Shown: positions 1 through 64,000 of the stretch, one piece after another
Numbering within the stretch: the stretch's first letter is position 1
Layout of the letters: each line of letters starts with the position of its first letter
IMG/VR virus record: IMGVR_UViG_3300025545_000003
Location: 32,001 to 96,000 of that record
DNA: 64,000 nucleotides
Source: a virus
Direction: 5' to 3' (one strand)
The notes under the pieces: generated by a model
What the model was told of the DNA's origin: nothing
Database searches by the model: none
What the model saw: the letters and a program-made list of their open reading frames with translations, nothing else
Program-made: the position numbers and the translations under genes

Positions 1-29
1 GTAACCAAGCTCCATAAGTGGACTGGTGA

Positions 30-63
30 AAGCCGGGTAACCGAAAGGTTCCCCGGCTTTTTT
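30..63 (+). terminator. Intrinsic terminator (candidate attenuator) heading the + strand tRNA array
   Basis: AAGCCGGG-taaccgaaaggtt-cCCCGGCTT stem followed by a T-run. Confidence 0.8.
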
Positions 64-117
64 GCTTCTTGGGCCTGAGTTGGAACGTAGGGCCTACCCG
101 GTAGCACCGGGAGTTGC

Positions 118-139
118 GGTCTTTGACAACTGAATAGTA
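118..139 (+). promoter_or_regulatory. rrn-type boxA-like antitermination site
   Basis: GGTCTTTGACAACTGAATAGTA; 21/22 identical copy before the second array at 42372-42393 (-). Confidence 0.65.
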
Positions 140-290
140 CGTGAAAACGCACCAACGAGGGCAGGGCGGGTCTAGCCCACTCGTCCTGCCCTCATTTTCA
201 TAATGAACCCGTGCCCCGGTGGGCACGGCCAATCCCCTAACGGGGCAAGGTCAAGCAGGCTCAACACCTGCCACGGGTTCCCATGTTCAT

Positions 291-367
291 GGTGGACGTA
301 GCTCAATAGGTAGAGCCCCGGGTTGTGATCCCGGTGGTTGCGGGTTCGAAGCCCGTCGTTCACCCCA
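291..367 (+). tRNA. tRNA-His(GTG)
   Basis: Cloverleaf with G-1, C73, loop TT-GTG-AT, CCA. Confidence 0.95.
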
Positions 368-380
368 TGAGAGGGGCTAA

Positions 381-463
381 GGTCTGGTGTCCCGCACGGA
401 GACGTGCAAAGGCAGCGTCGTCTAGGGTAGGCCACCCAACGATGACGGCGTTGTACTAGACCA
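381..463 (+). ncRNA. Small structured RNA candidate
   Basis: Closed by GGTCTGGTG/TACTAGACC with internal helices; lies between tRNAs. Confidence 0.4.
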
Positions 464-469
464 CATTAT

Positions 470-503
470 TCCGGCGAAGCTCATCTGGTAGAGCGGGCGG
501 TTG
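470..503 (+). pseudogene. 5' half of split tRNA (Asn-like)
   Basis: TCCGGCG acceptor plus D-arm; pairs with CGCCGGA at 1045-1051. Confidence 0.85.
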
Positions 504-529
504 ACAACCGAAGGGTCTTGCCTTACTTT
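501..529 (+). promoter_or_regulatory. sigma70-type promoter for the endonuclease
   Basis: TTGACA-N17-TACTTT just upstream of ATG 536. Confidence 0.5.
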
Positions 530-535
530 GAGGGC

Positions 536-946
536 ATGAACAAGAGCCCTAAAACTATCGGCGAGCGCAGTGAAGGCATGGTGCTGGCAGCCCTCTTGAG
601 GGCGGGCAAGGTTGTGTTGCAACCCTTCGGGGACAACCAACGGTACGACCTTGTGGTGGATGAGGATGGGAAATTCATCCGGGTCCAGTGCAAGACCGCC
701 CGCTTGAAGAACGGCGCTTTGGCCTTCGATACATGCTCCTCTCAAACCCATCGGGGGAAGGGGAAGCAAGATTACAGGGGGCAAGCGGACTTGTTTGGGG
801 TCTATTCTCCTGACAGGGACGCCGTGTACCTTGTACCCGTTGAGGATGTCGGGGTTACCCAAGCCCGACTCAGGCTGTCCAAACCTCGTAATGGCCAATC
901 CAAAGGCGTCCGCTTTGCGGCGGATTATCTTCTCGATCTGGGGTAG
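536..946 (+). CDS. PD-(D/E)XK homing endonuclease (I-Ssp6803I-like family)
   Basis: G..SE...PFGDNQRYDLVVD...RVQCKT motif; stop TAG = positions 8-10 of the following tRNA. Confidence 0.85.
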   Translation: MNKSPKTIGERSEGMVLAALLRAGKVVLQPFGDNQRYDLVVDEDGKFIRVQCKTARLKNGALAFDTCSSQTHRGKGKQDYRGQADLFGVYSPDRDAVYLVPVEDVGVTQARLRLSKPRNGQSKGVRFAADYLLDLG

Positions 947-1009
947 CTCAATAGGTAGAGCGCCGGTCTGTTAAATCGGTTGTTGAGGGTTCAAGTCCCT
1001 CCCCCAGAG
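937..1009 (+). tRNA. tRNA-Asn(GTT), replacement copy
   Basis: Full cloverleaf, loop CT-GTT-AA. Confidence 0.93.
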
Positions 1010-1013
1010 CTAC

Positions 1014-1052
1014 AAGCTCCTCATGTTGTGGGTTCGAGTCCCACCGCCGGAG
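1014..1052 (+). pseudogene. 3' half of split tRNA (Asn-like)
   Basis: T-arm GTGGG-TTCGAGT-CCCAC then CGCCGGA-G. Confidence 0.85.
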
Positions 1053-1055
1053 CTT

Positions 1056-1557
1056 GAAGGGCTGGCTGTTCCCTTTCGGGGGTTCAGTCTGTGACGGGCC
1101 GTATGGGGTCCGTAGGAAACATCGGAGCAATCCGGTGGAAGGGGAGTCCTTGTCACAGGCCCCCGCCAGTCACCTCTCGGGGTGGTTGGTCCGTCCATGC
1201 AAGCCGTAGGTAGCCCGGTCAGGGCGGGTCGTCCACCAAAGGCGGCTCTAGTCCCGAGTCTGGGGTTGGCCCCACCGACAGGTGGGTGAAGCATGGCCTG
1301 TCAGCGATGGCAGTCATGCGAAGGATAGGCGGGGACGCCTTGAGCCAACCAATCCAACTGGACGAAGGAGGATTCCCAAGCGGCAGTCGGTCAGTTTGAG
1401 GGGTGGGAGCCCTGAAGGCGGTCGGCATGTAGAGGGGCGAAGGGTGAAATCCCCGGAGTCCTGAAGACAGGGTAAAGCCCGCCGGGGCGAATACCAGAGG
1501 ACGTGTTGCATTCCCCTCCTCAAAAGGGAAGGGAACGACTGGCAGGGCACGCCCTTA
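1056..1557 (+). ncRNA. Large structured ncRNA, GOLLD-like
   Basis: ~500 nt without a credible ORF; ends pair (AAGGGC/GCCCTT); GCCAGTC/GACTGGC long-range helix; many tetraloop hairpins; phage tRNA-array context. Confidence 0.55.
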
Positions 1558-1562
1558 TGACA

Positions 1563-1635
1563 TGCGAATTAGCTCAGTTGGTAGAGCGCATCCTTCGTAG
1601 GGATGAGGTCGTTGGTTCAAGTCCAACCCTTGCAA
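1563..1635 (+). tRNA. tRNA-Thr(CGT), acceptor stem with two mismatches (possibly defective)
   Basis: Normal D/anticodon/T arms; TGCGAAT/CCTTGCA acceptor. Confidence 0.65.
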
Positions 1636-1639
1636 ACAA

Positions 1640-1940
1640 AGGAAAGACCCTGCCGGTCTGTGTGGTAAGTGACCTAATCCCGTCCCCGCAAGGGAAGGCG
1701 GGCCGGTGAAGCCCCCAAGGTGGAGCCGGTTGGTGGGAAGCTGAAGCGTAGGGGCGGCCACCCCTGCCGGATGTGGAAAGCCGATGCAGCACAGGCGACG
1801 AGGGAAACGCCACCCTCCAACAAAGGCGGTCACGACTGGCTACCGGGGAGACCCGGTGGACACGGGGAGAACTTGGCGGGGGACCGTCAAGGTAATGCCC
1901 TGAGAGGCCGGTTATGAAAACGGGTAGTCTCACCGTTCCT
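1640..1940 (+). ncRNA. ~300-nt structured ncRNA candidate
   Basis: Closed by AGGAA/TTCCT and AGAC/GTCT; many GNRA-capped hairpins; no credible ORF. Confidence 0.45.
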
Positions 1941-1971
1941 CATTCTCCCCTCCCTTCGGGGCGGGGACTAT

Positions 1972-2048
1972 CGGAGAGTAGCGCAGCCTGGTAGCGCACC
2001 TGGTTCGGGACCAGGGGGTCGGGGGTTCGAATCCCCCCTCTCCGACCA
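1972..2048 (+). tRNA. tRNA-Pro(CGG)
   Basis: Cloverleaf, CCA. Confidence 0.95.
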
Positions 2049-2080
2049 CGACAGAGACAGCCCGGAGAGACGGGCACCAT

Positions 2081-2154
2081 CGGGATGTGGCGCAGTCTGG
2101 CAGCGCACTTGGCTGGGGGCCAAGGGGCCGTCGGTTCGAATCCGACCATCCCGA
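2081..2154 (+). tRNA. tRNA-Pro(GGG)
   Basis: Cloverleaf. Confidence 0.95.
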
Positions 2155-2161
2155 CTTTCAA

Positions 2162-2233
2162 TCCTGACCTAGCTCAATGGCAGAGCGCTCGGCTGTGGAC
2201 CGGGAGATTCGGGTTCAACTCCCGGGGTTAGGA
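2162..2233 (+). tRNA. tRNA with GTG anticodon (His-like, lacks G-1:C73)
   Basis: Loop CT-GTG-GA; acceptor (T)CCTGACC/GGTTAGG(A). Confidence 0.75.
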
Positions 2234-2247
2234 CGGACAAGGGCTAT

Positions 2248-2285
2248 GGGGTAGAGGCCGAAGTTGGACGAGGCACATTAGACTG
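2248..2285 (+). pseudogene. 5' half of split tRNA (Asp-like)
   Basis: GGGGTAG acceptor pairs with CTATCCC at 3028-3034; D-arm GCC..GGC. Confidence 0.75.
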
Positions 2286-2315
2286 GCTATACTCTCCTCA
2301 TTAGTAGGAGGTAGC

Positions 2316-2936
2316 ATGTACAAGGAAGCCACGAAGCAAGAGGCCCTCCGCCTTCGCCAACAGCAGCGCCTTTCCCTTCGAGAGATCCAAGCCCAAACAG
2401 GGGTCTCTAAAGGAACCCTCTCCAAGTGGTTGCAGGGGATGCCGTTAGACAGGGAAGAGGTGCGGGCAAAACTCCGCCTCAATGGAACCAGCAAGGGACG
2501 AGCAAAAGCTGACCGGGTTGAATCTGCCTTACACCGCCGTTTCGGTGTTCCCATGAACAGCCACTACAAGGCTAAGATTGCAGAAGCAGCGATCCTTCTT
2601 CGGGCTGGCTTGTTGGGGGTGGATACCTACCAGAGCCCCTTTGATGGAGACAAGGCCGACTGGGTGTTTGATGTGAAGGGACGCCTCCTTAAGGTGCAGG
2701 TGAAATGGGCGGCCACACCAGCCAAACATGGGGCACCACAAGTGAAAGTACGATGTGCCGGGGGCCGTTCTGGACTCCGGTGCTACACGGAGGGGGAATT
2801 CGACATTCTTGTAGGATATGACCTTTACACCGACACTGCCTATGTGTGGACGTGGGATGAGGTGAAGGATTTCACCAGCACTGTTTCCTGTTGGGATGAA
2901 GCAGAGGAACGCTGGGACAAGATCACGGTCTCATAG
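2316..2936 (+). CDS. HTH + PD-(D/E)XK homing endonuclease
   Basis: N-terminal HTH (LSLREIQAQTGVSKGTLSKWL); SPFDGDKADWVFD..LKVQVK; stop inside tRNA-Asp. Confidence 0.85.
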   Translation: MYKEATKQEALRLRQQQRLSLREIQAQTGVSKGTLSKWLQGMPLDREEVRAKLRLNGTSKGRAKADRVESALHRRFGVPMNSHYKAKIAEAAILLRAGLLGVDTYQSPFDGDKADWVFDVKGRLLKVQVKWAATPAKHGAPQVKVRCAGGRSGLRCYTEGEFDILVGYDLYTDTAYVWTWDEVKDFTSTVSCWDEAEERWDKITVS

Positions 2937-3001
2937 GGGAGTCAGGAGTCCCCACCTGCCTGTCACGCAGGAGATCCCGGGTTCAAATCCCGGTGGGACC
3001 G
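2927..3001 (+). tRNA. tRNA-Asp(GTC), replacement copy
   Basis: Cloverleaf, CCTGC-CTGTCAC-GCAGG. Confidence 0.93.
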
Positions 3002-3003
3002 CC

Positions 3004-3035
3004 GGAGGAAGTGGGTTCGAGTCCCATCTATCCCG
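3004..3035 (+). pseudogene. 3' half of split tRNA (Asp-like)
   Basis: T-arm plus CTATCCC-G. Confidence 0.8.
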
Positions 3036-3037
3036 CT

Positions 3038-3299
3038 AATCGCCGGGGGTGAAACCCGGAGGAACACAGTGGAAGCAGCAGGCTCCCCCTCGGGGGAGGC
3101 CGTGCAAGCGTAACTCCTGCCGTGGAAGCTGTGGAAAACCGGGCGAATCCCCACTTGGGACCTTGTGGACACGCAGGCTGGGTAGCTCCAATCGGCAGAG
3201 CGCTGGGCAACGCTTGCACGGCTTTGGGCCCAGAGGTAGGGGGTTCGAGTCCTTCCCTGGGTACACAAGAAGCGGGATGTCCAAGTTCCAACGGCGATT
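3038..3299 (+). ncRNA. ~260-nt RNA with an embedded tRNA-like domain (3176-3263)
   Basis: AATCGCCG/CGGCGATT closure; internal D-arm and T-arm; ~20-nt loop at the anticodon position. Confidence 0.55.
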
Positions 3300-3304
3300 T
3301 TCAT

Positions 3305-3377
3305 GGGGGTGAGGTCTGCTGGGCGGACGCTGGCTTGTCAGGTCAGAACGGGGAGGGTTCGATTCCCTTCACTCCCG
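3305..3377 (+). tRNA. tRNA-Asp(GTC)
   Basis: Cloverleaf, G73. Confidence 0.8.
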
Positions 3378-3381
3378 CTTT

Positions 3382-3454
3382 GGGTCCGTAGTGTTAATGT
3401 AGCATCCCTGGCTCTTAACCAGGCGGGTGGCGGGTTCAAGTCCCCCCGGACTCA
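3382..3454 (+). tRNA. tRNA-Lys(CTT)
   Basis: Cloverleaf. Confidence 0.85.
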
Positions 3455-3469
3455 CTGAAGTGTTTTCAT

Positions 3470-3542
3470 CCCTCCGTGGCGCAATTGGTAGCGCAAACGG
3501 CTCTTAACCGTGAGGTTGAAGGTTCGATTCCTTCCGGGGGGA
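3470..3542 (+). tRNA. tRNA-Lys(CTT)
   Basis: Cloverleaf. Confidence 0.92.
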
Positions 3543-3560
3543 CTAGCGTTTGTACTTTGT

Positions 3561-3637
3561 GACCCCGTCGTCTAGTTGGCTAGGACACCAGACTCTCAAT
3601 CTGGAGATCGCCGGTTCAAACCCGGTCGGGGTTACCA
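3561..3637 (+). tRNA. tRNA-Glu(CTC)
   Basis: Cloverleaf, CCA. Confidence 0.93.
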
Positions 3638-3638
3638 T

Positions 3639-3712
3639 CCTCCCGTAGCTCAGTAGGTAGAGCGGCGGCCCGATAAGCCGTGACAGCGAAGGTTCAATTC
3701 CTTTCGGGAGGA
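3639..3712 (+). tRNA. tRNA-Ile(GAT)
   Basis: Cloverleaf; unusual C33. Confidence 0.85.
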
Positions 3713-3739
3713 CTAGCAGAGGACTGTGGTGCTGGTTCA

Positions 3740-3813
3740 GCATAGATAGCTCAATTGGTTGAGCATCGGTCATTCAAACCGACGGTTACAGGTTCGATCC
3801 CTGTTCGTTTGCA
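3740..3813 (+). pseudogene. Degenerate tRNA (loop CATTCAA)
   Basis: D and T arms intact; bulged acceptor; A33. Confidence 0.55.
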
Positions 3814-3846
3814 ACAGCCCGACACCCGACCTTCCTCTGCTTCCCT

Positions 3847-3966
3847 CGAACAGTAGCTCAGTGTTGATGTACCCCCGCCAAGTTGCCGGTTGATGAAGCG
3901 GAAGGGCATCGATAGGGAGAGCGCCGGGACACTCGGAGGCCGCTGGTTCAAACCCAGCCTGTTCGA
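3847..3966 (+). ncRNA. tRNA-like RNA with a ~50-nt D-loop hairpin and no anticodon loop
   Basis: CGAACAG/CTGTTCG acceptor; GCTC/GAGC D-stem; CCGGG-ACA-CTCGG; T-arm. Confidence 0.7.
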
Positions 3967-3970
3967 CTTT

Positions 3971-4042
3971 GCGGGCGTAGCTCAGTGGTAGAGCATCGGG
4001 TTGCCAATCCGAAGGTCGTGGGTTCGAATCCCATCGCCCGCT
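3971..4042 (+). tRNA. tRNA-Gly(GCC)
   Basis: Cloverleaf. Confidence 0.95.
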
Positions 4043-4046
4043 CTAT

Positions 4047-4120
4047 GGTGTGGTCTTCTAATTGGCTAGGAAATCGGCCTTTCAAGCCGGGGAATGCGGG
4101 TTCGAATCCCGTCCACACTA
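4047..4120 (+). tRNA. tRNA-Glu(TTC)
   Basis: Cloverleaf. Confidence 0.93.
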
Positions 4121-4125
4121 CAAGA

Positions 4126-4292
4126 AGTCCGGTAGCCACCGGACGCGGCCGGAGACACCCCCGGTCGTCAGTCAGGTTGGCATCTGACGAACAGGGTAGC
4201 CGATCCCCGGTAATGGGGCGTCGTCAGGGAGGCGAAAGTAGGGCAACCGAAGGACGGTCTGAAATACATCGTCCGGGTCTTACCCCTGATCA
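4126..4292 (+). ncRNA. Structured RNA candidate
   Basis: Multiple hairpins; shares ATCTGAC..GTCAGGG..GAAAG..TAGGGCAAC with 9255-9397. Confidence 0.4.
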
Positions 4293-4293
4293 T

Positions 4294-4369
4294 GGGGCCT
4301 TAGCTCACTTGGGAGAGCGTCGGGATGGCATTCCGAAGGTAGCGGGTTCGATCCCCGCAGGCTCCACCA
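4294..4369 (+). tRNA. tRNA-Ala(GGC)
   Basis: G3:U70, CCA. Confidence 0.95.
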
Positions 4370-4398
4370 GGGCTTAGTTGCAGATCTATCTGCGTTGA

Positions 4399-4472
4399 TG
4401 GGGCGTCGTCCAAAGGCAGGACCCTGGGTTTTGGTCCCAGTGATGAGGGTTCGAATCCTTCCGCCTCAGCCA
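4399..4472 (+). tRNA. tRNA-Gln(TTG)
   Basis: Cloverleaf, CCA. Confidence 0.95.
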
Positions 4473-4486
4473 TTCAAGGAGGTGTC

Positions 4487-5287
4487 ATGAGCAAGATAGT
4501 AAAAGGCACCTCCCGGAGCGGTGTAGGAACTACGTTGGTGGTTCCGCAGCACCGGCTGGTGTTCGACATGGGGGCTCCCCTGGTGGAGTCCTTGGGCGTC
4601 CGTAAGGTGTTCATCACCCACGGGCACATGGATCACGCAGGGGCTCTGGTGTTCCACGCCAGCACACGGGGAATGATGGGAATGGGGCCGCCCCTGTTCC
4701 ACGTCCCGGCCTGGATGGAAGCCGACCTTCGGGTGATACTGAAGGCCGCCGCCCGCCTCAACGGTGGGGGAGTCCAGTTCGACATGGTCCCCATGGAAGC
4801 GGGCAAGAGTCACGATCTGGGAGGGCCTCGCAGAGTGGTGCCCTTCTACACCGACCACCGGCTACCGTGCCTCGGCTACAAGGTCTACCAGACCCGAAAC
4901 AAGCTCCGGGATGAGTTCATAGGACTTCCCGGAGAGGAGATCGGGCGGCTTCGGAAGGGTGGAACGGAAGTCACCCGTGAGGTAGAAGCCTTGGCACACA
5001 CGCACGTAGGGGACAGCCGGGTGACCGTGCTGGACAAACACCCCGAGGTGTTCCAGTCAGATGTGCTGGTGCTTGAGTGTACGTTCGTGGGCGACTACTC
5101 CTTGGAGGAAACGCACAAGCGGGGGCACACGCACCTGTCCGAACTGGCAGAGCGTGCGGAATTATTCAAGGACGTGAAGGCCGTTGTCCTGACACACTTC
5201 TCGATGCGACACAGCGAGAAGGAGGTCAAGGCGGAGGTCGCCAAGCTCCCCGAGTCCCTTCGGGACAAGATCCACCTCGTTTTCTAG
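4487..5287 (+). CDS. rnz: Ribonuclease Z (Thermotoga-type tRNase Z, MBL fold)
   Basis: THGHMDH, KL..EF.GLPG.EI exosite, GDS, ECTF, HTH, THFS.RH motifs. Confidence 0.85.
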   Translation: MSKIVKGTSRSGVGTTLVVPQHRLVFDMGAPLVESLGVRKVFITHGHMDHAGALVFHASTRGMMGMGPPLFHVPAWMEADLRVILKAAARLNGGGVQFDMVPMEAGKSHDLGGPRRVVPFYTDHRLPCLGYKVYQTRNKLRDEFIGLPGEEIGRLRKGGTEVTREVEALAHTHVGDSRVTVLDKHPEVFQSDVLVLECTFVGDYSLEETHKRGHTHLSELAERAELFKDVKAVVLTHFSMRHSEKEVKAEVAKLPESLRDKIHLVF

Positions 5288-5307
5288 CCCCCTCTCGGGG
5301 GCATCAT

Positions 5308-5346
5308 TGGGGCATAGCTCAATTGGTAGAGTACCGTTGAACTTTG
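5308..5346 (+). pseudogene. 5' half of split tRNA (Gln-like)
   Basis: TGGGGCA pairs with TGCCCCA at 6044-6050. Confidence 0.85.
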
Positions 5347-5371
5347 TGCGCTTTACCCTTACACTAGAAGC

Positions 5372-5953
5372 ATGGGACGAAAGAGCCACATCTGGGACAC
5401 ACCCCCGGAACGCTTCCGCCAACTGGTACACACCCACACCACATGGAAAGGGCTCGCATTAGCCCTTGGGATGTCGATCTGTGGGGGGACATTCAAGACC
5501 ATCCGTAAAAGGATCCAGCAAGATGGGTTGGACGATCATCATTTGCGAGAGGGGGCCTCAAAACGAGGTGGCCTTTTGGCCGCTAAGAAACAGGAGCAGC
5601 CCCTTTCAGAGATCATGGTGAAAGATTCTTCCTACTCACGGTACCACCTAAAGGCCCGTCTACTGCGAGACAGGGTGTTGGAAAACAAGTGTGCCATGTG
5701 CGGTCTCGATCCTGTTTGGGAAGGAGATCCCCTCGTGATGGTTCTTGACCACATAAACGGGGAACCCCAAGACCACCGGGCAGGGAATCTGAGGTTGGTC
5801 TGCCCCAACTGCAACTCACAGCTTCCAACCTTTGCAGGTCGGAAAACGAAAAAGGGCGAGGTTCTTTGTGTGGACTGCGGGACACCCATCCACACAAGAA
5901 GTACCAGATGTCGTTCATGTAGCGGCAGGCATCGTTATTTTACTGGGGAGTAA
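5372..5953 (+). CDS. HNH homing endonuclease
   Basis: CAMCG..LDHING..DHR..NLRLVCPNCNSQ; stop TAA = tRNA positions 8-10. Confidence 0.9.
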   Translation: MGRKSHIWDTPPERFRQLVHTHTTWKGLALALGMSICGGTFKTIRKRIQQDGLDDHHLREGASKRGGLLAAKKQEQPLSEIMVKDSSYSRYHLKARLLRDRVLENKCAMCGLDPVWEGDPLVMVLDHINGEPQDHRAGNLRLVCPNCNSQLPTFAGRKTKKGEVLCVDCGTPIHTRSTRCRSCSGRHRYFTGE

Positions 5954-6016
5954 CTCAACTGGCAGAGTGCCGTCCTCTGAAGGCGGATGTTGTGGGTTCG
6001 AGTCCCACCTCCCCAG
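5944..6016 (+). tRNA. tRNA-Gln(CTG), replacement copy
   Basis: Cloverleaf. Confidence 0.93.
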
Positions 6017-6018
6017 CC

Positions 6019-6051
6019 CATAGGTTGAAGGTTCAAGTCCTTCTGCCCCAG
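6019..6051 (+). pseudogene. 3' half of split tRNA (Gln-like)
   Basis: T-arm plus TGCCCCA-G. Confidence 0.85.
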
Positions 6052-6087
6052 CTATGGCGGGACGCACAGGCAGTGCAGGCCGTCTAA

Positions 6088-6160
6088 CGCAGTGTAGCTC
6101 AACAGGTAGAGCGCTGGTCTCATAAGCCGGAGGTTCCCGGTTCAATTCCGGGCACTGCGA
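6088..6160 (+). tRNA. tRNA-Met(CAT), probably elongator
   Basis: Cloverleaf with paired C1-G72. Confidence 0.9.
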
Positions 6161-6175
6161 CTACAGCGGTACTAG

Positions 6176-6249
6176 GGCGACGTAGCCAAGTTGGTTAAAG
6201 CACTGGTCTGCAAAACCAGAGATCCCCGGTTCGAATCCGGGCGTCGCCT
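6176..6249 (+). tRNA. tRNA-Cys(GCA)
   Basis: Cloverleaf, U73. Confidence 0.95.
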
Positions 6250-6254
6250 CTTTT

Positions 6255-6288
6255 CGGACGGTAGCTCAGTGGTAGAGCTTCGGTAGCT
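6255..6288 (+). pseudogene. 5' half of split tRNA (Ile/Met-like)
   Basis: CGGACGG pairs with TCGTCCG; GGTAG pairs with CTACC at 6740. Confidence 0.85.
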
Positions 6289-6322
6289 CTCCTATCAGGA
6301 GTCTCATGGTAGGAGGTGGGCT

Positions 6323-6670
6323 GTGACAACCATCGTGAAATGTGAGCAGTGCGGCAGGGAGTACGTCCCGGACAGGAAAAAGGGACACCGTGGAACCCTT
6401 TGCAACTCTTGTGTGGTCAACACCAGGAGAGCAAGCGTAAAGGAAAAGGCAGTCTCCTACAAAGGAGGGGCGTGCGCCATCTGCGGTTACGACCGGTGTG
6501 CGAGAGCCTTGGGGTTCCACCATAAGGACCCTGCCAAGAAGGATTTTCCTCTTGGGGCCAACTACACGAGGTCGTGGGACAAACTGAAGGTGGAGTTGGA
6601 TAAGTGCATCCTCCTCTGCGCCAACTGTCACGCTGAAGTTCATGATGGGATGGTTGAACTCGGGGGGTAG
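6323..6670 (+). CDS. HNH homing endonuclease
   Basis: YKGGACAICGY..FHHKDP..ELDKCILLCANCHAEVH; stop TAG = tRNA positions 8-10. Confidence 0.9.
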   Translation: MTTIVKCEQCGREYVPDRKKGHRGTLCNSCVVNTRRASVKEKAVSYKGGACAICGYDRCARALGFHHKDPAKKDFPLGANYTRSWDKLKVELDKCILLCANCHAEVHDGMVELGG

Positions 6671-6733
6671 CTCAGTGGCTAGAGCGAACGGCTGATAACC
6701 GTTAGGGCGAGGGTTCGAGTCCCTCTCTCCCGA
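6661..6733 (+). tRNA. tRNA-Ile(GAT), replacement copy
   Basis: Cloverleaf. Confidence 0.93.
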
Positions 6734-6739
6734 CTTTTA

Positions 6740-6780
6740 CTACCGTGGGGCCGGAGGTTCGAATCCTCCTCGTCCGACCA
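6740..6780 (+). pseudogene. 3' half of split tRNA (Ile/Met-like)
   Basis: Anticodon 3' strand, T-arm, TCGTCCG-ACCA. Confidence 0.85.
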
Positions 6781-6877
6781 GTAGGGAAAGGTGGCGGTCT
6801 GAGAGCCTGCCGGGTTCTGCAAGGCCCAATGGTTCAACGTCTGTTGCAGCAGGCCCCGTGCGCCGCCCTGCGTTCAT

Positions 6878-6947
6878 GCCCTCGCCCGTGGATCGGGGCT
6901 TTGGTCTTCTAAACCGGAGGTCGAGGGTTCGATTCCTTCCGGGGGCG
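6878..6947 (+). tRNA. tRNA-Arg(TCT) with atypical short D-arm
   Basis: Acceptor, anticodon and T arms intact. Confidence 0.7.
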
Positions 6948-7006
6948 CTAGTTTGTCTATGGGCAGGGGATGGTAGAGTGGATCGACTCCACGAGGAGAT
7001 ACCGTC

Positions 7007-8179
7007 ATGGGCTACAACGTCCCCGAACCTTACGCCTCGCTCCTTGCCACGTACCCCGACGTAGCGAACGTCAAGTACGTGTCCCCACCGGATGCTAACC
7101 ATCTGGAGGGAACGGGGGACGGCTCATTGGTCAACCCGTACAGGGGCATCCAGACGGCCATCGATGCTTTTCCGCCCACAGAGATGCCTCCGCCTGACCC
7201 GGCGGACATGGGCCCAGAGGATCTGGTCAACCTGTTCCGGTTCATCGTCGTCAATTCGGGTGTGTACGACGAGAGCCCCATTATCACAGAGGCAGGGCTC
7301 TGGTCCTTTCAATCAGCAGGGCAGGTCCTGCTGATCTCCCCTGTGGCTTTCGCTTACCTGTGGGATCCTGAGCACGAGCCGCCCCCGTCCATTGACGACA
7401 TGCGGTTCTTCCACCTGAACCCGGATGAAACCAAGCTTGACGCTTGGGGCATGTTCATCTTGGACATTCAGCCCCTCTACGGTGCCCCGAAAGACAAGAT
7501 GATCGGCGGCATCGGCAGGAACGGCAGCACCGGGGGTCTGCAGATGTGGACCCTTATGGGCGGGATCGTCTACGAGGTGGAAGCACCCCTCGGTGGCTGG
7601 ACGCACACCCCGTCGCCGTCCATTAGCTTGAAAGATGTCTACGGCCTGGTACTCGTCCCTGGAGAGAACGGGGATTGGGAAGCCGACATCAACATCGACT
7701 GTGACCGAGTCTCGTTCAACTACTTCGAAGTCCTGGGGCTGGAGAAGTACGACGTCGAGATCCTCAACTCCGCCTTCAGTGGCCTTGAGCAGTACTCTGG
7801 ACCTGGTGCCCCTATCTACACGCAGACCTGCCGGTTCTGGGCCAGCAACTGCAACATCACGGGCGACGTGTTCGTGGCAGACGCCGACATCGTGTTCGAC
7901 CACGTTTCCATGAGCGGTGGAGACCTGATTTTCAGGACCTACTGGTCCATCCTGGACTGCAACCTGGACGTCAACGAGTGGGAACACACACAGTCCCCGT
8001 CGGGATCGGTCATCATCAACACCTACTTCGACGTGAACTCGTGGGGTGCGGCCCTTCCCCTGAACGCCCTGAACGTCTGCGCCACCACCTGTGCGATGAG
8101 CAGTTCGGCCCTGTCCAGCTTGCCCGTCCCACATAGCAACTACGCATCAGTCACGAACAGCGTCGTGATCCCCCCGTAA
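7007..8179 (+). CDS. Acidic hypothetical protein, possible beta-helix/virion protein
   Basis: GTGDGSLVNPYRGIQTAID N-terminal motif typical of pectin-lyase-like proteins; RBS GAGGAG. Confidence 0.7.
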   Translation: MGYNVPEPYASLLATYPDVANVKYVSPPDANHLEGTGDGSLVNPYRGIQTAIDAFPPTEMPPPDPADMGPEDLVNLFRFIVVNSGVYDESPIITEAGLWSFQSAGQVLLISPVAFAYLWDPEHEPPPSIDDMRFFHLNPDETKLDAWGMFILDIQPLYGAPKDKMIGGIGRNGSTGGLQMWTLMGGIVYEVEAPLGGWTHTPSPSISLKDVYGLVLVPGENGDWEADINIDCDRVSFNYFEVLGLEKYDVEILNSAFSGLEQYSGPGAPIYTQTCRFWASNCNITGDVFVADADIVFDHVSMSGGDLIFRTYWSILDCNLDVNEWEHTQSPSGSVIINTYFDVNSWGAALPLNALNVCATTCAMSSSALSSLPVPHSNYASVTNSVVIPP

Positions 8180-8182
8180 CCT

Positions 8183-8255
8183 GCCCCAGTAGCTCAGTGG
8201 ATAGAGCATCGGTCTCCTAAACCGAGGGCCGCAGGTTCGATTCCTGCTTGGGGCA
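8183..8255 (+). tRNA. tRNA-Arg(CCT)
   Basis: Cloverleaf, A20. Confidence 0.95.
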
Positions 8256-8333
8256 CTCCCTTCAACAGCACCGCAACAAGGAGAACACCATGGTACTTCG
8301 TCTCAAACAGCCGCCGACCCCCATTCGTTTACT

Positions 8334-8409
8334 GGGCCGGTAGCTCAACTGGATAGTCAGCAAGCGGCTTTTAACCGCTAGGTTCCGGGTTCAAGTCCCG
8401 GTCGGCCCA
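8334..8409 (+). tRNA. tRNA-Lys(TTT)
   Basis: Cloverleaf. Confidence 0.92.
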
Positions 8410-8414
8410 CTATT

Positions 8415-8488
8415 GCGGACGTAGCCAAGAGGTAAGGCATCGGGCTTCCACCCCGTGAGCGCCGGTTCGATTCCGGTCGTCCGCTCCA
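8415..8488 (+). tRNA. tRNA-Gly(TCC)
   Basis: Cloverleaf, CCA. Confidence 0.93.
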
Positions 8489-8499
8489 CCAACAGGGCT

Positions 8500-8895
8500 T
8501 AGGTAGTTCCTCTATTGCGTAGACACCCATGGGTAGGATGTCAGCCTCGGTGAAGCTGGGTACGCAGTGGAGGGGCACAAAACGACGCCTGCACCGCCCG
8601 TGAGATAGGCCCAAACGGGGAACCGTCAACCGGGGAGGGGGTGGAAGTCCTCTTGACCCGCCCGGAAGGGTCCTGCGTTGAGCCGTCATCTTGAGGGCGG
8701 CCTTGAAGGGCAGCGTAGGTACACCCCCTGAAGGACGCCCTTTGGCTGGTGCTTGGACTGGCCCCTGTGGATGAGGGTTTGTATCAACCAAGCTGGAAGC
8801 GGAGTACTCGTCCCCATTGTTGAATCCCACCTTCGGGTGCGGTACTGGACGAGCCGGAAGTACCCCATGGCACGGCGTACTTCCGGCTGTGGGCG
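8500..8895 (+). ncRNA. ~400-nt structured ncRNA candidate
   Basis: Long hairpins (AGCCGGAAGTAC/GTACTTCCGGCT; CTCGTCC/GGACGAG); phage promoter motif at 8497. Confidence 0.45.
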
Positions 8896-8898
8896 TGA

Positions 8899-8970
8899 GG
8901 GCGTATAACTCAGCGGAAGAGTGCCGTCTTGACAAGGCGGAAGTCCCTGGTTCAATCCCAGGTACGCCCA
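8899..8970 (+). tRNA. tRNA-Val(GAC)
   Basis: Cloverleaf. Confidence 0.93.
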
Positions 8971-8987
8971 CTGAATCGGAGGGCTAG

Positions 8988-9173
8988 GTGACGAACAAGG
9001 ACAAGTGGTTCGCAACCTGTATGGTGTTGATGCTTGTGACAGGCTTCGGTCTTGTGGGGCTTGGCCTCGACTCAACGCTGGCATCGATCTTTGAGGTGGC
9101 CGCAGCCGCCATCTGGCTCTTTGGAGTTCCGAAAGTCAGCCGTAGAGCACACCAGTACATCTACGGCAGGTAG
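8988..9173 (+). CDS. Small membrane protein
   Basis: RBS GGAGGG; two hydrophobic segments. Confidence 0.6.
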   Translation: MTNKDKWFATCMVLMLVTGFGLVGLGLDSTLASIFEVAAAAIWLFGVPKVSRRAHQYIYGR

Positions 9174-9179
9174 TTTTGG

Positions 9180-9251
9180 CGCGGGGTAGGGAAGTGGCAT
9201 CCTCCTTGGCTCATAACCAAGGGATCGGCGGTTCAAGTCCGCCCCCCGCAA
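9180..9251 (+). tRNA. tRNA-fMet(CAT)
   Basis: C1:A72 mismatch, CGCGGGG acceptor. Confidence 0.88.
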
Positions 9252-9254
9252 CCT

Positions 9255-9397
9255 CTCGGGCAATCTGACTCGGCCCGTAAGCCCGCCCCACGTCCCCGTC
9301 AGGGTGACGAGCACCCGAAAGGGTAGGGCAACAGGAGCAGACCGTGGGAAGACGCTTTGTACAGCGTCGGAATGCGTCCCGGAGGGACGCCCCACCG
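9255..9397 (+). ncRNA. Structured RNA candidate
   Basis: Motif shared with 4126-4292; several hairpins. Confidence 0.4.
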
Positions 9398-9398
9398 T

Positions 9399-9470
9399 GC
9401 GGGTGTAGTTCAGGGGTAGAACGTCAGCTTCCCAAGCTGGATGTCGTGGGTTCGAATCCCATCACCCGCT
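9399..9470 (+). tRNA. tRNA-Gly(CCC)
   Basis: Cloverleaf. Confidence 0.95.
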
Positions 9471-9474
9471 CTAT

Positions 9475-9547
9475 GGGGCCTTAGCTCACTTGGGAGAGCG
9501 CCGCTTTTGCAAGGCGGAGGTAGCCGGTTCGATCCCGGCAGGCTCCA
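9475..9547 (+). tRNA. tRNA-Ala(TGC)
   Basis: Cloverleaf, G3:U70. Confidence 0.95.
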
Positions 9548-9550
9548 CTA

Positions 9551-9608
9551 TGGGGAGGGCGGGGTGGTCAGGCCCGAAAGGGAGCAGCCATCCTGACCCT
9601 ACCCACCA
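9551..9608 (+). ncRNA. ffs: Minimal SRP (4.5S-like) RNA
   Basis: Hairpin with TCAGG-CCC-GAAA-GGG-AGCAG domain IV signature. Confidence 0.75.
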
Positions 9609-9659
9609 GGCTTAGCCTCCCGTTCACCTGTGTTGAAGAGGTGGACGACGGAGGACGAC

Positions 9660-10106
9660 ATGAGCGTTACATTTTGGTGCCCCGAAGCTCCCCGAGAGGC
9701 CATCGAGACCCCTTGCTGGGGCGAGTGCGACGAAACCTGCCCCATGTGTCACGGCACCAACGTGACCACGGAACAGGTCAGCCCGCACGAGATGAACCTC
9801 GCCAACGCCAACGCCTACAACATCCTCCTCGCCTTGGGTGTCCAGAGTGACGAATCCATGTGCGGCGGGTGGGAGACCCCCGAGGACATCCGCACCATCA
9901 GGGCGGCGATCCTCAAGGCCCGCAACGTGACAGGCCGCAGGGAAGGGGCACACCGAGACGCCGAATCCTACGGCGGGCCGGGAACTGGAACCTGCCGGGT
10001 CGTTTCGCAGGGCTACACCGACGAGCAGGTACTCGACCGGCTGACCCGGTTGGACAAGCTCCTCGCCTACGCTTTGGAGAACAGTCACCGGGTGGTTTGG
10101 GGATGA
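9660..10106 (+). CDS. Hypothetical protein (Cys-rich N-terminus)
   Basis: RBS GGAGGA; phage codon usage. Confidence 0.75.
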   Translation: MSVTFWCPEAPREAIETPCWGECDETCPMCHGTNVTTEQVSPHEMNLANANAYNILLALGVQSDESMCGGWETPEDIRTIRAAILKARNVTGRREGAHRDAESYGGPGTGTCRVVSQGYTDEQVLDRLTRLDKLLAYALENSHRVVWG

Positions 10107-10681
10107 GTGCTCACCGTGAGCGTGTGAAAATGCTCAAGCGGGTCAACGCCCACCAGCAAGTCAACGACCCCTTCTGGTTGTCCGGCTACACCGACGGAAG
10201 CCACCATCCCGACACAGGGAAGGGCGGCGTGGGCCTGTGGGTACGGGACAACGAGACCCGAATCCTCAAGGCTATACCGACCCCTCCGTGGGCTGTGAAC
10301 TCCAACCTCGTGGAACTGTTCGGGGTCTGCGCCGCCATTGAGACGGCCCTGACGGAACTCACACAGGAAGCCAACATCCTCGTCATCAAGACGGACAGCC
10401 AGAGCACGGCCAACTGGTTCGGCTGGCAGGGCAACAAGTCCGTACCGAAGCAGCCTGAAGCCCTCGAGATGATGCAGCACGTCCTAGAGCTTGCCACCGA
10501 CCGCCGAGTGAAGGTGGTCGTCAAGTGGGTGAAGGGACACCAAGGCACGGGCAGCGTCGTGGGCTACTTGAACAACCGGGTCGACAAGATGGCCCGTGAT
10601 GCACGACTGAAAGGTGTACCCTCTCGCTGGTCCTGCCGGGTCAACGAGGAACGCAAGCAAGGGCCTGTAGCTCAACGGTAG
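10103..10681 (+). CDS. rnhA: Ribonuclease HI
   Basis: YTDGS, VELFG, TDSQ, WVKGH, NNRVDKMA motifs. Confidence 0.9.
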   Translation: MSAHRERVKMLKRVNAHQQVNDPFWLSGYTDGSHHPDTGKGGVGLWVRDNETRILKAIPTPPWAVNSNLVELFGVCAAIETALTELTQEANILVIKTDSQSTANWFGWQGNKSVPKQPEALEMMQHVLELATDRRVKVVVKWVKGHQGTGSVVGYLNNRVDKMARDARLKGVPSRWSCRVNEERKQGPVAQR

Positions 10682-10733
10682 AGCCTCCCGCTCATAACGG
10701 GACGGTCGACGGGTTCGACTCCCTCCGGGCCCA
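10661..10733 (+). tRNA. tRNA(CAT), probably Ile2 (lysidine type)
   Basis: GGGCCTG acceptor, A73. Confidence 0.85.
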
Positions 10734-10783
10734 CTAGCCCCTAAACAGCAAGCAGCAGGGTAGGATAAGGCAGGAGGTGCCTC

Positions 10784-11023
10784 ATGCCGGATCTACCCTA
10801 CGTGATGCTCACTGGACTCATCCTCATGCTGGTCGGTGTTCCCCTCTGGATGTACCGCTCAGAGAAGAAGAAGGTGGAGGCCGGGTGTTGCGGGAAGCCG
10901 TGGATCTCCTACTGCCGTGACTCACAGGGCGGCATCGGCTTGAACTGTCAGGAGTGCGACAACGGCACTTGGGTATCCTACTACCGCAAGGGCTTCGTTG
11001 AGGGCGAACAGCAACCATTCTAG
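10784..11023 (+). CDS. Small membrane-anchored Cys-containing protein
   Basis: RBS AGGAGGT; N-terminal TM segment. Confidence 0.7.
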   Translation: MPDLPYVMLTGLILMLVGVPLWMYRSEKKKVEAGCCGKPWISYCRDSQGGIGLNCQECDNGTWVSYYRKGFVEGEQQPF

Positions 11024-11093
11024 GCTCGTAGCTCAGTGGGAGAGCGCCTGCTTCACACGCAGGAAGTCCCCGGTTCAAAACCGGGCGGGCCTA
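11022..11093 (+). tRNA. tRNA-Val(CAC)
   Basis: Cloverleaf. Confidence 0.93.
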
Positions 11094-11111
11094 CTTTGAA
11101 GGAGGGCTAAC

Positions 11112-11639
11112 ATGGAAAGCACACGCAGAGGGTTCCTTGCAGGAGCCGCTGGAGTCACAGGTTGGCTCCTGTTCGGCAAGGGTGCCGAAGCCGCAGCGAA
11201 GGCCGAGGGCAACCGTGTCCTGCGGGAGTTCGATGAGGACGTTGAGGGGTTTCCGCATCACGTCATCGAGATGCAGTTGACCTACGACAACCCGATGCTC
11301 CAGTTCGACGTGCCACTGCCGGACTCGGACTTCGATGGCCTACAGATCAGCATCCCAAGGCGTCAGACGGTGGGCCGCCACACGGCGACGGAGCTTGTGG
11401 ACTACCACAAGCGGAGCCAACCCGACGGTGACATCTGGGGGATCATCCGCCAGCGTGTACCCCAGATGGCACAGGCGAGGGTGAAGAATCCCGCCTACGG
11501 CGACCACAAGATGCACATCGCCACGGTGGTGTGCCACTGCCCGAGCGGGATCGAGGTGGGCATGACGGTGTTGCCCGTAGGCGTGACCGTCGAGGACATG
11601 CACCTGACCATCCCGGCAACGCTGTTGCCGCAGTCCTGA
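11112..11639 (+). CDS. Hypothetical protein with twin-arginine (Tat) signal
   Basis: STRRGFLAGAAG...AEA. Confidence 0.75.
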   Translation: MESTRRGFLAGAAGVTGWLLFGKGAEAAAKAEGNRVLREFDEDVEGFPHHVIEMQLTYDNPMLQFDVPLPDSDFDGLQISIPRRQTVGRHTATELVDYHKRSQPDGDIWGIIRQRVPQMAQARVKNPAYGDHKMHIATVVCHCPSGIEVGMTVLPVGVTVEDMHLTIPATLLPQS

Positions 11640-11657
11640 CAACGCACAAGGCTCCAA

Positions 11658-11733
11658 GGGCGAGTAGCGCAGTGGAAGTAGCACCGGCTTTACAAGCCGT
11701 AGGTCGTGGGTTCAATCCCCACCTCGCCCACCA
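11658..11733 (+). tRNA. tRNA-Val(TAC)
   Basis: Cloverleaf, CCA. Confidence 0.9.
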
Positions 11734-11772
11734 TTCAGGCTTAGCCGGACGCCCGTCCGTGTAGAGAACCTC

Positions 11773-12078
11773 ATGAAGCAGGAAACCCAAGAGTGCCCCC
11801 TGTGCCACCGTGACTGCCCACAGGCGATCATGACGGAGCACCACTTGAAGACCCGCAGGGTGGACAAGGACGACACGGCGATGCTGTGCCGGGAGTGCCA
11901 CAAGACGGTACACGGGCTCTTTGACAACAAGGAACTACGGGACTCGTCCAGAGGGCTGGACACGGTCGAGGGGCTGCTTGCAGACCCCTTGATCCGAAAG
12001 GCCCTCTCCCACATCAGGAAGCTCCCGCCCGGTCAGTTCATGCGGATGTATCGGGCCGGACGCCGCAAGAAGCGCTAG
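11773..12078 (+). CDS. Small HNH-family protein
   Basis: CPLC..TEHHL..LCRECHKTVH. Confidence 0.8.
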   Translation: MKQETQECPLCHRDCPQAIMTEHHLKTRRVDKDDTAMLCRECHKTVHGLFDNKELRDSSRGLDTVEGLLADPLIRKALSHIRKLPPGQFMRMYRAGRRKKR

Positions 12079-12094
12079 ACACCAATCCAAACAT

Positions 12095-12168
12095 GCCCCG
12101 GTAGCTCAGTGGATTAGAGCACACCCCTGCGGAGGGTGGGGTCGGAGGTTCGAATCCTCTCCGGGGTA
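12095..12168 (+). tRNA. tRNA-Arg(GCG)
   Basis: CACCC-CT-GCG-GA-GGGTG, A20. Confidence 0.9.
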
Positions 12169-12173
12169 CTTGT

Positions 12174-12185
12174 GCGCCCGTAGCT
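12174..12185 (+). pseudogene. 5' stub of split tRNA (Arg-like)
   Basis: GCGCCCGTAGCT; pairs with CGGGCGT at 12829-12835. Confidence 0.7.
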
Positions 12186-12228
12186 TTATGGTTTCTCCTC
12201 CGGTATTATCCGGGCAACAGGAGGAACC

Positions 12229-12741
12229 ATGCCAACCTGCAAGAAATGTGGTGTCTCATTCCCCAACAGGATAACGGTTGAGGGGGGCAGGCGAAACATC
12301 TCCAGACGGAAATTCTGCCTGACATGTTCCCCTTGGGGGTCTCGAAACCGAAAAGACCTGAGTGCCCCCTCGATTACCAGCGGAGTGAAAACCTGCCCTC
12401 GGTGTGGGGACGTGAAGGAACTCACTGAGTTCTACACCAGACGGAGAGGTAAGGAGTCCGAGCCTTCCTCCTACTGTAAGGCATGCGCCGCAGAGGAAGC
12501 ACGGGGACGTATGCGGGCATTGAAAGCCCGTTGCGTTGAGTACAAGGGAGGCGGGTGCCGGGTTTGTGGGTACTCGAAAAGCCTCGCTGCGTTGGATTTC
12601 CATCACAGGGATCCCAAGGAGAAAGGTTACGGGATTTCGCAGATCCGAGGTTGGAAATTCGAACGGGTAAAGGAAGAATTAGATAAATGTGACCTTCTGT
12701 GTCGGAATTGCCACTCAGAGGTTCATGACGAGGCCCTGTAA
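12229..12741 (+). CDS. HNH homing endonuclease
   Basis: Zn fingers plus YKGGGCRVCGY..FHHRDP..LLCRNCHSEVH; stop TAA = tRNA positions 8-10. Confidence 0.9.
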   Translation: MPTCKKCGVSFPNRITVEGGRRNISRRKFCLTCSPWGSRNRKDLSAPSITSGVKTCPRCGDVKELTEFYTRRRGKESEPSSYCKACAAEEARGRMRALKARCVEYKGGGCRVCGYSKSLAALDFHHRDPKEKGYGISQIRGWKFERVKEELDKCDLLCRNCHSEVHDEAL

Positions 12742-12804
12742 CCCAGTGGATAGGGTGCCTGACTTCGAATCAGGTTGTCGCAGGTTCGAGTCCTGCCAGG
12801 GCCA
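12732..12804 (+). tRNA. tRNA-Arg(TCG), replacement copy
   Basis: Cloverleaf. Confidence 0.93.
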
Positions 12805-12806
12805 TC

Positions 12807-12836
12807 AGGTTGGGAGTTCGAATCTCCCCGGGCGTT
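12807..12836 (+). pseudogene. 3' part of split tRNA (Arg-like)
   Basis: T-arm plus CGGGCGT. Confidence 0.8.
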
Positions 12837-12841
12837 CTTTT

Positions 12842-12918
12842 CAGGGGGTAGCTCAGTCTGGCAGAGTCCCGGCCTTGGACGCCGGTTGTCGCGGGTTCGA
12901 ATCCCGCCTCCCTGACCA
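12842..12918 (+). tRNA. tRNA-Pro(TGG)
   Basis: Cloverleaf, CCA. Confidence 0.95.
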
Positions 12919-13018
12919 GCCGTAGGAAAAGCGTTGATCACGTATTGTTCAGATAGGAGTATGAGGGGGAGTGCCATGACCGGCATGTCGTAATCAACAA
13001 CCCTCCGAGGAGGCGGAG

Positions 13019-13564
13019 ATGGAAACCTTGGTTTTGAGTCAGAGTTACACGCCGATAAGCCGAGTCCCGTGGCAGAAGGCCATCACATGGGTCGTGCTGG
13101 ATCGTGCCGAAGTCGTAGAAGAGTACGACGAGGCCCAGATCCGCTCCGCCTACAAGGTCTTCCCGATGCCGTCGGTTATCCGTCTGCTCCACAACGTGAC
13201 TGGCTTGTTCCGCAAGGGTGCGAAGTTCAACCGCAAGAACGTATGGCTCCGTGACAAGGGGAAGTGCCAGTACTGCGGGACCAAGGTCTCCATGTCTGAC
13301 TTCACGTTCGACCACGTCGTGCCCCAGTCCAAGGGCGGGCGCACCAAGTGGGAGAACATCGTCGTGGCCTGCTACAAGTGCAACCAGCGGAAGGGTGACC
13401 TCACCTTGGAGAAGGCACGGATGCGCCTGCGTGTCCCGCCGGTAAAGCCGAGGTCGCTGCCCGGTATGGCGTTCCCGACGTTGACGTGGGGAGACAAGAT
13501 GCCGGAGACGTGGAAGGACTACCTCGGCTCCTACAGCTACTGGAACCAGTCCCTCAAGGAATGA
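13019..13564 (+). CDS. HNH endonuclease (McrA-like family)
   Basis: RDKGKCQYCG..TFDHVVPQSKGG..WENIVVAC..CNQRKG. Confidence 0.9.
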   Translation: METLVLSQSYTPISRVPWQKAITWVVLDRAEVVEEYDEAQIRSAYKVFPMPSVIRLLHNVTGLFRKGAKFNRKNVWLRDKGKCQYCGTKVSMSDFTFDHVVPQSKGGRTKWENIVVACYKCNQRKGDLTLEKARMRLRVPPVKPRSLPGMAFPTLTWGDKMPETWKDYLGSYSYWNQSLKE

Positions 13565-13616
13565 CCTGGCCGGGGTCGGATTCGTCCGACCCCGGTTTCT
13601 TTCCTCTACTACCATC

Positions 13617-13644
13617 GGCTTAGCCGCCCTACTTCTAGGGTAGA
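13617..13644 (+). promoter_or_regulatory. Phage promoter motif GGCTTAG-N14-GGGTAGA (one of at least 14 copies)
   Basis: Recurs with fixed spacing upstream of genes on both strands. Confidence 0.75.
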
Positions 13645-13664
13645 GTCCCATGAGGAGGTGCTGC

Positions 13665-14240
13665 ATGGCCGGACACGATCAACTAGAACTCGACGTCGCC
13701 TATCACGGCGGACAGATCATCAACCTGACCCCCGACGCTGATTGGGTTTCTCTTCGCAAGATCGAGATCCCCTCCAAGAACATCGGATACGACTACGCCC
13801 ACGAGGAGAAGTCCCGTGGACACATCATCGCCGTGCTCCCCTTCAGGGTGTCCTACGTGAGTGGGAACCGTGAGTATCTCATCCGCTCCGAAGTGATCCC
13901 GCCGTGGGGCCTCGCTCCGCAAACGTGTGCCGTCACAGGCTCATGGGACAAGGAAGGCGAAACCTTCGATGAGGTAGCCGTTCGGGAGATGCTGGAGGAG
14001 ACCGGGTTCACCGTGACCCTCGGCGAACTGATCGACTTGGGAACCTGCCGGGGCACCAAGGCGCTGGACACCGTCTACCACCTCTACGCCGTGGACACGT
14101 CCGGGAAGATCCCGGAGGAACCGACAGGTGATGGTTCAGAGATGGAAGCCCTCGCCGGGATGCTTTGGGTAGAGTCGTTGGTGGACGTGGAGGATCCCCT
14201 GGTCCCCACGATGTTCCTTCGTCTTCAGTCCAAGGGGTAG
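13665..14240 (+). CDS. NUDIX hydrolase
   Basis: G...EGETFDEVAVREMLEETG Nudix box. Confidence 0.88.
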   Translation: MAGHDQLELDVAYHGGQIINLTPDADWVSLRKIEIPSKNIGYDYAHEEKSRGHIIAVLPFRVSYVSGNREYLIRSEVIPPWGLAPQTCAVTGSWDKEGETFDEVAVREMLEETGFTVTLGELIDLGTCRGTKALDTVYHLYAVDTSGKIPEEPTGDGSEMEALAGMLWVESLVDVEDPLVPTMFLRLQSKG

Positions 14241-14243
14241 CGG

Positions 14244-14870
14244 ATGGCTCACAAGATCAAGCCCACAGATATCACCCTCGCCCACAGACGCCCTCCAACG
14301 TGGAAGGGCTGGATCCCAACCTTCACCGGAGACGGGTTCAACGTCCTGAAACCCGAGGTAGACCAGATCCGATTGGAGGACCTGGCCCACGGCCTCGCCT
14401 TCAAGTTCCGGTACGCTGGACAGACGACGCCCGTGACGGTCGCCGAGCACTCCATCATGGTTTCAAGGGTGATCGGGATTCTGTGGCCCGAGTCCAAAGA
14501 GATGGCGGGCGGCCTACTCCATGACTCCTGCCAAGCGTACCTGCACGACATCCAGAGTCCCGTCCGGCGATACGCCCGCATGGATCTCCCCCACGGAGAG
14601 AGCATCCCGTGGGACAAGCTAGAGGCCAAGGTCAACGGGATCATCGCCAAGGCGTTGGGGCTGGAGCCCCGATTCTGGGCCACCGCTACGGTGAAGGCTG
14701 CGAACCTGCTGGCAGTAGTGATCGAACGCAGGGACTGTGCGGTCCTCTCAAGGCAGACCCGCAAGGGCCTCCCCAAGCTGCCGGAGGAGATCGACCACCT
14801 GCATCTGTCCTACTTGTCGCCGGAGGATGCACAGGAAGCGTTCTTGGCCGAGTACAGCAGCCTGACCTAG
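14244..14870 (+). CDS. HD-domain hydrolase (YfdR-like nucleotidase)
   Basis: EDLAHGLA..RYAG..TVAEHS..LLHD. Confidence 0.85.
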   Translation: MAHKIKPTDITLAHRRPPTWKGWIPTFTGDGFNVLKPEVDQIRLEDLAHGLAFKFRYAGQTTPVTVAEHSIMVSRVIGILWPESKEMAGGLLHDSCQAYLHDIQSPVRRYARMDLPHGESIPWDKLEAKVNGIIAKALGLEPRFWATATVKAANLLAVVIERRDCAVLSRQTRKGLPKLPEEIDHLHLSYLSPEDAQEAFLAEYSSLT

Positions 14871-15079
14871 TCCTCTTCCTCTGCCACGTCGACGGTGATC
14901 TCCTTCTCAGGGACCAACTCCAACAGGTCTTCCGCAATATCGCCGATCAGGTCAGCGTTCTCTGCCAGTTGTACCCGCTGAACCACGACGGTCTCTTCCG
15001 TCCCTGCGGTAGCGGCCTTCAACAAGGCCGAGAACTCTTTGAGGAGTGAGATCCTCTTGGCAAGCGCACGCTGGTTCAT
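14867..15079 (-). CDS. Hypothetical protein
   Basis: Overlapping operon structure. Confidence 0.6.
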   Translation of the reverse strand: MNQRALAKRISLLKEFSALLKAATAGTEETVVVQRVQLAENADLIGDIAEDLLELVPEKEITVDVAEEED

Positions 15080-15534
15080 GGTTCCCCCGTAATGGCTCTG
15101 CACGCCGCCCTGAGTGCCCCCTGGAGCGTTTGCTCTGCGATGTGGGCATCGTCGGGCAGGAACGGCCCCTTGCAGCCCCAGCAGTCATTCTCGGGGCAAT
15201 CAGGGTCCGTGTAGAACACAGGCTCGAGACTGAAGGCGTTGGCGTTGTCCAACAGGGCCTCTGCGTCGTTCGCCTCTACGAACAGGTCGGCGTAGGACTG
15301 GAGGAGCGTGGCCTTCAGGACAGGGTCCATGGTGAAGCCCGTCTCACAACACCCCGTGCGGAGGATGCCGAGGCGGCTGTCCCCGTTGTGCTTGCCGTGG
15401 ATGTAGGAGTGCCGAGTGCAACGACCCCACAGGGCGTGCAGGGACGGGAACTCTCCCCGCTTGCACAGGCCGCAGTGAGGCTTGATCTGGTAGCCTACAT
15501 CCCGAAGGGTCTGGAACTTCATCTCGTCGGGCAT
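15076..15534 (-). CDS. Hypothetical Cys-rich protein
   Basis: RBS GAGGAG; operon. Confidence 0.65.
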   Translation of the reverse strand: MPDEMKFQTLRDVGYQIKPHCGLCKRGEFPSLHALWGRCTRHSYIHGKHNGDSRLGILRTGCCETGFTMDPVLKATLLQSYADLFVEANDAEALLDNANAFSLEPVFYTDPDCPENDCWGCKGPFLPDDAHIAEQTLQGALRAACRAITGEP

Positions 15535-15544
15535 GTTCTCCTCC

Positions 15545-16030
15545 TCAGTACAGGGCGAGCACCACGATAGGCCAGAGGAAGGCCAGATGCCATAGTTGGT
15601 CAATGACCAGCACGAGGGACGGGCGGAACAGGAGCGGGGTCGTGATGAATTCATAGTTGGGGAATATGTCGGTCGGGACTTGGACATCAGTGCCCGTGAA
15701 GCTGCCGTCGTCCTCCGGTATCCGCATCGAAGTCATGCGGCGGAGGTACTTCGCCCACAGGAACACCACGAGGTAGGTGTCCCCGATGAAGTGGCTGACG
15801 TACAGGAGCAGGAAGCCCAACACCATCTCCCACGACTCCAGCCCGTACAGGTAGAAAGCCGGGATGAACATCACGGAGTAAATCAGGCAGTGGAGCGCCA
15901 GAATCCCGAACTTGTGGGACTTGGCCTCCGCCATCTTCTCGGTCTGGGTCAGCCAGTCGGCCACGAAATGCCAGAACACGAGGGGGACGAACAGGCCACC
16001 CGCTAGTGCGATGGTTTCAAGGGTGATCAT
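15545..16030 (-). CDS. DUF3307-like membrane protein
   Basis: HFVADWLTQ..H..SHFIGD..IDQLWH. Confidence 0.8.
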   Translation of the reverse strand: MITLETIALAGGLFVPLVFWHFVADWLTQTEKMAEAKSHKFGILALHCLIYSVMFIPAFYLYGLESWEMVLGFLLLYVSHFIGDTYLVVFLWAKYLRRMTSMRIPEDDGSFTGTDVQVPTDIFPNYEFITTPLLFRPSLVLVIDQLWHLAFLWPIVVLALY

Positions 16031-16371
16031 GGTTTCTCCCTTGGGTGTTCCTCAACGACCACCCCGATGACAGACCCGCAGTAGGATGAGAACACACGCT
16101 TGACGTCGCCGTTCCCGAACTGCATCAGGCCGTCCTTCAGGAAGATGGCAGGGCCCTGGTAGTGGGTGTCTTGGACGTAGCAGACGGAGGATTGCTCGAA
16201 CCAGTCTACCCGAGGGTGGCTGGCGAACCGGACACGCAGGGTCTCCCCGGTGTTCGGGTGTTGGATAGTGGCCCACACATCCTCATCTGCCCGGAGCGCT
16301 CGTACCTTGTCCTGCGGCAGGGGGAAACACTGAGGTTTCTTGTGTCTCTTGTCGTGTCCGGGTTTGGGCAT
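16027..16371 (-). CDS. Hypothetical protein
   Basis: Operon context. Confidence 0.6.
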   Translation of the reverse strand: MPKPGHDKRHKKPQCFPLPQDKVRALRADEDVWATIQHPNTGETLRVRFASHPRVDWFEQSSVCYVQDTHYQGPAIFLKDGLMQFGNGDVKRVFSSYCGSVIGVVVEEHPREKP

Positions 16372-16372
16372 G

Positions 16373-17101
16373 TCAGCCTCGTAGCTTGGCGAGGATGCCT
16401 GGTAGGTCACTCATGGGTCGGAAAGAGGGCTTCCCCATGCGGTGAGCCATGTAGTTGCAGCCGGGGTGGATCGGATTCGGCCCCACGGCAGGCTTGTCGT
16501 CCACGAACTGCCCCGTCCACCCGCACTTGGTGCAGATGTACACGTCCAGGTCGGGACAGGCCAACAGGTCGCCCCTGTGGATGAAGTTCTCCGGGGTCTC
16601 TCCGTTCTCGAACAGCTTGGTCGCTGCCAGCACGGCCCAAGCCTTGTCGCTGGAGTGGATCTCCCCGTAGAAGGTCAGGAGGACGTCGGGCCGCACGACC
16701 TTCGAACCGTCAGGCAACTCCAGCGTGGGGTAGTCCCCGACGAAGAAGTCGATGGTCAGGCGGTACTCCGGGTGCTTCTTGTCGTCCACGACCCGCTCGT
16801 ACCGGCGGAAGTCCTCTGCGCTGGGCAGGCGGTCGTACTTCGTATTGACCTTCTTGTACCCCAGGACGCTCAGGAGGCCCATGACGGTGCCTACTGCCTC
16901 CTTCGGGCAGTGTATGTCCACGTCCTTGTGATCGTGGGCGTGCTTGCGTTCAGCGTGGCCTGGGGGCGAGAGCAGGTGCCAAGCCCAACCGCCAGAGAAC
17001 ACGACGAAGGGCTTGAGAGGTTCCATGTCCGTTGCATAGGCGTCGATCTTGTACTGGTGCCAGCACTCGCCGTACCGCTCAGGGTTGTGTGGATCAGCCA
17101 T
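16373..17101 (-). CDS. Nucleotidyltransferase-like protein
   Basis: SGGWAW...HKDVD Pol-beta-type motif. Confidence 0.7.
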   Translation of the reverse strand: MADPHNPERYGECWHQYKIDAYATDMEPLKPFVVFSGGWAWHLLSPPGHAERKHAHDHKDVDIHCPKEAVGTVMGLLSVLGYKKVNTKYDRLPSAEDFRRYERVVDDKKHPEYRLTIDFFVGDYPTLELPDGSKVVRPDVLLTFYGEIHSSDKAWAVLAATKLFENGETPENFIHRGDLLACPDLDVYICTKCGWTGQFVDDKPAVGPNPIHPGCNYMAHRMGKPSFRPMSDLPGILAKLRG

Positions 17102-17104
17102 CTG

Positions 17105-17365
17105 TCAATCCTTATCAAACATGCGGTCGAGCGACCGGCTCATTGAATCCAAGGACTTCGACATCTCCGCCATGGACTCGTCGAACGCTGCGAGGGCCTT
17201 CTTGCCCTCCGGGCTCTCCGGGTCGATGTCCTTGCCGTTGACACGCAGGACAGTCACCTCGCCGTTCTCTCGAACGACCTTGGTGGAGGTGGACTCGAAA
17301 ACCTCCCGGTCGATGGGGTTTATGACCCTCTTCAGGCGGCGGAAGGCTCGTCCAAGGGCACTCAT
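17105..17365 (-). CDS. Hypothetical protein
   Basis: Operon context. Confidence 0.65.
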   Translation of the reverse strand: MSALGRAFRRLKRVINPIDREVFESTSTKVVRENGEVTVLRVNGKDIDPESPEGKKALAAFDESMAEMSKSLDSMSRSLDRMFDKD

Positions 17366-18297
17366 TTCAGGGCATCTCCGATCTCTTCCCAAAGGCCGTC
17401 GTCGTCCATCGAGGTGCCCGAAAGGGCGTCCCTCGTGTCCGAGATGACCTCAAGGTCGTCAATGACGGACACGTCTACGAGGTTGTCCACCGTGGTGTCG
17501 AGCAGCTTGCTGGACACGTCGGCCATACCCGCCGACCGAACCTGCTGGTTCACCTTCTCGATGTGGTGGGCGATGCCTTCGGCCTGTGCCACGGCCAGCC
17601 CCTCACGGCGTTCCAGCTTGGGGATCGACTCCACCTTGGACTTCAGGGTACGGAGGCGCTCGCTGATCACGATCCGGGTGCTGGGGTCGGCCTCTGCGGC
17701 CTGTTCCCGTAGACGCCCGAACTCCGTCCGCAGGCTGTCCTTGTCCATACGGAGGAGGGCGGCCTTGGCATCCTTGGCCGTGTTGTGCAGGGCCAGCCAG
17801 TTGTTGATCATCTCGTCCAGCTTCCTGATCTGGCTGGTGGAGATCGAACTCTTGCGAACGTCATGCAGCTTGCGGAGTTCGTGGACGACCTCGCACATCC
17901 GCAGGAACGTCCGCTTGTGCTCCATCGTGCTGTCTTGGTTACGGACTCGCCGGTAACCGCTGTCCGGGTTCAGGTCTAGCTGGTGCCATGCCACGTCTAC
18001 ACCGAACACGGCACCGAGGAACCCAAGGGATTGATCAGGCTCCAACCCCCACAGGGAGCGGAGGTAGTACCAGCGCTGCTCATCCACGTCCTCGGTCTTG
18101 GCGGTCACCGTGAGGAACCGCTGGACGAGGGCTAGGTCGGGAAGGATCCACAGGAAGGCGACCTCAATCCCGAGCACCACGAACAACCCCGTCATGCCAC
18201 CCGAGGCGAGTCCGATGACAATGCCTCCTGCGAGGAATGACAGGTTGAGCCAATGCGTCAGGAAGGCCATCCGGTAGTTGGGGGTTTTATCGGACAC
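17362..18297 (-). CDS. Membrane-anchored coiled-coil protein
   Basis: Two N-terminal TM helices plus helical C-terminus. Confidence 0.75.
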   Translation of the reverse strand: MSDKTPNYRMAFLTHWLNLSFLAGGIVIGLASGGMTGLFVVLGIEVAFLWILPDLALVQRFLTVTAKTEDVDEQRWYYLRSLWGLEPDQSLGFLGAVFGVDVAWHQLDLNPDSGYRRVRNQDSTMEHKRTFLRMCEVVHELRKLHDVRKSSISTSQIRKLDEMINNWLALHNTAKDAKAALLRMDKDSLRTEFGRLREQAAEADPSTRIVISERLRTLKSKVESIPKLERREGLAVAQAEGIAHHIEKVNQQVRSAGMADVSSKLLDTTVDNLVDVSVIDDLEVISDTRDALSGTSMDDDGLWEEIGDALK

Positions 18298-18306
18298 GGG
18301 GGCCTC

Positions 18307-19338
18307 CTAAACGCTGATGGTCAACTCACCGCCACTGTCAGAAGCCTCTGAGGCGTCACTGATCAGGTGCAGGATCTTGGCTTCCAGACCGGCATACTCC
18401 GGCGTGTGCTTCCAGTCCTCCGGCCTGTTCGCAGGCAGTCGGATGTCGCCAGCGATGGTAGCCGGTCGGGTGGAGAGCACGATGATGCGGTCGGCCAGAT
18501 CGAGGGCACGGCGCACGTTGTGCGTCACGAACAGGATAAGGCAGGGGTACTTGTCCCGCAAGCGCACGATGATCTCTTGCATCGCCTTGCTGGACGTCGG
18601 GTCGAGGGCGCTGAACGGCTCGTCCATGCACAGGATCTTGGGCTCAACGACCAGCGAGGTAGCGAGGCTACACCGCTGCTTCATCCCACCCGAAAGCTGA
18701 TGCGGGAACTGGTGAAGGGAGTCACCCAACCCGACCTCTTTCAGCAGGGTGATGGCCTTGGCCTCGATCTCCTTGTAGGGATCCGAACACGGGATCTTCA
18801 GGCGGGTGGCCTCAAAGCGGTCACCGATGGCCGCTACGAAGTCCTGCGCCACCTCCCAGGGCCAACGGGGCCGGGGGCCGAACAGGAACGGCTTGAAGGA
18901 GAGCATGACGTTGCCCAACACGGACAGCCACGGGACCAGCACAGGGCTCTGGAACACCGTGACGACGTCGTCGTGCGGGGTCAGCACGGCCTCTCCGTTG
19001 ATGCAGCACTCGCCCACCGTCGGCATCCGAATGCCTCTGGGGTGCATGCCGGACACCATCCGCAGGAGGGTGGACTTGCCGCAGCCGGACGGCCCGAGGA
19101 TGGCGATGGTCTGGTTGCCCTCCACCGTGAAGGTGATGTCCTTGACCACCTCGACCAGTTCGCCGTCGTTCCTGAAGGTCTGCCCGCAGCCCTTGAAGTC
19201 CAGCTTCAGGTCGCTGCCCTTGGCCGCCACGGGGGCGGGAACGGGAGCCGGGGTAGCCGCCACAGGGGCAGCGGGTGCGGCGAAAGCCTCGTCGATGGAG
19301 ACGTGTCCGTCTCCGGTGTTGTCCGCTGTGCCGCTCAT
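18307..19338 (-). CDS. ABC transporter ATP-binding protein (TauB/SsuB-like)
   Basis: GPSGCGKST, LSGGMKQR, MDEPFSALD, VTH. Confidence 0.93.
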   Translation of the reverse strand: MSGTADNTGDGHVSIDEAFAAPAAPVAATPAPVPAPVAAKGSDLKLDFKGCGQTFRNDGELVEVVKDITFTVEGNQTIAILGPSGCGKSTLLRMVSGMHPRGIRMPTVGECCINGEAVLTPHDDVVTVFQSPVLVPWLSVLGNVMLSFKPFLFGPRPRWPWEVAQDFVAAIGDRFEATRLKIPCSDPYKEIEAKAITLLKEVGLGDSLHQFPHQLSGGMKQRCSLATSLVVEPKILCMDEPFSALDPTSSKAMQEIIVRLRDKYPCLILFVTHNVRRALDLADRIIVLSTRPATIAGDIRLPANRPEDWKHTPEYAGLEAKILHLISDASEASDSGGELTISV

Positions 19339-20213
19339 GCTTCGCTCCCTTGGTTCAACATCGGGACGACCTTCTTGATGACCCGGAACAGGTAGTCGGA
19401 AAGCACCCCGAGGATCAGGATAATGAGGATCGCAGCGTAGACCCTCGGTGTATTTTGGAACCGCTGTGCGTTGGCTTCCATAGCCCCGAGGCCGGTGGTG
19501 ACGTTCATCACCTCCGCTGCTACGAGGTACGTCCACGCTACGCCCGTACACAGGCGGATGCCGTCCCACAGACGGGGCAGCGCTGACGGCAGGACGTAGT
19601 ACCAGAGCGTTCCCATGGGGCGGAACCCCATGTCGACCGCCTTGTCGATGATCAGGGGCGGCACGTTCCTCACGGCGTCAAACGCCGCAGGGATAATGAA
19701 CACGATGGTGCCGAAGGCGAGGAAGCTGATCTTCATCTGCTCCTCGATCCCGTAGATCAGGATGAACAGCGGGGCGAAGGCCATGATCGGGGCGTTCCGC
19801 ATGGGCATCACGAGGGCCTGTAGCAGACTCTCAAACCACCCGAAGGCCCCCATGAAGATCCCGATGGGGATCCCGAACAGGCACGCCCAAAACAACGCCA
19901 AGAAGATGCGCTTCAAGCTGAAGCCCGCCCCTTGGATTGCGCTGGAGTGGACGAAGGTGTCCCACCCCGGCTGGATGTCCCGCCATTCGCCCTTGGTCCC
20001 CTCCACGAGTGTCTGCGGGGGTGCGTCCACGAACGCTTCCGCCAGCGCCCCGAAGGTTGCCTTGGGGGAAGGGAGGAAGTTGGGATTCACCAGTTCAAGC
20101 TTGGTCACGGCTACCCATGCCAGCAGGAACAGGACAAGCCCCGCGACCGGGAGCACATAGCGCATGCTCCCGGTCGTAGGCGTGCAGATGTACTTCGCAG
20201 AGTGGGCCGACAT
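19335..20213 (-). CDS. ABC transporter permease (TauC/SsuC-like)
   Basis: FLPSP, TM helices, LPSALP..AWTYLVAAE. Confidence 0.92.
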   Translation of the reverse strand: MSAHSAKYICTPTTGSMRYVLPVAGLVLFLLAWVAVTKLELVNPNFLPSPKATFGALAEAFVDAPPQTLVEGTKGEWRDIQPGWDTFVHSSAIQGAGFSLKRIFLALFWACLFGIPIGIFMGAFGWFESLLQALVMPMRNAPIMAFAPLFILIYGIEEQMKISFLAFGTIVFIIPAAFDAVRNVPPLIIDKAVDMGFRPMGTLWYYVLPSALPRLWDGIRLCTGVAWTYLVAAEVMNVTTGLGAMEANAQRFQNTPRVYAAILIILILGVLSDYLFRVIKKVVPMLNQGSEA

Positions 20214-20223
20214 GATCGCCCTC

Positions 20224-21909
20224 CTAGTTGGCCGAAACGAACAGGATCTCGGTGCGGCGGTTCCGTGAACGGCAGTCGGGGGTCTTCAGGTCGCAGAGCG
20301 GGTTGTCCTCGCCGTTGCCCTGTGCCGCAATACGGGCCGGGTCGATGCCCTGCGAGATCAGGTAGTCAACGACCGCCTGCGCCCGCTTGCCCGAGAGGGT
20401 CTTGTTGCCGCTGTCACTGCCCACGTCGTCGGTGTTGCCCTCGACACGGATGCTCATGGCCGTCGCCAGCATCAACTGCGGCAACACCTGACGCTTCAGG
20501 ATCGAGCGGGACTGCGTGTCGATGGCGTAGGCACCCGTGTCGAAGTGGATGCTCACCGGCTTGACCAGCTTGGGTGCCGCCGTCTTGGCGACCTGCGGGT
20601 TGTAGACCGGCTTCGCCGCTGCCACGGGAACCGCTGCCACACCGGACGAGGCGGCGACCTGCTGGCGTCGGGCCATCTCAGCGTCGTACAGGGGCTTCAC
20701 GATGGCTGCGGTACGCAGACCGTGGGCGCTGAAGCGCTGCGAGAGGACCGGGGTGCCGTCAGGCTCCGTGTACTCCGACCAGATGCTGTCCGCCTGCTTG
20801 TAGACCGTGTCGAAGAGGGGCGCAGTCCCGCCGAGGCCGAAGAAGGACGTGTTGTCGCCGAGATCGTTCCAGCGGACCCAGTTGAGCGCCTTGAGGGTGC
20901 CCTCGTACTTGAGTTCGTCACGGAAACGGGGCACGACCGTCGAGATCAGGCGGGCCGCTGCGGGCTTGTCCGCCGTACCTAGCTTGGCACCTTCCATGAA
21001 GATCTTCGCCACCTTGCGGGCGATCTCGGGCTGCTGCTGGAGGAAGTCCTTCTTACCGAGCAGCACGTCGGCGACCAGCGTGTCGGCGTCCTTGGTGCTG
21101 AACACACGGTGGGCACCGGGGCGGCACTCAAGGGCGAGCGTCACGTCAGGCTCCCACAGGCATGCCACGTCGACCTGCTTCTGACAGAACAGGTTGCGCC
21201 CGAACTCCCATGAGTCCATCGAGAACTTGGTCTGCTGGCGAAGCTGCCGCACTTCCTGCGGGTTCAGGTCGCTGTTGTTGATCCAGAACTCGTAGACCGT
21301 GTGGTCGGGGCTGAACTTCATCATGGCTGCGCCACGGCTGGCCAGCAGATCACGGGGCGTCTTCACGTTGGCCGCTGCCACACAGGCGTCACCGCCACGG
21401 GACCAGTCGATCTGGACGAACGCCTGCGCTTCGACGCCGGAGCGTGCGTAACCGGGCATGTTCAGGGGCATCTCGTCGACCACCTGCCAAGTGAAGTCGA
21501 CCTCGCCGGACTGGAGGGCAGCGTTCTTCTTGTCCGGCTCCTCGATGAAGACGAACTCAAGCTGGATCCCCTCCTTGGCACAGATGGAACCCGGCTGCGT
21601 CGTCAGGCCGCCGCAGGCGATGATGCCCGCCATGTGACCGGGCCACTGCGACAGGGCCACCTTGTAGTGGGTCTTGGGCTGGACGCCGGTCGGCTTGATC
21701 GCCGCAGGGGCCTGGACACCCGCCACCGCACCGGGGGTCGTCGTGGGGGTCACAGCCGCAGGCTGCGTCGTGGTGGCGGTCGCCGTCGCCGGAGCGGTGG
21801 CGGTCGCCGTCTCGGTCGTGGACTCGTGGAAGAACCCGAAGTACGCACCCGCCGCCGCTCCCGCGACGACTAGGACGAGCAGGATCTTTCCCATCGGCTT
21901 GAGCTTCAT
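20224..21909 (-). CDS. ABC substrate-binding protein fused to OmpA-like peptidoglycan-binding domain
   Basis: DWSRGGD binding-domain motif; FDTG..EGNTD..LS.KRA.AV..L..NRRTE. Confidence 0.9.
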   Translation of the reverse strand: MKLKPMGKILLVLVVAGAAAGAYFGFFHESTTETATATAPATATATTTQPAAVTPTTTPGAVAGVQAPAAIKPTGVQPKTHYKVALSQWPGHMAGIIACGGLTTQPGSICAKEGIQLEFVFIEEPDKKNAALQSGEVDFTWQVVDEMPLNMPGYARSGVEAQAFVQIDWSRGGDACVAAANVKTPRDLLASRGAAMMKFSPDHTVYEFWINNSDLNPQEVRQLRQQTKFSMDSWEFGRNLFCQKQVDVACLWEPDVTLALECRPGAHRVFSTKDADTLVADVLLGKKDFLQQQPEIARKVAKIFMEGAKLGTADKPAAARLISTVVPRFRDELKYEGTLKALNWVRWNDLGDNTSFFGLGGTAPLFDTVYKQADSIWSEYTEPDGTPVLSQRFSAHGLRTAAIVKPLYDAEMARRQQVAASSGVAAVPVAAAKPVYNPQVAKTAAPKLVKPVSIHFDTGAYAIDTQSRSILKRQVLPQLMLATAMSIRVEGNTDDVGSDSGNKTLSGKRAQAVVDYLISQGIDPARIAAQGNGEDNPLCDLKTPDCRSRNRRTEILFVSAN

Positions 21910-21975
21910 CTCGAACCTCCCTTGCGAATTGTCTGTCTCACCGTACCGGGGTCATTCCCGGCAGGCACCTTCGGC

Positions 21976-22692
21976 CTAGCCCTTCTGCTGGCCGAAGAAA
22001 GTCACGAGCTTGGTGTAACGGACGCCTTCCTTGGCCGCTGCGGCCTTGGCATCCTCGCCACGCTTGGTCACCGCTGCCGCCCTGTCCTTGGCCGAAACCT
22101 GAGACTCGGAGATGTCCTGCATCACCTGCTCACGTTCGGACTGGAGGGCGGCGATCTGCGCCTCAAGCGCCTTGATGCGGTCATCGCTGCTGGTCTTCAG
22201 GCCCTCGAACTGGCTCTGGATCGCCGTACAGCGGGTGGCTACGTCCTTGTCGATGAAGGATCCGTACTGGCGCAGGACGTTGACACGCTTCTCAGCGTCC
22301 GCCTTGACCGTGGGCTCGTCCCATGCGTCGTCGGCGGCGTCCATCGCCCGGATCATGGCGAGGCGCTGCGGTTCGGGGAACTGTGCGAGGTTGTCCAGCA
22401 GGGTGAGGACGGTGTGGGCCGAGTTCGCCCCGGTGCCTACCTTGCCTGCGGCGAAGACCTCGTCGAGCGTCCAGTCCAACGCTGTCCGCTTGGGGGCCGG
22501 AGGCGCTGCCGGGGCGGCGGGTGCCGCCTCTACGGGTGCCGTTGGGGTAGCCGTGAAGGCTGCCAGCGGGTCATCGGACACCGCAGGAGCGGCGACCTCG
22601 GTCACGTCGGTCGCATCGTCGGGGGTCTCTTCCGTGTCGTAGTCCACGAACATGGACAGGAACCCGCCCTTCTTTTTCTCTTCACCGGCCAT
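21976..22692 (-). CDS. Coiled-coil hypothetical protein of the ABC/OmpA cluster
   Basis: RBS GGAGGT; follows phage promoter motif. Confidence 0.75.
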   Translation of the reverse strand: MAGEEKKKGGFLSMFVDYDTEETPDDATDVTEVAAPAVSDDPLAAFTATPTAPVEAAPAAPAAPPAPKRTALDWTLDEVFAAGKVGTGANSAHTVLTLLDNLAQFPEPQRLAMIRAMDAADDAWDEPTVKADAEKRVNVLRQYGSFIDKDVATRCTAIQSQFEGLKTSSDDRIKALEAQIAALQSEREQVMQDISESQVSAKDRAAAVTKRGEDAKAAAAKEGVRYTKLVTFFGQQKG

Positions 22693-22752
22693 CAGGCACC
22701 TCCTCTTGCTCTATCTCTACCCGAACCACGAAAGGGCTAAGCCCCCCGAGGG

Positions 22753-23754
22753 TCAGGCATCTTCACTTTTGTCTTCATCAGGGGTGCTCTCGTGCCACCC
22801 CATGACATACCCACACGTCTTGCAGAACCCGTCCCCGTCGTCCTCACAGGCCGAGATCCAGTCCCCATTCATGGCATCATCGTTCTCGAAGGAGCCCTCG
22901 CACTTCTCGGGGGCCTCTGCCCTCTCGGTGCCGTCGTCGTGGTAGAAGAACCGGACGAGGCGGGCGAGTTCCATCAGAGCCGTTTCCCAGTCCGGGCCGC
23001 CACAGTCGAGGCGGATGTCGTGACAGGACTGCCAGCGGTTGTACTTGTTCCACCCCTCCTCCGGGATCATCTCGTTGTCGTCCTCGGAGCGGTCGTACCA
23101 GCCTCCGGCTTCGACCCAGACACGGGACGCATTGTTGCGGGGGTCGTCCACGCCGTCGGAAAGCTCGTCGTGGATGCGCTCCGCCAGCGGGTCGACGTGG
23201 TGGAAGGTGGTCTCAACGGACTCGTAGAACCCGCCGCCGATCCGGTGTACCTCGTCCTGCCAGTCCGGGCCGTCGAACAGCATGGGGACGGCCTTGAGCA
23301 CGCCCTCCGAGTCCGGCTCCGCCGAAACGACCTTGTGGCCGGACTTGTCGACGTCCCCGATCTCAATGGGGTCCCCGAAGTAGCTGCCTCCCTCGGGCGG
23401 GCAGCGCATCTCGACAGGGTACGTCCACAGGGGGTGCTCCATCAGCCACTCGACCTCTGCCTTGCGGAGAGGGGCGTCCACGGGGAGCGGGGGAGCCGTC
23501 CGGTGGAACGGGAGTTCCTTGAACTGGAGGTGGGACAGGATGGTCTTCGCCAGACGTTCGGCGTCGTCCGACCGGAGGCCGAACCCCCGAACGGACTCGT
23601 CGAAGGACACCATGACGGAGCCCAACGCAGGGTTCCATCCAATGGTCAGGTTGAACTGTTGCGGGGCGGCCTGTTTCGGAGCGCCGCCCATCTCAGGGAA
23701 CAGGGTGATGATCTTGCCGTTCCCGTTCCCGTTCCCGTTACCCTTGTCCGTCAT
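22753..23754 (-). CDS. Hypothetical protein
   Basis: 333-aa ORF with phage codon bias. Confidence 0.75.
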   Translation of the reverse strand: MTDKGNGNGNGNGKIITLFPEMGGAPKQAAPQQFNLTIGWNPALGSVMVSFDESVRGFGLRSDDAERLAKTILSHLQFKELPFHRTAPPLPVDAPLRKAEVEWLMEHPLWTYPVEMRCPPEGGSYFGDPIEIGDVDKSGHKVVSAEPDSEGVLKAVPMLFDGPDWQDEVHRIGGGFYESVETTFHHVDPLAERIHDELSDGVDDPRNNASRVWVEAGGWYDRSEDDNEMIPEEGWNKYNRWQSCHDIRLDCGGPDWETALMELARLVRFFYHDDGTERAEAPEKCEGSFENDDAMNGDWISACEDDGDGFCKTCGYVMGWHESTPDEDKSEDA

Positions 23755-23755
23755 G

Positions 23756-24016
23756 CTAGTCTCCGTTTCGGATCCATCTCAGGAGCCGGGGTTCCACTAA
23801 ACGCCACCAGAGGGTCATGGCTACGATACCGAACAGGATGCCTCGGGCGTAATAGTACCGGGCCTCAAGGTTCTCGGACGCCATGTTGGTGTTCATGGTG
23901 ATCTCGATCCCGGCCTCCGCACCAGCCATGAAGCCGGTGACGATCATGGCCAGCACCACACCGCACACAACTAGCCCGAACAGACAGGCGCAGGCCGTCC
24001 TTTGGAGTTTCGTCAT
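23756..24016 (-). CDS. Small membrane protein
   Basis: Two TM segments. Confidence 0.65.
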   Translation of the reverse strand: MTKLQRTACACLFGLVVCGVVLAMIVTGFMAGAEAGIEITMNTNMASENLEARYYYARGILFGIVAMTLWWRLVEPRLLRWIRNGD

Positions 24017-24019
24017 CCG

Positions 24020-24220
24020 TCACCTCTGCTTGAAGGCTCTGCCCTTACCGCACAGGAACAGGAAGGTGTCCCCGTCCCGTTCTTGGATCATCAGGTCGAA
24101 GTGCAGAGCCAACTCCTCGATCTCGTGGTACTCAAAGCTCACGTACCCCTCACGGGGCGGAGCCTTCGGGTGGCCCTTCACCTCGGGCCACATCACGACT
24201 TTCAGACTGATGTCGTTCAT
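24020..24220 (-). CDS. Hypothetical protein
   Basis: Overlaps the rtcB stop codon. Confidence 0.55.
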   Translation of the reverse strand: MNDISLKVVMWPEVKGHPKAPPREGYVSFEYHEIEELALHFDLMIQERDGDTFLFLCGKGRAFKQR

Positions 24221-25632
24221 TACTCCAGCCCCTTGAGGTTGGCGACCGGGAACAGGCGCAGGGTCATCTTGGCGATGCCCTCGTCCTCCAACACCCGGAG
24301 CACAGCGTTGAGATCCTTGTAGGCGTGGCCGCACTCGTCCAGCGGCGTCCGCTCCGAGTTCATGACGATGCCCTCGACGATGGTTCCGTCCGCGCAGACG
24401 ACACGGGCGTCCCGCATCTCCTCGTCGATCTCATCGTGGATTGCCCGAAGCTCACGCTTGGCCTCCCCACGTCCCATGAGCCGTCCGGCCCCGTGGTTGA
24501 CGGAGCAGCCCGTCTTCCTCGTCCCGGAGAGCGGGAACAGGATCGCAGCCCCGTCCTTCATGGAACCGGGGATCAAGCACGGGTGGCCCGTCTCAGCCCA
24601 CTTCGTGCGGGCGAGATCCGGGTGTCCAGCCGGGAAGGCACGGGTCGCCCCCTTGCGGTGAACGAAGCCCTCCGTCAGCGAACCGTCCGGCAGGTAGATG
24701 CGCTCCTGCTGGATCAGGTTGTGGCTGATCTCGTACAGGGTCTCAGACTCAGCCCCTCCGAACACCGTCGCCGTGGCGTCCGCCAGCCCTCTGGCTATGA
24801 CGTGCCTGTTGGCGATGGCGTAGTTGGCCGCCGAGTTGTGGTGCGCCCAATACTCCTTCCCGAGATCCTCGTCCATGCGGAGGTAGGACTCCTCCCGTCG
24901 CTTGGACTGGAGGCACCGCAATCGGGCACCCTCGTAGAAGTAGTGGTTGGCCGTGTGCCACCCGTACCCACGGGAGCCGCAGTGCAGCATCAGCCAGACA
25001 GAGGAGTCCGTCGGGTCTACCTGCATCTCGATGAAGTGGTTCCCACCACCGAGGGATCCCATCTGCGGGACGGCCTTCGGCCACGCCCGGTCGATGCGGT
25101 TGGCCTTGAAGTGCGCCGTGTCCACACGCATGAAGACACGCTCGCACTCGTCCGCCGTGACACCCACCGGCTCTCCGCCGTGGGCAAGCATCTCCTGCAC
25201 GTCCGTCCACCCGTAGGTCGGCATCTTGACCGGACGGTGCGAACCGAGGCCCGTGGCTACACGCTCCTCAACCGCATGAATCCACTCCAGCCGCTTGGCC
25301 GGATCGACGATGTCCGCCGCCTTGAGGCTCGTCTTCATGTAGAGGACGCCGCACGAGATGTCGTAGCCGGAGCCTGACTGGACCAGCGTGTCGTCGGTCA
25401 CGATGACGCTGCCGATGGGAACCCCGAACCCGAAGTGGGTGTCCGGCATCAGGAAGGCGTGAGTCACACCCTTGTAGGATGCGGCCTGTACAGCCTGTGC
25501 CCAGAGCCCCTCTTCGGTGGCCTCCCATAGTTCCTTGGTGAGGAAAGCTGTGACGTCGCACCGCATCCCGGCCCGTGCGGGCAGGACACAGCAGTTGTCA
25601 GTCAGCCAGTGGATGTCGTACTTGTGAGACAT
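24220..25632 (-). CDS. rtcB: RNA ligase RtcB
   Basis: MPDTH.G.G.PIG, DISCG, GSLGGGNHF.E, HCGSRG, HN, HRKGATRA, PGSM, HGAGR. Confidence 0.95.
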   Translation of the reverse strand: MSHKYDIHWLTDNCCVLPARAGMRCDVTAFLTKELWEATEEGLWAQAVQAASYKGVTHAFLMPDTHFGFGVPIGSVIVTDDTLVQSGSGYDISCGVLYMKTSLKAADIVDPAKRLEWIHAVEERVATGLGSHRPVKMPTYGWTDVQEMLAHGGEPVGVTADECERVFMRVDTAHFKANRIDRAWPKAVPQMGSLGGGNHFIEMQVDPTDSSVWLMLHCGSRGYGWHTANHYFYEGARLRCLQSKRREESYLRMDEDLGKEYWAHHNSAANYAIANRHVIARGLADATATVFGGAESETLYEISHNLIQQERIYLPDGSLTEGFVHRKGATRAFPAGHPDLARTKWAETGHPCLIPGSMKDGAAILFPLSGTRKTGCSVNHGAGRLMGRGEAKRELRAIHDEIDEEMRDARVVCADGTIVEGIVMNSERTPLDECGHAYKDLNAVLRVLEDEGIAKMTLRLFPVANLKGLE

Positions 25633-25681
25633 GAGTCCCTCCTCGGGTCATCTACACGGAAGCGGAGGGCACTAAGCCCGC

Positions 25682-26692
25682 TCAGGGCTCGACAGGCAAG
25701 AACTCAAGGGCAGCGAGGAGGTATTCGATCAGCTTGTCACGGCCCCATGCGTGGATCGTCATGGACTTGGCGTGGTCTTCGGGGCCCTGCCAGCGACCAC
25801 TGGATTCGTAGGTCACCTTGTCCCGCTTCCCGAGATCCCGGAGGTGGTCCACGGCGAACAGGCGTTCCGACTTCATGGACAGGCTGATTACCCGCTTGCG
25901 GGGGCCGACCGTGAACTCGGTCTCGGCGTAGACGAACGTGTACCACGGCTCCGACTTCGTGCTGTCCCCGTAGTACTGGTTGGGGATCACGGTGGGTTCG
26001 AAGGTGCGGCCCGACTTGTCCTGCACCTCCTTGAACACCCCGGCCCAGAACTCGTCGTGGTTGCGGCGGATCGGGTCAATGATCTCTTCGGTGCGGGCCT
26101 CTTCTCGGGGGACGTGCTTCCAGCCGCCCTCCGTCCCGAGGTAGACACGGAAGATCATTTCCGGCCAGAGCGGCGGGTTCTCGGGGGCGAGGAGCGTCCG
26201 GGGGTTGTACTGGACGTACCCGGCACGGAACGCTTCGATCAGGGCCTTGCCGTCCACGGGGAGGCGGTTCCCCTCGTCGTCCTCGTACCACTCGCCCACC
26301 AGCTTGTGGTCGTCGTTGTACTCGGACTTGTAGTGGTAGCCCTTGGCCGGGTCGAGGCCGAATGTCCCAGCGATGGCGTCGGCGTCTTCGTTCTCCTTGG
26401 CCTTCTTGAGGGGCATCCAGCCGTCCATCTCGTAGGCACGGGAAGCGGTGGCCAGCTTGGTGTTGAACCAATCGAACACCGGCTGGAGGAACGTCTCGGT
26501 AAAGTCGTCGGGGACGCCCTTCGGACCATCCGGGAAGATGGAGAACGTGCTGTAGCCGTTGTTGCTGATCTCCAAGGCACGGAGGCCGCAGGGGCAGAAG
26601 TGATGGGCCGAGTAACCGGCTCCCATCGTGCAGCCACCTTGTCGCCACTCGTTGCGGCCACAGGTGCAGTTGGGGAGTACTCGTTCAGTCAT
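25682..26692 (-). CDS. Hypothetical protein
   Basis: RBS AGGAGG; promoter motif upstream. Confidence 0.75.
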   Translation of the reverse strand: MTERVLPNCTCGRNEWRQGGCTMGAGYSAHHFCPCGLRALEISNNGYSTFSIFPDGPKGVPDDFTETFLQPVFDWFNTKLATASRAYEMDGWMPLKKAKENEDADAIAGTFGLDPAKGYHYKSEYNDDHKLVGEWYEDDEGNRLPVDGKALIEAFRAGYVQYNPRTLLAPENPPLWPEMIFRVYLGTEGGWKHVPREEARTEEIIDPIRRNHDEFWAGVFKEVQDKSGRTFEPTVIPNQYYGDSTKSEPWYTFVYAETEFTVGPRKRVISLSMKSERLFAVDHLRDLGKRDKVTYESSGRWQGPEDHAKSMTIHAWGRDKLIEYLLAALEFLPVEP

Positions 26693-26748
26693 GGGCTCCT
26701 CCTATTCAGGGATCCCACACGGAACAGGAAGGGGCTAAGCCGGATCCG

Positions 26749-27234
26749 CTACTTGAAGTACACCCGAGGGGTGCCCTCTTTCACGTCCACCGCTTCAAGG
26801 ACGGCATCCCGCTTGGCTTGATCAGCCCCGGCGACACGGGTAGCGAGGGTATCACGGGCCTTGTAGGTCACGACCGTGTCGAAGAAGCGGTCGAAGTCAT
26901 CTCCCAGAATCCCCTTCAAGCCGTCCATGTCGGCGTCCTTGCGAACGACCGTGTTGGGCTTGGGGATCGAGACCGTACAGCGGGAGCCGTCGTTCCCATC
27001 GAAGTGCTCTGCGCCGGGATCTCCCGCACGGGCCTGTACGGCCAGTTCACGCAGCTTGCCCTTGATGGGTTCCAAGGCTTCCCCGGCCTCTTTGGAGATG
27101 CCCGCCAGCTTGTGCCCCAAGGCCACAGCCTCCTCGTCCGGCATGGCGGTGAGGAGGCTGGGCAGGGCACGGCGGAGGTCTTCGATGGTACGGATAACCG
27201 TGATCAGGTCGGCAGTTTTCGGCGTGGGCATCAA
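26749..27234 (-). CDS. Hypothetical protein
   Basis: Operon context. Confidence 0.7.
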   Translation of the reverse strand: MMPTPKTADLITVIRTIEDLRRALPSLLTAMPDEEAVALGHKLAGISKEAGEALEPIKGKLRELAVQARAGDPGAEHFDGNDGSRCTVSIPKPNTVVRKDADMDGLKGILGDDFDRFFDTVVTYKARDTLATRVAGADQAKRDAVLEAVDVKEGTPRVYFK

Positions 27235-28073
27235 TCTTCCTCGTAGCAGTGAACGTGGTAGATGCCGGGTGGGCCTTGTGACGCATTCGCCGAGCGAATC
27301 CAGACAGCATCCTCACCCTTCGACACCACGTTACCGCACTTCTTGCAGATGGCCTTCTGCTGACAGGTGATTCGTTGCGTTTCACCCGACATGCTCGTGG
27401 CACCACTCGTCGCCGGTCGGGCGGCGGGCTTTGAGGGCTTCACGGCAGGCCCCACGACGGTCGAGGGCTGTACCTGCTTGGCGGCAGCGGCGTCGATGTC
27501 CTCTTTGGCCAACAGGGTGGACAGCCGGGACAGGTGAGCCGCCATGGCGTTGAGGCAGCGGTTCTTCACCGCACAGTCGGTGCATACGTCCGACTTGTCC
27601 GAGTACGCCCCGTAACAGGGCGTCTGCTCGATGGCCAGCCCCCGAATGTAGGCGTCGTCGTGGTAATCGTTGCCCTCGTCGTGTCCGGGGGACACCGGCA
27701 AGGGCATCGAGGCTACCTGAGTTTTGTCACCGTCCACGCTGTCCTCCGAGGACTTGGCATCCCGTAGGGACTGTGCCTTGATTACTCCATCCGGGGTCAG
27801 CTTCCACGTACCCCGGCCTTCACGGGCGGCCCAACCCTCTGCGATGAGGGTCTTGAACGCCGCCTGCATCCAACGCACGGTGCTGAAAGCGTTGACCCCT
27901 GCGGGCTTTCCGAACTGGTCGATGGTGATGCCCATGTCCACACAGGTCGGATCGTAGGTGGCCTCGCTTTGGACGGGGACGTCCGGCTTGAACCCGGAGA
28001 GCTTCCCCAGAGTCAGGAGCAGCGGGCTAACGAAGCTCTTGGCGCTAACGGTGTGCTTGGGTGTGCCTCTCAT
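27231..28073 (-). CDS. Winged-helix (Mrr N-terminal-like) and Zn-binding protein
   Basis: A...L...G.....GRGTWKLT..G motif; CxxC clusters. Confidence 0.6.
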   Translation of the reverse strand: MRGTPKHTVSAKSFVSPLLLTLGKLSGFKPDVPVQSEATYDPTCVDMGITIDQFGKPAGVNAFSTVRWMQAAFKTLIAEGWAAREGRGTWKLTPDGVIKAQSLRDAKSSEDSVDGDKTQVASMPLPVSPGHDEGNDYHDDAYIRGLAIEQTPCYGAYSDKSDVCTDCAVKNRCLNAMAAHLSRLSTLLAKEDIDAAAAKQVQPSTVVGPAVKPSKPAARPATSGATSMSGETQRITCQQKAICKKCGNVVSKGEDAVWIRSANASQGPPGIYHVHCYEED

Positions 28074-28074
28074 C

Positions 28075-29313
28075 CTATCGGCCCCCCTTGAACCCGCCGA
28101 CAGTGGATCCCGGAGGAGCCTTGCCAACGTCCAGCATGGAGATGTGGGGATCCATGATCTTGATCGCCGATTCCCGGTTCTCCTCGTCGGGTAGCCGGTC
28201 GAGCCACGAACGGGAGGCCAGCTTCAACAGGTTCTTCGGCACCTTGGCAGAGCCGTTGCACTCCAGCATGTCCTCTGCGTGCATCAGGATCGAGCACAGG
28301 CCACGGTGGGAGAACTCGCCGTACAGTTCGCCGTCGAGGATGGCCTCACGGAGCGACTTCGTCACCTTGCCCATCTTCTCGAACAGGGTGTCTCCGACCC
28401 GCTGTGCCAGCACCGGGAACTTGGCCCGGACAATGGACTCCTCGTCCCGCCAGTCCATCCAGCGGAACTGGAAGACCTTCTCAAAGCGGTCGAGCAGGGA
28501 GGCGTCGATGGGGTTGGCCGAGATCATACGCCCACGTTCGTCGCCCGAACCCGCCGTGTTGCCTGTAGCGGCGACCAGCGTGCCGGGGAGTACCGGGTAG
28601 ACCTTGCCAGCGGGGCCGTCGATGCGGCCTTGGATGGAGTCCGTGATGAGGCGGAGGTGTTCGGCCTGTTCCCGGTCGGCCCGGTCGAAGTCAGTGACCA
28701 GCATCATGTAAGGGATGCGTCGTCCGGTAGGGGTGACGAACCCGTCACGCAGGGCCTTGAGGGCCTCGCCCTCTTCCCAATGCGTGCCCGCCTCTGTGAA
28801 CCCACGGCTGAAGAACCACGCCTCGATGTCCGTGCCCGGTTTCACCTGCCGGATCATCGCCGGGGTGCGGGTCAGGTTGCTCCAAGCGTGGAACAGGGCG
28901 TCCTTCCCGCTACCGGGAAGCCCCCACACGTAGATCGACCGCTTGAAGAACAGGGACACGACAGCGTGCTCCACGTCCTCCCCGAGCAGTCCGTACCGGG
29001 GGATCCGGTAATGGTCCGGCATGGGGAGGCAGTTTTCCACTGGCACGTCCACGTTAACCGGGAACTCGATCCGCCCAAACTTCACCTTCAGGGAGGTGGG
29101 CTTGGGCGGGTGCGCCCGCTTGCGGGGGTTCACAGTCTGCTGGAAGCGGGCATGGAGCCGCTGGCTGACGGTGCCCGCATCCGGGTACGTGTCGAGGTAC
29201 TTTGATGCTGTCATGCCGTGGGCTTCCAAGAGGTGGTCCCCCAGGAAGTCCTGCTCTACGTGACCGCAGATCCGGCACTTGAGCCCATCAGGCTTGGTCT
29301 TGCTATCCGTCAC
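28075..29313 (-). CDS. MoxR/CobS-like AAA+ ATPase
   Basis: N-terminal C2H2 motif, GLPGSGKD, ATGNT.G.GD, LDRF. Confidence 0.88.
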   Translation of the reverse strand: MTDSKTKPDGLKCRICGHVEQDFLGDHLLEAHGMTASKYLDTYPDAGTVSQRLHARFQQTVNPRKRAHPPKPTSLKVKFGRIEFPVNVDVPVENCLPMPDHYRIPRYGLLGEDVEHAVVSLFFKRSIYVWGLPGSGKDALFHAWSNLTRTPAMIRQVKPGTDIEAWFFSRGFTEAGTHWEEGEALKALRDGFVTPTGRRIPYMMLVTDFDRADREQAEHLRLITDSIQGRIDGPAGKVYPVLPGTLVAATGNTAGSGDERGRMISANPIDASLLDRFEKVFQFRWMDWRDEESIVRAKFPVLAQRVGDTLFEKMGKVTKSLREAILDGELYGEFSHRGLCSILMHAEDMLECNGSAKVPKNLLKLASRSWLDRLPDEENRESAIKIMDPHISMLDVGKAPPGSTVGGFKGGR

Positions 29314-29461
29314 TTGCCCCTCTCGGTGAGTAGGGTTTCTCGTCCGTCTGCCCCTTCTACCCGTTGCCCCCTTTCGCTAAGCCCCCCGAAGCGTGGGCTT
29401 AGGCTTTTCTCGTTCCGGGTAGAATGGTCACCGGGTGGTAACTTGCGCCCCGTGAGGTGAC

Positions 29462-32125
29462 ATGGCCAAGCCAGCAGCGAAACAGGAACTCACCCCCGTT
29501 GTAAGGGGAGACCGCTACCGACGAACCCACAGGGCCTCCGTGATCGGTGTCCTGGGCCGTCAGGCTCCTCCCGTTCTCAGCCGGGGATCCATGTTCTACA
29601 ACCTTGACCGCTGGACTGCACGGGCGCTCGTGTCCGAGATGTGCCAGTGGGCCGGGAAGAACAGGGGCTGCACCCCCACAGCGAAGGACGTAGCCGACTG
29701 GGTCTCCAAGGCCAACAACATGACCGCCCCGGAGCGGTGCATCGTCATTGCCAACACACCCGACAAGCTGCCCCTCAAGGTAGCCCTTGGCCTGACCGGC
29801 GGGGCGTACCACGAGGCGTTCCACACGAAGTACTCCTGCCGCAGACCACTACAGGTGAAGGAGTGCGTGAACTTCATCCTGCCCCGTTGGGCGCTGGTGA
29901 AGGACTGGAGTGGGCTCCACAAGGCCCTCCAAGAGTGGAACAACATCATCGAGGACATACGCATCGAGCGCCGGGGCCGTGAGGACTACGAGGGTTCGCA
30001 CACGAAGCTGGCCGACTTGCAGGACTTCATCCTCGACAAGGAGGCCGCAGGCGTCGAACAGGTGCGCTCCCACGGGGGCAAGCCGGGAGCCTTGTCTGTG
30101 ATCGTCCGGGCGTTCCGTGACGTGGGTCTTGGGTACAACACCGAGCGCCAGCGTGAAGCCTTCGCCGAGTACAAGACGGACAACCCGGATGCCGTCGACC
30201 TTGTGATGACCGGCCCGCTGACCCCGATGCTTCAGGACACCATCGATCTGTCCGCCAAGGACGATCTCGGGTGCATCCGACTGGCGATGGACGTCGTTGC
30301 CAAGATCGGGGAGTTGGGCGGTATGGACGAGTCCGACGACAAGGCCCAGGACGGGCAGCACGGCGACGGGATGCAAACGTGCCCCGGTTGTGGCGCACCC
30401 GCCTCCAAGATCGTTGTACGGCCCCTCTCAGACGGCAAGGGAGGCAAGGTTCGGGGCAAGGGCCTCGCTACCTGCACGGCCTGTGGCCATCAGGAAGAGG
30501 TCGACGTCAAGAAGAAGTCTGCCGCCGATAAGGCCAAGGACAAGAAGGACAAGCAGGCGGGCAAGAAGTCCGCACCCGGCCCCAAGTTCGAAGGCTTCGA
30601 CGAGGACGACTTCGACGATGAAGGCGACGGTGGGGGCGAAGGTGAGGCCGGTGACGGTCAGGGTGGCTCCGGTTCGTCCGGTGGCAAGTCTGACGGGGAC
30701 GAGGACGGCGACGGTTCGTCCGGCTCCGGTGGAGACGAAGACGGCGATGACGACGGGGACGGCTCCGGGTCTGGGAAAGACGGCGATGAGGGTGACGAAG
30801 ACGGCGACGGTTCCAAGGACGGCAGCGACAAGGATGGCGATGCTGCCGGTGGCGATGGTGGTGACGGAGACGGGGACGGGGACGACGAGGGCAAGGACGG
30901 CAAGGCCGGACAGGGAGCCAATCAGGGAAGCGCCAGCCAGCACCAAGGCATCGACCAGCCGGACATAGGCCCGGACGGGAGCGACCAGTCGGGCGGGGCC
31001 GGGGGGCACCACCACGCCCAAGGCCCCCACGCAGGCAACGATCACAAGTGGGAGGACGTCGCCGAGCAGGCGTTGAACGACGCACAGTCCGGCAAGGACA
31101 CCCACGCCCTCGACAACAACAAGGCGCTGGAGAATGCGGTCAACGCTGCCGAGGACAAGGAAGACTCGGACACGGAGACCGGCGAGGCCCCGTGGAAGCC
31201 CTACAATCCGGGCCTCGATGAAGCGCTGCTGGTTCCTCATTCGGGCCGGGGCCGGGAACACGACATGGCCGAAGCCACGAAGCTGGTCAAGTCCGTTACG
31301 TCCGAGTCCGCCTACACGAGAGCCCGCCTGCGGAACATCGTCCGGGCACTGGAGATGACCAGCACTGTTCATGGCGTACAGCACGGGCGCAACCTGTCCA
31401 CCCGCTACCTCGTGGACTCCAAGGCGTGCCTGCGGGGCGGGGAGATGCCGAAGCGTCCCTACTACCGCAAGGGCTTGCAGACGGACATGTCGATGGCGGC
31501 AGCGGTTGTCGTGGACGAGTCCGGTTCGATGAGCGGGTGGCTGGCCGACGCCGCCCGGATCATGATCGCCATCACGGAGCCTCTGGACGCCCTCAACTGC
31601 CCGACACTGGCCTTGGGATTCAGGGACGGGCGTCGGGGAGGGCGGTACAACGACTACCGGACTGACCCGGACGAGGACGTCAAGAACCGCCTGTACCACC
31701 GCCATGAGGGCGTCATCTACGACATCTTCAAGCAGTGGCACGAAGGATTCCGCACCGTGAAGTGGCGCTTCGCCAACACGAGGGCCACTGGCGGCACCCC
31801 GATGTCCGACGGGATCCAGTACGCCCTCAACGCCATCTCCCTGCGGAGCGAAGCTCACCGCTTCGTGTTCGTAGTCACGGACGGTTGCCCCAACTACGGG
31901 CACGAGGCCGTGATCAAGCGGCAGATCCGCCTCGCCAAGCAGGCCAACATCCACGTCGTCGGGGTTGGGATGGGCTACGGAGCCAAGTACGTCGAGGCCC
32001 TGTTCGTGGACTCGGTCTACTCCGACAAGATCCCCGAGATCCCCAAGGGGCTCGTCGCCAAGATGAACGAACTGGTCGATGCCCGCACGGGACGCCGGGG
32101 CATGGTCTACAAAGACAAGGGCTAG
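29462..32125 (+). CDS. CobT-like vWA-domain protein with Asp/Gly-rich linker
   Basis: HEAFH, NIIEDIRIE, DESGSM MIDAS, GGTP, VTDG. Confidence 0.88.
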   Translation: MAKPAAKQELTPVVRGDRYRRTHRASVIGVLGRQAPPVLSRGSMFYNLDRWTARALVSEMCQWAGKNRGCTPTAKDVADWVSKANNMTAPERCIVIANTPDKLPLKVALGLTGGAYHEAFHTKYSCRRPLQVKECVNFILPRWALVKDWSGLHKALQEWNNIIEDIRIERRGREDYEGSHTKLADLQDFILDKEAAGVEQVRSHGGKPGALSVIVRAFRDVGLGYNTERQREAFAEYKTDNPDAVDLVMTGPLTPMLQDTIDLSAKDDLGCIRLAMDVVAKIGELGGMDESDDKAQDGQHGDGMQTCPGCGAPASKIVVRPLSDGKGGKVRGKGLATCTACGHQEEVDVKKKSAADKAKDKKDKQAGKKSAPGPKFEGFDEDDFDDEGDGGGEGEAGDGQGGSGSSGGKSDGDEDGDGSSGSGGDEDGDDDGDGSGSGKDGDEGDEDGDGSKDGSDKDGDAAGGDGGDGDGDGDDEGKDGKAGQGANQGSASQHQGIDQPDIGPDGSDQSGGAGGHHHAQGPHAGNDHKWEDVAEQALNDAQSGKDTHALDNNKALENAVNAAEDKEDSDTETGEAPWKPYNPGLDEALLVPHSGRGREHDMAEATKLVKSVTSESAYTRARLRNIVRALEMTSTVHGVQHGRNLSTRYLVDSKACLRGGEMPKRPYYRKGLQTDMSMAAAVVVDESGSMSGWLADAARIMIAITEPLDALNCPTLALGFRDGRRGGRYNDYRTDPDEDVKNRLYHRHEGVIYDIFKQWHEGFRTVKWRFANTRATGGTPMSDGIQYALNAISLRSEAHRFVFVVTDGCPNYGHEAVIKRQIRLAKQANIHVVGVGMGYGAKYVEALFVDSVYSDKIPEIPKGLVAKMNELVDARTGRRGMVYKDKG

Positions 32126-32159
32126 GGCTTAGCCCTTCTTCCAGACGGGTTGGGTATGT

Positions 32160-33380
32160 ATGGAAGCTGACACCCACATCCTGATCCAGTCCGTCTCCAA
32201 GGACCCAGTCGTACAGGCCCTGATCCGGGAGCACCTTGCCAAGAAGGTGAAGTCCCTCATGGGGATCCGTGAGAACTCGGACGACTTCGTTCGGGATCTC
32301 AAGGTGTACCTCGGCCCGCAAACCCTCGTGACGAAGGGCAAGGGTCGCTGGTGGGTATGGGAACTGGAGGGCCTCCGTGTCCGTGCCCGCAAGCAGGCGT
32401 GTGAGTTCCTCGTCCCCAAGGGTTCCAGCGTAGAGGAAGCCTTCAAGGCTTTGGAGGACATCCCTGTCCTCTGGCCCGACCACGACAAGGAACTGCTGAC
32501 GTGGGATGAGAAGCTGGCCCTCCGCAAGTTAGGCCACAAGGCTCTCGGACGGTTCCGCCTGCGGATCGGATCTTACCCACAGGACGAACTGAAAGCGTTT
32601 GTCATGGGAGTCTGCAACCGGCAGATCTGGACGGACAAGGACGTCCGTTCCGCACAGGACATGAGCCTCTGCTTCCCCCTGCTTGCGATGGGGGCACTCA
32701 GCATCTCCGACAAGAAGCGGGCGAAGATTGAGGCCCGTGGATTCCTGCCGCCCGAACCGGGCAAGGAGCCGGAGGAGCCTGAGAGTGACCCGCCCAAGAT
32801 GCCAAAGCTGCCGACCGACCCTCCGAAGCCCGAACCACCGGAGCTTCAGGAAGAGGTGATCCTCGACCCGGAGGCCATGTCCGACATCGAACAGCGGATC
32901 GGCTGGCAACAGGCCCCGGACAACGCACGGGCCGAGTACGAGGGCAAGATCAAGCGGCAGAACGAGGTCATCCGGCACGCCAACGACAAGCTGATGCAGG
33001 CGTACAAGGAAGAGACCCTCGCTGCTTGGGAGGCGGCTTGTGCGGGTGTGTTCGACCAGATCAAACAGATCACGGCGGACCACGATAAAGCGGTCGCCGA
33101 CTACCACACCAGCCGGGAACCTTTGATGGCCGAGTACAAGGCCAAGCTGGCCAAGTGGGAACTGGTCAACGCCCGCAGGAGCGAGGCCGAGGGTGCCGCA
33201 AACATGCGGTACGCCGAGGACATCGGCTGCGTCTGGGATTGGTTCGACAAGTGCGCTCCCCGCTCCGTGAACGGGATGCCCATGTTCTTTTCCTTGCGGC
33301 TGATGAACCGGGCGGATTGGGAACGGGCACACAAGGCAATCATGGCTGAAATCAAGAGGCGGCAGTCGTTTACCGTTTGA
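32160..33380 (+). CDS. Hypothetical protein
   Basis: 406-aa ORF after promoter motif. Confidence 0.75.
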   Translation: MEADTHILIQSVSKDPVVQALIREHLAKKVKSLMGIRENSDDFVRDLKVYLGPQTLVTKGKGRWWVWELEGLRVRARKQACEFLVPKGSSVEEAFKALEDIPVLWPDHDKELLTWDEKLALRKLGHKALGRFRLRIGSYPQDELKAFVMGVCNRQIWTDKDVRSAQDMSLCFPLLAMGALSISDKKRAKIEARGFLPPEPGKEPEEPESDPPKMPKLPTDPPKPEPPELQEEVILDPEAMSDIEQRIGWQQAPDNARAEYEGKIKRQNEVIRHANDKLMQAYKEETLAAWEAACAGVFDQIKQITADHDKAVADYHTSREPLMAEYKAKLAKWELVNARRSEAEGAANMRYAEDIGCVWDWFDKCAPRSVNGMPMFFSLRLMNRADWERAHKAIMAEIKRRQSFTV

Positions 33381-33463
33381 GGTGGGCTTAGGGCTGGCCG
33401 TTCTTGTGTAGAGAAGGTGAACGGGCCGAAAGGCCCCTGAAGGACGCTTACAAGGAGCACGAA

Positions 33464-33943
33464 ATGGACACCATCCTCACCCCCGAAGTTCGGCTGGCCA
33501 TCGAGACCGGCATCAAGGACGGCCTCAAGCAGGTCGCCAAGGCCCAGGGCGACGCCAAGGACTCGGCCTCCCCCGACACGAAGACGAAGGGTCTCGTGAT
33601 CAACCTCACGCTGGAAGTGGACGAGTTGGCCGTGGGCCACGACACCGACCGAGCGCCGACGTGCTCGATCCCCCTCCTGCCGACGCTGGCCCTCCTGACC
33701 AAGCGCATGGGTGCGACCCGCAAGGACGCCCTCGCCATGATCAAGGACGCCATGACCGAGGCCCTCACGCTGGACAAGCCCGCCGCCGCCATCCTGCTCG
33801 AAGAGTTCGGCGTGGCCGAGGCCGAGGAAGCCATCAAGACGCAGGTCATCAACGAACTGCCCCGCACCCCGGTCAAGAAGACCGCCAAGGCCAAGGGCGT
33901 GACGATGACCGTGACCGGCGTGGCAACCCGCCCGACGGAGTAG
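33464..33943 (+). CDS. Hypothetical protein
   Basis: RBS AAGGAG. Confidence 0.75.
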   Translation: MDTILTPEVRLAIETGIKDGLKQVAKAQGDAKDSASPDTKTKGLVINLTLEVDELAVGHDTDRAPTCSIPLLPTLALLTKRMGATRKDALAMIKDAMTEALTLDKPAAAILLEEFGVAEAEEAIKTQVINELPRTPVKKTAKAKGVTMTVTGVATRPTE

Positions 33944-33946
33944 TTG

Positions 33947-34222
33947 ATGCGAGCCACCTACGAACGGGCGGCAGACAAGCGACGACTGATCCGGGTCATG
34001 TTCGAACGCCAGACGCCTGATGCCAGTGCGCCCGTCATCGAGGCGGTGTACGAGGTAAAGTACCCGGAGGACAACTTCATCTGTGATGACACGGCGGTCT
34101 TGATCCCCTTGTCCGTCACCCGGACGGACACGAAGGAAACCGTTGTGCTCACCGACGAAGAACGGGACGATTGCCATCAGGCGGCAACCGAGAAGGCCGC
34201 AGCGATGGCCAACGAGGGGTAA
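33947..34222 (+). CDS. Hypothetical protein
   Basis: Operon context. Confidence 0.65.
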   Translation: MRATYERAADKRRLIRVMFERQTPDASAPVIEAVYEVKYPEDNFICDDTAVLIPLSVTRTDTKETVVLTDEERDDCHQAATEKAAAMANEG

Positions 34223-34707
34223 TGGGCGACGGGCTCAAAAGGGTAGCCAAGAACTGCGGCGGCCTCATCGTGAACGACCCGGACGGCAACGTCACCCGGT
34301 ACGACGCCCAAGGCCGTCTCTACGTGCGGGGATCCAAGCTCCGCCACATGATGGACAAACCCTCGACCCCCCTCTGGAACCTCACCTCTTACAGCACCGA
34401 ACTACTGGCCTGCATGGACATTGTGATGAGGGCACGGCACGCCTCCGGGCTGTCCAGCGTAGCCTTCCACAAGGAGCGCCTCGGCAAGCAGGACTTCTGT
34501 TGGACAAGCTCCAAGCGCCTGTACGTGTGGGAGTACATCGCCGCCGACGGGACGTTCCTCGGGCGTGTGTTCGCCTCCAAGGAGGGCACCTCACCGGAGG
34601 CCGCTACCGTACAGGGTGTGCCTTGGCCGTCCTTCACCCTTGAACGGGGCAGGCAATTCATGAGAGTCTACATGACCGCCCTTGGGCTGGAGTACCCTGA
34701 TGCTTGA
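34222..34707 (+). CDS. Hypothetical protein
   Basis: TAATG overlap. Confidence 0.65.
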   Translation: MGDGLKRVAKNCGGLIVNDPDGNVTRYDAQGRLYVRGSKLRHMMDKPSTPLWNLTSYSTELLACMDIVMRARHASGLSSVAFHKERLGKQDFCWTSSKRLYVWEYIAADGTFLGRVFASKEGTSPEAATVQGVPWPSFTLERGRQFMRVYMTALGLEYPDA

Positions 34708-34978
34708 GTTCCCGATGAACAAGTTCCCCAAGCTCTCTCAGGCCGAACTGATGATGGGGCTGCGGAACTGGGAGGATCTGGACGGGGCCGCCTACCTGTT
34801 GGGCAGGTCGATGGGGATGTTTGATCCCGACGCCAGCTTCCAGACCGACCTGAAGTGGGTCTTCTGGTCCGCCAACCCGACCGGCGACTTCCTGTACCAC
34901 ATGATCTGTGGCCTTGTTGCGATGGGGATCTGGGAGCAGGACGAGGAAGGGGACAAGGTACGGTGGCACCATGACTGA
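34700..34978 (+). CDS. Hypothetical protein
   Basis: Operon context. Confidence 0.65.
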   Translation: MLEFPMNKFPKLSQAELMMGLRNWEDLDGAAYLLGRSMGMFDPDASFQTDLKWVFWSANPTGDFLYHMICGLVAMGIWEQDEEGDKVRWHHD

Positions 34979-35384
34979 TCGAGGCTGGCCGAAACAGATC
35001 ATCATCCTCCGCACCGACCTCGGCATGCGGAAGGGCAAGATGGTCGCACAGGGAGCGCACGCCTCCTTGGGCGGGATTCTGGATCACTGCACAGAGGTCG
35101 GGGACGGCACCTTCGTGATCGGCCCCGGACACACAGGGTGGAATTGGGAAGCCGTCAAGCTGTGGCTCTCCGGCAAGTTCACCAAGATCGTGGTCGGGGT
35201 GGAGACCGAGCAGGAACTCCTCGACCTATACGGTACGGCCCTGCGGGCCGGGATCGCCTGTTTCCTCTGCACCGACGCCGGGGACACTGAGTTCCACGGC
35301 GTACCTACGAACACTGCGGTCTGCATCGGGCCGGATTTTCCAGACGTGATCGACCCTATCACCGGCCACTTGAGGCTCCTCTAA
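34971..35384 (+). CDS. pth2: Peptidyl-tRNA hydrolase, Pth2 type
   Basis: KQIIILRTDLGMRKGKMVAQGAHAS..KIVV..DAGDTEF..T...IGP..IDPITGHLRLL. Confidence 0.93.
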   Translation: MTDRGWPKQIIILRTDLGMRKGKMVAQGAHASLGGILDHCTEVGDGTFVIGPGHTGWNWEAVKLWLSGKFTKIVVGVETEQELLDLYGTALRAGIACFLCTDAGDTEFHGVPTNTAVCIGPDFPDVIDPITGHLRLL

Positions 35385-35388
35385 CGAG

Positions 35389-35416
35389 GAAAGCCGGACA
35401 TCGCTGTCCGGCTTTC
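35389..35416. terminator. Hairpin between convergent pth2 and ssrA
   Basis: GAAAGCCGGACA-TCGC-TGTCCGGCTTTC. Confidence 0.7.
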
Positions 35417-35423
35417 AAGCACT

Positions 35424-35789
35424 TGGTGGAGGTGCGGGGAATCGAACCCCGGTCCTAAGATGCCTACGCCAACGCACTACGCTCATTTCCCGTGTTTATC
35501 CCGCACGGGCAAGGTGCTTCGATCCTCAACGCACATGCTGCTGTTAGTCATCGCCTTCAGGTAGCCGCCTGCCCGCTATCCTGAACGCCAACCCGTTTCT
35601 GCTGTAACCTCACGCCCCGAATCGGGTGCTCTGACGTGAGAATGAAGCACCAGCACAGTCTTTCGACTACGCTGCCGCCTGCATCGGAAGGGTCTCGTTG
35701 GCAATTAAGCCTTTGCCGTCTGTAACGCCCGACAGCACTCGGAACGAACGTTTAGCCTCGTACACCCCAGTCGAAACCAGTACACCCCC
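35424..35789 (-). ncRNA. ssrA: tmRNA, tag ANETLPMQAAA*
   Basis: GGGGGTG..TTCGAC 5' end; Ala-type acceptor with T-arm and ACCA; tag frame GCC AAC GAG...GCG TAG. Confidence 0.93.
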
Positions 35790-35790
35790 A

Positions 35791-35804
35791 AGTTTTCAAA
35801 GAAC
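35791..35804 (-). promoter_or_regulatory. boxA-like site upstream of ssrA
   Basis: GTTCTTTGAAAACT. Confidence 0.55.
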
Positions 35805-35909
35805 AGCGTGTCCTTCTATACCATCAACCCAATAGAAGGATCCTCTAAGCCTACTTCGTGTAGGTGCATGGCGTAGGCTCACGGGGTAGAGTGGATGAGG
35901 AGGACGCAC

Positions 35910-36908
35910 ATGAAGATCACATGCTTCGGTTCCCGAGGTTCGCTTCCGGCCCCGTCCCGTAAGGACTTCAGCACCGTGGAGTTTGGCGGCAACACCAACT
36001 GCTTCTTCATCGAGGCAGGGCCTTTCAAGATCATCGTCGGGTGCGGTTCTGGGGTTTCCATCCTGGGGGACGAACTGATGAAGCGTTGGGTGGAACAGGA
36101 GTTCCCCCATCAGCACTTCATCGTCCTGTTGACGCACTACCACTGGGACCACATCCAAGGGCTCCCGTTCTGCACCCCGTTCTACTTGGCCCACAACACG
36201 TTCCACTTCCACGGTCTCCGGCCTTCCGGTCACGAGGGCGGGGAACGGCTGGCGGACGGCTCGCACCCCAAGACGGTCGTGGAGACGATGCTGTCCCATC
36301 AGCAGTCCAACCCGCACTTCCCGGTGGCCCACGAGTCTCTCCCGGCCCACAAGGAGTACCAGAGCCATGACCGCCAGTTCAGCGAGGCGTTCTGGTACGC
36401 CCACGAATGGCACAGGGGTCAGGAGCAAGACGAGGCCACCCTGTTCCCCCACGGCCCCAGTACGGTGGGCGACAGGCCCGTTGGCGGCCCGGAGAACTGG
36501 ATCAAGATCACGACCGTCCCGCTGGAGCACCCGAACGGCTGCCTCGGCTGGGTCATCGAGTACGAGGGCAAGAAGGCGGCGTTCTGCTACGACATGGAAC
36601 CCTTGCGGTTCCCGAACCAGAAGGTCTCCAAGCTGGGCCACAACGCCGACCTGATGGTTCTGGACGGTGCCTACACGGAGCAGCAGCTTCAGGGCATGCA
36701 GCAAGGCTTCGGCCACGGTTCCCCTGAATCCTGCATCGAACAGGCCAAGGACTCCGACGCCAAGTTCTGCCTCATCCACCACCACGACCCCAAGCACGAC
36801 GACGACAAGCTCCGGGAGATGGAAGCCCACGCACAGGACTATGCCCTTGGGGCGATGTTCCGGGGCCGGGTCGACTTCGCCCGTGAAGGCAACGTCTACG
36901 ATCTCTGA
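35910..36908 (+). CDS. MBL-fold metallo-hydrolase
   Basis: GSRGS.P, GGNT.C, THYHWDHIQGLPF, HPNG, GHG, HHDP. Confidence 0.9.
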   Translation: MKITCFGSRGSLPAPSRKDFSTVEFGGNTNCFFIEAGPFKIIVGCGSGVSILGDELMKRWVEQEFPHQHFIVLLTHYHWDHIQGLPFCTPFYLAHNTFHFHGLRPSGHEGGERLADGSHPKTVVETMLSHQQSNPHFPVAHESLPAHKEYQSHDRQFSEAFWYAHEWHRGQEQDEATLFPHGPSTVGDRPVGGPENWIKITTVPLEHPNGCLGWVIEYEGKKAAFCYDMEPLRFPNQKVSKLGHNADLMVLDGAYTEQQLQGMQQGFGHGSPESCIEQAKDSDAKFCLIHHHDPKHDDDKLREMEAHAQDYALGAMFRGRVDFAREGNVYDL

Positions 36909-37445
36909 TCCCCTCACTTTTTAGAGGTTCACCACCATCACCACCACAACTACGGCAACACCTACGGCAACCCGTGGGGCACCCGCAGCCTCCTGGGTAG
37001 TAACAACACCCTCAGTAGCCACAGCCGCAGCCGTAGCGCCTCCAAGGGCATCGGCAGCGCCACGAAGGGTGCAGGCGGCCAGTCCGTAGACTACGGGTGT
37101 AACACCATCGGTGAGAGGAGCATGGACTTCGTCGAGGACAGCCTCTGCTCCACCGAGTGTTCGGTGGCAGCGGCGTCGGCCAGCTTCGAGGACGAGGCAC
37201 CCAGCAGGGGCATCCTCCGGGACGTCGGCACGAAGTACGGCCACGAGGTCTCTTTCCACACGACCGAGACCACGTTCACCAAGGCCACGGACGCCCCGGT
37301 ACTCGTCTGCACGCTGCGCTACGCCACCCGTGAGCGGCTGGAGACGTGGGGCGTGCCCCTCAAGCCCAAGTCGGGACCGGAAGCGCCCCAGGCGTTCCCT
37401 GCGTCCATGGACGGTTGCCCCGCCCCGAGCGGCTGGAACGGATAA
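36909..37445 (+). pseudogene. 5'-truncated gene (His6 plus low-complexity stretch in frame with ORF 37122-37445)
   Basis: Open frame with phage codon usage and no start codon before 37122. Confidence 0.45.
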
Positions 37446-37498
37446 TCCCATCCTTCTCCCTCTTGCCCCCGGTACAATGGGGGTAGGAGGGAGCCCAC

Positions 37499-37822
37499 AT
37501 GTCCAAGTTCACCGTCGACTGTTTCACCGAGAAGTCACTCCCGGAGCCGGGGTTCCCTGAGAACACCTACGAGGCGGCCACCGTGCTGGAGGCTGCGGCT
37601 GTTGTCCATAACTGCACCCGCAAGCAGGCCGGGATCAGGATGGTTCAGATCTGGATCGAAGAGCCGGACGACCGAGAGGCCGTCGACACGCTCAAGACGT
37701 GCCGGTGTGGGACGAAGGGATGCGATACAAAGCGCATTGACCCTGACGAGGTAGCGAAGGCGCTGGGGGCGGAGAAGGCCGTGAAGCCGAAGAACCTGCC
37801 CCGCAGGCCGGGGACACGGTAG
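37499..37822 (+). CDS. Hypothetical protein
   Basis: RBS AGGAGG. Confidence 0.7.
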   Translation: MSKFTVDCFTEKSLPEPGFPENTYEAATVLEAAAVVHNCTRKQAGIRMVQIWIEEPDDREAVDTLKTCRCGTKGCDTKRIDPDEVAKALGAEKAVKPKNLPRRPGTR

Positions 37823-37823
37823 G

Positions 37824-37909
37824 CGGAAGCGGAGGGAGTCGAACCCTCAAGGCCGTAAAGCTCGCCTGTTTTCAAGACAGGTGCCGTCGCCACGTCGGCT
37901 GGCGCTTCC
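37824..37909 (-). tRNA. tRNA-Ser(TGA)
   Basis: Long variable arm, G73. Confidence 0.92.
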
Positions 37910-37931
37910 AAGTTGAACAGTAGGTCTTCGT

Positions 37932-38022
37932 TGGCGGAAGGAGGGGGAGTCGAACCCCCAAGGCGCTCATCACGCTCGACCACTTTCCAAGCGGCTGCCA
38001 TCACCAATTGGCTTGCCCTTCC
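37932..38022 (-). tRNA. tRNA-Ser(GGA)
   Basis: Cloverleaf, CCA. Confidence 0.93.
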
Positions 38023-38026
38023 AAAG

Positions 38027-38113
38027 TGCGACCGGAGGGATTCGAACCCTCACGCCAGTCATTGTTGACACTGGCCCCTCAAGCCAGCGCGTCTACCATT
38101 CCGCCACGGTCGC
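38027..38113 (-). tRNA. tRNA-Leu(GAG)
   Basis: Cloverleaf. Confidence 0.93.
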
Positions 38114-38118
38114 ATGAG

Positions 38119-38200
38119 TGCTGCCGGTGGGACTCGAACCCACACACCTCAAGGGCACGGGCCTCTCAGACCCGCATGTCTACCATTCCATCACGACAGC
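38119..38200 (-). tRNA. tRNA-Leu(GAG)
   Basis: Cloverleaf. Confidence 0.93.
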
Positions 38201-38207
38201 ATAGAAA

Positions 38208-38322
38208 GCACCCCAGCACGTAGGGAACCACGGGTTGGTTACCGCTGGCCGCCCACTCCTCCCAGAAGTGCTGCTTCTCTGTGGTCTTGGACACCCCTGA
38301 TCTACAGCCCCGGCTGGGGTGC
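38208..38322 (-). ncRNA. Small structured RNA candidate
   Basis: 10-bp closure GCACCCCAGC/GCTGGGGTGC. Confidence 0.45.
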
Positions 38323-38325
38323 CTT

Positions 38326-38415
38326 TGGCGGAAGGACGGGGAGTCGAACCCCGAAGGCCGGTTAAGGCTCGCTGGTTTTCGAAACCAGTGCAGTCGCCCA
38401 TCTGCTTGCCCTTCC
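38326..38415 (-). tRNA. tRNA-Ser(CGA)
   Basis: Cloverleaf, CCA. Confidence 0.93.
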
Positions 38416-38416
38416 A

Positions 38417-38492
38417 TGGAGCGCTCGCCCGGACTTGAACCGGGGACCACCGGCTTCGGAGGCCGGGACTCTATCCACTGAGCTACGAGCGC
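38417..38492 (-). tRNA. tRNA-Arg(CCG)
   Basis: Cloverleaf, CCA. Confidence 0.94.
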
Positions 38493-38497
38493 AAAGG

Positions 38498-38648
38498 TGG
38501 GGGAGGTAGGAATCGAACCTACAATGCCCTCTCGGGCGGTCTGCTTTACAGGCAGATGTCTATACCTTGCTGAAGTCGCAACAGAGTTCCCGACCGGGGT
38601 CAGGATAAGGTCGTCACAACGAGTAGCGTGACTTTTGACCACTCCCCC
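38498..38648 (-). tRNA. tRNA-Tyr(GTA) with ~65-nt structured D-loop insertion
   Basis: Perfect acceptor, anticodon, variable and T arms; D-loop expanded. Confidence 0.8.
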
Positions 38649-38652
38649 ATAG

Positions 38653-38725
38653 AGCCAACGACGGGAATCGAACCCGTAACCCCTTGCTTACCATGCAAGT
38701 GCTCTACCGTTGGAGCTACGTTGGC
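38653..38725 (-). tRNA. tRNA-Thr(GGT)
   Basis: Cloverleaf. Confidence 0.93.
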
Positions 38726-38743
38726 ATGCTTGAATCAGACAAG

Positions 38744-38815
38744 AGCCCAGTACCGGAGTCGAACCGATGTCAGCGGGTTACAAATCCGCTGCTCTGCCAC
38801 TTGAGCTAACTGGGC
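38744..38815 (-). tRNA. tRNA-Thr(TGT)
   Basis: Cloverleaf. Confidence 0.92.
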
Positions 38816-38848
38816 AAATCAGGTGCTCTACCGTTGAGCCACGCTAGC
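38816..38848 (-). pseudogene. Orphan 5' half of a tRNA (Thr-like)
   Basis: GCTAGCG-TG-GCTCAACGGTAGAGC-A-CCTGA-TTT, abutting tRNA-Thr(TGT). Confidence 0.75.
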
Positions 38849-38852
38849 AAAG

Positions 38853-38924
38853 AGCCGAAGGTCGGAATCGAACCGACAACCTGCCGCTTACGAAACGGCT
38901 GCTCTACCATTGAGCTACATCGGC
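38853..38924 (-). tRNA. tRNA-Thr(CGT)
   Basis: Cloverleaf. Confidence 0.92.
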
Positions 38925-38928
38925 AAAG

Positions 38929-38979
38929 TGCGACCGGGGGGAGTCGAACCCCCACGCCTCAAAGGCACCGGATTCTAAG
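38929..38979 (-). pseudogene. 3' half of split tRNA-Leu(TAG)
   Basis: CTTAGAA-TCCGG, variable arm, T-arm, CGGTCGC-A. Confidence 0.88.
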
Positions 38980-39059
38980 TGGCTGAGGTGGGAGTCGAAC
39001 CCACACGCCCTAAGCGCCCGCCTCTAAAACGGGTGCGTCTACCGTTCCGCCACTCAGCC
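38980..39059 (-). tRNA. tRNA-Leu(TAG), replacement copy
   Basis: Cloverleaf; HNH stop lies within its acceptor stem. Confidence 0.92.
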
Positions 39060-39554
39060 TTTTTCTTGTTTGGTCACGGAGGTCAACCCTTTGCTATTAC
39101 ACCACCCAGGTTGTTGGGAGTGGCAGTTAGGGCACAGGAATCGTAAGTTTTCAGGGCGGTTGTCTAACCAGTCTCGGTTGATGTGGTCCACCTGTAGCAT
39201 GAGGGGTTTCCCGACCCACACTCCCTCGATCCCACAAGATTCGCACGCATAGGGCCGCCCACTGTCAAGGAGAGCCCTCCGTAAGCGGTACGCTGCGGTA
39301 CGCCTCCCTGTGTCCTTCTTTGACAGGGTAGTTAGCCACGGAGTCTTTCCCGGGCCTCCCTTATGGGCTGTTCCCTTGTTGGATCCTTGACCGTGGAAAT
39401 GGACTGTGTCGAGTCCGTATTCCCGTACCTTACGGGTGATGTGCGTTTGTGTCCCGCCCGCCTGTTTCACCCCCAAATCTCGAAGCACGCCCGCCATGGA
39501 AGTGTTCTGTTGAACAAGTGGGGCTAGGATCTCTTTTGTGTAACGTCGTCCCAT
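39054..39554 (-). CDS. HNH homing endonuclease
   Basis: CESCG..LQVDHINRDWLDNRPENLRFLCPNCHSQ. Confidence 0.9.
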   Translation of the reverse strand: MGRRYTKEILAPLVQQNTSMAGVLRDLGVKQAGGTQTHITRKVREYGLDTVHFHGQGSNKGTAHKGGPGKTPWLTTLSKKDTGRRTAAYRLRRALLDSGRPYACESCGIEGVWVGKPLMLQVDHINRDWLDNRPENLRFLCPNCHSQQPGWCNSKGLTSVTKQEKG

Positions 39555-39586
39555 ACACAGCTTACGGTATAGGCTAGCAACCGGAA

Positions 39587-39616
39587 CCGGCGTGTCTACC
39601 GTTTCACCACGGTCGC
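39587..39616 (-). pseudogene. 5' half of split tRNA-Leu(TAG)
   Basis: GCGACCG-TGGTGAAACGGTAGACAC-GCCGG. Confidence 0.88.
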
Positions 39617-39621
39617 AAAGG

Positions 39622-40465
39622 ATGACCACCCGTAGCCGGGATCCTGTTTTATGGACACATTCATCTAGTGGCCCCTACCCGTCCGCATAGCGCTGCTCAC
39701 CCGCTCTTGGCCCAACCCCGATGCCGAGAGCGTTGCCCTGAAAAGAGCTTCTGCATTCCTTGGCGTGTAAGGCCGTGACGTTGGCAGAACAGATTGAGGG
39801 ACGGGGTCACTTCGTGTTCAGCCCCGTCAGGAGAACGGACTTTGGGGTAGGGCTGCTTCTTCTTAGTGCGGCTGATCGCCGCCTTTTCCGCTTCCGTTGG
39901 GGAAGCCTTCCGACCACCCGATCCCACAGCGTTCTTATTGCCCCGCTGCAAAAGTGACAGGGCTTGCTTCGTTTCTTCTGTATGCTTGTAACCCAGGCTG
40001 TTGCCTGCTTCTGGGAGGATGTTGTACTTCTTGGCTTTCGGGGTCTTGTCCAACCACTCCTGTTCCTTCTCCAAGAGCTTGTCGTGGGCCGCCTGAACAA
40101 GCACAAAGAAGCAAATGTCCTCTTCACCCCTCTTGGCAAAGGCTCGTTGTAAGGGGGTGTTATGGTGGGTGCCTTTTCGAAGAAGCCTCCCATGTGCTGA
40201 GAACCTCTTGTAGAGATCCACTGCGGACCCGATGTAGAGCTTCCCCGAAGCCCTACTTCTGATGGCATAGACACCGCTCTTACCGTGTAGCGCAGAATAA
40301 GGGGTACCTTTCATGGAAGGGTCCAATTTCATAGGCCAAAGATACCACGTTCCTGTTTGGGTTGCACCCTCGGAAGTGCGAACGGCCTACGGCCTCCTTC
40401 CTTCAGCAGTGGTGTCCCGAGCTTCCTCACATCCCTTGCGGGGTAGTGCGTGCCCTCAGTGGTCA
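39622..40465 (-). ncRNA. rnpB: Minimal RNase P RNA interrupted by a GIY-YIG ORF
   Basis: P1 TGACCAC/GTGGTCA; GAGGAAGCTCGGG..CACC; GGGTGCAACCCAAA; GGGTAGG..CTAGATGAATG..ACAGGATCCCGGCTAC. Confidence 0.8.
39697..40332 (-). CDS. GIY-YIG homing endonuclease
   Basis: SGVYAI..LYIGSA..R...H..HHN..LQ..EQEWLD..YN; NUMOD3-like KHTEETK. Confidence 0.93.
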   Translation of the reverse strand: MKLDPSMKGTPYSALHGKSGVYAIRSRASGKLYIGSAVDLYKRFSAHGRLLRKGTHHNTPLQRAFAKRGEEDICFFVLVQAAHDKLLEKEQEWLDKTPKAKKYNILPEAGNSLGYKHTEETKQALSLLQRGNKNAVGSGGRKASPTEAEKAAISRTKKKQPYPKVRSPDGAEHEVTPSLNLFCQRHGLTRQGMQKLFSGQRSRHRGWAKSG

Positions 40466-40550
40466 TGGTGCCAGAGGGGGGACTCGAACCCCCACGCCTC
40501 AAGGACAGACGGTTTTGAACCGACCGCGTCTACCATTCCGCCACTCTGGC
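40466..40550 (-). tRNA. tRNA-Leu(CAA)
   Basis: Cloverleaf, CCA. Confidence 0.93.
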
Positions 40551-40558
40551 AAGTAAGT

Positions 40559-40647
40559 TGGTGGAGGAGGTGGGATTCGAACCCACTCACCGCAACGCGG
40601 ACCAGATTTACAGTCTGGCGTGACTCTCCAACTTCAACCGCTCCTCC
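40559..40647 (-). tRNA. tRNA-Tyr(GTA)
   Basis: Cloverleaf, CCA. Confidence 0.92.
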
Positions 40648-40651
40648 AAAG

Positions 40652-40723
40652 TGGAAAGGGGTGGAATCGAACCACCGACACGGGGATTTTCAGTCCCCTG
40701 CTCTACCTCTGAGCTACCCCTCC
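40652..40723 (-). tRNA. tRNA-Phe(GAA)
   Basis: Cloverleaf. Confidence 0.95.
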
Positions 40724-41124
40724 ATGCGTTTCCAGTCCCCGAACTCCTCCTTGCCGCCCCTGCACCCCCAGTCCGAGTCGATGACCAGGCGGGACGAGAT
40801 CCCGCCACGGGGCCGGAGGTCCGCTACGAGGCGCAACCGGGCCGGTTCATAGACCGCCACGAGATCCTCGTAGATGACGTTGATGAGGCGTTCGTAGGAG
40901 ATCACCTTGGACCTGAAGGCCACCACGTACTCCTTGAGTGCCTTCAGTTCGATGATCCAGTCCGCCGGGTAGAAGACCAACGTCAGGTGACCGAAGTCCG
41001 GTTGCTGTTTGACGCCCATGAACGTCAACTCCGGGATCTCCATCCTGATCTCGTACCCGTCTGGGTCGGGGTTCGGCAGCCTCTTCAGCTTGTCCTTCTC
41101 CGACCACTTGTCATGCTTGCCCAT
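40714..41124 (-). CDS. QueF-like T-fold protein lacking the catalytic Cys
   Basis: PE.T.....QPDF..IELKALKEY..FR...ISYE..N.I..DL...PRGGI. Confidence 0.85.
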   Translation of the reverse strand: MGKHDKWSEKDKLKRLPNPDPDGYEIRMEIPELTFMGVKQQPDFGHLTLVFYPADWIIELKALKEYVVAFRSKVISYERLINVIYEDLVAVYEPARLRLVADLRPRGGISSRLVIDSDWGCRGGKEEFGDWKRMEG

Positions 41125-41163
41125 GTCGTTCCCCCTTGTTGTCCGGGGAACTATACCGATCAG

Positions 41164-41237
41164 TGCCAAGGGGCGGGATCGAACCGCCGACACCCCGGAT
41201 TTCACCCGAGTGCTCTACCTACCTGAGCTACCTTGGC
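41164..41237 (-). tRNA. tRNA-Phe(GAA)
   Basis: Cloverleaf. Confidence 0.88.
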
Positions 41238-41243
41238 AGAAGG

Positions 41244-41315
41244 CAGAGGTAGTGGGAATCGAACCCACCCGACGGTCGGTTTTGGAGACCAACCCGCTTA
41301 CCCAGAGCCACCTCT
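41244..41315 (-). tRNA. tRNA-Trp(CCA) with atypical D-arm
   Basis: Loop CT-CCA-AA, G73. Confidence 0.75.
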
Positions 41316-41349
41316 ACAAGAATGTGCGGGGAATCGAACCGGGGCTTTG

Positions 41350-41805
41350 CTAGCGAATGAACTTGAGGGCTTGGGCGTTGACCATCTTCAGGATGTCACG
41401 GGGGGACATGGAGGCGAAGGAGGTCATCGACATGGAGTGCGTGCTGGTTTCCTCGTCCTCGATCCCCTTTTCCTCTACATAGACGAACACCCACCACTGT
41501 ACCTGGTTGCGTTGGAAGTCGGGGGTGAAGTACGCGATGACGTGGTCCTCACCCGGAGTCGAGGACTGGCTGGGGGAGGGGAGATTCGGGAAAGCGATCT
41601 CCACAGTCATCCCCTTCCTGTAAATCTCGCCCACATGGTCGGCCTGCGTGGCCTTGCCGACCTTCTTCATCCACTGGAAGAATGCCTTGTGGAACAGACC
41701 GATAAGGTCACCCGTTGCCGCCTCTTTCCGCAGAAGGGGCAGGATGTGCTTGCGGGTTTCAGGTACTTCATGGGCCAGTCTGACCAGTTCGCTTTTAAGA
41801 TCCAT
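41350..41805 (-). CDS. Hypothetical (possibly virion) protein
   Basis: RBS AGGAGG; MDLKSELVRLAH..RKHILPLL. Confidence 0.7.
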   Translation of the reverse strand: MDLKSELVRLAHEVPETRKHILPLLRKEAATGDLIGLFHKAFFQWMKKVGKATQADHVGEIYRKGMTVEIAFPNLPSPSQSSTPGEDHVIAYFTPDFQRNQVQWWVFVYVEEKGIEDEETSTHSMSMTSFASMSPRDILKMVNAQALKFIR

Positions 41806-41849
41806 GGGGTCCTCCTGTGTCCCTAATGGAACCTTATAGCCCAAGTAGG

Positions 41850-41932
41850 TGCCAGAGGGGGGACTCGAACCCCCACGCCTCAAGGATATCCGGGCTTAAA
41901 CCGGATGCGGCTACCAGTTACGCCATCCCGGC
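41850..41932 (-). tRNA. tRNA-Leu(TAA)
   Basis: Cloverleaf; 3' part identical to tRNA-Leu(CAA). Confidence 0.85.
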
Positions 41933-41941
41933 GTATGAAAG

Positions 41942-42027
41942 TGGATGATCAAGGAATCGAACCTTGCTGCCGCGTCAGCGGACCGGGGTTACAGCCCAGC
42001 GCAAGCACCAGCTTGACCGTATCATCC
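41942..42027 (-). tRNA. tRNA-Tyr(GTA)
   Basis: Cloverleaf with long variable arm. Confidence 0.85.
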
Positions 42028-42032
42028 AGAGG

Positions 42033-42119
42033 CGGAGGGAGAGGGAGTCGAACCCTCAAGGCCGATTAAGGCTCGTCCGGTTAGCAACCGGGTGCAGTCA
42101 CCGATCTGCTTGCCCCTCC
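42033..42119 (-). tRNA. tRNA-Ser(GCT)
   Basis: Cloverleaf. Confidence 0.93.
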
Positions 42120-42131
42120 GTGAATTGGACC

Positions 42132-42240
42132 GGGTCGCTCTTATCGTCTTCCTGGGGCGTTGCCACCCCGCAGACGTTTATCCACGACCAACCGCTGTAC
42201 AAGCGGCTGCGCTATCCCCCGAGGGGGAGCCCAACGACCC
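42132..42240 (-). ncRNA. Small structured RNA candidate
   Basis: GGGTCGTT/AGCGACCC closure; three internal hairpins. Confidence 0.45.
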
Positions 42241-42244
42241 AAAG

Positions 42245-42327
42245 TGCTGCTGAAAGGAGTCGAACCTTCACGCCCCGAAGGACACTTGGACCTGAACCAA
42301 GCGCGTCTACCATTCCGCCACAGCAGC
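42245..42327 (-). tRNA. tRNA-Leu(CAG)
   Basis: Cloverleaf. Confidence 0.93.
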
Positions 42328-42371
42328 AAAGAACGGTGCTGGAAGCTGGGCAACTCCCAGCACCGAAGACC

Positions 42372-42393
42372 TACTATTCAATTGTCAAAGACC
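42372..42393 (-). promoter_or_regulatory. boxA-like antitermination site
   Basis: GGTCTTTGACAATTGAATAGTA, near-identical to 118-139. Confidence 0.65.
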
Positions 42394-42429
42394 CTCTGGC
42401 CGCCGCCCTGTGGCAGAGGCCCTAAACGC

Positions 42430-42463
42430 AAAAAGCCCGCTCCGGGTGTGTCCGGGCGGGCTT
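42430..42463 (-). terminator. Attenuator terminator
   Basis: AAGCCCGCCCGG-ACACAC-CCGGAGCGGGCTTTTT. Confidence 0.85.
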
Positions 42464-42485
42464 CCAAGGTCAGCAGATGTTGTGC

Positions 42486-42584
42486 TTACCCCGTTACACC
42501 CTCCGGCGCACTCGTGGACAGATACGACCAGCCGGTAAGGCTGACGTGCGTCCGCAAGCTGAAGGTTGTAAATAAGGTCTGCAT
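42486..42584 (-). CDS. Leader peptide MQTLFTTFSLRTHVSLTGWSYLSTSAPEGVTG
   Basis: RBS AGGAG; lies between promoter and terminator; codons mirror the downstream tRNAs. Confidence 0.75.
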   Translation of the reverse strand: MQTLFTTFSLRTHVSLTGWSYLSTSAPEGVTG

Positions 42585-42608
42585 CTCGGTCTCTCCTGTT
42601 CGCCCCTG

Positions 42609-42637
42609 ACGCTAGAGGCCCTTTGGGCTCCTGTCAA
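42609..42637 (-). promoter_or_regulatory. sigma70-type promoter of the tRNA-array leader
   Basis: TTGACA-N17-TAGCGT. Confidence 0.7.
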
Positions 42638-42759
42638 GGCTTTTCTCACGAAGATCCCCACAGGGGGGCTTCACGTCCGTCCACACAGAACAGGAAGGGC
42701 CTAAGCCCCTTGCCGGTAGATTCGTTATGAGGCTACTCCAGTAGGACATGGAGGCCCGC

Positions 42760-43359
42760 ATGAGCAAGCACACGAACCGGGTAGCAGCCCGGTATATTAA
42801 GAGAGCCGCCAGCGAAGACCGCAAACAGTTCGACATGGGCGTCAAGGCCATCGGGACATCGCTCCTGCGGATGAAGGACGTGGTCTTCCTCTGGACAGGG
42901 AGGGGAACACCCCCTCCGGGACACGGGGCAGAGGGCTACGAGTCCCTGGCTGACGTGTACGGCCCTGTGCAGCATGTCGTGAACAAGATCGAGGACCTTG
43001 AGAAAGCCTACATCAGCCTCAAGCGTGTTCGTGTGGCCTCCAAGCGGATGGACCCCAAGTTCAAGCGGGCCGTCATTCCGTTGTTCAAGCGGGCAGGCCT
43101 GGATGGCAACGGGCGGTTCAGGAAGCCCCAACACGGGTACTCCAAGGCGTTGGACATCCTCGCCAAGTTCGAGATCGAACTGGACGACGTCGTGTCGTCC
43201 CACCTGTTCAACGGGGACAGCGGGACGATCCGGGCGGACCTGGCCTATTCGAACTCAGAGGACCCGTTCTCCCCTGAGTCGATTTCCAACTCGGTGCTGG
43301 TCATTTCGTTCACTAAGATGGCCAAGGACAGCTATGAGGTGCTGGCGTATCTGTCATGA
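42760..43359 (+). CDS. Hypothetical (probable virion) protein
   Basis: RBS GGAGG; RVAARY motif. Confidence 0.75.
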   Translation: MSKHTNRVAARYIKRAASEDRKQFDMGVKAIGTSLLRMKDVVFLWTGRGTPPPGHGAEGYESLADVYGPVQHVVNKIEDLEKAYISLKRVRVASKRMDPKFKRAVIPLFKRAGLDGNGRFRKPQHGYSKALDILAKFEIELDDVVSSHLFNGDSGTIRADLAYSNSEDPFSPESISNSVLVISFTKMAKDSYEVLAYLS

Positions 43360-43544
43360 AACGACTGGCCCCGAGGGTACTGGCCGCTATGAAGCAACAC
43401 CCGGAGTTCAGAGAGTACAAGAAAGCCCTCATGGGTTGCTGTAGGGCACCGCAAGACAAGGTGATGCGCCGACGGCTGGTCGCCTTCAGTCTCCAGAATC
43501 CCAAGTTCCAGCCCATCATCACGGGGATCCTGGTCAATGCCTGA
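43356..43544 (+). CDS. Hypothetical protein
   Basis: ATGA overlap. Confidence 0.55.
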   Translation: MKRLAPRVLAAMKQHPEFREYKKALMGCCRAPQDKVMRRRLVAFSLQNPKFQPIITGILVNA

Positions 43545-43710
43545 GCTTCACCTCTATGACTTCGACGGCACCCTGTTCCGGTCCCCAGAGGAACCGAAGT
43601 GGTGGAGCGACGTGTCGAAGAAGAACTGGTGGACCTCCGCACCCTCCCTCGATGAGCCCTGTGTCCCCCGGCAGCCAAAGTTCAAGTACACGGGCAAGAA
43701 CAAGCCCTAG
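43537..43710 (+). pseudogene. Truncated HAD-family phosphatase fragment
   Basis: MPELHLYDFDGTLFRSP..NWW; ends after 57 aa. Confidence 0.6.
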
Positions 43711-43744
43711 CCCTCATGTCCCACGCTATCGGGTAGAATGAGGC

Positions 43745-45313
43745 ATGAAGAGCACGCCGAAACATATCAGGCACGGACTCACCGCCCGCAACCCCCTCCT
43801 CGAAGGAGCCCTCGCACTGGCCCGTGCGGTTGCCGTCACCTACGGTCCACATGGGCGTATCGCCTTGTTAGATAGATTCGCAGGGCTTCTCCCCACGAAA
43901 GATGGGGTCACAGTGGCGAGGGAGATCCAGTTGGAAGGCCCGAGGGCTCTCGGGGCGGACATCCTTAAGTACTCCTGCATAGCCCTGAATGATAAGTGCG
44001 GGGACGGAACAACCACCGCCGCCATCGTCAGCGCCGCCCTCCTTCGGGAAGGCCACAAGCGGATCGTGGCCGGGGTGGAACCGAGGACGGTTTGCAACGA
44101 GTTGCAAACCGCCTCCGAGAGAGCCATCGAGGCCATCCGTGAGATGTCCGTCCGGGCCGACAACCAGAAGGACCTGGATCACGTAGCCCGCATCGCCAGC
44201 AACGGAGACGATGACGTGGCCCGGTGCCTCGCTGAAGGTGCCATGGCCGTCGGCAAGGACGGGACGATCTCCATCGAGGACGGCTATGGCACGGAGACCG
44301 TGTTGGAGTACAAGGACGGCTTCGAGTGTGACGCCCGCCTAGCCTCCCACCACTTCCAAGGCCCAGAGGGTGCCCTCAAGTTGGAAGGTGCCCTCGTGGC
44401 GGTGGTCAACCAGCCCATCCACCAGGTGACAGACGTGGTCTCCCTGTTGGAGGAAGCCTCCCAGTGGCCCAACAACCCGCTGCTGATCTTCGCCCCCTCG
44501 TTCAGCGGGATGGTCAACATGACCATCGGCATGAACATCAAGGCGTCGAACGTCACGGCTTACCCGGTGCTGGCTCCGGGCGTCCACGTCCAGAAGGTCG
44601 AGTACCTGAAGGACATCGCCGCCATGGCTGGGGCCGTGTTCATTGACCCGGAGGCGGGCCAGAGCGTTAGGAAGTGGCAGCCGGAGTGGTTCGGCTCCTT
44701 GCGCCGTGCGACCGTCGGCATGAAGTCCTCCCTGTTGGAAGGCTATGATGAGCCGGACAAGCAGGCAGCCCGTGACGCACGCATCCGGGAACTGGAGGGC
44801 TTGGAGCGCACTACCACCTCTGAGTTCGACCTGGACAGGATCAAGGAGCGCAAGGCCAAGCTCGCCGACGGCTTCGTGATCCTACGGGTGGGCGGCATCA
44901 CCGAGTCCGCTATGAAGGAACGCCGTGCCCGTGTGGAAGACGCCTTTGGAGCCGTCAGGGCGGCCCTCAGAGAGGGCCTGGTTCCCGGTGGCGGCACAGT
45001 GTACCTCCGGGCCGCCGAAGCGCTCACAGGGGAAGCACGGGGCACAGGGGGCGACATTCTCCGCAAAGCCCTCCAGGCCCCCGCACTGATGTTAGCTGGT
45101 AACGCGGGCCTCGACCCTCACGCTGTCCTGCACCAGATCGCTGAACACGATTCTCCGTGGGGCGGACTAGACGCCCGCACCGGACAAGTAAGGGACCTGT
45201 CACAGGACCCCAAGATAGTAGACCCCACAGCAGTAGCGGTTGAGGTGGTACGTGCCGCCGTGTCCGTTGCTGTAACTCTGCTGACGGTCGAGTGCTCCGT
45301 TGGCAAGGCTTAG
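43745..45313 (+). CDS. groEL: Phage chaperonin GroEL-like protein
   Basis: TYGPHGR, TKDGVTVARE, GDGTTTA, EGLVPGGG, IVDP. Confidence 0.93.
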   Translation: MKSTPKHIRHGLTARNPLLEGALALARAVAVTYGPHGRIALLDRFAGLLPTKDGVTVAREIQLEGPRALGADILKYSCIALNDKCGDGTTTAAIVSAALLREGHKRIVAGVEPRTVCNELQTASERAIEAIREMSVRADNQKDLDHVARIASNGDDDVARCLAEGAMAVGKDGTISIEDGYGTETVLEYKDGFECDARLASHHFQGPEGALKLEGALVAVVNQPIHQVTDVVSLLEEASQWPNNPLLIFAPSFSGMVNMTIGMNIKASNVTAYPVLAPGVHVQKVEYLKDIAAMAGAVFIDPEAGQSVRKWQPEWFGSLRRATVGMKSSLLEGYDEPDKQAARDARIRELEGLERTTTSEFDLDRIKERKAKLADGFVILRVGGITESAMKERRARVEDAFGAVRAALREGLVPGGGTVYLRAAEALTGEARGTGGDILRKALQAPALMLAGNAGLDPHAVLHQIAEHDSPWGGLDARTGQVRDLSQDPKIVDPTAVAVEVVRAAVSVAVTLLTVECSVGKA

Positions 45314-45352
45314 CCCAGTGTTTTCACGGGTTGAAGAAGTAGGAGGTGGGAA

Positions 45353-45526
45353 ATGGAAGCACTTGGTTTGACACTCGGAGCCCTTGTCATATTCGGCAAG
45401 GCTATCGGCCTGTTCCTGCTCATCTTCCTCCCCTGTTGGGTGCTGGCACGCCTCGGGAAGGGTTACAAGAGGTGGGAGCGCCGACAGAGGGAGAGCGAAT
45501 GGTCGATCAAGCTGATCCCGGACTGA
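45353..45526 (+). CDS. Small membrane protein (57 aa)
   Basis: Promoter motif, RBS AGGAGG, hydrophobic N-terminus. Confidence 0.55.
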   Translation: MEALGLTLGALVIFGKAIGLFLLIFLPCWVLARLGKGYKRWERRQRESEWSIKLIPD

Positions 45527-45939
45527 CACCGCCCGCAGAACTGAAGCTCAAGGGCACGAACAACGAACACAAAACCATCGTGGTTGAGGTACGGATCTGC
45601 CAGAACCCGAACGGGATGATCTACTCCTCCCACAACCTACAGGACGCCGGGGACGAACGGGTGTCGAAGGGCATGCTGGGGCATGGCACACAGGCCATCG
45701 CTTACGGACTGCTGATCGAAGCCCTGCGCCGTGAGGCGTACCTGTCCACGCTGGCACAGTTGACCGGGGACAAGGATTTCCTCACCAAGTACAAGGATGG
45801 GGACGAGAAAACCCGTGAGGCGTTGGAGCGCAAGGTGGCCGAAACCCTCCGTCATGTCGTCAACTCCATCATCGAGAAGAACGGCACGGACATGTCGAAG
45901 GAAGTCCTGCACATGGCCCTGAAACAGATCGGTCGCTAG
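45499..45939 (+). CDS. Hypothetical protein
   Basis: Phage codon usage. Confidence 0.7.
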   Translation: MVDQADPGLTPPAELKLKGTNNEHKTIVVEVRICQNPNGMIYSSHNLQDAGDERVSKGMLGHGTQAIAYGLLIEALRREAYLSTLAQLTGDKDFLTKYKDGDEKTREALERKVAETLRHVVNSIIEKNGTDMSKEVLHMALKQIGR

Positions 45940-45987
45940 GTGCTCGCCCGTCAAGTTTCGGGTATCCTATGCAGGAGAGGTGATGTG

Positions 45988-46236
45988 ATGACCAAGTCGA
46001 GTGCTGCACTGGCGATCAAACGCCCGGTCCTGTTCAGGAAGTTCCGGGGCCTCAACGATGAGGATCCGCCTGACGTAGAGACCCCCACAGACCCGCAGGA
46101 GGCCATGGAGTTGGGCTACAAGCTCGGACTCAAGCGTGGGTGGGGCGAGGGACTAGCGGACGGCGTGGACGTTGGGTTGGATGTTGGCGTCGAGGTAGCA
46201 GCGGAAGCCGCAGAAGAACCCTTCGACGTCAATTAG
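45988..46236 (+). CDS. Hypothetical protein
   Basis: RBS GAGGT. Confidence 0.6.
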   Translation: MTKSSAALAIKRPVLFRKFRGLNDEDPPDVETPTDPQEAMELGYKLGLKRGWGEGLADGVDVGLDVGVEVAAEAAEEPFDVN

Positions 46237-46499
46237 CCTTTCCTCAACCGTACTCCCCCCTTCAAACGAATAACCAACGACGACGGCACGACGACTCCGT
46301 CTTCCGGTCGGCCCATCGGCGGGACAACTACTCGAGACTTCGTGCGGTGTGTTCGGAACACGCCCAAGGGGGTTCGGACGGAATCATCCTCTTCCAAGGA
46401 CAGGAGTGCGTCTGGCAGGCAGAACATGACTGCCCGTACCTGTTCAGCGGGGACACCCGAAAACCGGGCGATCTTCTGTATCAAAAAATCGTATCTCAT
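46233..46499 (-). CDS. HU/IHF-like DNA-binding protein
   Basis: LIQKIARFSGV..V......L..VRTPLGVF..R....P pattern. Confidence 0.65.
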   Translation of the reverse strand: MRYDFLIQKIARFSGVPAEQVRAVMFCLPDALLSLEEDDSVRTPLGVFRTHRTKSRVVVPPMGRPEDGVVVPSSLVIRLKGGVRLRKG

Positions 46500-46610
46500 C
46501 TGCACCCTTCCGTAGAGCCCGAGGGACTCTCCTACCATACCCTTGGGTTCAATGATCGTCCTATGACGAGGCATAGGTAGAGCGCTCTACGGGACTCTCT
46601 GGAGGTCACT

Positions 46611-47060
46611 ATGCCCCAAGGCAAACTGTTCAAGATGGCGAGTACGCTCGACGACGCCGTTCTTCGGACTGCCGCACAGGACGAAGATGCACGACGTTTC
46701 CTGCTTGCTCTCCACCGGCAGGCCAAGGGCTGGGACAAGCTCCCGAAGGGCTGGACGCAGGAGAGCGTCAAGAAGTTCTGGTCGTCCCTGACCGGGGACG
46801 TGAAGCACAAGGTTACGAAGTGCATCAAGGAGATGGACGGGAAGTTCGACGACCCTGGTGCCTTCTGCGCTTCCCTGGCCGACATGGTGACCCCCGGCTG
46901 GCGCACCAAGAAGACCGCCTTCAACAAGTACAACGCCCCCGAGGTGCTGGCCCAACTGTTCAAGGCCCTTTCCGCCGCCGGGTTGGATGACGCTGTGGCG
47001 AACCTCCGGCAACGGAAGGTCCCGCAGATCGTGGACAAGGCATGGAGGGATCGAGGGTGA
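46611..47060 (+). CDS. Hypothetical (probable virion) protein
   Basis: RBS GGAGGT. Confidence 0.75.
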   Translation: MPQGKLFKMASTLDDAVLRTAAQDEDARRFLLALHRQAKGWDKLPKGWTQESVKKFWSSLTGDVKHKVTKCIKEMDGKFDDPGAFCASLADMVTPGWRTKKTAFNKYNAPEVLAQLFKALSAAGLDDAVANLRQRKVPQIVDKAWRDRG

Positions 47061-47980
47061 ACAAGCAAGCCGCAGCAGCCGTAGACCCCGTCCGCCAGCG
47101 GACTCAGTACACCTGCACTAAAGGGATCAACTGGGACGATGCCCCTTTGGGCAAATTGTCTGATGGTGATGTGGCTCGCATGTATAAGGTCGCCCGTCCT
47201 GTGGTCTGTAATGCCCGCAATCGAAGAGGCATCCCGCCCTTCACGTCACGGTATGTAAATGTGGTGTGGGATGATGTTCCTCTTGGTGGTTTTCCAGATG
47301 CTGTGCTGGCAAAGGAGCTTGGAGTGTCCGAGCCCACGGTTTCACGGCATCGTAACCAGAAAGGCATATGCCCCTTCCAGTCAAGGTTCATCACCACTGA
47401 GGGGGAGGCTGCACAAAGCTACCCAGAAGCCCTCATCGATCTTTTTTGGCATGAACAGGACATTGCACATCAATTCCAAGTCCCAATCGGCCCCTACGTG
47501 GCTGATTGGGTGGTGGGAAACACCGTAGTTGAGTACGCAGGGTTCATCGAAAGCCGAACTTTTGGGGACAGGTACCGGGAGAGGCTCGCTGTCAAGGTCT
47601 CCTTCTACAAGTCGCAGGGGTGGCATGTGCAGGTCATCTACCCCAATGACCTGGAATCTTTCAAGCCCAAAGGTTCGCCTGAAATGACACGGGACATCAT
47701 CTCAGGAGGTGTTAATTGGTCAGGACAACCTCTCGGGAAAATGACGGACATGGATCTTGCATCTCGTCTGGGTGTCGGACAGACGACGGTGTCCCGATGG
47801 AGAAACATCTTTGGGATTGCCCCCTACAAGAAAAAGAAGCGGGACTGGACTCATGAGCCTCTCGGAAAGATGCCCGACCCGGCACTTGCAGCTCGTTTAG
47901 GGGTGAGCAAAGAAACTGTCCGACGTGCTCGTGTCATGTTCGGGATCCCGTCTTACAGGAGTGTCTGTCATGCAGCGTGA
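47057..47980 (+). CDS. Putative homing endonuclease (PD-(D/E)XK/Vsr-like core, four HTH repeats) fused to the N-terminus of its target gene
   Basis: SYPE..YVADW..VEYAG core; W...PLG..D..LA..LGV repeats; lower GC. Confidence 0.75.
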   Translation: MNKQAAAAVDPVRQRTQYTCTKGINWDDAPLGKLSDGDVARMYKVARPVVCNARNRRGIPPFTSRYVNVVWDDVPLGGFPDAVLAKELGVSEPTVSRHRNQKGICPFQSRFITTEGEAAQSYPEALIDLFWHEQDIAHQFQVPIGPYVADWVVGNTVVEYAGFIESRTFGDRYRERLAVKVSFYKSQGWHVQVIYPNDLESFKPKGSPEMTRDIISGGVNWSGQPLGKMTDMDLASRLGVGQTTVSRWRNIFGIAPYKKKKRDWTHEPLGKMPDPALAARLGVSKETVRRARVMFGIPSYRSVCHAA

Positions 47981-49568
47981 GGCCAAAGCAAACGTGACCC
48001 CTGTAAGGCAACGCACTCAATTTTCGTGCATGAGTTGCTCCATGATGATGTGCCTCAAGGCCAACGGGGTCGACACGAACGAGGACGAGGTGAACCGGGT
48101 CATGGGTGCCAAGCCCATGCAGGGTGCCGCCTGGGAGGAAGCCCTGGCCGCGGCCCAGCACTACGGCATGCGGGCTACCCTCACCGTTCCAGCTACCGTC
48201 CAGCAGTTGAAGAAGTGGACTGACCGGGGCGTCCCCGTGATGATCGCTTGGAACCCCGAAGGCCGGGACTGGTCCCACGCCTCTGTGGTGTTCGACGTGG
48301 ACGAGGACCTCAACGTCTACGTGGCCGACCCCAACATCCCGGACCCCGATGAGACCGTCCGCATCGTTCCCAAGGCCGAGTTCTACGGCAAGTGGTACGA
48401 GAAGTGGCCGAACTACCTCGTGCGTCGGCCCGCGATGGCCGTCGAGCGTGAGGTGTCCCCCGAGGGTCGCCAGATGGTCGCCAGCAAGGTGCCCGCCGAC
48501 GCTGAGCCCGTGAAGGGCACCAAGTTCTTCGTCTCGAAGAAGCCCTCGAAGAGCCCCTACCGTGGCCAGCCTGAGCAGTTCAAAATCTTCAACGAGCACG
48601 GCGGCGTGGTCGGGGGATATCCCGACCGGGGTGAAGCCATCGCCAAGGCCAAGAAGATGAAGACGGCCAAGACCCTCATGCAGGTCAAAGTGAAAAACAA
48701 GGCCCCTCGTGACCCCGGCGCTGCACGCCACGGGAAGCCGGGCGGAGCCGCAGGCGCTCACCACAACCGCGACCGCGACGTGTCCAAAGGGCGGAGCCGC
48801 AAGCCCAAGCACAAGAAGCCGATGGTGGAGCGTGAGGCGTCCCTGTTGGAGAAGCTGGCCCGGATCGACGAGAAGGACATGAACCGGGCCGCCCAACTCC
48901 TCCAGTACATGACTGAGAAGGAAGCGATGAAGCACCTCGTGAAGCAGGGGATGCATCGTCAAAACGCTTTCTTGGCGCTTAAGGCGGGCAAGATCCTCAA
49001 CAAGGACCATAAGGGGCGCCTCGCCGCTTCCAAAGAGGCAGGCTACAAGGGGAACCCAGATGGCAAGGACATCTACCCAAACGAGATCGAACACGGGTAC
49101 GGTGAGCCCATCGCTGGAGGAACTGACGTGATGCGACAACTACAGAACAAGCTCATCCATGAACAGGGTGATGCAGTACCACAGCGGCCCGAGAGCCCCC
49201 GGATGGCCAGTCAGCTTTCCCTCTCCTCTGGTAAACCAGACCCCAAGATGACGGCTGCATTGAAGCAACGAGCCGAAAGGAAATTGCTCCGTTCCCGTAG
49301 CAAAGGTGATTTTGAGGGGGCATTGATGTCGGCTGGTTTCCACGCGAGGAAACACAGCACGACCGCCTTCGTCTATGCAGGCAACAGCTACGGGGCCGGT
49401 GTGTGGCGTGTCTCTTTCAAGGCAGGGGAATACCTGAACCCCATCAACAACACAGGGGTCCGGGTACTGTCAGTGACCCCAGACCTCGACGTGACGGTCT
49501 TCCAAATCAAACAACGCCCCAGGATGGCCGCCCGTGTGGCCCACCTGTACCTCAAGAGGAGCCAGTAA
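47970..49568 (+). CDS. C39-like cysteine peptidase domain protein
   Basis: Q..QFSC...HASVVFD..VYVADPN. Confidence 0.75.
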   Translation: MQREAKANVTPVRQRTQFSCMSCSMMMCLKANGVDTNEDEVNRVMGAKPMQGAAWEEALAAAQHYGMRATLTVPATVQQLKKWTDRGVPVMIAWNPEGRDWSHASVVFDVDEDLNVYVADPNIPDPDETVRIVPKAEFYGKWYEKWPNYLVRRPAMAVEREVSPEGRQMVASKVPADAEPVKGTKFFVSKKPSKSPYRGQPEQFKIFNEHGGVVGGYPDRGEAIAKAKKMKTAKTLMQVKVKNKAPRDPGAARHGKPGGAAGAHHNRDRDVSKGRSRKPKHKKPMVEREASLLEKLARIDEKDMNRAAQLLQYMTEKEAMKHLVKQGMHRQNAFLALKAGKILNKDHKGRLAASKEAGYKGNPDGKDIYPNEIEHGYGEPIAGGTDVMRQLQNKLIHEQGDAVPQRPESPRMASQLSLSSGKPDPKMTAALKQRAERKLLRSRSKGDFEGALMSAGFHARKHSTTAFVYAGNSYGAGVWRVSFKAGEYLNPINNTGVRVLSVTPDLDVTVFQIKQRPRMAARVAHLYLKRSQ

Positions 49569-51835
49569 TGGCCGTCAAGCCCCTCACATGGTCCGTAAGC
49601 TGGCGGGAGATCGCCGAACGCATCCTGCTCACCTACGACCTGACCCCCACAGGGAACGGATTGTACCGGGTGAACCTTGATGGCCATTGTTACGGGTCAG
49701 CCACCAAAGACAAGGCGGTGGCATGGGCGCTGGCCGATTTCACGAAGAAGTTGGAGACGGTGATGAAGTCCGTCGCCAAGTCTGCAAGGAGTGATCAGAT
49801 GAAGAACGCGATGCAGGAACTCCGGGATCTCGCCGCCAGGTTCACTGAGGGCGAGTCTGTAGACGTGGCCAAGTACCTCCGTGACCACGGCAACCCCGAG
49901 GCCGCCGACAAGTGGGAAGCCATGAACGAAGAGTACGGCGACCTGCTCAAGAAGGCCGCTAAGAAGCCCCGCCCGGAAGAATACGGCATCGACCCCAGGA
50001 AGCATTACGTCTGGGCTGTGGATGAGGGCGATGCATATGGCCCCTTCAACCCGAAGGATGCCCGGACATTTTTGGACAAGGTCCAGTCGCTGGGGTACAG
50101 CGTCCTGATCAAGACCGGCAAGGAACTCTTCGACTCCCTGGTGTTCCACAACCGCCTCGACCAAACGACGATCTACCCTCTCCGGGAAGCCCTGAAGAAG
50201 TACCGCATCAGGCTCGCTACCGCCTCTCTAGAGAAGATGGCCTCCTCGATGGAAGAGGGTAAGCTCTACCACTCCACGAAGGTGTCCAGTGACATCGAGG
50301 GGTCGTGGTTCTACGCCATCGAGCGGATGAAGAACGGCAAAATGAAAGGCGTCGTTGTCCACCAAGATGCGGGCCGCAAAGTACCCAACAAGGCGAAGAG
50401 CTACATCATCGACAGCCAGTGGGCGAGCACCGCATGGAAAGAGACCGCCTCCTCCAAGGTCCCTTCCAATGTCATATCCAAGCTCAAGGGTTCGGGCAAG
50501 ATGGCCTCCGACGTCACCGTCATGTTAGCGGAGAAGGACGGCAAGCATGTGATGCACAACCTTGCGATGGAAACCCTGGGGAAAATGGCTGCTCTGCTCA
50601 CAGCCGCCAAGAACACCGAGGGTGAGTACTGGGGCCGCCGTGCGAAGGACAGTAAGCACGTCAAGATGAAGCCCGCAGAGGCCAAGAAGGTCATCAAGCA
50701 GAAGAAAGGGGACGGGAAAGACTGGCTCGCCGTTTGGTTGGTGCCTCCCGAGTACGTAGACGCCAAGGAGCAGGATTACCGTATCAAGCAGGGTTGGATC
50801 AATCCTGTCTGGGAATGGAACCTCGGTCCTCAGAAGGGTGGGGTCAAGGGACGCACAGCAGCAGCGTCCAACCCACTTCGATGGTCCGTAGACTGGCAAG
50901 AGATCGTTGACCGCATCATGGACACGTATCCCATTCATCTCACAGGACCGCGTTCCTACGCTGTAGAGAGCCCGTTTGGGTCCGGTGTTCATACACCAGA
51001 CCTGAATGGAGCTAAGATGTGGGCCGTAGAAGACTTCGTGAAGCACCTGATGCAAGTGGCCAAGCGAACTCGTGTCAAGCTGGGTAGCACGGCGATGAAG
51101 GAACTGGAGAGGATGGCCGACTGGAAGCCCGGTGAGGTCGACCCTGAAGGTTCGTGGACCGAAGGCGAAGTGTTCACCGACGAAGAGGAGCCCAAACCCG
51201 AAGGTTCTATGATCCCCGGTCTGGAAGAGCGCATGGCCGCCCTGGTCAAGACAGCAGCGGCCCCGTCTGGCCTTTACGGCTACACCAAGCGGGTTCAGGC
51301 CGACTGTGAGTCCGCAACCCGCAAGATCGCCAAGCGTGCCCTCCTCATCGCCAAGAACGCCTACCGCAAGGATGAGAGGGTGGCGCAGTTCCTGGCCATG
51401 CACGCCAAGCGGGCCAAAAGCTCCTCCGCCCGCATCATCCTGACCGCCCTCAAGGAAATGGCCCCCAAGGTCGCCTCCTACAACGACGACGAAGCCTCGT
51501 GGCCCCACATCGCAACGGACAGCCGGGACGTGATCCTTCAGGCCAAGCGGGCCGGGGTGAGGTCCTACGGGCTGTACGGGTTCCCCACGAAGACTGCCAG
51601 CCTCGGCCTGTCCGCCTGCACGCAACTCCGTGAGGCCGCAGGGCACGTAGCCTCCGACATGCACGTCCGCCGTGCGGCCAAGCACGCCCTCTACACGGGC
51701 TTCCTCAAGCAGCACAGCAAGGAGGCCAAGTGTCATTACGCACGGCTCCTCCACGCCAGCTACCCGGAGGCCAACACGAAGGTCGCCGCAACCGCACCTT
51801 CGACCGTGGCCGGTTGGCTGTCCCACGACGAGTAG
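49568..51835 (+). CDS. Modular probable virion protein with internal duplications
   Basis: Two PL.WSV.W.EI..RI..TY domains; two GLYG repeats. Confidence 0.75.
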   Translation: MAVKPLTWSVSWREIAERILLTYDLTPTGNGLYRVNLDGHCYGSATKDKAVAWALADFTKKLETVMKSVAKSARSDQMKNAMQELRDLAARFTEGESVDVAKYLRDHGNPEAADKWEAMNEEYGDLLKKAAKKPRPEEYGIDPRKHYVWAVDEGDAYGPFNPKDARTFLDKVQSLGYSVLIKTGKELFDSLVFHNRLDQTTIYPLREALKKYRIRLATASLEKMASSMEEGKLYHSTKVSSDIEGSWFYAIERMKNGKMKGVVVHQDAGRKVPNKAKSYIIDSQWASTAWKETASSKVPSNVISKLKGSGKMASDVTVMLAEKDGKHVMHNLAMETLGKMAALLTAAKNTEGEYWGRRAKDSKHVKMKPAEAKKVIKQKKGDGKDWLAVWLVPPEYVDAKEQDYRIKQGWINPVWEWNLGPQKGGVKGRTAAASNPLRWSVDWQEIVDRIMDTYPIHLTGPRSYAVESPFGSGVHTPDLNGAKMWAVEDFVKHLMQVAKRTRVKLGSTAMKELERMADWKPGEVDPEGSWTEGEVFTDEEEPKPEGSMIPGLEERMAALVKTAAAPSGLYGYTKRVQADCESATRKIAKRALLIAKNAYRKDERVAQFLAMHAKRAKSSSARIILTALKEMAPKVASYNDDEASWPHIATDSRDVILQAKRAGVRSYGLYGFPTKTASLGLSACTQLREAAGHVASDMHVRRAAKHALYTGFLKQHSKEAKCHYARLLHASYPEANTKVAATAPSTVAGWLSHDE

Positions 51836-51843
51836 GAGGTGCC

Positions 51844-54800
51844 GTGACAGCGACAGATCAGATCCTCCGGCGGGCGGTTGAAGAAGCCGTTGACCTGGAG
51901 AAAGAACTCAAGAAAGCGGAGTCCCTGGTCCCTCAGTCCGTGTGGCTGAAGCTCCGCAAGGCGTTTACCCCCAGGGGTTTGCCGTTCTTCGAGTTCTACA
52001 TCCTCCTCAAGAGGATCGAGATGGGCGAAGATGTCCCGGACGACATCCGCAGGATGTTCATGCGGGCCGCCAACCGGCTCCTTCAGATCACCTCCCCCGT
52101 AGACGGACGCAACGTCTCTCCGGCCATCGCCAATCAGATCGCTGAGATCCGCCCGGAGATGAACATGCTCCTCGGGCGGCTCCTAATGGGCCGGACAGAG
52201 GACAACACGACCTGGCGCAAGATCACGGAGTTGTTCGTCCCGCTGTTCGTCGCCGTGGCACGGGACAAAGAGGTCTACATCAAGGCCCGCCCCTACGGCC
52301 CGAGGCGTTGGGGGATCATCCGCAGGATGACAGGGAAGCAGGAGAGCGTAGAGAAGCTGCGGGACAACGATCCCGAAGCCTACGCCCTAACCAAAAAGTA
52401 CAATGCCACGCTGGCCGAGATCGATGAGGGCGTCAAAGTACTCATCACCCGTCAGGGCCTGGAACCTGAGACGGGCTTCATCATGGGCCGCCCCGTCCAG
52501 TACGGGATCAACCAGGAGACTGGCGAGAAGCTCATATTCGACCGGGATGGCGACGTCCTGACTCAGGATGAGTATGTCACCAAGCGCCGGGAGAACGCAG
52601 AGGCCCGCAAGAAGATGGCGCTCATCCCCACCCGCACGGAGGTCCCTGTTCGGGATCTCCTCCGGTTGGACCCCAACGACACTGACCAGCTTCTGGGTGA
52701 GATGGAGTGGGTGTCCCTTACAGATGACAAGGCCAAACAGGGACGTCTAACCCGCATCTTCCCGGTCAAGCAGAAGCCCACCTTCATCGTGGACGAGGAC
52801 GGTGACACAGAGGCTCAGTACCACCCGGTCATCGTGTCCGGGCGGTTCAAGGGCGTCTACCTCGACGACATGGTGAACTCACAGGGCCGCCTCATTGAAG
52901 GCACGGCCTACACGTACAGCGCCACCACGGGGCACGGCGGTAAGGTCCCCGTCCGCATCGATCCCGCTGACAGGGAGCCCTACGTGACTGTGGCCGACGT
53001 GACCACGGTGCGGACGTTCAAAGGCCGCAAGCTCCGCCAGAAGTCACAGAAGCTCTTCTTGAAGGTGCCCGGGTCCAAGGACTACACGGTGCTCAGGAAC
53101 GCCCTCAAGGAACTGGCCTGCAACGTGGGCCGCAAGCGAGGGTGCATCCCAAGCATCACCCACGAGAAGGTGGAGGGCAGCCGTGCGGCAGCCTTCTACC
53201 TCGACCCCAAGGACTTCGGCGTCGTCATGGAGACCCTCCAAGGGATGTCGCTGTCAGCGTCCGCCCTGGAACTGGTCAAGTCCTACTACAAGGACCTCTC
53301 CAACGCAGAGGCGGCCACGGCGGAGGATAACCTTACCAATTACACTGCGGGCAACCTTGGCGGCTTCGTGACCCGCAAGACGGACAGGGAGACGGGCCTC
53401 ATCAAGCCCTTCGACCTGAACGTGATCCAGAAGCAGGCACTGGCCTGGATGGACGCCAACGGCGGGAACGGGGTTCTGGCACCGGAGACGGGCGTGGGTA
53501 AGACCCTCATCGCCATCGCAGGGATGCAGAAGCTCATCCGGGACGGGCTGGCCGACGAGGATGCCTCCTACACCCGGCCCGACGGCAAAGAGATCCAGAC
53601 TAACGGACGGTTCCTCTTCGTGTGCCCGCCTGCCCTCAAGGGCAACCTCCCGAAAGAGATCCGGGCGTTCATCTCGGACTCCAAGGAACTCCGGGCACGG
53701 GTAGACATCATCTCGTACTCAGAGTTCTCCGGGTCGTCCAAGACAGGCAAGCCGCCCTCCCACATCGCTAAGTACTGGAAGCGTCGTCGGTGGAACACGG
53801 CCCTCTACGTGGCCATCTACTTCGACGAGGCCCACAAGATGCGGAACAGGGAGGCAGGCGCTGCGTCGGCAGCCCTGGACCTGTGGCACCCCCGCAAGAT
53901 CTGCCTGACCGCCAGCCCTATGGACAAGCGCCCCATGGACGCCTACGTCCTGACAGCGATCACGAACAACACGCCCCTGAACGGCCCCTCCATTGAGGCC
54001 AAGGACAACCGCAAGGAGATGCGGCGGTTCAAGGAGCGGTTCTGTGAGACCATCGGTGGCCGCATCGTTGGGGTGAAGACCGACCCCCTCGTCCGCAGGG
54101 ACCTGCACACATGGGTAAAGCGGAACATCTACTACGCCGATAAGCGGAACACAGGGGACGAGCTACCCCCCCTCCAGGCTGAGAACATGGTCGCCGTGAT
54201 GCCGCCCCAGGTGGAAGACGCCTACAGGGCGGTCACCGACCAGTTCGCCTACATGATGAAAGGGCTCGCCACCAGGTTCAAAGACAGGGAGAAAGCGGGG
54301 ATCTCAGGCCGCCATCCCGACGTAGAGCGCATCTTCGGCAAGGCGTTCAAGCCCGTCGTCAAGCTGCTCAACGACCTGGCGAACCACCCCGAGATCGCCC
54401 TGACGGACATCGCCCACATGATGCGGACGGAGACGCTCCCCTACCCGGACAAGTTGGGGGACCCGATCCCGCTCCCGCACCAGTTCAAGAGGGCACTCAA
54501 GGTCTGGGCTACCAGGTTCTCCCCGGAGGAGTTGGAGGCGGAGGCCGAACACATCCAGAGTCCGAAGCTCCTGGTGGCCGAAGAGGTCATCCGGGACAAG
54601 GTCGATGCCACGGACGGAGCCAGCCGTGCCCTCCTGTTCACGGACGACACCAGGCTCATCTGGTCGGCGGCCCGTCACATGGCGAAGAAGATCACCGGCT
54701 GGCACGCTGTAGCCCTCAAAGACGAGATCCACTTCATGGACGGGGACGCCCCTATCCAGAAGATCACGTTTGAGATGCCGAGGGACCTCCTGGCCAAGAT

Positions 54801-55404
54801 GAAGCCGGAGAAGCGTGACCAGGTACTCGCCGAGACAGGGGGCGTAACAACGCACACGCTGCCTTTCCATAAGAAGACGTACCGTAGGCACCCCCTGCTC
54901 CCTGCGGGCCCCGACAACGTCCATTACAAGGCCGACAACTGGCAACAGTTCGTCCTCAAGGAGATCATCACGCCCGACAGGCGGATCAGGACGTTGGCGT
55001 TGTACGGCCCGACCTATCAGTACGGGCACAACCTCCAGGCCTTCGACACGGTCATTCACCTCGACCGGGACGGTTGGAACTCTGAGTCCATGAAGCAGCG
55101 GACAGCGAGGGCGTGGCGTCAGGGGCAAGACCAGCCGGTCGACGAGATCACCATCGACGCAGTCTACGACCCGAACACCCCGGAGGCTCAGACGGAACTT
55201 GATGGCACGCTGGACGAGATCCGCAGGTACTTCCAGGAGATGGACGCTGACGTGTTCAACGCCATCATGCGGGAGGCACAGGGACTGGACCTGGGCGGTG
55301 AGTGGGAGGGCCTTGCCCGTCACGAGTCCTCCAAGACCAGGCTGAACCAGGACATCATGGAACTCATGACTTCGCCCTACGTGGGCCGGGTGAGGGGAGT
55401 CTAA
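51844..55404 (+). CDS. SNF2-family (SF2) helicase
   Basis: ETGVGKT, FDEAH, TASP, GHNLQ..QRTARAWRQGQ. Confidence 0.9.
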   Translation: MTATDQILRRAVEEAVDLEKELKKAESLVPQSVWLKLRKAFTPRGLPFFEFYILLKRIEMGEDVPDDIRRMFMRAANRLLQITSPVDGRNVSPAIANQIAEIRPEMNMLLGRLLMGRTEDNTTWRKITELFVPLFVAVARDKEVYIKARPYGPRRWGIIRRMTGKQESVEKLRDNDPEAYALTKKYNATLAEIDEGVKVLITRQGLEPETGFIMGRPVQYGINQETGEKLIFDRDGDVLTQDEYVTKRRENAEARKKMALIPTRTEVPVRDLLRLDPNDTDQLLGEMEWVSLTDDKAKQGRLTRIFPVKQKPTFIVDEDGDTEAQYHPVIVSGRFKGVYLDDMVNSQGRLIEGTAYTYSATTGHGGKVPVRIDPADREPYVTVADVTTVRTFKGRKLRQKSQKLFLKVPGSKDYTVLRNALKELACNVGRKRGCIPSITHEKVEGSRAAAFYLDPKDFGVVMETLQGMSLSASALELVKSYYKDLSNAEAATAEDNLTNYTAGNLGGFVTRKTDRETGLIKPFDLNVIQKQALAWMDANGGNGVLAPETGVGKTLIAIAGMQKLIRDGLADEDASYTRPDGKEIQTNGRFLFVCPPALKGNLPKEIRAFISDSKELRARVDIISYSEFSGSSKTGKPPSHIAKYWKRRRWNTALYVAIYFDEAHKMRNREAGAASAALDLWHPRKICLTASPMDKRPMDAYVLTAITNNTPLNGPSIEAKDNRKEMRRFKERFCETIGGRIVGVKTDPLVRRDLHTWVKRNIYYADKRNTGDELPPLQAENMVAVMPPQVEDAYRAVTDQFAYMMKGLATRFKDREKAGISGRHPDVERIFGKAFKPVVKLLNDLANHPEIALTDIAHMMRTETLPYPDKLGDPIPLPHQFKRALKVWATRFSPEELEAEAEHIQSPKLLVAEEVIRDKVDATDGASRALLFTDDTRLIWSAARHMAKKITGWHAVALKDEIHFMDGDAPIQKITFEMPRDLLAKMKPEKRDQVLAETGGVTTHTLPFHKKTYRRHPLLPAGPDNVHYKADNWQQFVLKEIITPDRRIRTLALYGPTYQYGHNLQAFDTVIHLDRDGWNSESMKQRTARAWRQGQDQPVDEITIDAVYDPNTPEAQTELDGTLDEIRRYFQEMDADVFNAIMREAQGLDLGGEWEGLARHESSKTRLNQDIMELMTSPYVGRVRGV

Positions 55405-55646
55405 TGGGCGACCGCTTACCCGAAACCATGGCCGAGTGGCAGGAATACATCGATGGGCTACGGGGAGCCGCCTTGTGGTCCAAGGCGGTCAACGCCAACA
55501 CGCAACTCTTCGCCGACATCTTGCTGGCGGAAGGTTTCAAGATGGATGACGTGAGGGGCATCGTCACGATGTTCGCCGAACGTCTACTGGTCGATGACCA
55601 GCGCCTCCCCGAACACGGGGCCTACGACATGCGGTCCCTCGTCTAG
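55404..55646 (+). CDS. Hypothetical protein
   Basis: TAATG overlap. Confidence 0.65.
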   Translation: MGDRLPETMAEWQEYIDGLRGAALWSKAVNANTQLFADILLAEGFKMDDVRGIVTMFAERLLVDDQRLPEHGAYDMRSLV

Positions 55647-57007
55647 CACATCAACAGGGAATCCGAACCAGCCTCTTTCACACAGCGGCGGGCCTCCGCC
55701 ACGATAGAAGCCGCACGGTGGGGGCTGACGCCCTCCTCGTGAGCGATCTCCTTGACGGTGAACCCACAGACCCGCATGCGGATGATGCCGACGTAGCGCA
55801 TCCACGCCTTCGGCTTCTTCTCCCGCACGATGTCCTCGATCCGCTCCATGATCCCTTCGAACTGGATCCAGTCGTCTACGGCGTTGGGGGCGTCCAAGGG
55901 TTCAGAGGCGATGTCCATCATTTCGCCTGCGTGCCCGTCATCGCCACGCTGCCACACGATCCGGGGGTCGGACATGGGAGCCGTAACGACGCCGTGCTGA
56001 CGCTCCGACTGAGTCCGTGCCCCGTACAGTTCCCGTGCGACGGGGTCTTTCCCCTCGTCCCGGATGTCCGTGTAACCGGCCCGGACAGCGTAGGTGGACA
56101 GCAGGGAGTCGGGGATCTTCTTGCCTGCCAGAATCCGCTCTCTCAGGCTGTCACGCTGGATCAACCGCAGGAGACAGTTCTGGACGTGGTCCTCGACCCG
56201 GTTCGTGCGGGCTGAGATAGGGAGCTTCTTCGCCACGGCACCGGCCATCATCTTCATCAGGTCGCCCTGGTGGCCGCCGGTCTCCTTGATCCGCTGACCC
56301 AGGAACTCGCCCGTGAGGTTGGCCTTCTTGGCTCCGGTGAGGCGGCGGGCCTCCTCGATCCCTGCGGTGGTCAGCCGCCACTTGCCGTGTCCGGCCTTTT
56401 CCACGTAGGGGATGGCCCGGTCACAGAGGTTCTTCATGGCCCAACGGGCACGCTCCGGGGCCAGCAGGGTGCCATTGGAAGTCTTCACGTCCCAGCCACG
56501 AGGGAGGGCCGCCAAGTCGTACCCCAGAACCTGGAACACGTCCGGGAGAATCTCCTTGAAACTCAAGGGGTCAGGCTCGTAGTCGGTGGCCTGACCCAGC
56601 GCCTTGAGGATGGGTTCGTGGAATAGGGCGGGGGACGGAGCGGGGAGGGGACGGGGGCACAGCTTCTCGGCGAGGGCTACCCCTGCATCGGTGAGTCCCC
56701 ACTTGCCACGGTGGCCGGTCAAGACCATCGGATTCTGGGAACGCCAGTGGAGGCGACGGTACGAGTACCAGATGCGCCGGTCGAAGCCGTTGGGCTTGTC
56801 CCGACCGGGGCGCTGCCAGCCGTCCTTCGGGTCGCCGTACTGACTGAGGTTGTCCGGGTCGTACCCGGCGTCACGGATCACGTCGGGGAGGATGTCCGCA
56901 CTAGAGACCAGAATCCCGCTTTTGAAGTCGGTGGCCTTGCCTAGCTGCTTGATCAGGTGGGGCGTGAACTGTTGGGGAGACGGGAGACAGGGATTCACAT
57001 TGGTCAT
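55643..57007 (-). CDS. Tandem winged-helix plus sigma-factor-like protein
   Basis: Two G..GKW.LT.AG repeats; region-2-like VEDHVQNCLLRL; region-4 HTH GFTVKEIAHEEGVS. Confidence 0.65.
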   Translation of the reverse strand: MTNVNPCLPSPQQFTPHLIKQLGKATDFKSGILVSSADILPDVIRDAGYDPDNLSQYGDPKDGWQRPGRDKPNGFDRRIWYSYRRLHWRSQNPMVLTGHRGKWGLTDAGVALAEKLCPRPLPAPSPALFHEPILKALGQATDYEPDPLSFKEILPDVFQVLGYDLAALPRGWDVKTSNGTLLAPERARWAMKNLCDRAIPYVEKAGHGKWRLTTAGIEEARRLTGAKKANLTGEFLGQRIKETGGHQGDLMKMMAGAVAKKLPISARTNRVEDHVQNCLLRLIQRDSLRERILAGKKIPDSLLSTYAVRAGYTDIRDEGKDPVARELYGARTQSERQHGVVTAPMSDPRIVWQRGDDGHAGEMMDIASEPLDAPNAVDDWIQFEGIMERIEDIVREKKPKAWMRYVGIIRMRVCGFTVKEIAHEEGVSPHRAASIVAEARRCVKEAGSDSLLMC

Positions 57008-57120
57008 CCGGGGTTCCTCCTTAGGCAATCGCTCTTTCGAGCATGAGCCTTGGCTGGGTTTCGACCACCAACTTGAACGGGCTTTCTTACGAGCAGGTTG
57101 CGGTGGTGGCCTGTGCCTTG

Positions 57121-57148
57121 AATGTACCACGCTCCTGTTGCCTGTCAA
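57121..57148 (-). promoter_or_regulatory. sigma70-type promoter
   Basis: TTGACA-N16-TACATT with extended -10 TG. Confidence 0.6.
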
Positions 57149-57252
57149 GGAAAACGCCATCCTAGATTCTGGAATGATAACAAGAACTTGCACGTCGCTC
57201 GGTGTTCGTTCTATACTGGTGTCGTGGTAGACAGTGCTGAAAGGAAGCCAGC

Positions 57253-58437
57253 ATGACGCTGAACACATTGAAAAGAGACCTGGTGGCCCTCAACCGTGTT
57301 GCCCGGGATCTAGCATCCCGTGAGGCCGCTGCGGTCACCGATACGGACAAGCTGACACACAGGGTGGCCTCCCGCTGGGTGTCCGGTGCGTCCGGTGCCA
57401 TGCGCCGTGAGTACGACATCATGCTTCGCCTCCAGACGCTAGAGGGTGCGGCCAACGTCAAGGACGGCATCTGGTGGAAGAAGGGCAAGCGCGGCCTTCC
57501 TCTGGCACAGGCGGCGTTTGAGAAGGCCACAGTAGACCCCGAGTGGTTCTCCACCGGCTACACCCGCATGTATGAGGCGGTCGAGGCCAACGTGGCCCGT
57601 ACCATCTCGTCGATGGGCCTGCCGGTCGAGGCGGACGAACTCATCAATCTGACCCTGATGGGCCAGTCGTTGACGAAGGAGGACAAGGCGGCCACGCCGA
57701 TCCCCCGGTCAGCAGGCAAGACCTTGAAGAGCGGGATCCTGTCCGGCAAGGAGTCCCCTGTCATGGTCGGCAAGGGTGTCATCGCCTCGTGGATCAAGCA
57801 GAAGCTCATTACCCTCAAGCGTGACGCCCCTCCCGAACAGGAGATGCCCACGGACGAGGACGGCAAGGACTACGAGTTCGCTGCCCCGAGTGATGAGCCG
57901 GAGCCCGAATACAGCACCCCGCATGAGTTCCTGTCAGCCATCACCTACCGTAAGATGGGTGACCCGTTGGGCAAGAAGTTCCGTGCCTTGATGAAGAAGG
58001 CGTTTACCAACAACCGGGACTGGTCCCCCGCCATGCTGTACTGGCTGGAGCAGGCCGAGAAGGGCCGCTTCGTGCAGAGGAACCAGATGGCCGATTGGGC
58101 GAACATCTCACCCGGCAGCTTCTCCGTGAACTACTGGAAGGCCGCTTGGGCGGCGTTCTTCAAGGAACTGTGGGCCGACAAGAGCCTCCTCAAGGAGATC
58201 AAGAAGCGCCTACAGGCCGAGGAATTGTTCGACGAGATCGTCAAGCCCGACCTGACCAAGCTCAAGGACGGCAACCCGCTGTCCATCATCCTCCCCCGCA
58301 ACCGGAACCGTAAAAAGAAGAAGGCCGACAGGGACATGGTCGAGCACGTCACCACCCGGTGGATGGACGGCAGCATCATCGAGAAAGTCGTCCACCGTCA
58401 TGTCGCCGAAAGGCCCGACAGCGTCCCGGTTTCCTGA
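57253..58437 (+). CDS. Hypothetical (probable virion) protein
   Basis: 394 aa; RVASRW motif. Confidence 0.75.
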   Translation: MTLNTLKRDLVALNRVARDLASREAAAVTDTDKLTHRVASRWVSGASGAMRREYDIMLRLQTLEGAANVKDGIWWKKGKRGLPLAQAAFEKATVDPEWFSTGYTRMYEAVEANVARTISSMGLPVEADELINLTLMGQSLTKEDKAATPIPRSAGKTLKSGILSGKESPVMVGKGVIASWIKQKLITLKRDAPPEQEMPTDEDGKDYEFAAPSDEPEPEYSTPHEFLSAITYRKMGDPLGKKFRALMKKAFTNNRDWSPAMLYWLEQAEKGRFVQRNQMADWANISPGSFSVNYWKAAWAAFFKELWADKSLLKEIKKRLQAEELFDEIVKPDLTKLKDGNPLSIILPRNRNRKKKKADRDMVEHVTTRWMDGSIIEKVVHRHVAERPDSVPVS

Positions 58438-59160
58438 ACCCCACTCATCCTGCCCCCTTACAGCCCCCTCTGTTTCCTTGACGTCGTGCCCTAACGGCGA
58501 CTACCCTTTGTACTTGGTTCGACCGACCGACCTGATCTCTGAAAATGAGACGTACTGTTGCCGCTCCGGTGCCGTTGAGTACTGGTCCCCTTGGGGATCG
58601 TGGAAAGCCACTGGAGGCAGAGAGTCATAGTCCTAATGACTTGGCAGGTATCCGGGTAACCGGAGGGGAAGCCATTGAGCTTTGAGAGCGCCCCCACAGG
58701 ACGGTCTGTTCTTTGAACATGTCGAACCTCGTCATCTGCGGGACTCCTTGGTCCCCTCGATGGTGAAGGTGATTTGAGGTTTGCCCTTTCCGTATGGGAG
58801 AGGGCCTGGATGGGAGCCTTCAGGTGTAACGAGGAACGCACCTGACCCCGGGTAGCCCATCACGGACTGCGGTAGAATGACCCTGACTCTCAGGACCATG
58901 ATGAGAGAAAAGGGCGTCCGTAGGACGACCGGATGATGAGTAGGGATAGCGGTTAAGATTCCAGTGCTTGTTCTCGTCAACGTAGTAGCGACTGCAACGG
59001 CAGCCGGAAAATCCAGCGCAGGTTACCCCTAGTGGGGCTTGGGCGACGTGTATTAAAAACTCCCAAGTTTGCCTCTCCGCCAAAGTTCCACCCCAATAGT
59101 TTCAAGTTTAGACCCCGGCCTCGGTATTCTGTGTCTACGGGACCTCTGTAGGAGGGTGCT

Positions 59161-59718
59161 GTGACGATCAGGACATCAGAGTACGAACGCTTCGACACCC
59201 GCAAGATGGCTGTGGGCTGCCTGCATATCCTGTTAAGCCGTGCTCATGCGGACTTCCCTGGGACTACAAGGGCTGCTCCTGCACGTTGGGTGGTTGTTCA
59301 GTTGGCCCCTGGAGGGCCTCTAGCTCCCGCCTACAAGGGCTACTTCCCCTACAAGGTCATCTGGTACGTCTGGCAAAACGTGGTCGTTCCTGTGCTGGAA
59401 GACCCGACCTACCAGATCGTGACAGAGGACACGACGTCCCTGCGTGTGTCGTTGAACCAAGCCCTGATTGAGGAGGGTGACTACAAGGGGGTGACCGACA
59501 AGATCGAAGCAGCCCTGATCGTCCGTCTCAAGGAACAGGGTATGGTACAACCGGATGCAGAACCGGAGTCGTCCAGCACGCTGGTTGATCCTGTTGCACC
59601 CGGGGAGCCTATCGTCCTGCCTGACACAGACCCCATGGACACGGGGGACTCCCTTGTGTGGCCGGAGGGGCACCCCAAGTTGACGTACCCCGAAGTGGAT
59701 GGAGGCCCCAATGGCTGA
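59161..59718 (+). CDS. Hypothetical protein
   Basis: RBS AGGAGG. Confidence 0.7.
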   Translation: MTIRTSEYERFDTRKMAVGCLHILLSRAHADFPGTTRAAPARWVVVQLAPGGPLAPAYKGYFPYKVIWYVWQNVVVPVLEDPTYQIVTEDTTSLRVSLNQALIEEGDYKGVTDKIEAALIVRLKEQGMVQPDAEPESSSTLVDPVAPGEPIVLPDTDPMDTGDSLVWPEGHPKLTYPEVDGGPNG

Positions 59719-59929
59719 CGAGAAGAAAAAGGTTCCTGTCCCCAAGACGCTCTGGATCAAGTGCCGTGCGAGTGAGAAGTGTGAGGGCAACCAGGCCGAG
59801 ATCATCATGCAGCGGGCACAGAAGCCCATGGGTCGTGCTGGGGGAGCCTTCAACCTGGCGGAGCGGGCCGGAAAGCTCATCAGATATCGCTGTACGACCT
59901 GCAAGGGCATCTTCCAGATCGGTCAGTAG
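59711..59929 (+). CDS. Small Zn-ribbon protein
   Basis: C....C...CTTC. Confidence 0.65.
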   Translation: MADEKKKVPVPKTLWIKCRASEKCEGNQAEIIMQRAQKPMGRAGGAFNLAERAGKLIRYRCTTCKGIFQIGQ

Positions 59930-59977
59930 GCTCCTCGCCCGCTTTCCTCGGGTAAGATTCCCTTACAGGAGGTAAGC

Positions 59978-60640
59978 GTGGCATCCTGCATATTGCTCCA
60001 CGGGCCTGGTGCCCGACAAGCCGCATACAGCAAGGCCATCGAGGTCGGTCACCTGTCAGGTGATTTCGGAGACACAGAGGAGAAGCGGGCCAAGCCCAAG
60101 AAGGACCAGACCCTCTTCTCCCTGAATGTCGCCGAAGCCCGTGAAGCGATGGCCCTACTGTTGGACACCCCCCTCTATGACTCCGTCGGTTGCGTCGTCA
60201 TAGGCCCCGTGGACGAGGCACAAGCCAAGGCGACCGACGTCCTGCTCAAAGGGATCGAGGAGTTCGCTGAAGGCGTCGTGCAGCCGATCCTGTGGGCCTA
60301 CGACTATGGCTCAGTGTCCGCTACCGTGCGCTCCCGGTGCATGGAACAGTGGGTGCCGGGAGCGGGCGAGTCCGACGAGGATGAAGACCTTGTGGCCACG
60401 GCGTGGGTCGCGGTGGACAACGCCCTGTCCGGTGACGTCCACCTAATCCCGTCTGATGTCCAGAAGTTCGCCAAGAAGACCCGGGATGTGCTGTCCTTCT
60501 TGAAGGCGTCGGCTGATGCGGTCAGTACAGACCTGGACTGCCCCAAGAGACGGGCGCTGTGGGAACGGCTACGCAAGGTGGCCTCGCACTACAACCCGAC
60601 GCCGACGGAGTTGATCTCCGCCTTGATGGGGGTGGGCTGA
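59978..60640 (+). CDS. Clamp loader delta'-like subunit (HolB-like)
   Basis: LLHGP, A.DVLLKGIEE, TVRSRC. Confidence 0.7.
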   Translation: MASCILLHGPGARQAAYSKAIEVGHLSGDFGDTEEKRAKPKKDQTLFSLNVAEAREAMALLLDTPLYDSVGCVVIGPVDEAQAKATDVLLKGIEEFAEGVVQPILWAYDYGSVSATVRSRCMEQWVPGAGESDEDEDLVATAWVAVDNALSGDVHLIPSDVQKFAKKTRDVLSFLKASADAVSTDLDCPKRRALWERLRKVASHYNPTPTELISALMGVG

Positions 60641-61635
60641 TGGCCAAAGAGAAGAAGGCACCCCCGAAGCTGGTTGCCATCGCAGGCACTGACGGGTTCA
60701 ACCGTCGCCGTGCCCTCCGTAAGACCATCCTCGATCAGGAGAAGGTCGGGTGGCGTGTGTCCTACGCTGACGCCACCGACCCTATGTCCATTTGGGACGC
60801 CGCTGCGGCGGACGTGATGTTCGAAGCCCCGGTGCTGGTGGTCGTAGAGAAGCCCCACAAGGGGAAGCTCGATCTGTACCGTGAGTTCATGAAGCGGGAT
60901 GAGGGCGAGTCCGTCCTGTTGCTGTACGTGGACGGGAAGCTGGACACACGGACCAAGGCGGGCAAAGCGTTCGCCGAGTTCCTGAAGAAAGAGGTGAAGG
61001 CCAAACAGATATACGACGAGGCCGAGTCCCCGTGGAAGCGTGAGGAACTGGCCGTCGAGTTCGTGATCATGGAGGCCAAGGACACCTTCGATAAGAAGAT
61101 CTCGTTCCCCCTCGCCAGTGGGATCGTCCAGAGGGTCGGGACAGACAAGGGGCTCATCCACTACGAGTTGCTCAAGATGGCCGAACTGGCCTCCCTGGAC
61201 GGGTCCACCACCATAGACGGCACGCACGTCAAAGGTGGCCTCGCACCTCTAGGGGTGGCCCTCACTACGCCCCTGACGAACGCCCTGTCCCGCAAGGATG
61301 GCGTGAAGGTGGCCAAGGTCCTGGACCGCATCAAGAAGACGAACAAGGGTGACCCCACGATCTACATCTGCCGGTTGCTGGCCTCCACAGTCTACAGGTG
61401 GCTGGGTCCGCTCAGGATGAAGGCGGAGGGGATCGGGTTCAAGGAGGCCGCCCTCCGGCTGAACATCAACGAGTGGTACTACAAGAACAAGCTCGCCCCA
61501 CAATCCGCCATGTGGACTCAAGGCGACGTGCAGGCTCTGATCGGCAAGCTGGCCCTCACCGAAAGAGACCTTTTGACCGGTGCCTTGAACCCCTGGATGA
61601 GTCTGACTGCTCGGCTTCTGGCCTTCTGTGGGTAG
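60640..61635 (+). CDS. Clamp loader delta-like subunit (HolA-like)
   Basis: IAGTDGF..., KLDTR.K, VG.D...ELLK. Confidence 0.7.
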   Translation: MAKEKKAPPKLVAIAGTDGFNRRRALRKTILDQEKVGWRVSYADATDPMSIWDAAAADVMFEAPVLVVVEKPHKGKLDLYREFMKRDEGESVLLLYVDGKLDTRTKAGKAFAEFLKKEVKAKQIYDEAESPWKREELAVEFVIMEAKDTFDKKISFPLASGIVQRVGTDKGLIHYELLKMAELASLDGSTTIDGTHVKGGLAPLGVALTTPLTNALSRKDGVKVAKVLDRIKKTNKGDPTIYICRLLASTVYRWLGPLRMKAEGIGFKEAALRLNINEWYYKNKLAPQSAMWTQGDVQALIGKLALTERDLLTGALNPWMSLTARLLAFCG

Positions 61636-61773
61636 GGTGATGCGGAGGGGGTTCGTTTTCCCTTCTATGAGCCCTACTCTGATGGAGTCCATGATGAAAA
61701 CCCACCCCTCTAATACAGGGTGGTGCTCGTGCCACCCCCTTGCCCGAGGCGTCTTCGTAGGAGTAGTCACACA

Positions 61774-64000
61774 ATGATTTTCAGTCAGGCTGCCGGTGAC
61801 CGAAAGGTCCGTGCTTTTTCCTTGTCCAGTTCGTTCCTTGAGGAGTTCCACGGCAAGCAGCCCAACTGGGGTCCGGTAGGCTATTTCACGTTCAAGCGAA
61901 CCTACGCCCGTGAGCTACCCGAGGGTGGCACGGAGGAGTTCTGGCAGACGTGTAAGCGGGTCGTCGAGGGTTGCTTCCAGATCCAGAAGATCCACTGCCG
62001 CCGGATGGCCCTCCCGTGGAATGAGGCCAAGGGCCAGAACTCGGCGCAGGAGATGTTCCGCCGCATGTTCGATTTCAAGTTCACGCCACCGGGGCGTGGC
62101 CTGTGGATGATGGGCACGGACGTCGTGTATAGCCGGGGCTCCGCCGCCCTCCAGAACTGCGCCTTCGTGTCCACGGACAAGCTCGCTGAAGATTTCTCCG
62201 GCCCGTTCACCTTCCTGATGGACCTCTCGATGCTCGGCGTGGGTGTCGGTGGAGACACCAGAGGGAAAGGGGCTGTCCGTATCCAGCGCCCCGACATGTC
62301 CGTCACGCCCTACGTGGTGGATGACAGCCGGGAGGGCTGGGTGGACCTGGTCCGTACCTTGCTGGAGTCGTTCGTGGGCAAGGCCCAGTACCCGAGGGTC
62401 ATCGACTACTCGCCGGTGCGGGGCCGTGGGGCAGCCATCAGCACTTTCGGGGGCGTAGCCTCCGGGCCACTCCCACTCCAGAAACTGGTCGAGGGCATCA
62501 CGAAGATCCTGCTCCCCAAGGGCGTCCGGGCTGAGTTCGACGTGGACTACGACGAGGCCACGGGCAAGATCGGGAACGTGATCGTGACGTTCAAGGGCAA
62601 GAAGGCTCCCACGCCGTACCGTATCGGGTCAGCCCAGATCGTCGATGTGTTCAACTACATCGGCAAGTGCGTCGTGGCCGGTGGCGTCCGCCGGACGGCA
62701 GAGATCATGTTCGGAGAGCCCGACGACGAGGATTTCGTGACCCTCAAGCAGGACGAGGAGGCCCTCAACGACCGCCGTTGGGCGTCCAACAACTCCGTGT
62801 TCGGGTACGTGGGCATGGACTACACGGACATCGTGGATTCCATCGCCAAGAACGGGGAGCCTGGTATCTGCTGGCTGGAGAATGCCCGTGCATACAGCCG
62901 CATGGGACACCCTGCGGACAACAAGGACTGGCGGGTCGTGGGTACGAACCCCTGCGGTGAGCAATCCCTTGAGTCCTTTGAGCTTTGCAACCTCGTGGAG
63001 ACCTACCCGGCCCACCACGATGACTACGACGACTACGAGCGCACCCTCAAGATGGCGTACCTCTACGCCAAGACCGTGACCCTCGTTCCTACACACATCC
63101 CAAGGGCCAACGCTGTCATGCAGCGCAACCGCCGCATCGGCTGTTCCATGTCTGGGATCACACAGGCGATGGCCAAGCTGGGGAGACGCTCGTTCCTGAA
63201 CTGGTGCGATGAGGGCTATGACTACGTGCAGCGCCTCGACCGCATCTACTCTGAGTGGCTGGGCTGTGGCCTCTCGGTCAAGACGACGACCGTGAAGCCT
63301 TCTGGGTGCCAAGTACAGGGCACTCTCATAAACACAGAAAAGGGTATTTTCAGGCTGTCCGAGTTGGGGGATGTGCAAGGAGAGATGTGGCAGGATATTT
63401 CTGGGTGGACTTCCCTTGGGAAAAACATCACTAAGTTCTTTGTGAATGGGGATGGTCCTACTAAGCAGTTACGGACAGAGGATGGAAATCTTCTTGAGGG
63501 CTCTTTGCCTCATCAGTACCAGGTGGTGGTTGATGGCGATGTTGTTTGGAAGAAGGTTGCTGATATTGTGGTAGGTGACCAACTTTTGGTTTCTTTGGGG
63601 GACTACCAGAACAAGACAGAGCCTTCTCTTTTTCAGGTCCCTGCCCCATACCACAATACCAAGAGCATTCTGCAACCGAAGGAGATGAGTCCTGCGTTAG
63701 CATGGTTTCTCGGGATGTTGTATGGGGATGGTTCTGTCCATAAGAAGGGGTTGCGGATATCTTTCAATCGGAAAGAGGCTTCCCTTGTCCATTTCATTTC
63801 CCAGACGGTGAAGAGTTTGTTTGGGTTGGATGCTCTTGTGGACGATGATCACAGTATATACATCAACTCGACCCACCTTTTGGCTTACCTAGAAGCCAAC
63901 CATATGCTGAAGGACTTTTCACACTCCTTGGAGATGCCTTTGGCCATACGCAGCGCAGGGGTAGACAGCATCAAAGCGTTCATCACGGGTTTGTGGCGGG
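61774..64000 (+). CDS. nrdJ: Class II (AdoCbl) ribonucleotide reductase, runs off the window, intein-containing
   Basis: FKRTYAR, PPGRGLW, LQNC, VVAGGVRRTA, TNPCGE, CNL, TVKPSG. Confidence 0.93.
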   Translation, partial: MIFSQAAGDRKVRAFSLSSSFLEEFHGKQPNWGPVGYFTFKRTYARELPEGGTEEFWQTCKRVVEGCFQIQKIHCRRMALPWNEAKGQNSAQEMFRRMFDFKFTPPGRGLWMMGTDVVYSRGSAALQNCAFVSTDKLAEDFSGPFTFLMDLSMLGVGVGGDTRGKGAVRIQRPDMSVTPYVVDDSREGWVDLVRTLLESFVGKAQYPRVIDYSPVRGRGAAISTFGGVASGPLPLQKLVEGITKILLPKGVRAEFDVDYDEATGKIGNVIVTFKGKKAPTPYRIGSAQIVDVFNYIGKCVVAGGVRRTAEIMFGEPDDEDFVTLKQDEEALNDRRWASNNSVFGYVGMDYTDIVDSIAKNGEPGICWLENARAYSRMGHPADNKDWRVVGTNPCGEQSLESFELCNLVETYPAHHDDYDDYERTLKMAYLYAKTVTLVPTHIPRANAVMQRNRRIGCSMSGITQAMAKLGRRSFLNWCDEGYDYVQRLDRIYSEWLGCGLSVKTTTVKPSGCQVQGTLINTEKGIFRLSELGDVQGEMWQDISGWTSLGKNITKFFVNGDGPTKQLRTEDGNLLEGSLPHQYQVVVDGDVVWKKVADIVVGDQLLVSLGDYQNKTEPSLFQVPAPYHNTKSILQPKEMSPALAWFLGMLYGDGSVHKKGLRISFNRKEASLVHFISQTVKSLFGLDALVDDDHSIYINSTHLLAYLEANHMLKDFSHSLEMPLAIRSAGVDSIKAFITGLWR
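63307..64000 (+). mobile_element. Intein with LAGLIDADG endonuclease in nrdJ
   Basis: KPSG|CQVQGTLINTEKG N-terminal splice junction; LAWFLGMLYGDG; GC drop. Confidence 0.88.

What the first reader, a model, noticed from the sequence alone, without database searches (positions are those of the whole stretch)
470..12836. Intron-less homing cassettes: endonuclease plus complete replacement tRNA inserted inside a tRNA gene of the same isotype
SEEN five times in this array with the layout [5' tRNA half]-[endonuclease ORF whose stop codon is nt 8-10 of a full tRNA]-[3' tRNA half]. Asn 470-1052 (PD-(D/E)XK); Asp 2248-3035 (HTH-PD-(D/E)XK); Gln 5308-6051 (HNH); Ile/Met-like 6255-6780 (HNH); Arg 12174-12836 (HNH). 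The outer halves have complementary acceptor strands (TCCGGCG/CGCCGGA, GGGGTAG/CTATCCC, TGGGGCA/TGCCCCA, CGGACGG/TCGTCCG, GCGCCCG/CGGGCGT). Their identity elements fit the isotype of the nested tRNA, which is sequence-divergent. Only ~25-45 nt separate the 5' half from the ORF, so there is no room for a group I ribozyme. KNOWN: I-Ssp6803I homes into tRNA genes via a group I intron, and T4 SegB is free-standing in a tRNA cluster. INFERENCE: these elements avoid splicing by delivering a recoded, cleavage-immune rescue tRNA (a natural cleave-and-rescue gene drive). The design recurs in at least three nuclease lineages and also diversifies the phage's tRNA sequences.
Basis: partly seen in the sequence, partly recalled or inferred. 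Interest (0 to 1): 0.9.

Follow-up and report, generated by a model that had tools for sequence, protein, structure and literature searches.

The report
Nuclease cassettes carrying spare tRNA genes
In a large uncultured bacteriophage, six selfish DNA-cutting-enzyme genes each sit inside a broken tRNA gene and, instead of splicing themselves out, each brings a complete spare tRNA gene; I found the design in other phages but not in the literature I could search.

Summary
All five cassettes have the stated layout. A sixth lies on the minus strand (tRNA-Leu, 38929-39616). Each has a 5' tRNA piece, 25-43 nt of leader, a homing-endonuclease ORF, a full tRNA and a 3' tRNA piece that abuts it. The ORF's stop codon lies inside the full tRNA. 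Outer acceptor strands pair 7/7 in all six (joint shuffle p about 1e-12). Rfam finds no ribozyme.

The nucleases belong to three lineages: PF11645 (I-Ssp6803I type), HNH phrog_10822 and HNH phrog_2255. Relatives elsewhere sit beside tRNAs of the same isotype: Asn for c1, Leu for c6, Ile for c4.

Filled-versus-empty pairs in cultured phages show that such nucleases insert into tRNA genes and can carry their own tRNA allele:
- Bacillus phage Anthony versus Evoli.
- E. coli phage mistaenkt versus FelixO1.

My best reading, at about 0.65, is a homing cassette that carries a replacement tRNA and leaves the target halves as dead remnants. Cleavage specificity and immunity of the nested tRNA were not tested. 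"Same isotype" is firm only for Leu and Asn. The stop-inside-tRNA feature is not nuclease-specific.

Earlier notes of this scan report the same design on other DNA. I found no published description.

The parts
470..510 (+). c1 outer 5' tRNA piece (Asn-like: U1, D arm, anticodon-arm region whose loop reads as a TTGACA box)
   Evidence: nhmmer 473-517, model positions 4-48. Alignment A1 shows homology to a full-length pseudo-tRNA-Asn in L054 and to a 5' half in L055.
536..946 (+). c1 homing endonuclease, PD-(D/E)XK of the I-Ssp6803I family; stop on nt 8-10 of the nested tRNA
   Evidence: Pfam PF11645 E 7e-37. PDB 2OST E 1e-7, with the D...QxK motif aligned. The identical 136-aa protein P0001 is on record.
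937..1009 (+). c1 nested tRNA-Asn(GTT), the only Asn gene on the contig
   Evidence: ARAGORN; Rfam tRNA 70.6 bits.
1019..1052 (+). c1 outer 3' tRNA piece (variable loop, T arm, acceptor strand, discriminator G)
   Evidence: model positions 40-70; 7/7 pairing with 470-476.
2248..2272 (+). c2 outer 5' piece (acceptor strand, A8 G9, start of the D arm)
   Evidence: A8-G9 is shared with the second tRNA-Asp at 3305 (read from the sequence).
2316..2936 (+). c2 endonuclease, HTH plus PD-(D/E)XK
   Evidence: Pfam PF11645 E 1.5e-11 plus HTH_23.
2927..3001 (+). c2 nested tRNA-Asp(GTC)
   Evidence: 58.9 bits.
3002..3035 (+). c2 outer 3' piece
   Evidence: 3001-3034, model positions 39-72.
5308..5338 (+). 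c3 outer 5' piece (nt 1-31; U1, Gln- or Asn-like)
   Evidence: 5310-5336, model positions 3-29.
5372..5953 (+). c3 HNH endonuclease (phrog_10822)
   Evidence: PHROG E 3.9e-40; 34% identical to the c6 nuclease.
5944..6016 (+). c3 nested tRNA-Gln(CTG), the only CTG gene on the contig
6017..6051 (+). c3 outer 3' piece (from the variable loop onward; the anticodon loop and the 3' stem strand are missing)
   Evidence: model positions 37-70.
6255..6286 (+). c4 outer 5' piece (C1, D arm, 5' strand of the anticodon stem)
   Evidence: 6257-6282.
6323..6670 (+). c4 HNH endonuclease (phrog_2255), GTG start
   Evidence: PHROG E 1e-28; 48% identical to the FelixO1 ORF44 HNH that overlaps tRNA-Ile.
6661..6733 (+). 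c4 nested tRNA-Ile(GAT)
   Evidence: 68.4 bits.
6734..6777 (+). c4 outer 3' piece. It may start with a whole 7-nt anticodon-type loop directly after the nested tRNA. Its isotype is uncertain.
   Evidence: 6742-6777, model positions 38-73.
12174..12186 (+). c5 outer 5' piece (acceptor strand plus about 6 nt only)
12229..12741 (+). c5 HNH endonuclease (phrog_2255)
   Evidence: PHROG E 2.4e-51; 44.6% identical to the HNH that splits tRNA-Asp in Bacillus phage Anthony.
12732..12804 (+). c5 nested tRNA-Arg(TCG), the only TCG gene on the contig
   Evidence: 73 bits.
12805..12836 (+). c5 outer 3' piece (3' strand of the anticodon stem, variable loop, T arm, acceptor)
39054..39554 (-). c6 HNH endonuclease (phrog_10822); stop codon on nt 4-6 of the nested tRNA
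   Evidence: PHROG E 4.9e-48; Pfam HNH.
38979..39059 (-). c6 nested tRNA-Leu(TAG), the only TAG gene on the contig
38929..38978 (-). c6 outer 3' piece. It starts with a complete anticodon loop carrying TAG, then the stem strand, long variable arm, T arm and acceptor. The insertion is clean, between nt 31 and 32.

Best explanation
Each element is a compact mobile cassette made of a short leader, a homing-endonuclease gene and a complete tRNA gene. It lies inside the anticodon-arm or D-arm region of a resident tRNA gene of the same or a very similar isotype.

Shown: the anatomy; the absence of any known ribozyme; the linkage of each nuclease lineage to one tRNA isotype across unrelated phages; and, in cultured relatives, presence/absence polymorphism at a tRNA gene.

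Inferred:
1. In a mixed infection the nuclease cuts the uninterrupted tRNA allele of a cassette-free genome, in or near the anticodon arm.
2. Recombinational repair copies the cassette from the donor. The two tRNA pieces and the flanks serve as homology arms.
3. The broken outer tRNA is dead.
4. The nested tRNA differs in sequence from the target, so it escapes cutting and keeps that decoding function in a phage that carries a near-complete tRNA set.
5. Because the stop codon lies inside the nested tRNA, RNase P maturation of that tRNA would remove the stop from the nuclease mRNA. One transcript could then give either a tRNA or nuclease, which would keep nuclease levels low.

Over time the outer pieces decay or recombine away, leaving the commoner forms: a 5' piece only, or nuclease plus tRNA with no pieces.
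For: Anatomy in the window:
- Six cassettes share one layout. Outer acceptor strands pair 7/7 and the T arms are intact. The joint chance is 1.5e-12.
- There is no intron or ribozyme hit at E up to 1. The insert holds only a 25-43-nt leader, the ORF and the tRNA.
- In four cassettes the nested tRNA is the only gene on the contig for its anticodon: Asn GTT, Gln CTG, Arg TCG and Leu TAG.
- c1 keeps the catalytic motif of I-Ssp6803I.

The same nested layout in other uncultured phages:
- L012, L013 (the same contig as L126), L067, L077 and L078, and L091. In L077 and L091 the insertion lies in the anticodon loop of an Asn gene at nt 36-38.
[quoted passage not shown] Relatives carry the same unit in other surroundings.

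Isotype linkage:
- Partner-tRNA labels cluster on the nuclease tree: 45 changes against a shuffled mean of 56, reached in 0 of 200 shuffles.
- c6 relatives at 43-50% identity lie beside tRNA-Leu in L139-L144, mistaenkt and phiPsa347.
- c4 is 48% identical to the Ile-linked HNH of FelixO1.

Filled versus empty:
- Anthony and Vinny carry a c5-like HNH in place of nt 29-34 of a tRNA-Asp. That gene is intact in Evoli, Hoody T and CAM003, whose flanks are 99.6% identical.
- At one locus of 254 Felix-like records, only 10 align over at least 80% of the query, which spans the HNH and Leu allele B. In mistaenkt the unit is preceded by the first 10 nt of the alternative Leu allele found in FelixO1.
Against: - No cassette-free allele of this phage could be obtained.
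- Cleavage specificity and immunity of the nested tRNA are untested.
- In c2, c3 and c5 the insertion is not clean: 10-25 nt of the target are missing.
- Isotype identity of the outer pieces is firm only for Leu and Asn.
- How a cassette first enters a tRNA gene with both halves retained does not follow from standard double-strand-break repair on a nuclease-tRNA donor without halves.
- L054 and L061 carry the same unit directly after an unsplit tRNA-Asn, not inside one.
- All six cassettes here keep both halves, against about one in eight related units elsewhere. This is unexplained and could point to a function for the halves.
- The consensus scan does not support own promoters, except for c2.
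Confidence: 0.65

Rival explanations
1. These are ordinary free-standing homing endonucleases of tRNA arrays, of the SegB type, and the tRNA pieces are repair scars. The nuclease simply sits next to a resistant tRNA allele. The outer pieces are by-products of repeated breakage, misaligned repair and segmental duplication in a dense array of similar genes. They are not the two sides of one insertion event, and the nested tRNA is a resident gene rather than cargo.
For: - Most related nuclease-tRNA units have no outer halves.
- L054 and L061 have a whole tRNA-Asn upstream of the unit.
- The array holds other orphan tRNA pieces without any nuclease, for example the 5' piece at 38816-38844 on the minus strand.
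- SegB recognises a tRNA T-arm motif and carries neighbouring tRNA genes with it (PMC2330249).
- SegB drives segmental amplification (PMC13096335, abstract).
Against: - The two pieces of each pair fit each other in 6 of 6 cases, with 7/7 acceptor pairing, and each pair encloses exactly one nuclease and one tRNA.
- In c6 the pieces add up to one complete tRNA with no base lost or gained.
- The outer pieces differ in sequence from the nested tRNA, so they are not recent duplicates of it.
- The 3' piece always abuts the end of the nested tRNA.
- In mistaenkt the tRNA allele arrives together with the nuclease.
Confidence: 0.2
2. The outer halves still work at the RNA level. One possibility is that they are rejoined into a tRNA after RNase P/Z processing of the nested tRNA, perhaps by the phage's own RtcB ligase. 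Another is that the paired acceptor stem and T arm form a tRNA-like handle that lets RNase P and RNase Z cut the whole cassette out of the array transcript.
For: - All six pairs keep perfect acceptor pairing and canonical T arms while the anticodon region is sloppy.
- The phage encodes RtcB at 24220-25632 on the minus strand.
- All six units here keep both halves, against a minority elsewhere.
- c6, and possibly c4, retain every nucleotide of the outer tRNA.
Against: - c2, c3 and c5 lack an anticodon loop or large parts of the D and anticodon arms, so rejoining cannot give a decoding tRNA.
- RNase Z leaves a 5' phosphate on the trailer, which is not an RtcB substrate (established enzymology).
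- No cut is foreseeable at the end of the 5' half.
- c1 has A instead of the near-universal U at position 8, whereas its relatives L054 and L055 have T, as expected for decay.
- An OmpA-domain protein points to a bacterial host, so the archaeal bulge-helix-bulge splicing machinery is not expected.
- Phage RtcB is usually explained as repair of tRNAs cut by host anticodon nucleases.
Confidence: 0.08
3. These are decayed group I introns. The cassettes descend from intron-borne endonucleases in tRNA anticodon loops, as with I-Ssp6803I, and still splice by a reduced or unrecognised ribozyme.
For: - c1 and c2 belong to the family named 'group I intron-associated PD-(D/E)XK endonuclease'.
- The insertion points lie in or beside the anticodon loop.
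Against: - There is no Rfam intron hit at E up to 1.
- Non-coding, non-tRNA sequence in each insert totals under about 55 nt.
- In L130 the ORF's start and stop codons both lie in the anticodon loop, leaving nothing else.
- The two HNH lineages show the same design.
Confidence: 0.03

Closest known systems
Phage T4 SegB, a free-standing GIY-YIG homing endonuclease in the tRNA gene cluster (PMC2330249)
   Same: Both are selfish nucleases living in a phage tRNA array. SegB recognises a tRNA-gene motif and is inherited together with neighbouring tRNA genes in mixed infection. Neither has an intron.
   Different: SegB lies between tRNA genes, not inside one. It has no flanking halves of a target and no dedicated same-isotype replacement. 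It belongs to a different nuclease family, although the window also holds a free-standing GIY-YIG gene at 39697-40332.
I-Ssp6803I, the PD-(D/E)XK homing endonuclease of the Synechocystis tRNA-fMet group I intron (PDB 2OST)
   Same: c1 and c2 belong to the same protein family. The target is a tRNA gene, and the insertion lies in the anticodon-arm region.
   Different: I-Ssp6803I rides in a self-splicing intron that restores the tRNA. Here there is no ribozyme, and a second tRNA gene is carried instead.
T4 MobA plus the 50-nt bypass element of gene 60, a mobile cassette (Bonocora et al. 2011 PNAS; cited in PMC8300805; details from my own knowledge)
   Same: A homing-endonuclease gene is inserted into an essential gene. 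It travels with an extra element that keeps the function and makes the carrier immune.
   Different: There the split gene stays in use through two polypeptides and translational bypassing. Here the split gene appears to be abandoned and a whole spare gene is supplied.
Intron-less homing by free-standing endonucleases (T4 SegF, SegG and others; my own knowledge)
   Same: The nuclease cuts the allele of a related genome. The adjacent resistant allele is co-converted. The mistaenkt versus FelixO1 comparison fits this exactly.
   Different: In the window the resident allele is not replaced. It is split, and both pieces remain around the unit.
Synthetic homing drives with a recoded rescue copy, and ClvR (my own knowledge)
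   Same: The logic is to cut the wild-type allele of a needed gene and supply a linked copy that cannot be cut.
   Different: ClvR acts in trans without homing. The cassettes here sit in the target locus, so the homing-with-rescue design is the nearer analogue. Immunity of the nested tRNA has not been shown.
Split and intron-containing tRNA genes of Archaea (PMC4390854, PMC4033280)
   Same: tRNA genes are interrupted near the anticodon, and the halves have complementary acceptor strands.
   Different: The archaeal halves are joined by the bulge-helix-bulge endonuclease and RtcB. Here the host appears to be bacterial and three of the six pairs lack the anticodon arm.

Membership tests
PD-(D/E)XK homing endonucleases of the I-Ssp6803I family (Pfam PF11645) | Sequence match to the family profile above the curated cut-off | tested here: met
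   c1 scores 126.9 bits and c2 scores 44.9 bits against a cut-off of 26.1.
PD-(D/E)XK homing endonucleases of the I-Ssp6803I family (Pfam PF11645) | Catalytic D ... Q/E-x-K motif retained | tested here: met
   The alignment of c1 to 2OST covers the GD...YDL...VQxK block. c2 was not checked residue by residue.
PD-(D/E)XK homing endonucleases of the I-Ssp6803I family (Pfam PF11645) | [quoted passage not shown] | tested here: not met
   No intron model matched at E up to 1, and there is no space for one.
HNH homing endonucleases | Match to HNH profiles | tested here: met
   c3 and c6 match phrog_10822 (E 4e-40 and 5e-48). c4 and c5 match phrog_2255 (E 1e-28 and 2e-51). c6 matches Pfam HNH at 30.6 bits. 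Pfam hits for c3 and c5 fall below the cut-off.
Free-standing homing endonuclease with intron-less homing | The gene is not inside an intron or intein | tested here: met
Free-standing homing endonuclease with intron-less homing | Presence/absence polymorphism at the same locus among close relatives | tested here: inconclusive
   This is met for homologues in cultured phages: Anthony versus Evoli, and 10 of 254 Felix-like records. No relative of the window's own phage could be obtained.
Free-standing homing endonuclease with intron-less homing | The nuclease cuts the nuclease-free allele and spares the allele next to its own gene | not testable with these tools
   This needs purified enzyme or phage crosses.
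Group I intron | Conserved ribozyme core (P3-P8) | tested here: not met
   An Rfam scan of 1-14000 in E-value mode gave no intron family. The minus-strand array was not scanned. In c6 the leader is 31 nt and the 3' half abuts the nested tRNA.
Split tRNA, or tRNA with a protein-spliced intron (archaeal type) | The two halves give a complete cloverleaf including the anticodon loop | tested here: not met
   The halves are complete in c6 and perhaps in c4. They are incomplete in c2, c3 and c5.
Split tRNA, or tRNA with a protein-spliced intron (archaeal type) | Joined mature RNA exists | not testable with these tools

The most novel reading that the evidence does not exclude
The outer halves are not debris. 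Their paired acceptor stem and T arm would form a tRNA-like handle around the nuclease-tRNA unit. That handle could be processed by RNase P/Z. For the complete pairs (c6 and perhaps c4), the phage's own RtcB could rejoin the halves. That would make this a ribozyme-free, protein-processed tRNA 'intron' that itself contains a tRNA, in a bacteriophage.
Probability: 0.07. Interest if true: 0.9.

Novelty: new variant of a known kind. Interest (0 to 1): 0.75.

Why it matters
Homing endonucleases are thought to survive in essential genes only by hiding in self-splicing introns or inteins, or by sitting between genes. These cassettes show a third way: break the gene and bring a spare. That is the logic of engineered homing drives with a recoded rescue copy, apparently reached in nature by at least three nuclease lineages.

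It also offers a concrete mechanism for the turnover and diversification of phage tRNA arrays. It explains orphan tRNA fragments that annotation pipelines ignore or miscall. It predicts a set of nucleases with tRNA-gene specificities that can be read from their partner tRNA.

The stop codon buried in the tRNA suggests that nuclease translation and tRNA maturation compete on one transcript. This can be tested. Homologous units occur in culturable phages (Felix-like coliphages and Bastille-like Bacillus phages), so the model can be tested at the bench now.

Tried and rejected
Searches for relatives of this phage:
- Megablast of 1-13000 against 50,697 phage records returned only tRNA-sized hits.
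- The RNase Z-like gene found no viral loci.
- c3 found no viral loci.
- Exact-pattern scans for the 5' halves of c1 and c6 in viral and metagenome contigs found nothing.

Tools that were not available:
The 60 contigs that carry the identical c1 protein could therefore not be inspected for empty alleles.
I have no RNA evidence and no population evidence.

Analyses that gave no usable answer:
- I tried to define the junctions by deleting every possible interval and running ARAGORN. ARAGORN accepted hundreds of joins with many different anticodons, so I rejected this as uninformative.
- I tried to assign the isotype of the outer halves by similarity to the phage's own tRNAs. The result was decisive only for Leu.
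- By eye, c1, c2 and c3 show a TTGACA-like box at the left junction. The consensus scan supports only c2, and the region has no more promoter-like sites than shuffles. I treat own promoters as unproven.

Ideas considered and set aside:
- An archaeal virus with bulge-helix-bulge splicing: dropped because of an OmpA-domain protein and Shine-Dalgarno-type leaders.
- An assembly artefact: dropped because the design recurs six times here and in independent data sets.

Literature:
- Six full-text searches found no description of the nested design.
- Pope et al. 2014, on cluster M mycobacteriophages, is cited as implicating HNH genes in tRNA diversity (PMC5966550, PMC7589089). It is not held in the library, so I could not check what it describes.

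Full report
SETTING. The window is bases 32001-96000 of a 106,830-base IMG/VR viral contig that CheckV rates as about 20% complete. That implies a very large phage. G+C is about 60%. An OmpA-domain protein points to a bacterial host. The contig carries 52 ARAGORN-called tRNA genes in two arrays: plus strand at window 292-12918 and minus strand at window 37822-42327. The window also holds genes for an RNase Z-like metallo-beta-lactamase, QueF and RtcB.

At each of the five stated places there is an ORF whose stop codon falls on nt 8-10 of a full tRNA. To avoid confirming by eye, I scanned the whole window for T-arm-plus-acceptor pieces that belong to no called tRNA. For each I asked for an upstream 7-mer that pairs 7/7 with it and is followed by a D-arm start. 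The scan returned exactly the five cassettes, each enclosing one tRNA.

The sixth cassette has a tRNA-Leu 5' piece at 39616-39586, an HNH ORF at 39554-39054, tRNA-Leu(TAG) at 39059-38979 and a 3' piece at 38978-38929. It is the cleanest case. The 5' piece ends at nt 31. The 3' piece begins directly after the discriminator of the nested tRNA with a complete anticodon loop carrying TAG. So the outer gene is a whole class II tRNA-Leu(TAG) cut once, with nothing lost.

A profile of the phage's own tRNAs puts the other 3' pieces at positions about 37-73 and the 5' pieces of c1, c3 and c4 at about 3-29 or 3-48. The 5' pieces of c5 (about 13 nt) and c2 (about 17-25 nt) are only stubs. In c2, c3 and c5 part of the anticodon arm is missing.

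In shuffles of the upstream 150 nt, the acceptor match has a chance of 0.002-0.024 per cassette and 1.5e-12 for all six.

WHAT IS INSIDE. The nucleases fall into three lineages:
- c1 and c2 are PD-(D/E)XK proteins of Pfam PF11645, and c2 has an added HTH domain. c1 aligns to I-Ssp6803I (PDB 2OST) across the catalytic block.
- c3 and c6 are HNH proteins of phrog_10822, 34% identical to each other.
- c4 and c5 are HNH proteins of phrog_2255, 40% identical to each other.

Between the 5' piece and the start codon lie 25-43 nt. Between the nested tRNA and the 3' piece lie 0-10 nt. An Rfam scan of 1-14000 in E-value mode finds tRNAs and a GOLLD RNA but no intron or ribozyme.

The nested tRNAs score 59-73 bits. 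For Asn GTT, Gln CTG, Arg TCG and Leu TAG they are the only genes for that anticodon on the contig.

The stop-inside-tRNA feature is not special to the nucleases. The QueF gene ends on nt 8-10 of a tRNA-Phe.

THE UNIT OF NUCLEASE PLUS tRNA RECURS ELSEWHERE.

*c1 lineage.* I collected c1 relatives from 16 viral and 80 metagenomic loci. 26 rows of the tree are followed directly by tRNA-Asn. Eleven are followed by tRNA-Thr(GGT or TGT). In many of them the ORF again ends on nt 8-10 of the tRNA. On a tree of these proteins the partner-tRNA labels cluster: 45 changes against a shuffled mean of 56, reached in 0 of 200 shuffles. Switches of partner are nonetheless frequent.

*c6 lineage.* Its relatives at 43-50% identity lie beside tRNA-Leu in six IMG/VR loci and in the cultured phages mistaenkt and phiPsa347.

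*c4 lineage.* c4 is 48% identical to FelixO1 ORF44, which overlaps tRNA-Ile. That is closer than c4 is to its own genome's c5.

So each lineage keeps company with one isotype across phages of very different G+C content, while the tRNA sequences themselves are not conserved.

THE FULL NESTED LAYOUT ALSO RECURS. I found both outer halves, nuclease and inner tRNA in L012, L013 (the same contig as L126), L077 and L078, and L091. L067 has the inner tRNA upstream of the nuclease. In L077 and L091 the outer gene is a plain tRNA-Asn cut in its anticodon loop after nt 36-37. The inner Asn gene has the same loop but a different anticodon stem.

Other forms exist:
- A 5' piece only: L002, L055 and mistaenkt.
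- No pieces at all: the majority.
- A nuclease alone inside a tRNA gene with no inner tRNA: L017, L130 and Bacillus phage Anthony.
- A whole Asn gene directly upstream of the unit: L054 and L061.

Alignment A1 covers c1 and its nearest relatives, at 74-84% protein identity. It shows homology running from the TTGACA box to the last base of the tRNA, with different surroundings. It also shows that c1's outer pieces are homologous to the unsplit pseudo-tRNA-Asn of L054, including a compensatory change at acceptor pair 6-67. This is my basis for calling c1's outer gene an Asn gene. Plain similarity to the phage's own tRNAs did not decide the isotype for c1-c5.

FILLED VERSUS EMPTY. No relative of this phage was available, so I tested the idea on cultured homologues.

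1. Bacillus phages Anthony and Vinny carry an HNH that is 44.6% identical to c5. Evoli, Hoody T and CAM003 are 99.4-99.6% identical in the flanks and lack it. In its place they have an intact tRNA-Asp(GTC). In Anthony the tRNA is present as nt 1-28 and 35-73, with the HNH ORF between them, and the ORF's stop codon lies in the 3' piece. So this lineage does insert into the anticodon arm of a tRNA gene without an intron. In this case it brings no spare tRNA.

2. At the Ser-Leu-Lys-Ala-Gly locus of 254 Felix-like records, only 10 align over at least 80% of the query, which spans the c6-like HNH. In mistaenkt the HNH is preceded by the first 10 nt of the Leu allele found in FelixO1. It is followed by a complete, quite different Leu(TAG) allele. 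Homology to FelixO1 resumes at the CCA end. Sf19 and I14.1 have that second allele without the HNH. So the nuclease arrives with its own tRNA allele. That allele also exists alone, as expected for a resistant allele after loss of the nuclease.

HOW IT MOST LIKELY WORKS. I read the cassette as a homing element whose cargo is a replacement tRNA. Only the anatomy, the linkage and the polymorphism in homologues are shown. The rest is inferred from the known behaviour of these nuclease families (I-Ssp6803I, SegB and intron-less homing):
- The nuclease cuts the uninterrupted tRNA allele.
- Repair copies the cassette, with the two tRNA pieces and the flanks as homology arms.
- The broken gene stays broken.
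- The nested gene, divergent in sequence, keeps decoding and escapes cutting.

The A at position 8 of c1's outer piece, where its relatives have T, fits decay. Because the stop codon lies inside the nested tRNA, RNase P cleavage would leave the nuclease mRNA without a stop. I propose, as inference only, that this limits nuclease synthesis.

WHAT DOES NOT FIT.
- Standard break repair on a donor that has only nuclease plus tRNA cannot produce both outer halves. The origin of the nested form is therefore open.
- The right edge of the insert always coincides with the 3' end of the inner tRNA, for which I have no mechanism.
- This phage keeps both halves in six of six units, against roughly one in eight elsewhere, and all six have flawless acceptor and T stems.
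- Together with the phage's RtcB, this keeps an RNA-level role for the halves alive. However, three pairs lack an anticodon arm and so cannot yield a tRNA.

KNOWN OR NEW. The literature describes nucleases in tRNA arrays that cut tRNA genes and drag neighbouring tRNAs along (SegB, PMC2330249). It also describes HNH genes as the commonest non-tRNA genes in such arrays (PMC5966550, PMC8421152). The Felix O1 genome paper lists six HNH genes but does not link them to tRNAs (PMC3185647).

I found no paper describing a nuclease plus same-isotype tRNA nested in a split tRNA gene. Pope et al. 2014 could not be read.

Earlier notes of this scan report the same design on other DNA: Lys and Ser in other large phages, and GIY-YIG variants in bacteria. 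They are unchecked AI notes. They agree with my reading but did not shape it.

I class this as a new variant of a known kind. The components and the homing logic are familiar. The architecture and its recurrence in three lineages are not.

Noticed in passing
window 1496-1936 (+): A GOLLD RNA (Rfam RF02032, 154 bits, above the gathering score) lies inside the tRNA array, with tRNA-Thr(CGT) 1563-1635 embedded in it. The 440 nt before it (1054-1495) are non-coding and G+C-rich.
   Followed up: no
window 39697-40332 (-): A free-standing GIY-YIG plus NUMOD3 homing endonuclease (SegB-like) lies 80 nt upstream of the c6 5' tRNA-Leu piece. It is a fourth nuclease class in the arrays and has no tRNA halves of its own.
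   Followed up: partly
window 41245-41315 (-); also L004:6490-6560: An odd tRNA-like gene with a Trp anticodon loop (CTCCAAA) on a 6-7-bp anticodon stem, no nt 8-9 and a reduced D arm. ARAGORN misses it. The contig has no other tRNA-Trp. A similar element follows the nuclease-Asn unit in the unrelated locus L004.
   Followed up: no
window 3847-3966 (+): A tRNA-like element with a good acceptor stem and T arm, but a hairpin of about 50 nt inserted in the D loop and a non-standard anticodon arm (fold z-score only -1.6).
   Followed up: partly
window 38497-38648 (-): A Tyr-like class II tRNA (GTA loop, long variable arm, good T arm and acceptor) with an insertion of about 60-75 nt after the D-arm start. 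It holds no ORF. It could be the remains of a cassette or a small intron.
   Followed up: no
window 3176-3263 (+) and 3740-3813 (+): Two further tRNA-like genes that ARAGORN does not call. One holds an extra insert (Rfam 27.7 bits, just under the cut-off). The other is a good tRNA (46.9 bits).
   Followed up: no
window 38816-38844 (-): An orphan 5' tRNA piece (model positions 5-34) sits directly against tRNA-Thr(TGT), with no nuclease and no matching 3' piece. It shows that tRNA debris also occurs without a cassette.
   Followed up: no
window 40714-41124 (-): A QueF-family gene (preQ0 reductase, Pfam E 4.5e-21) lies inside the tRNA array. Its TAG stop is nt 8-10 of tRNA-Phe.
   Followed up: yes
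window 24220-25632 (-) and 4487-5287 (+): The phage encodes an RtcB RNA ligase (289 bits) and an RNase Z-like metallo-beta-lactamase inside the array. No CCA-adding enzyme (PF01743) was found on the contig, although most of its tRNA genes lack an encoded CCA.
   Followed up: partly
L130:1354-1820: A tRNA (anticodon region TAT) is interrupted by nothing but a 131-codon PD-(D/E)XK ORF. The ORF's ATG and TAA both lie within the anticodon loop. This is the most compact nuclease-in-tRNA form I saw, and the origin of the contig is unknown.
   Followed up: no
L136:1900-2700: A c2 relative (46% identity) sits between two tRNA-Gly(GCC) genes, and its stop falls on nt 8-10 of the second. This is another lineage and isotype with the upstream-tRNA, nuclease, downstream-tRNA form.
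   Followed up: no

What the first reader, a model, noticed from the sequence alone, without database searches (positions are those of the whole stretch)
38929..39616. Sixth cassette with the anticodon preserved: Leu(TAG) replaced by Leu(TAG)
SEEN (- strand): 5' half GCGACCG.. (39616-39587), HNH ORF (39554-39054) whose TGA lies in the acceptor stem of a complete tRNA-Leu(TAG) (39059-38980), then the 3' half, which still carries CTTAGAA-TCCGG and CGGTCGC-A. Here the disrupted and rescuing genes demonstrably share the same anticodon. This is the cleanest evidence for like-for-like replacement.
Basis: seen in the sequence. Interest (0 to 1): 0.78.

Follow-up and report, generated by a model that had tools for sequence, protein, structure and literature searches.

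The report
Nuclease cassette with spare tRNA-Leu
In an uncultured phage, a selfish DNA-cutting-enzyme gene sits inside a broken leucine tRNA gene and carries a complete spare of the same tRNA, so it does by gene replacement what its intron-borne relatives do by RNA splicing.

Summary
On the minus strand lie, in order: the first 30 nt of a tRNA-Leu(UAG) gene, a 32-nt leader, an intact 166-aa HNH endonuclease ORF, and a complete but differently spelled tRNA-Leu(UAG). The ORF's TGA is at positions 4-6 of that tRNA. The other 52 nt of the broken gene follow. The joined halves give a canonical 82-nt Leu(UAG) cloverleaf. The inner gene is the only intact Leu(UAG) in the 107-kb virus record.

New here: this HNH family (phrog_10822) is tied to tRNA-Leu genes across many phages. 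In 17 of 20 non-redundant loci a Leu(UAG) gene abuts the HNH gene (p about 4e-30). In Felix O1-like phages the gene is a clean present/absent indel at the 5' edge of tRNA-Leu(UAG). In a 595-kb phage a 37% relative lies inside the classical tRNA-Leu(UAA) group I intron. A second nested case (L050) and a paralogue in this window (Gln cassette) break the outer tRNA at the same place, position 30/31.

Best reading: a homing cassette that replaces its target like for like. Cleavage, and an uninterrupted allele in this lineage, remain unshown. The scan had already noted this design in this genome (e1-6018314, e1-6018329).

The parts
39587..39616 (-). 5' fragment of the disrupted (outer) tRNA-Leu(UAG) gene: tRNA positions 1-30, i.e. 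acceptor strand, D arm and 5' strand of the anticodon stem
   Evidence: Its acceptor stem is identical to that of the phage's own tRNA-Leu(gag) at 38026-38113.
39555..39586 (-). 32-nt leader of the insert, between the 5' fragment and the ATG. It has no clear Shine-Dalgarno sequence. It begins TTCCGGT, repeating the TCCGGT of the outer 3' anticodon-stem strand.
   Evidence: No promoter or terminator consensus in 38700-40600.
39054..39554 (-). HNH homing-endonuclease ORF, 166 aa. It has an intact DH...N...H motif and two CxxC pairs. The start is fixed by homologues that align from residues 1-4.
   Evidence: Pfam, PHROG 10822, more than 3000 homologues, tblastn. GC3 is 0.60 against 0.765 in the phage's long ORFs.
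38980..39059 (-). Complete inner tRNA-Leu(UAG), 80 nt, with A73 and no encoded CCA. Its first six bases overlap the last sense codon (GGC) and the stop (TGA) of the HNH ORF.
   Evidence: ARAGORN; Rfam 53.7 bits. It is the only intact Leu(tag) in the genome.
38929..38980 (-). 3' fragment of the outer tRNA-Leu(UAG): positions 31-73, with the whole anticodon loop CTTAGAA, variable arm, T arm, acceptor strand and A73. A38980 is shared with the inner tRNA.

Best explanation
The locus is a 606-bp mobile cassette: leader, HNH homing-endonuclease gene and a nuclease-resistant tRNA-Leu(UAG) allele. It sits inside the phage's resident tRNA-Leu(UAG) gene, at the boundary between the 5' strand of the anticodon stem and the loop (position 30/31).

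Proposed mechanism (inferred):
1. The HNH enzyme recognises the anticodon stem-loop of susceptible tRNA-Leu genes, around GGACTTARAATCC, and breaks the DNA there in phage genomes that lack the cassette.
2. Repair from a cassette-bearing genome, using the two tRNA halves and their flanks as homology, copies the cassette into the break.
3. The target gene is destroyed. Decoding is kept because the cassette brings a complete Leu(UAG) gene with a different anticodon stem (CCCGT/GCGGG instead of CCGGA/TCCGG), loop ends and acceptor stem, which the enzyme should not cut.
4. The first nested copy must have arisen by a non-homologous capture of an 'HNH gene abutting tRNA-Leu(UAG)' module, the form seen in most other phages.

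Because the stop codon lies inside the inner tRNA, RNase P processing of that tRNA would remove the stop from the HNH message. That would keep nuclease expression low. This step is also inferred; the same argument was made for SegB in PMC2330249.

Shown: the anatomy, the family-wide linkage to tRNA-Leu, the mobility of family members, the shared breakpoint, and an intron-borne relative in the same tRNA region.
Inferred: cleavage specificity, resistance of the inner allele, and ongoing homing.
For: - Nested anatomy, and a perfect cloverleaf from the joined halves.
- The outer gene looks resident and the inner looks imported. The outer shares its acceptor stem with the phage's Leu(gag); the inner acceptor stem resembles no other Leu tRNA here. 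The HNH ORF has GC3 0.60 against 0.765 for long phage ORFs.
- Family linkage. In 20 non-redundant loci with HNH at least 42% identical, 17 have Leu(tag) within 80 nt. Of the flanking tRNAs, 17 of 28 are Leu(tag), against 1 of 145 other tRNAs in the same loci (binomial p 3.6e-30). The cultured phages mistaenkt, Michonne, phiPsa347, Vibrio D69, EFDG1 and GodonK show the same.
- Mobility. In Felix O1-like phages the HNH gene is a clean indel of about 455 bp at the 5' edge of tRNA-Leu(tag). It is present in about 10 of 309 related records.
- Same target region. A 37% relative (E 3e-27) is encoded inside a 700-nt intron at U34|A35 of tRNA-Leu(UAA) in LR756511.1. A 36% relative lies beside an intron-bearing tRNA-Leu(UAA) in L011.
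- Shared breakpoint. The outer 5' fragment ends at position 30/31 in this cassette, in L050 (46% HNH, inner Leu(gag)) and in the window's Gln cassette, whose HNH is a 34% paralogue.
- Motif. All three interrupted Leu genes with a preserved loop carry GGACTTARAATCC. So do 5 of 74 intact Leu(tag/taa) genes in the fetched loci, and none of the HNH-abutting Leu(tag) partners.
- The HNH motif and zinc cysteines are intact, and the protein is identical on 78 contigs.
Against: - No uninterrupted allele of the outer gene was found in this phage lineage. There were zero exact matches of the 5' half in viral or metagenome contigs.
- No cleavage data exist.
- In Felix O1-like phages the Leu(tag) alleles of HNH-plus and HNH-minus genomes are almost identical. 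There, the tRNA body alone cannot be the discriminating site.
- EFDG1 carries a Leu(taa) gene with the proposed motif 196 nt from its own HNH gene, which is 31% identical. The motif is therefore not sufficient for every family member.
- The motif was defined after seeing the data, from three cases.
- Both junctions are blunt or 1-nt joins with no flanking homology, so how the first nested copy formed is unexplained.
- The HNH tree is poorly resolved.
Confidence: 0.72

Rival explanations
1. This is a one-off rearrangement, not an active homing element. A double-strand break in the tRNA array, made by any of the many nucleases in this phage, was patched by ectopic or non-homologous insertion of a neighbouring 'HNH plus tRNA-Leu' segment. 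The structure is now a frozen scar, and the HNH gene may be domesticated or idle.
For: Both junctions lack homology or target-site duplication. No empty site was found. There is no sequence variation among 78 contigs. SegB-type nucleases are known to drive segmental rearrangement of tRNA regions (PMC13096335).
Against: There are six nested cassettes in one genome. An independent nested case occurs in another contig with the same 5' breakpoint. Family members are demonstrably present/absent in close relatives. Both halves are free of any stem-breaking change, and the ORF is intact.
Confidence: 0.17
2. The insert behaves as an intron-like intervening sequence. The outer tRNA is still made, because the 606-nt insert is removed at the RNA level by self-splicing, by tRNA-processing enzymes plus an RNA ligase, or by a bulge-helix-bulge type reaction. 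The phage would then have two Leu(UAG) tRNAs.
For: Relatives of this HNH do live in or beside group I introns in the same region of tRNA-Leu genes. The halves are perfectly preserved. Cleavage directly after the inner discriminator, as RNase Z does, would leave the outer 3' half starting at C32 (inference).
Against: No Rfam intron family scores at E < 1 anywhere in 35000-43000. The insert is filled by a 32-nt leader, the ORF and a tRNA, which leaves no room for a ribozyme core of about 200 nt. The junction bases (5' side G or T, 3' side A) do not fit the U and terminal-G rule of group I introns. The 5' half would keep a tail of about 530 nt after processing. Bacteria lack the archaeal splicing endonuclease (established knowledge).
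Confidence: 0.04
3. The swap is mainly an anti-defence adaptation. The inner tRNA was selected because its changed anticodon stem and loop ends (T32, G38) escape a host anticodon nuclease that cuts the outer type. The nuclease gene is merely the vehicle.
For: The inner and outer genes differ at positions 32 and 38 and throughout the anticodon stem. Phage tRNA arrays are linked to tRNA-targeting defences (PMC13096335).
Against: Nothing in the window ties this tRNA to a defence system. The HNH-Leu(UAG) linkage exists in phages of very different hosts. The reading is not exclusive of homing.
Confidence: 0.05
4. The pattern is due to chance resemblance or a chimeric assembly.
For: None beyond the general possibility in metagenome-derived contigs.
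Against: The two fragments together form a complete cloverleaf: 7-bp acceptor, 5-bp anticodon, D, variable and T arms. The same read-through ORF across the 5' junction is on 78 contigs from five sources. Five parallel cassettes lie in the same window.
Confidence: 0.02

Closest known systems
Phage T4 SegB, a free-standing GIY-YIG homing endonuclease in the tRNA gene cluster (PMC2330249; PMC13096335)
   Same: It is a nuclease gene embedded among phage tRNA genes. It recognises tRNA-gene sequence, cuts tRNA genes of relatives that lack it, and is inherited together with neighbouring tRNA genes. Its expression is thought to be limited by tRNA processing of the transcript.
   Different: SegB has a GIY-YIG fold and recognises the universal T-loop motif. 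Its homologues show no isotype preference, and it lies between genes. Here the enzyme is an HNH of another family, is tied to one isoacceptor, and sits inside the target gene with a complete spare.
[quoted passage not shown] 2004, cited in PMC2330249)
   Same: They are HNH-type site-specific nucleases whose ORFs lie in a phage tRNA cluster.
   Different: As far as the text I could read goes, they are free-standing, and no split target with a replacement gene is described. Sequence relatedness to this protein was not tested.
Homing endonucleases encoded in group I introns, including the intron in the anticodon loop of tRNA-Leu(UAA)
   Same: The region of the same kind of gene is interrupted. 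A 37% identical HNH is encoded in such an intron in the uncultured phage LR756511.1. The element neutralises the damage of its own insertion.
   Different: No ribozyme is present here. Function is restored at the DNA level by a second gene, not at the RNA level by splicing. The insertion point is 30/31, not 34/35.
Synthetic 'home-and-rescue' and 'cleave-and-rescue' gene drives (HomeR, ClvR; recalled from my own knowledge, not checked in the library)
   Same: A nuclease disrupts a needed gene, and the element carries a recoded, uncuttable copy of it.
   Different: Those are engineered Cas9 systems in insects. This would be a natural protein-guided counterpart in a phage, and the need for the tRNA is presumed, not shown.
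Integrase-driven elements that insert into tRNA genes and restore the 3' end from attP
   Same: The target is a tRNA gene and function is preserved after insertion.
   Different: The 606-bp insert has no integrase and no att repeats. A whole tRNA gene is supplied rather than a duplicated 3' segment, and both halves of the old gene remain.

Membership tests
HNH (His-Me finger) endonucleases | HNH catalytic motif with zinc-binding cysteines | tested here: met
   Pfam PF01844 E 3.6e-7 and PF13392; PHROG 10822 E 4.9e-48. The motif VDHIN...DN...NL...CPNCH and the pair CESC/CPNC are conserved with homologues.
Homing endonuclease genes (mobile) | Present/absent polymorphism at the same site in closely related genomes | tested here: inconclusive
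   Met for family members in Felix O1-like phages: a clean 455-bp indel, about 10 of 309 records.
Homing endonuclease genes (mobile) | Site-specific cleavage of the allele that lacks the element, and resistance of the element-bearing allele | not testable with these tools
   This needs an in vitro cleavage assay. The only indirect support is the shared breakpoint at position 30/31 in three nested cases and the motif comparison.
Free-standing homing endonucleases of phage tRNA clusters (SegB-like lifestyle) | ORF lies in a tRNA cluster, outside any intron or intein | tested here: met
   52 tRNA genes in the window. No intron family at E < 1. The ORF is not in frame with a host protein gene.
Seg (GIY-YIG) family, to which SegB belongs | GIY-YIG catalytic domain | tested here: not met
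   Only HNH domains were found. It works like SegB but is not a member.
Group I intron with an internal endonuclease ORF | Conserved ribozyme core (P3-P9), U at the end of the 5' exon, terminal G | tested here: not met
   No Intron_gpI hit at E < 1 in 35000-43000. By contrast, hits were obtained in L011 (33 bits, E 1e-6, full model) and L118 (weak partial hit: 15.3 bits, E 0.35, model positions 60-138). The junction bases do not fit.
Split or permuted tRNA genes joined at the RNA level (archaeal type) | Bulge-helix-bulge motif or complementary leader and trailer, plus a splicing endonuclease | not tested
   No formal search for a bulge-helix-bulge motif was run. By eye, the leader (39586-39555) and the sequence before the 3' half (the inner tRNA's 3' end) are not complementary. 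The splicing enzyme is unknown in bacteria (established knowledge).
Functional tRNA-Leu (inner gene) | Cloverleaf with long variable arm, A73, G18G19, T-loop | tested here: met
   ARAGORN Leu(tag), 80 nt; Rfam 53.7 bits against a threshold of 29. Aminoacylation is not testable here.

The most novel reading that the evidence does not exclude
One HNH family has solved the same problem, how to live in the anticodon region of tRNA-Leu genes without killing the carrier, in three interchangeable ways: inside a self-splicing intron, abutting the gene, and as a 'home-and-rescue' cassette that destroys the target and supplies an uncuttable spare. The cassette form would be a natural gene drive with built-in rescue. 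It would also be a route by which phage tRNA arrays gain and exchange isoacceptors.
Probability: 0.45. Interest if true: 0.8.

Novelty: new variant of a known kind. Interest (0 to 1): 0.66.

Why it matters
Free-standing homing endonucleases in phage tRNA clusters are known (SegB, the T5 F-Tfl enzymes). I found no paper describing a nuclease gene that sits inside its broken target together with a full replacement gene, nor one describing a nuclease family bound to a single tRNA isoacceptor.

If the reading holds, three things follow:
- It gives a natural precedent for rescue-type gene drives.
- It explains part of the turnover and redundancy of phage tRNA arrays.
- It yields a sharp prediction that can be tested in cultured phages: enzymes of PHROG 10822 cut tRNA-Leu genes near position 30-32. 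Candidate test pairs are mistaenkt or Michonne against fjerdesal or Mijalis.

The intron-borne cousin links intron homing and intron-less homing within one protein family.

Tried and rejected
- A megablast of 38500-40500 against GenBank phages found nothing.
- Exact-pattern scans for the outer 5' half found nothing in viral contigs or metagenome contigs. The inner tRNA found nothing in viral contigs. No empty-site or sister allele was therefore obtained.
- The junction 29-mer hit only unrelated Leu(tag) genes with other acceptor stems: an IMG/VR phage (L001) with A31 and an Oligoflexales MAG (L114) with G31. These are not empty sites.
- A search with the neighbouring QueF-like protein for kin phages gave no relatives.
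- The genome search 'relatives' is not available for a virus record.
- A maximum-likelihood tree of 41 HNH homologues was too poorly resolved to show clean isoacceptor clades. I use the enrichment count instead.
- The HNH of cassette 5 (12229-12741) is not a relative.
- No solved structure is close (best hit McrA, E 0.079). No fold prediction was run.
- Rfam gave no RNase P signal in 39560-40480, so I could not support the neighbouring note e1-6018328. A split RNA would escape that test, however.
- I did not resolve the identity of the outer genes of cassettes 1, 2, 4 and 5. Cassette 1's outer loop reads TTGACAA, which suggests Val rather than Asn, so like-for-like may not hold for all six.

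Full report
**The object**

The window belongs to a single-contig virus record of 106,830 bp with 61.7% G+C. It carries 52 tRNA genes and a tmRNA gene. On the minus strand between 39616 and 38929 the sequence reads as follows:
- the first 30 nt of a tRNA (GCGACCG TG GTGA AACGGTAG ACAC G CCGG);
- a 32-nt leader;
- an ORF from ATG 39554 to TGA 39056-39054;
- a complete tRNA-Leu(tag) at 39059-38980;
- 52 nt that begin with (A)CTTAGAA TCCGG and end with a T arm, CGGTCGC and A.

ARAGORN and Rfam call the inner tRNA. Its first six bases are the last sense codon and the stop codon of the ORF. The ORF is an HNH endonuclease: Pfam PF01844 at E 3.6e-7 and PHROG 10822 at E 4.9e-48. Homologues align from residues 1-4, which fixes the ATG at 39554 as the start.

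**Do the halves make a tRNA?**

Yes. Joining 39616-39587 to 38980-38929 gives an 82-nt class II tRNA-Leu(tag) with every stem intact and A73. The free MFE fold is the same cloverleaf. A38980 can serve as the inner discriminator or as outer position 31. An intact Leu(tag) gene in an unrelated IMG/VR phage has the same 29-mer with A at that place, and a bacterial MAG has G.

My scan for orphan T-arm-plus-acceptor segments with an upstream complementary strand found this pair and five more in the window.

The 191-aa read-through ORF from GTG 39629 covers the 5' fragment, the leader and the HNH gene. It is recorded letter for letter on 51 + 27 contigs from five sources. The order is therefore not an assembly accident.

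**Which gene is resident?**

- The outer gene shares its whole acceptor stem with the phage's own tRNA-Leu(gag) at 38026-38113. The inner acceptor stem (GGCTGAG) resembles no other Leu tRNA here.
- The HNH ORF, like all the other nuclease ORFs in the arrays, is poorer in G+C at third positions (0.60) than the phage's long ORFs (0.765).
- The inner gene is the only intact Leu(tag) in the genome.

**The nuclease family is bound to tRNA-Leu**

Homologues at 42-51% identity occur in IMG/VR contigs, JGI metagenomes and GenBank phages.

- In 17 of 20 non-redundant loci a Leu(tag) gene lies within 80 nt of the HNH gene.
- Of the tRNAs that flank the HNH gene, 17 of 28 are Leu(tag). Among all other tRNAs of the same loci the figure is 1 of 145 (p 3.6e-30).
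- The exceptions carry Leu(gag) or Leu(aag).
- Below about 40% identity, other partners appear (Gly, Val, Gln).
- Among cultured phages, an HNH gene running up to or into a Leu(tag) gene is seen in Escherichia phage mistaenkt, Citrobacter phage Michonne, Pseudomonas phage phiPsa347, Vibrio phage D69 and Enterococcus phage EFDG1. In Gordonia phage GodonK the order is reversed: a tRNA-Leu, called Leu(tag) by ARAGORN, ends 7 nt upstream of the HNH gene, whose stop overlaps a downstream tRNA-Glu(ctc).
- The stop codon usually abuts or overlaps the downstream tRNA, at positions -3, 4, 8, 13, or even 34-36, the anticodon position.

SegB homologues, by contrast, show no isotype preference (PMC13096335).

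**Family members are mobile**

Felix O1-like phages offer a natural comparison. The HNH gene of mistaenkt and Michonne is a clean insertion of about 455 bp, exactly at the 5' edge of tRNA-Leu(tag), and is bounded by a 9-bp repeat. About 10 of 309 related records have it. Fjerdesal and Mijalis lack it.

The Leu alleles with and without the HNH gene are nearly identical there. In that clade the insertion itself, and not a changed tRNA, must protect the carrier.

**The same region of tRNA-Leu is hit by relatives in other ways**

- In the 595-kb uncultured phage LR756511.1, a 154-aa relative (37% identity, E 3e-27) is encoded inside a 700-nt intervening sequence. This sequence interrupts tRNA-Leu(UAA) at the classical U34|A35 site and ends in G. 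The core-like motif GTAGAGACTA is visible by eye, but Rfam support there is weak (15.3 bits, E 0.35, a partial match). The joined exons give tRNA-Leu(taa).
- In L011/L067 a 36% relative lies just after a tRNA-Leu(UAA) that holds a 244-nt group I-like intron (Rfam 33 bits, E 1e-6).
- In L050 (WUUC01217222.1) a 46% relative with an inner Leu(gag) is nested in a split tRNA. That tRNA's 5' fragment ends after CCGGA, at position 31.
- The window's Gln cassette carries a 34% paralogue (E 2e-24), and its outer 5' fragment also ends at position 30/31.

All three nested cases of this family therefore share the 5' breakpoint, three or four bases from the intron site of the intron-borne cousin.

The three interrupted Leu genes whose loop survives all read GGACTTARAATCC. 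Only 5 of 74 intact Leu(tag/taa) genes in the fetched loci do so, and none of the HNH-abutting Leu(tag) partners does. This motif was defined after the fact, and EFDG1 is a counter-example, so I treat it as a lead.

**What it is not**

- No intron family scores at E < 1 in 35000-43000, and the insert has no room for a ribozyme.
- No promoter or terminator consensus lies in 38700-40600. The cassette is therefore part of the polycistronic tRNA transcript.
- The insert contains no integrase and no att-like repeat.

**Mechanism**

I read the locus as a homing cassette that carries its own replacement for the gene it destroys.

- Shown: the anatomy, the linkage, the mobility of relatives and the common breakpoint.
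- Inferred: cleavage at the anticodon stem-loop of susceptible alleles, resistance of the inner allele (it differs throughout the anticodon stem and at positions 32 and 38), and copying by break repair.
- Unexplained: the origin of the first nested copy. The junctions are blunt or 1-nt joins. In all three nested cases of this family the 3' junction falls directly after the inner tRNA's 3' end, which in the Gln cassette includes an encoded CCA. That regularity is also unexplained.
- A further inference: since the stop codon lies inside the inner tRNA, RNase P cleavage would leave a stop-less HNH message. This would hold nuclease levels down, as proposed for SegB (PMC2330249).

**Literature**

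Seven full-text searches found SegB, the T5 F-Tfl enzymes and general surveys. None described a split tRNA gene with an enclosed nuclease and spare tRNA, or an HNH family specific for tRNA-Leu. The library does not cover most subscription journals.

**Limits**

- No kin of this phage were retrievable.
- No biochemical evidence is available.
- The scan had already reported the design for this genome (e1-6018314) and this very stretch (e1-6018329).
- What this report adds: the confirmation of the Leu(UAG) pair, the family-wide evidence, the intron-borne relative, the second nested case and the indel in cultured phages.

Noticed in passing
L118:1315-2101 (GenBank LR756511.1, uncultured 595-kb phage): A tRNA-Leu(UAA) gene is interrupted at U34|A35 by a 700-nt group I-type intron (Rfam only 15.3 bits, E 0.35, partial) that encodes an intact 154-aa HNH, 37% identical to the window's enzyme. 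The joined exons give tRNA-Leu(taa).
   Followed up: partly
L011:1228-2012 (the same contig as L067; IMGVR_UViG_3300024342_000794): A tRNA-Leu(UAA) is interrupted by a 244-nt group I-like intron (Rfam 33 bits, E 1e-6). The intron appears to lie between positions 31 and 32 rather than 34/35, with A and not U before the 5' junction. A 36% HNH homologue follows the tRNA and has in-frame TAG codons, so the phage may use an alternative genetic code.
   Followed up: partly
L050:74-702 (WUUC01217222.1): This is a second nested cassette of the same HNH family. The order is: 5' fragment ending CCGGA; HNH (46% identity) whose TAG stop is tRNA positions 8-10; a complete short tRNA-Leu(gag); then a 3' remnant that starts inside the 3' anticodon-stem strand. 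The outer anticodon loop is lost.
   Followed up: partly
L028:1489-1941 and L029:1483-1935 against L115 and L116 (Felix O1-like phages): The HNH gene is a clean present/absent indel at the 5' edge of tRNA-Leu(tag), bounded by the 9-bp repeat GATTTAATG. The 60 nt upstream differ between fjerdesal and the HNH-plus phages, as a co-conversion tract would.
   Followed up: partly
window 39581-39586 and 38967-38972 (- strand): The leader begins TTCCGGT, so the hexamer TCCGGT of the outer 3' anticodon-stem strand occurs on both sides of the insert. This could be chance or a trace of how the break was repaired.
   Followed up: no
window 38499-38648 (- strand): A 150-nt tRNA-like RNA lies between tRNA-Thr(ggt) and tRNA-Arg(ccg). 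It has a 7-bp acceptor-like stem, a canonical T arm and four extra hairpins. MFE is -61.8 kcal/mol with z = -4.1. Rfam gives only a weak tmRNA hit.
   Followed up: partly
window 3847-3965 (+ strand), 41943-42027 and 41245-41315 (- strand): Further tRNA-like genes were missed by ARAGORN. One is a 119-nt element with acceptor and T arm and an enlarged middle (z = -1.4). The other two score about 40 bits on the tRNA-Sec model in Rfam.
   Followed up: no
window 39697-40332 (- strand) and its flanks 39617-39696 and 40333-40465: A GIY-YIG plus NUMOD3 endonuclease ORF lies directly upstream of the cassette. Rfam gives no RNase P hit above noise in 39560-40480, but a split RNA would escape that search.
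   Followed up: partly
window 470-1051 (+ strand), cassette 1: The outer 5' fragment seems to run through an anticodon loop TTGACAA (GAC, Val) while the inner tRNA is Asn(gtt). Like-for-like replacement may therefore not hold for every cassette in this genome.
   Followed up: no
L004, L007/L055, L023/L049, L028, L029, L054 and others: Many HNH-linked tRNAs with anticodon TAG are short (74-77 nt), have no long variable arm, and share the D arm GTAGCCCAACGG(C/T)AGAGGC. This is an unusual shape for a leucine tRNA. In L054 the HNH stop codon is the anticodon TAG itself.
   Followed up: no

Follow-up and report, generated by a model that had tools for sequence, protein, structure and literature searches.

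There are two universal ribozymes, of which RNase P RNA is one, and the copy described here poses the question of whether a ribozyme that does not splice can host a selfish protein gene. The window, that is, the whole 64,000-nucleotide stretch of DNA that was analyzed, comes from a 106.8-kb IMG/VR virus record estimated by CheckV to be ~20% complete, and the record is therefore a fragment of a very large phage. It carries about 50 tRNA genes together with a tmRNA and a GOLLD RNA (identified with Rfam). Within the tRNA array, on the minus strand and directly after tRNA-Leu(CAA), lie the two halves of a miniature RNase P RNA (40466-39622), separated by a homing endonuclease gene. The RNA measures 204 nt without the insert and 845 nt with it. 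We are highly confident of both the assignment of the RNA and the nature of the insert. The locus is composed of the following features:

40466-40550, minus strand: tRNA-Leu(CAA), immediately upstream of the RNase P RNA (ARAGORN and the Rfam tRNA model)
40353-40466, minus strand: 5' segment of the mini RNase P RNA, 114 nt (family model R1 and motif location)
39712-40352, minus strand: insert of 641 bp, a free-standing homing endonuclease cassette (colinearity with uninterrupted relatives)
39697-40332, minus strand: open reading frame (ORF) of a GIY-YIG homing endonuclease, I-TevI type (Pfam, PHROG, and structure-chain alignment)
39622-39711, minus strand: 3' segment of the mini RNase P RNA, 90 nt (family model R1 and motif location)
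38929-39616, minus strand: tRNA-Leu(TAG) split by an HNH endonuclease ORF, the downstream neighbor, 5 nt past P1

The encoded 3' CCA of tRNA-Leu(CAA) ends at the start of P1. The downstream neighbor is itself interrupted: its halves (39616-39587 and 38980-38929) are called as tRNA-Leu(tag) by ARAGORN once joined, and the ORF that splits them is identified as HNH by both Pfam and PHROG. This HNH cassette brings a replacement tRNA-Leu(TAG) of its own (the inner tRNA at 38979-39059), whereas the RNase P cassette of the same array comes without a replacement copy. No second, intact RNase P RNA was found in the 106.8-kb record, which represents ~20% of the genome, and the 107 kb of the record contain no RnpA gene. 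There are no promoter-like or terminator-like sites inside the gene, and the entire stretch is probably cotranscribed with the tRNA array.

The elements of the RNA were placed by reading the minus strand directly and locating the motifs by script, as follows:

40466-40459 with 39629-39622, minus strand: P1, AUGACCAC with GUGGUCAU
40455-40450 with 39658-39653, minus strand: P2, GGGCAC with GUGUCC
40448-40428, minus strand: P3 hairpin
40428-40422, minus strand: CR-I, GAGGAAG
40423-40416 with 39640-39634, minus strand: P4, AGC(U)CGGG with CCCGGCU, with a bulged U at 40420
40414-40411 with 40368-40365, minus strand: P5, CACC with GGUG
40409-40405 with 39697-39693, minus strand: P6 pseudoknot of 5 bp, CUGCU with AGCAG
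40401-40372, minus strand: stub hairpin of 30 nt in the position of the S-domain
40365-40353, minus strand: J5/15 (GCAA/CAA), P15 5' strand and 5' side of L15, reading GCAA-CCC-AAACAG
40361-40359 with 39675-39673, minus strand: P15 of 3 bp, CCC with GGG
40358-40353 and 39680-39676, minus strand: L15, with AAACAG as its 5' side and GGGUA as its 3' side
39712-39709 with 39684-39681, minus strand: P16, GGCC with GGAC, with one G.A mismatch
39705-39702 with 39692-39689, minus strand: P17 of 4 bp, AGCG with CGCU
39697-39693, minus strand: the P6 3' strand AGCAG, contained in the P17 loop GGUGAGCAG
39666-39658, minus strand: CR-IV, AGAUGAAUG
39647-39641, minus strand: CR-V, ACAGGAU

Every core element that an earlier, sequence-only reading had named on the two sides of the ORF is found on the minus strand where that reading had put it, down to the P6 partner AGCAG at the stop codon, which overlaps the last base of the UGA at 39699-39697. 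The motif ACAGGAUCCCGGCUA is present together with CR-IV AGAUGAAUG, as seen both in the minus-strand reading and by script. The catalytic domain is present according to the reading of the sequence and the alignments to R1, comprising CR-I, the bulged U of P4, CR-IV, CR-V, the GGU of L15, and the P6 pseudoknot. The specificity domain (P7 to P14, with CR-II and CR-III) is missing. The gap between the strands of P5 amounts to only 42 nt and contains a single hairpin; the reduction of the S-domain to a hairpin had thus been recognized correctly, with a size of 30 nt (40401-40372) instead of the ~35 nt first noted. P18 had been described as absent, and there is indeed no hairpin at its position in the window RNA. 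When the halves are joined, the 204 nt can form P1, P2, P4, P5, P6, the stub, P15, P16, and P17, the sole defect being the G.A mismatch in P16, at a position where all 24 relatives have a base pair. Our reading against the invariant columns of the family alignment (A2, described below) shows that the bases that are invariant in the conserved blocks of the family are retained in the window, namely, those of CR-I, P4, P5, the GGAG of the stub, GCAAC, the GGU and GGC of L15/P15, CR-IV, and CR-V.

This layout is that of the bacterial type A RNase P RNA (rnpB, E. coli M1 RNA, RF00010), with which the window RNA shares P1 to P5 with GAGGAAG followed by a P4 with a bulged U, the GCAA of J5/15, the P15/L15 GGU, P16/P17 with the P6 pseudoknot, CR-IV (AGAUGAAUG), and CR-V with its continuation (ACAGnAUCC..GGCUA). 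In bacteria, the GGU of L15 binds the 3' end (CCA) of the tRNA. The window RNA differs from type A in having a 30-nt hairpin for P7 to P14 (CR-II, CR-III), in lacking P18, in its length of ~204 nt against ~377 nt, in scoring under the Rfam gathering threshold, and in being encoded by a phage within a tRNA array, with a protein gene interrupting it.

Searched with blastn, phage records yielded a single hit to the 5' half, located in LR756502.1, an uncultured phage of 642 kb. The homologue in that phage is uninterrupted and 205 nt long, and the Rfam archaeal RNase P model covers its whole span with an E value of 7e-7, with the S-domain deleted; the uninterrupted relative L001 matches RF00373 with an E value of 7e-7. 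Scanning IMG/VR and the JGI metagenome contigs by pattern retrieved ~47 distinct short relatives of 195 to 260 nt, and the loci that were checked, including L004, L023, L084, and L104, are situated among tRNA genes. The closest uninterrupted relatives, L084 and L023, are 78% identical to the window RNA over the core. The joined 204 nt align end to end with L084, L023, and L104 (76 to 78% identity over the core), with a gap of ≤2 nt at the junction.

The RNase P helix plan was applied to the alignment A2, which comprises the cores of 24 uninterrupted relatives from phage and metagenome contigs. With this plan, 93.3% of the cells are paired, against 30 to 43% when the partners are slid, and changes on both sides occur in 23 of the 33 pairs; none of 500 shuffles reached the observed values. 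The covariation covers P4, P5, the stub, P15, P16, P17, and the P6 pseudoknot. P2, which was tested separately by script, behaves in the same manner: the five bases after CR-IV are complemented in the 5' region in 20 to 23 of the 24 sequences, against 0 to 9 for slid windows.

A covariance model of the core (R1, 155 positions) was built from the 24 sequences of A2, none of which comes from the window. It matches exactly two places in the 64-kb window and in the whole 106.8-kb record, and these two matches use complementary parts of the model. The 5' half (40430-40340) scores 66.6 bits with an E value of 4.9e-16 over model positions 1 to 91 and is cut at the 3' end, and the 3' half (39725-39632) scores 40.9 bits with an E value of 2.2e-10 over positions 65 to 155 and is cut at the 5' end. 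Intact members of the family score 50 to 166 bits. With the insert in place, Rfam gives no RNase P hit in the window, either at gathering or at E values up to 10, because the insert makes it miss the RNA, and the separate halves give only nonsignificant matches (RF00010, 8.5 bits and an E value of 0.44 for the 5' half; RF00373, 4.8 bits). Relatives L023 and L084 match RF00010 over the full span of the model with 52 bits and an E value of 1.5e-13, whereas the gathering score is 100 bits; neither the window nor its relatives reach the gathering score of any Rfam RNase P model. By threshold, the RNA is thus a member of no Rfam family. Judged from sequence and covariation, it is nevertheless a homologue of RNase P RNA, with a catalytic domain of the bacterial type A kind. 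As a conserved family of ~200 nt that consists of the catalytic domain only, these RNAs provide a natural experiment on the minimal RNA for tRNA 5' processing, and they suggest that large phages bring a tRNA maturation enzyme along with their tRNAs.

The position of the insert follows from the comparison with uninterrupted relatives. The 5' flank is colinear with them up to AAACAG(G), and the RNA resumes at (G)GCC-AAG-AGCG-GGUGAGCAG-CGCU, as seen in the R1 alignments and in the pairwise comparisons with L084, L023, and L104; the boundaries are ambiguous within a GG dinucleotide. The insertion site is therefore the junction between L15 and P16, with the 5' side of L15 on one flank and the 5' strand of P16 on the other, and the insert comes immediately after GGUGCAAC-CC-AAACAG, the best-conserved block of the RNA. 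The gene had been described as looped out of P16/P17, and this is the one point of the anatomy that has to be corrected. A noncoding leader of 20 nt (40352-40333) precedes the ORF, and there is no noncoding insert downstream of it. Instead, the ORF extends 16 nt into the RNA gene: its last five codons (UGG GCC AAG AGC GGG) and its stop codon UGA belong to the RNase P gene. These last codons contain the 5' strands of P16 and P17, so that the gene is not simply looped out of the tip of P16/P17. The stop codon (UGA, 39699-39697) is the UGA of the conserved P17 loop motif GGUGAGCA, and the 3' strand of P6 (AGCAG) shares the last base of this stop.

The suggestion that the fold is kept around the insert holds in part. 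P6, P15, and P17 are intact, but P16 has a G.A mismatch, and a helix closing the insert is at chance level, with a duplex energy that is equaled in 101 of 300 shuffles. The candidate for such a helix, CUUUGGCC (40341-40334) with GGCCAAGAG (39712-39704), was rejected; it competes with P16/P17. Minimum-energy folds are uninformative at both lengths, with z values of −0.27 for the 845 nt, which is no better than shuffles, and −0.6 for the 204 nt.

The ORF encodes 211 amino acids from the ATG at 40332, or 205 amino acids from the ATG at 40314, the start chosen by the gene callers. Its description as a GIY-YIG homing endonuclease gene is borne out, and the gene looks intact. The Pfam GIY-YIG domain (PF01541) is found with an E value of 3.5e-11, NUMOD3 is borderline, just below the cutoff, and the PHROG match is to a homing endonuclease (1e-18). 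The product aligns with the I-TevI catalytic domain (1MK0/1LN0) with an E value of 2e-11 and keeps the catalytic residues Y22, Y33, R43, H47, E90, and N104, which correspond to Y6, Y17, R27, H31, E75, and N90 of I-TevI. The C-terminal part weakly resembles the I-HmuI chain. The GC content at third codon positions (GC3) is 0.63 for this ORF and 0.60 for the neighboring HNH gene, compared with 0.79 ± 0.09 for the long ORFs of the phage, and these low values are as expected of imported selfish genes. An identical endonuclease protein is on record from 54 contigs. Among 50 viral loci of endonuclease relatives (≤46% identity), none adjoins a mini RNase P RNA, and the best 12 of these 50 loci show no tRNA genes; since the loci of the relatives are without the mini RNase P RNA, the nuclease lineage is not dedicated to an RNase P target. 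An exact-pattern search of IMG/VR returned no allele of the window gene that was insert-free or had an identical junction.

Other members of the RNA family also contain inserts. In L103, from an AT-rich metagenome contig, a 661-bp insert lies between GGCAU (after the 3' strand of P15) and AGAUAAAUG (CR-IV), which is the site of P18, where other members bear optional hairpins. This insert contains a 216-amino-acid ORF with a LEM-3-like GIY-YIG domain (Pfam, 4e-10) and ends exactly at the stop codon of the ORF. L111 is an insert-free allele of the L103 RNA, with 227 of 234 flanking bases the same (97%), and the two are a presence/absence pair of the kind that homing produces. In L002, a noncoding hairpin of roughly 170 to 190 nt lies between P16 and P17. 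The inserts of L103 and L002 indicate that large insertions at varying peripheral positions are tolerated by the family, or at the least that it acquires them again and again.

Two readings of the locus would do away with an interrupted ribozyme altogether. That the flanks resemble RNase P RNA by chance, or belong to some other RNA of the tRNA array, is extremely improbable. The failure of every Rfam RNase P model to reach gathering in the window or in the relatives is what such a resemblance would lead one to expect, but an independent family model finds both flanks (E values of 5e-16 and 2e-10), the relatives match RF00010 at 1.5e-13 over the full model span, and the covarying pairs are those of the RNase P helix plan, with the bulged U of P4 and the P6 pseudoknot included. 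The other reading, that an unrecognized self-splicing or otherwise excised intron leaves a continuous 204-nt mature RNA, is very unlikely. GIY-YIG enzymes of the I-TevI type are often intron encoded, and some of the database relatives are labeled as group I intron endonucleases. Against this, 621 of the 641 inserted bases are ORF, with 20 nt upstream of it and none downstream, the ORF runs into the RNA gene, and Rfam finds no intron family in 39550-40520 at E values up to 10. With only 20 nt of noncoding sequence, the core of a group I or group II intron is excluded on space alone, and neither kind gives a model match. The nonsplicing context proposed at the outset thus agrees with what is seen, as no intron surrounds the gene.

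The insertion of the endonuclease is inferred from this anatomy and from the one precedent, the allele pair L103/L111. An I-TevI-like GIY-YIG gene would have arrived by homing, with 641 bp entering a site after the most conserved block of the RNA, and its reading frame would have run on into the RNA gene to stop at the UGA of the P17 loop. The transcript of the array would then carry an 845-nt RNA, the halves of which would pair across the insert through P1, P2, P4, P6, P15, and P16. The core may assemble while the message protrudes from the L15/P16 junction as an additional arm, or it may assemble as two pieces once host RNases have cut the message. With the host RnpA protein, the interrupted RNA would keep trimming the roughly 50 tRNAs of the phage. 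The whole explanation, which joins a mini RNase P RNA, an inserted endonuclease, and retained activity, is finely balanced between acceptance and doubt. That the 845-nt transcript would be message and enzyme at once (or a two-piece ribozyme), with a nuclease gene that relies on the ribozyme gene to supply its last codons and stop, is put forward more tentatively, as a possibility somewhat short of even. If it is true, mini RNase P RNAs would be a nonsplicing safe harbor for homing endonucleases, in the role of self-splicing introns.

The retained activity of the interrupted ribozyme, as predicted from its sequence, is about equally easy to credit and to doubt. Counted in its favor are reports that separate pieces can rebuild RNase P RNAs (PMC6783828) and that the C-domain alone is catalytic (PMC5839562). 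The possible alternative, to which we give a little less than an even chance, is a dead ribozyme: the endonuclease would recently have disrupted an accessory gene, the phage would use the RNase P of its host, and the halves would not yet have decayed. The insert lies beside the functionally sensitive L15 loop, P16 carries a G.A mismatch where the relatives always pair, the helix closing the insert is at the level of shuffles, and the GC3 of the ORF is far below that of the phage, as with a recent arrival; moreover, hosts own an RNase P, so that the phage copy may be dispensable, and no second RNase P RNA copy was found within the ~20% of the genome that the record covers. Because the low GC3 suggests a recent arrival, the intact halves do not prove continued selection. 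Loss of function, however, sits less well with the state of the RNA, in which our reading against A2 finds the invariant bases as well as P1, P2, P4, P5, P6, P15, and P17 intact, and with the presence of the identical endonuclease on 54 contigs, which means that the arrangement persists. The inserts seen so far in the family (L002, L103) are variable and peripheral, outside the core, as expected if selection filters the sites, and the nuclease cassettes in the tRNAs of this phage bring replacements for what they destroy.

Some further features of the locus bear on the reading in which the ribozyme stays active. The P16/P17 arm is naturally variable; type B RNase P RNAs lack it, as do many others, and type B RNAs have an extra helix, P15.1, at about the place of the L15/P16 junction. 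The replacement carried by the HNH cassette in tRNA-Leu(TAG), with none carried by the RNase P cassette, speaks for activity. The insertion site adjoins the L15 loop, where the 3' end of the tRNA binds, and is no hairpin tip, which speaks against activity, as do the G.A mismatch of P16, the want of a significant closing helix, and the recent look of the insert. The z value of the 845-nt fold (−0.27), the nonsignificant Rfam matches of the halves, and the absence of RnpA from the 107 kb count against the whole explanation.

A known RNA of comparable size is type T RNase P RNA (RF02357), found in Pyrobaculum and other Thermoproteaceae; it is ~200 nt long with nearly no S-domain, and catalytic activity has been reported for it (Lai et al. 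2010, PMC3012483, as relayed in PMC7191817). Both RNAs are ~200 nt long with the S-domain nearly gone, and the comparison with Pyrobaculum made in the sequence-only reading stands as an analogy in the reduction of this domain. It does not extend to the core, which in the phage RNA is bacterial type A (L15 GGU, P6 pseudoknot, P16/P17), whereas type T has an archaeal-type core that works with archaeal proteins. By this analogy, the likeness is one of convergent reduction and not of membership. In line with this, RF02357 gives only a spurious match in the window (14.3 bits, E value of 1.7) at 39873-39935, inside the ORF.

No description of a virus-encoded RNase P RNA was found in the literature, including a 2024 comprehensive review and RNase P annotation papers. 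No paper on a homing endonuclease inside an RNase P RNA was found, nor a published name for the family of phage miniature RNase P RNAs. The nearest parallels to the insert come from other genes. SegB of phage T4 (PMC2330249) is a free-standing GIY-YIG endonuclease in a phage tRNA region with mobility that needs no intron, and the window endonuclease is likewise free-standing; SegB, however, sits between tRNA genes, whereas the window endonuclease lies within a ribozyme gene, with which it has its last codons and stop in common. I-TevI has a similar catalytic domain, all key residues of which are present in the window endonuclease, but I-TevI is carried by a self-splicing intron and the window endonuclease by none. 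The rRNA genes of CPR/Patescibacteria have nonintron, protein-encoding insertions (Brown et al. 2015, as summarized in PMC9698310). They share with the window a protein gene within a structural RNA gene at a tolerated position, with no recognizable intron. They concern cellular rRNA genes, whereas the window gene is a phage ribozyme gene with a different nuclease lineage, and the logic of the insertion in the window, where the ORF is fused to the RNA gene's own UGA, differs from that of the rRNA insertions.

The split tRNA-Leu(TAG) and the copy within it were located as follows:

Window 38929-39616, minus strand: tRNA-Leu(TAG) interrupted by an HNH endonuclease ORF
Window 38979-39059, within the 38929-39616 locus: second, complete tRNA-Leu(TAG)

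The HNH endonuclease ORF interrupts the tRNA at the anticodon stem, and the outer halves (39616-39587 and 38980-38929), once joined, were called by ARAGORN as tRNA-Leu(tag). The HNH element both destroys tRNA-Leu(TAG) and brings a substitute copy.

Insertions were also present in other mini RNase P RNAs, the phage-encoded form without a specificity domain, and a metagenome contig carries a full-size gene:

L103:134-794, minus strand: GIY-YIG (LEM-3-like) cassette of 661 bp, occupying the P18 site in a mini RNase P RNA, metagenome contig
L002:10611-10997, plus strand: mini RNase P RNA with a long hairpin
L017:209-863, minus strand: full-size, cellular-type RNase P RNA gene, metagenome contig

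Contig L111, 97% identical to L103, is the allele without the 661-bp cassette. The L002 hairpin, which lies between P16 and P17, is non-coding, AT-rich and approximately 170 to 190 nt long, and is a natural expansion of the P16/P17 arm. The L017 gene is preceded by a partial copy of its own 5' region, and GAUGACGAACCGAGGAAGGUCCGGACUCC is present twice at this locus, with approximately 240 nt between the occurrences.

In bacterial RNase P enzymes, the GGU motif of L15 pairs with CCA. The mini RNase P RNA of the window retains GGU, even though, of the 51 tRNA genes that ARAGORN calls across the whole window, just 15 encode the 3' CCA.

The same phage encodes further RNAs, and a protein gene lies within the tRNA array:

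Window 1496-1936, plus strand: GOLLD RNA (154 bits, slightly over gathering)
Window 35424-35789, minus strand: phage-encoded tmRNA
Window 40714-41205, minus strand: QueF-like protein gene (Pfam, 7e-21)

The GOLLD RNA belongs to the plus-strand tRNA array and contains a tRNA (window 1563-1635). The tmRNA has the predicted tag peptide ANETLPMQAAA (ARAGORN). The QueF-like gene is squeezed among the array tRNA genes, with both of its ends overlapping tRNA-Phe calls.
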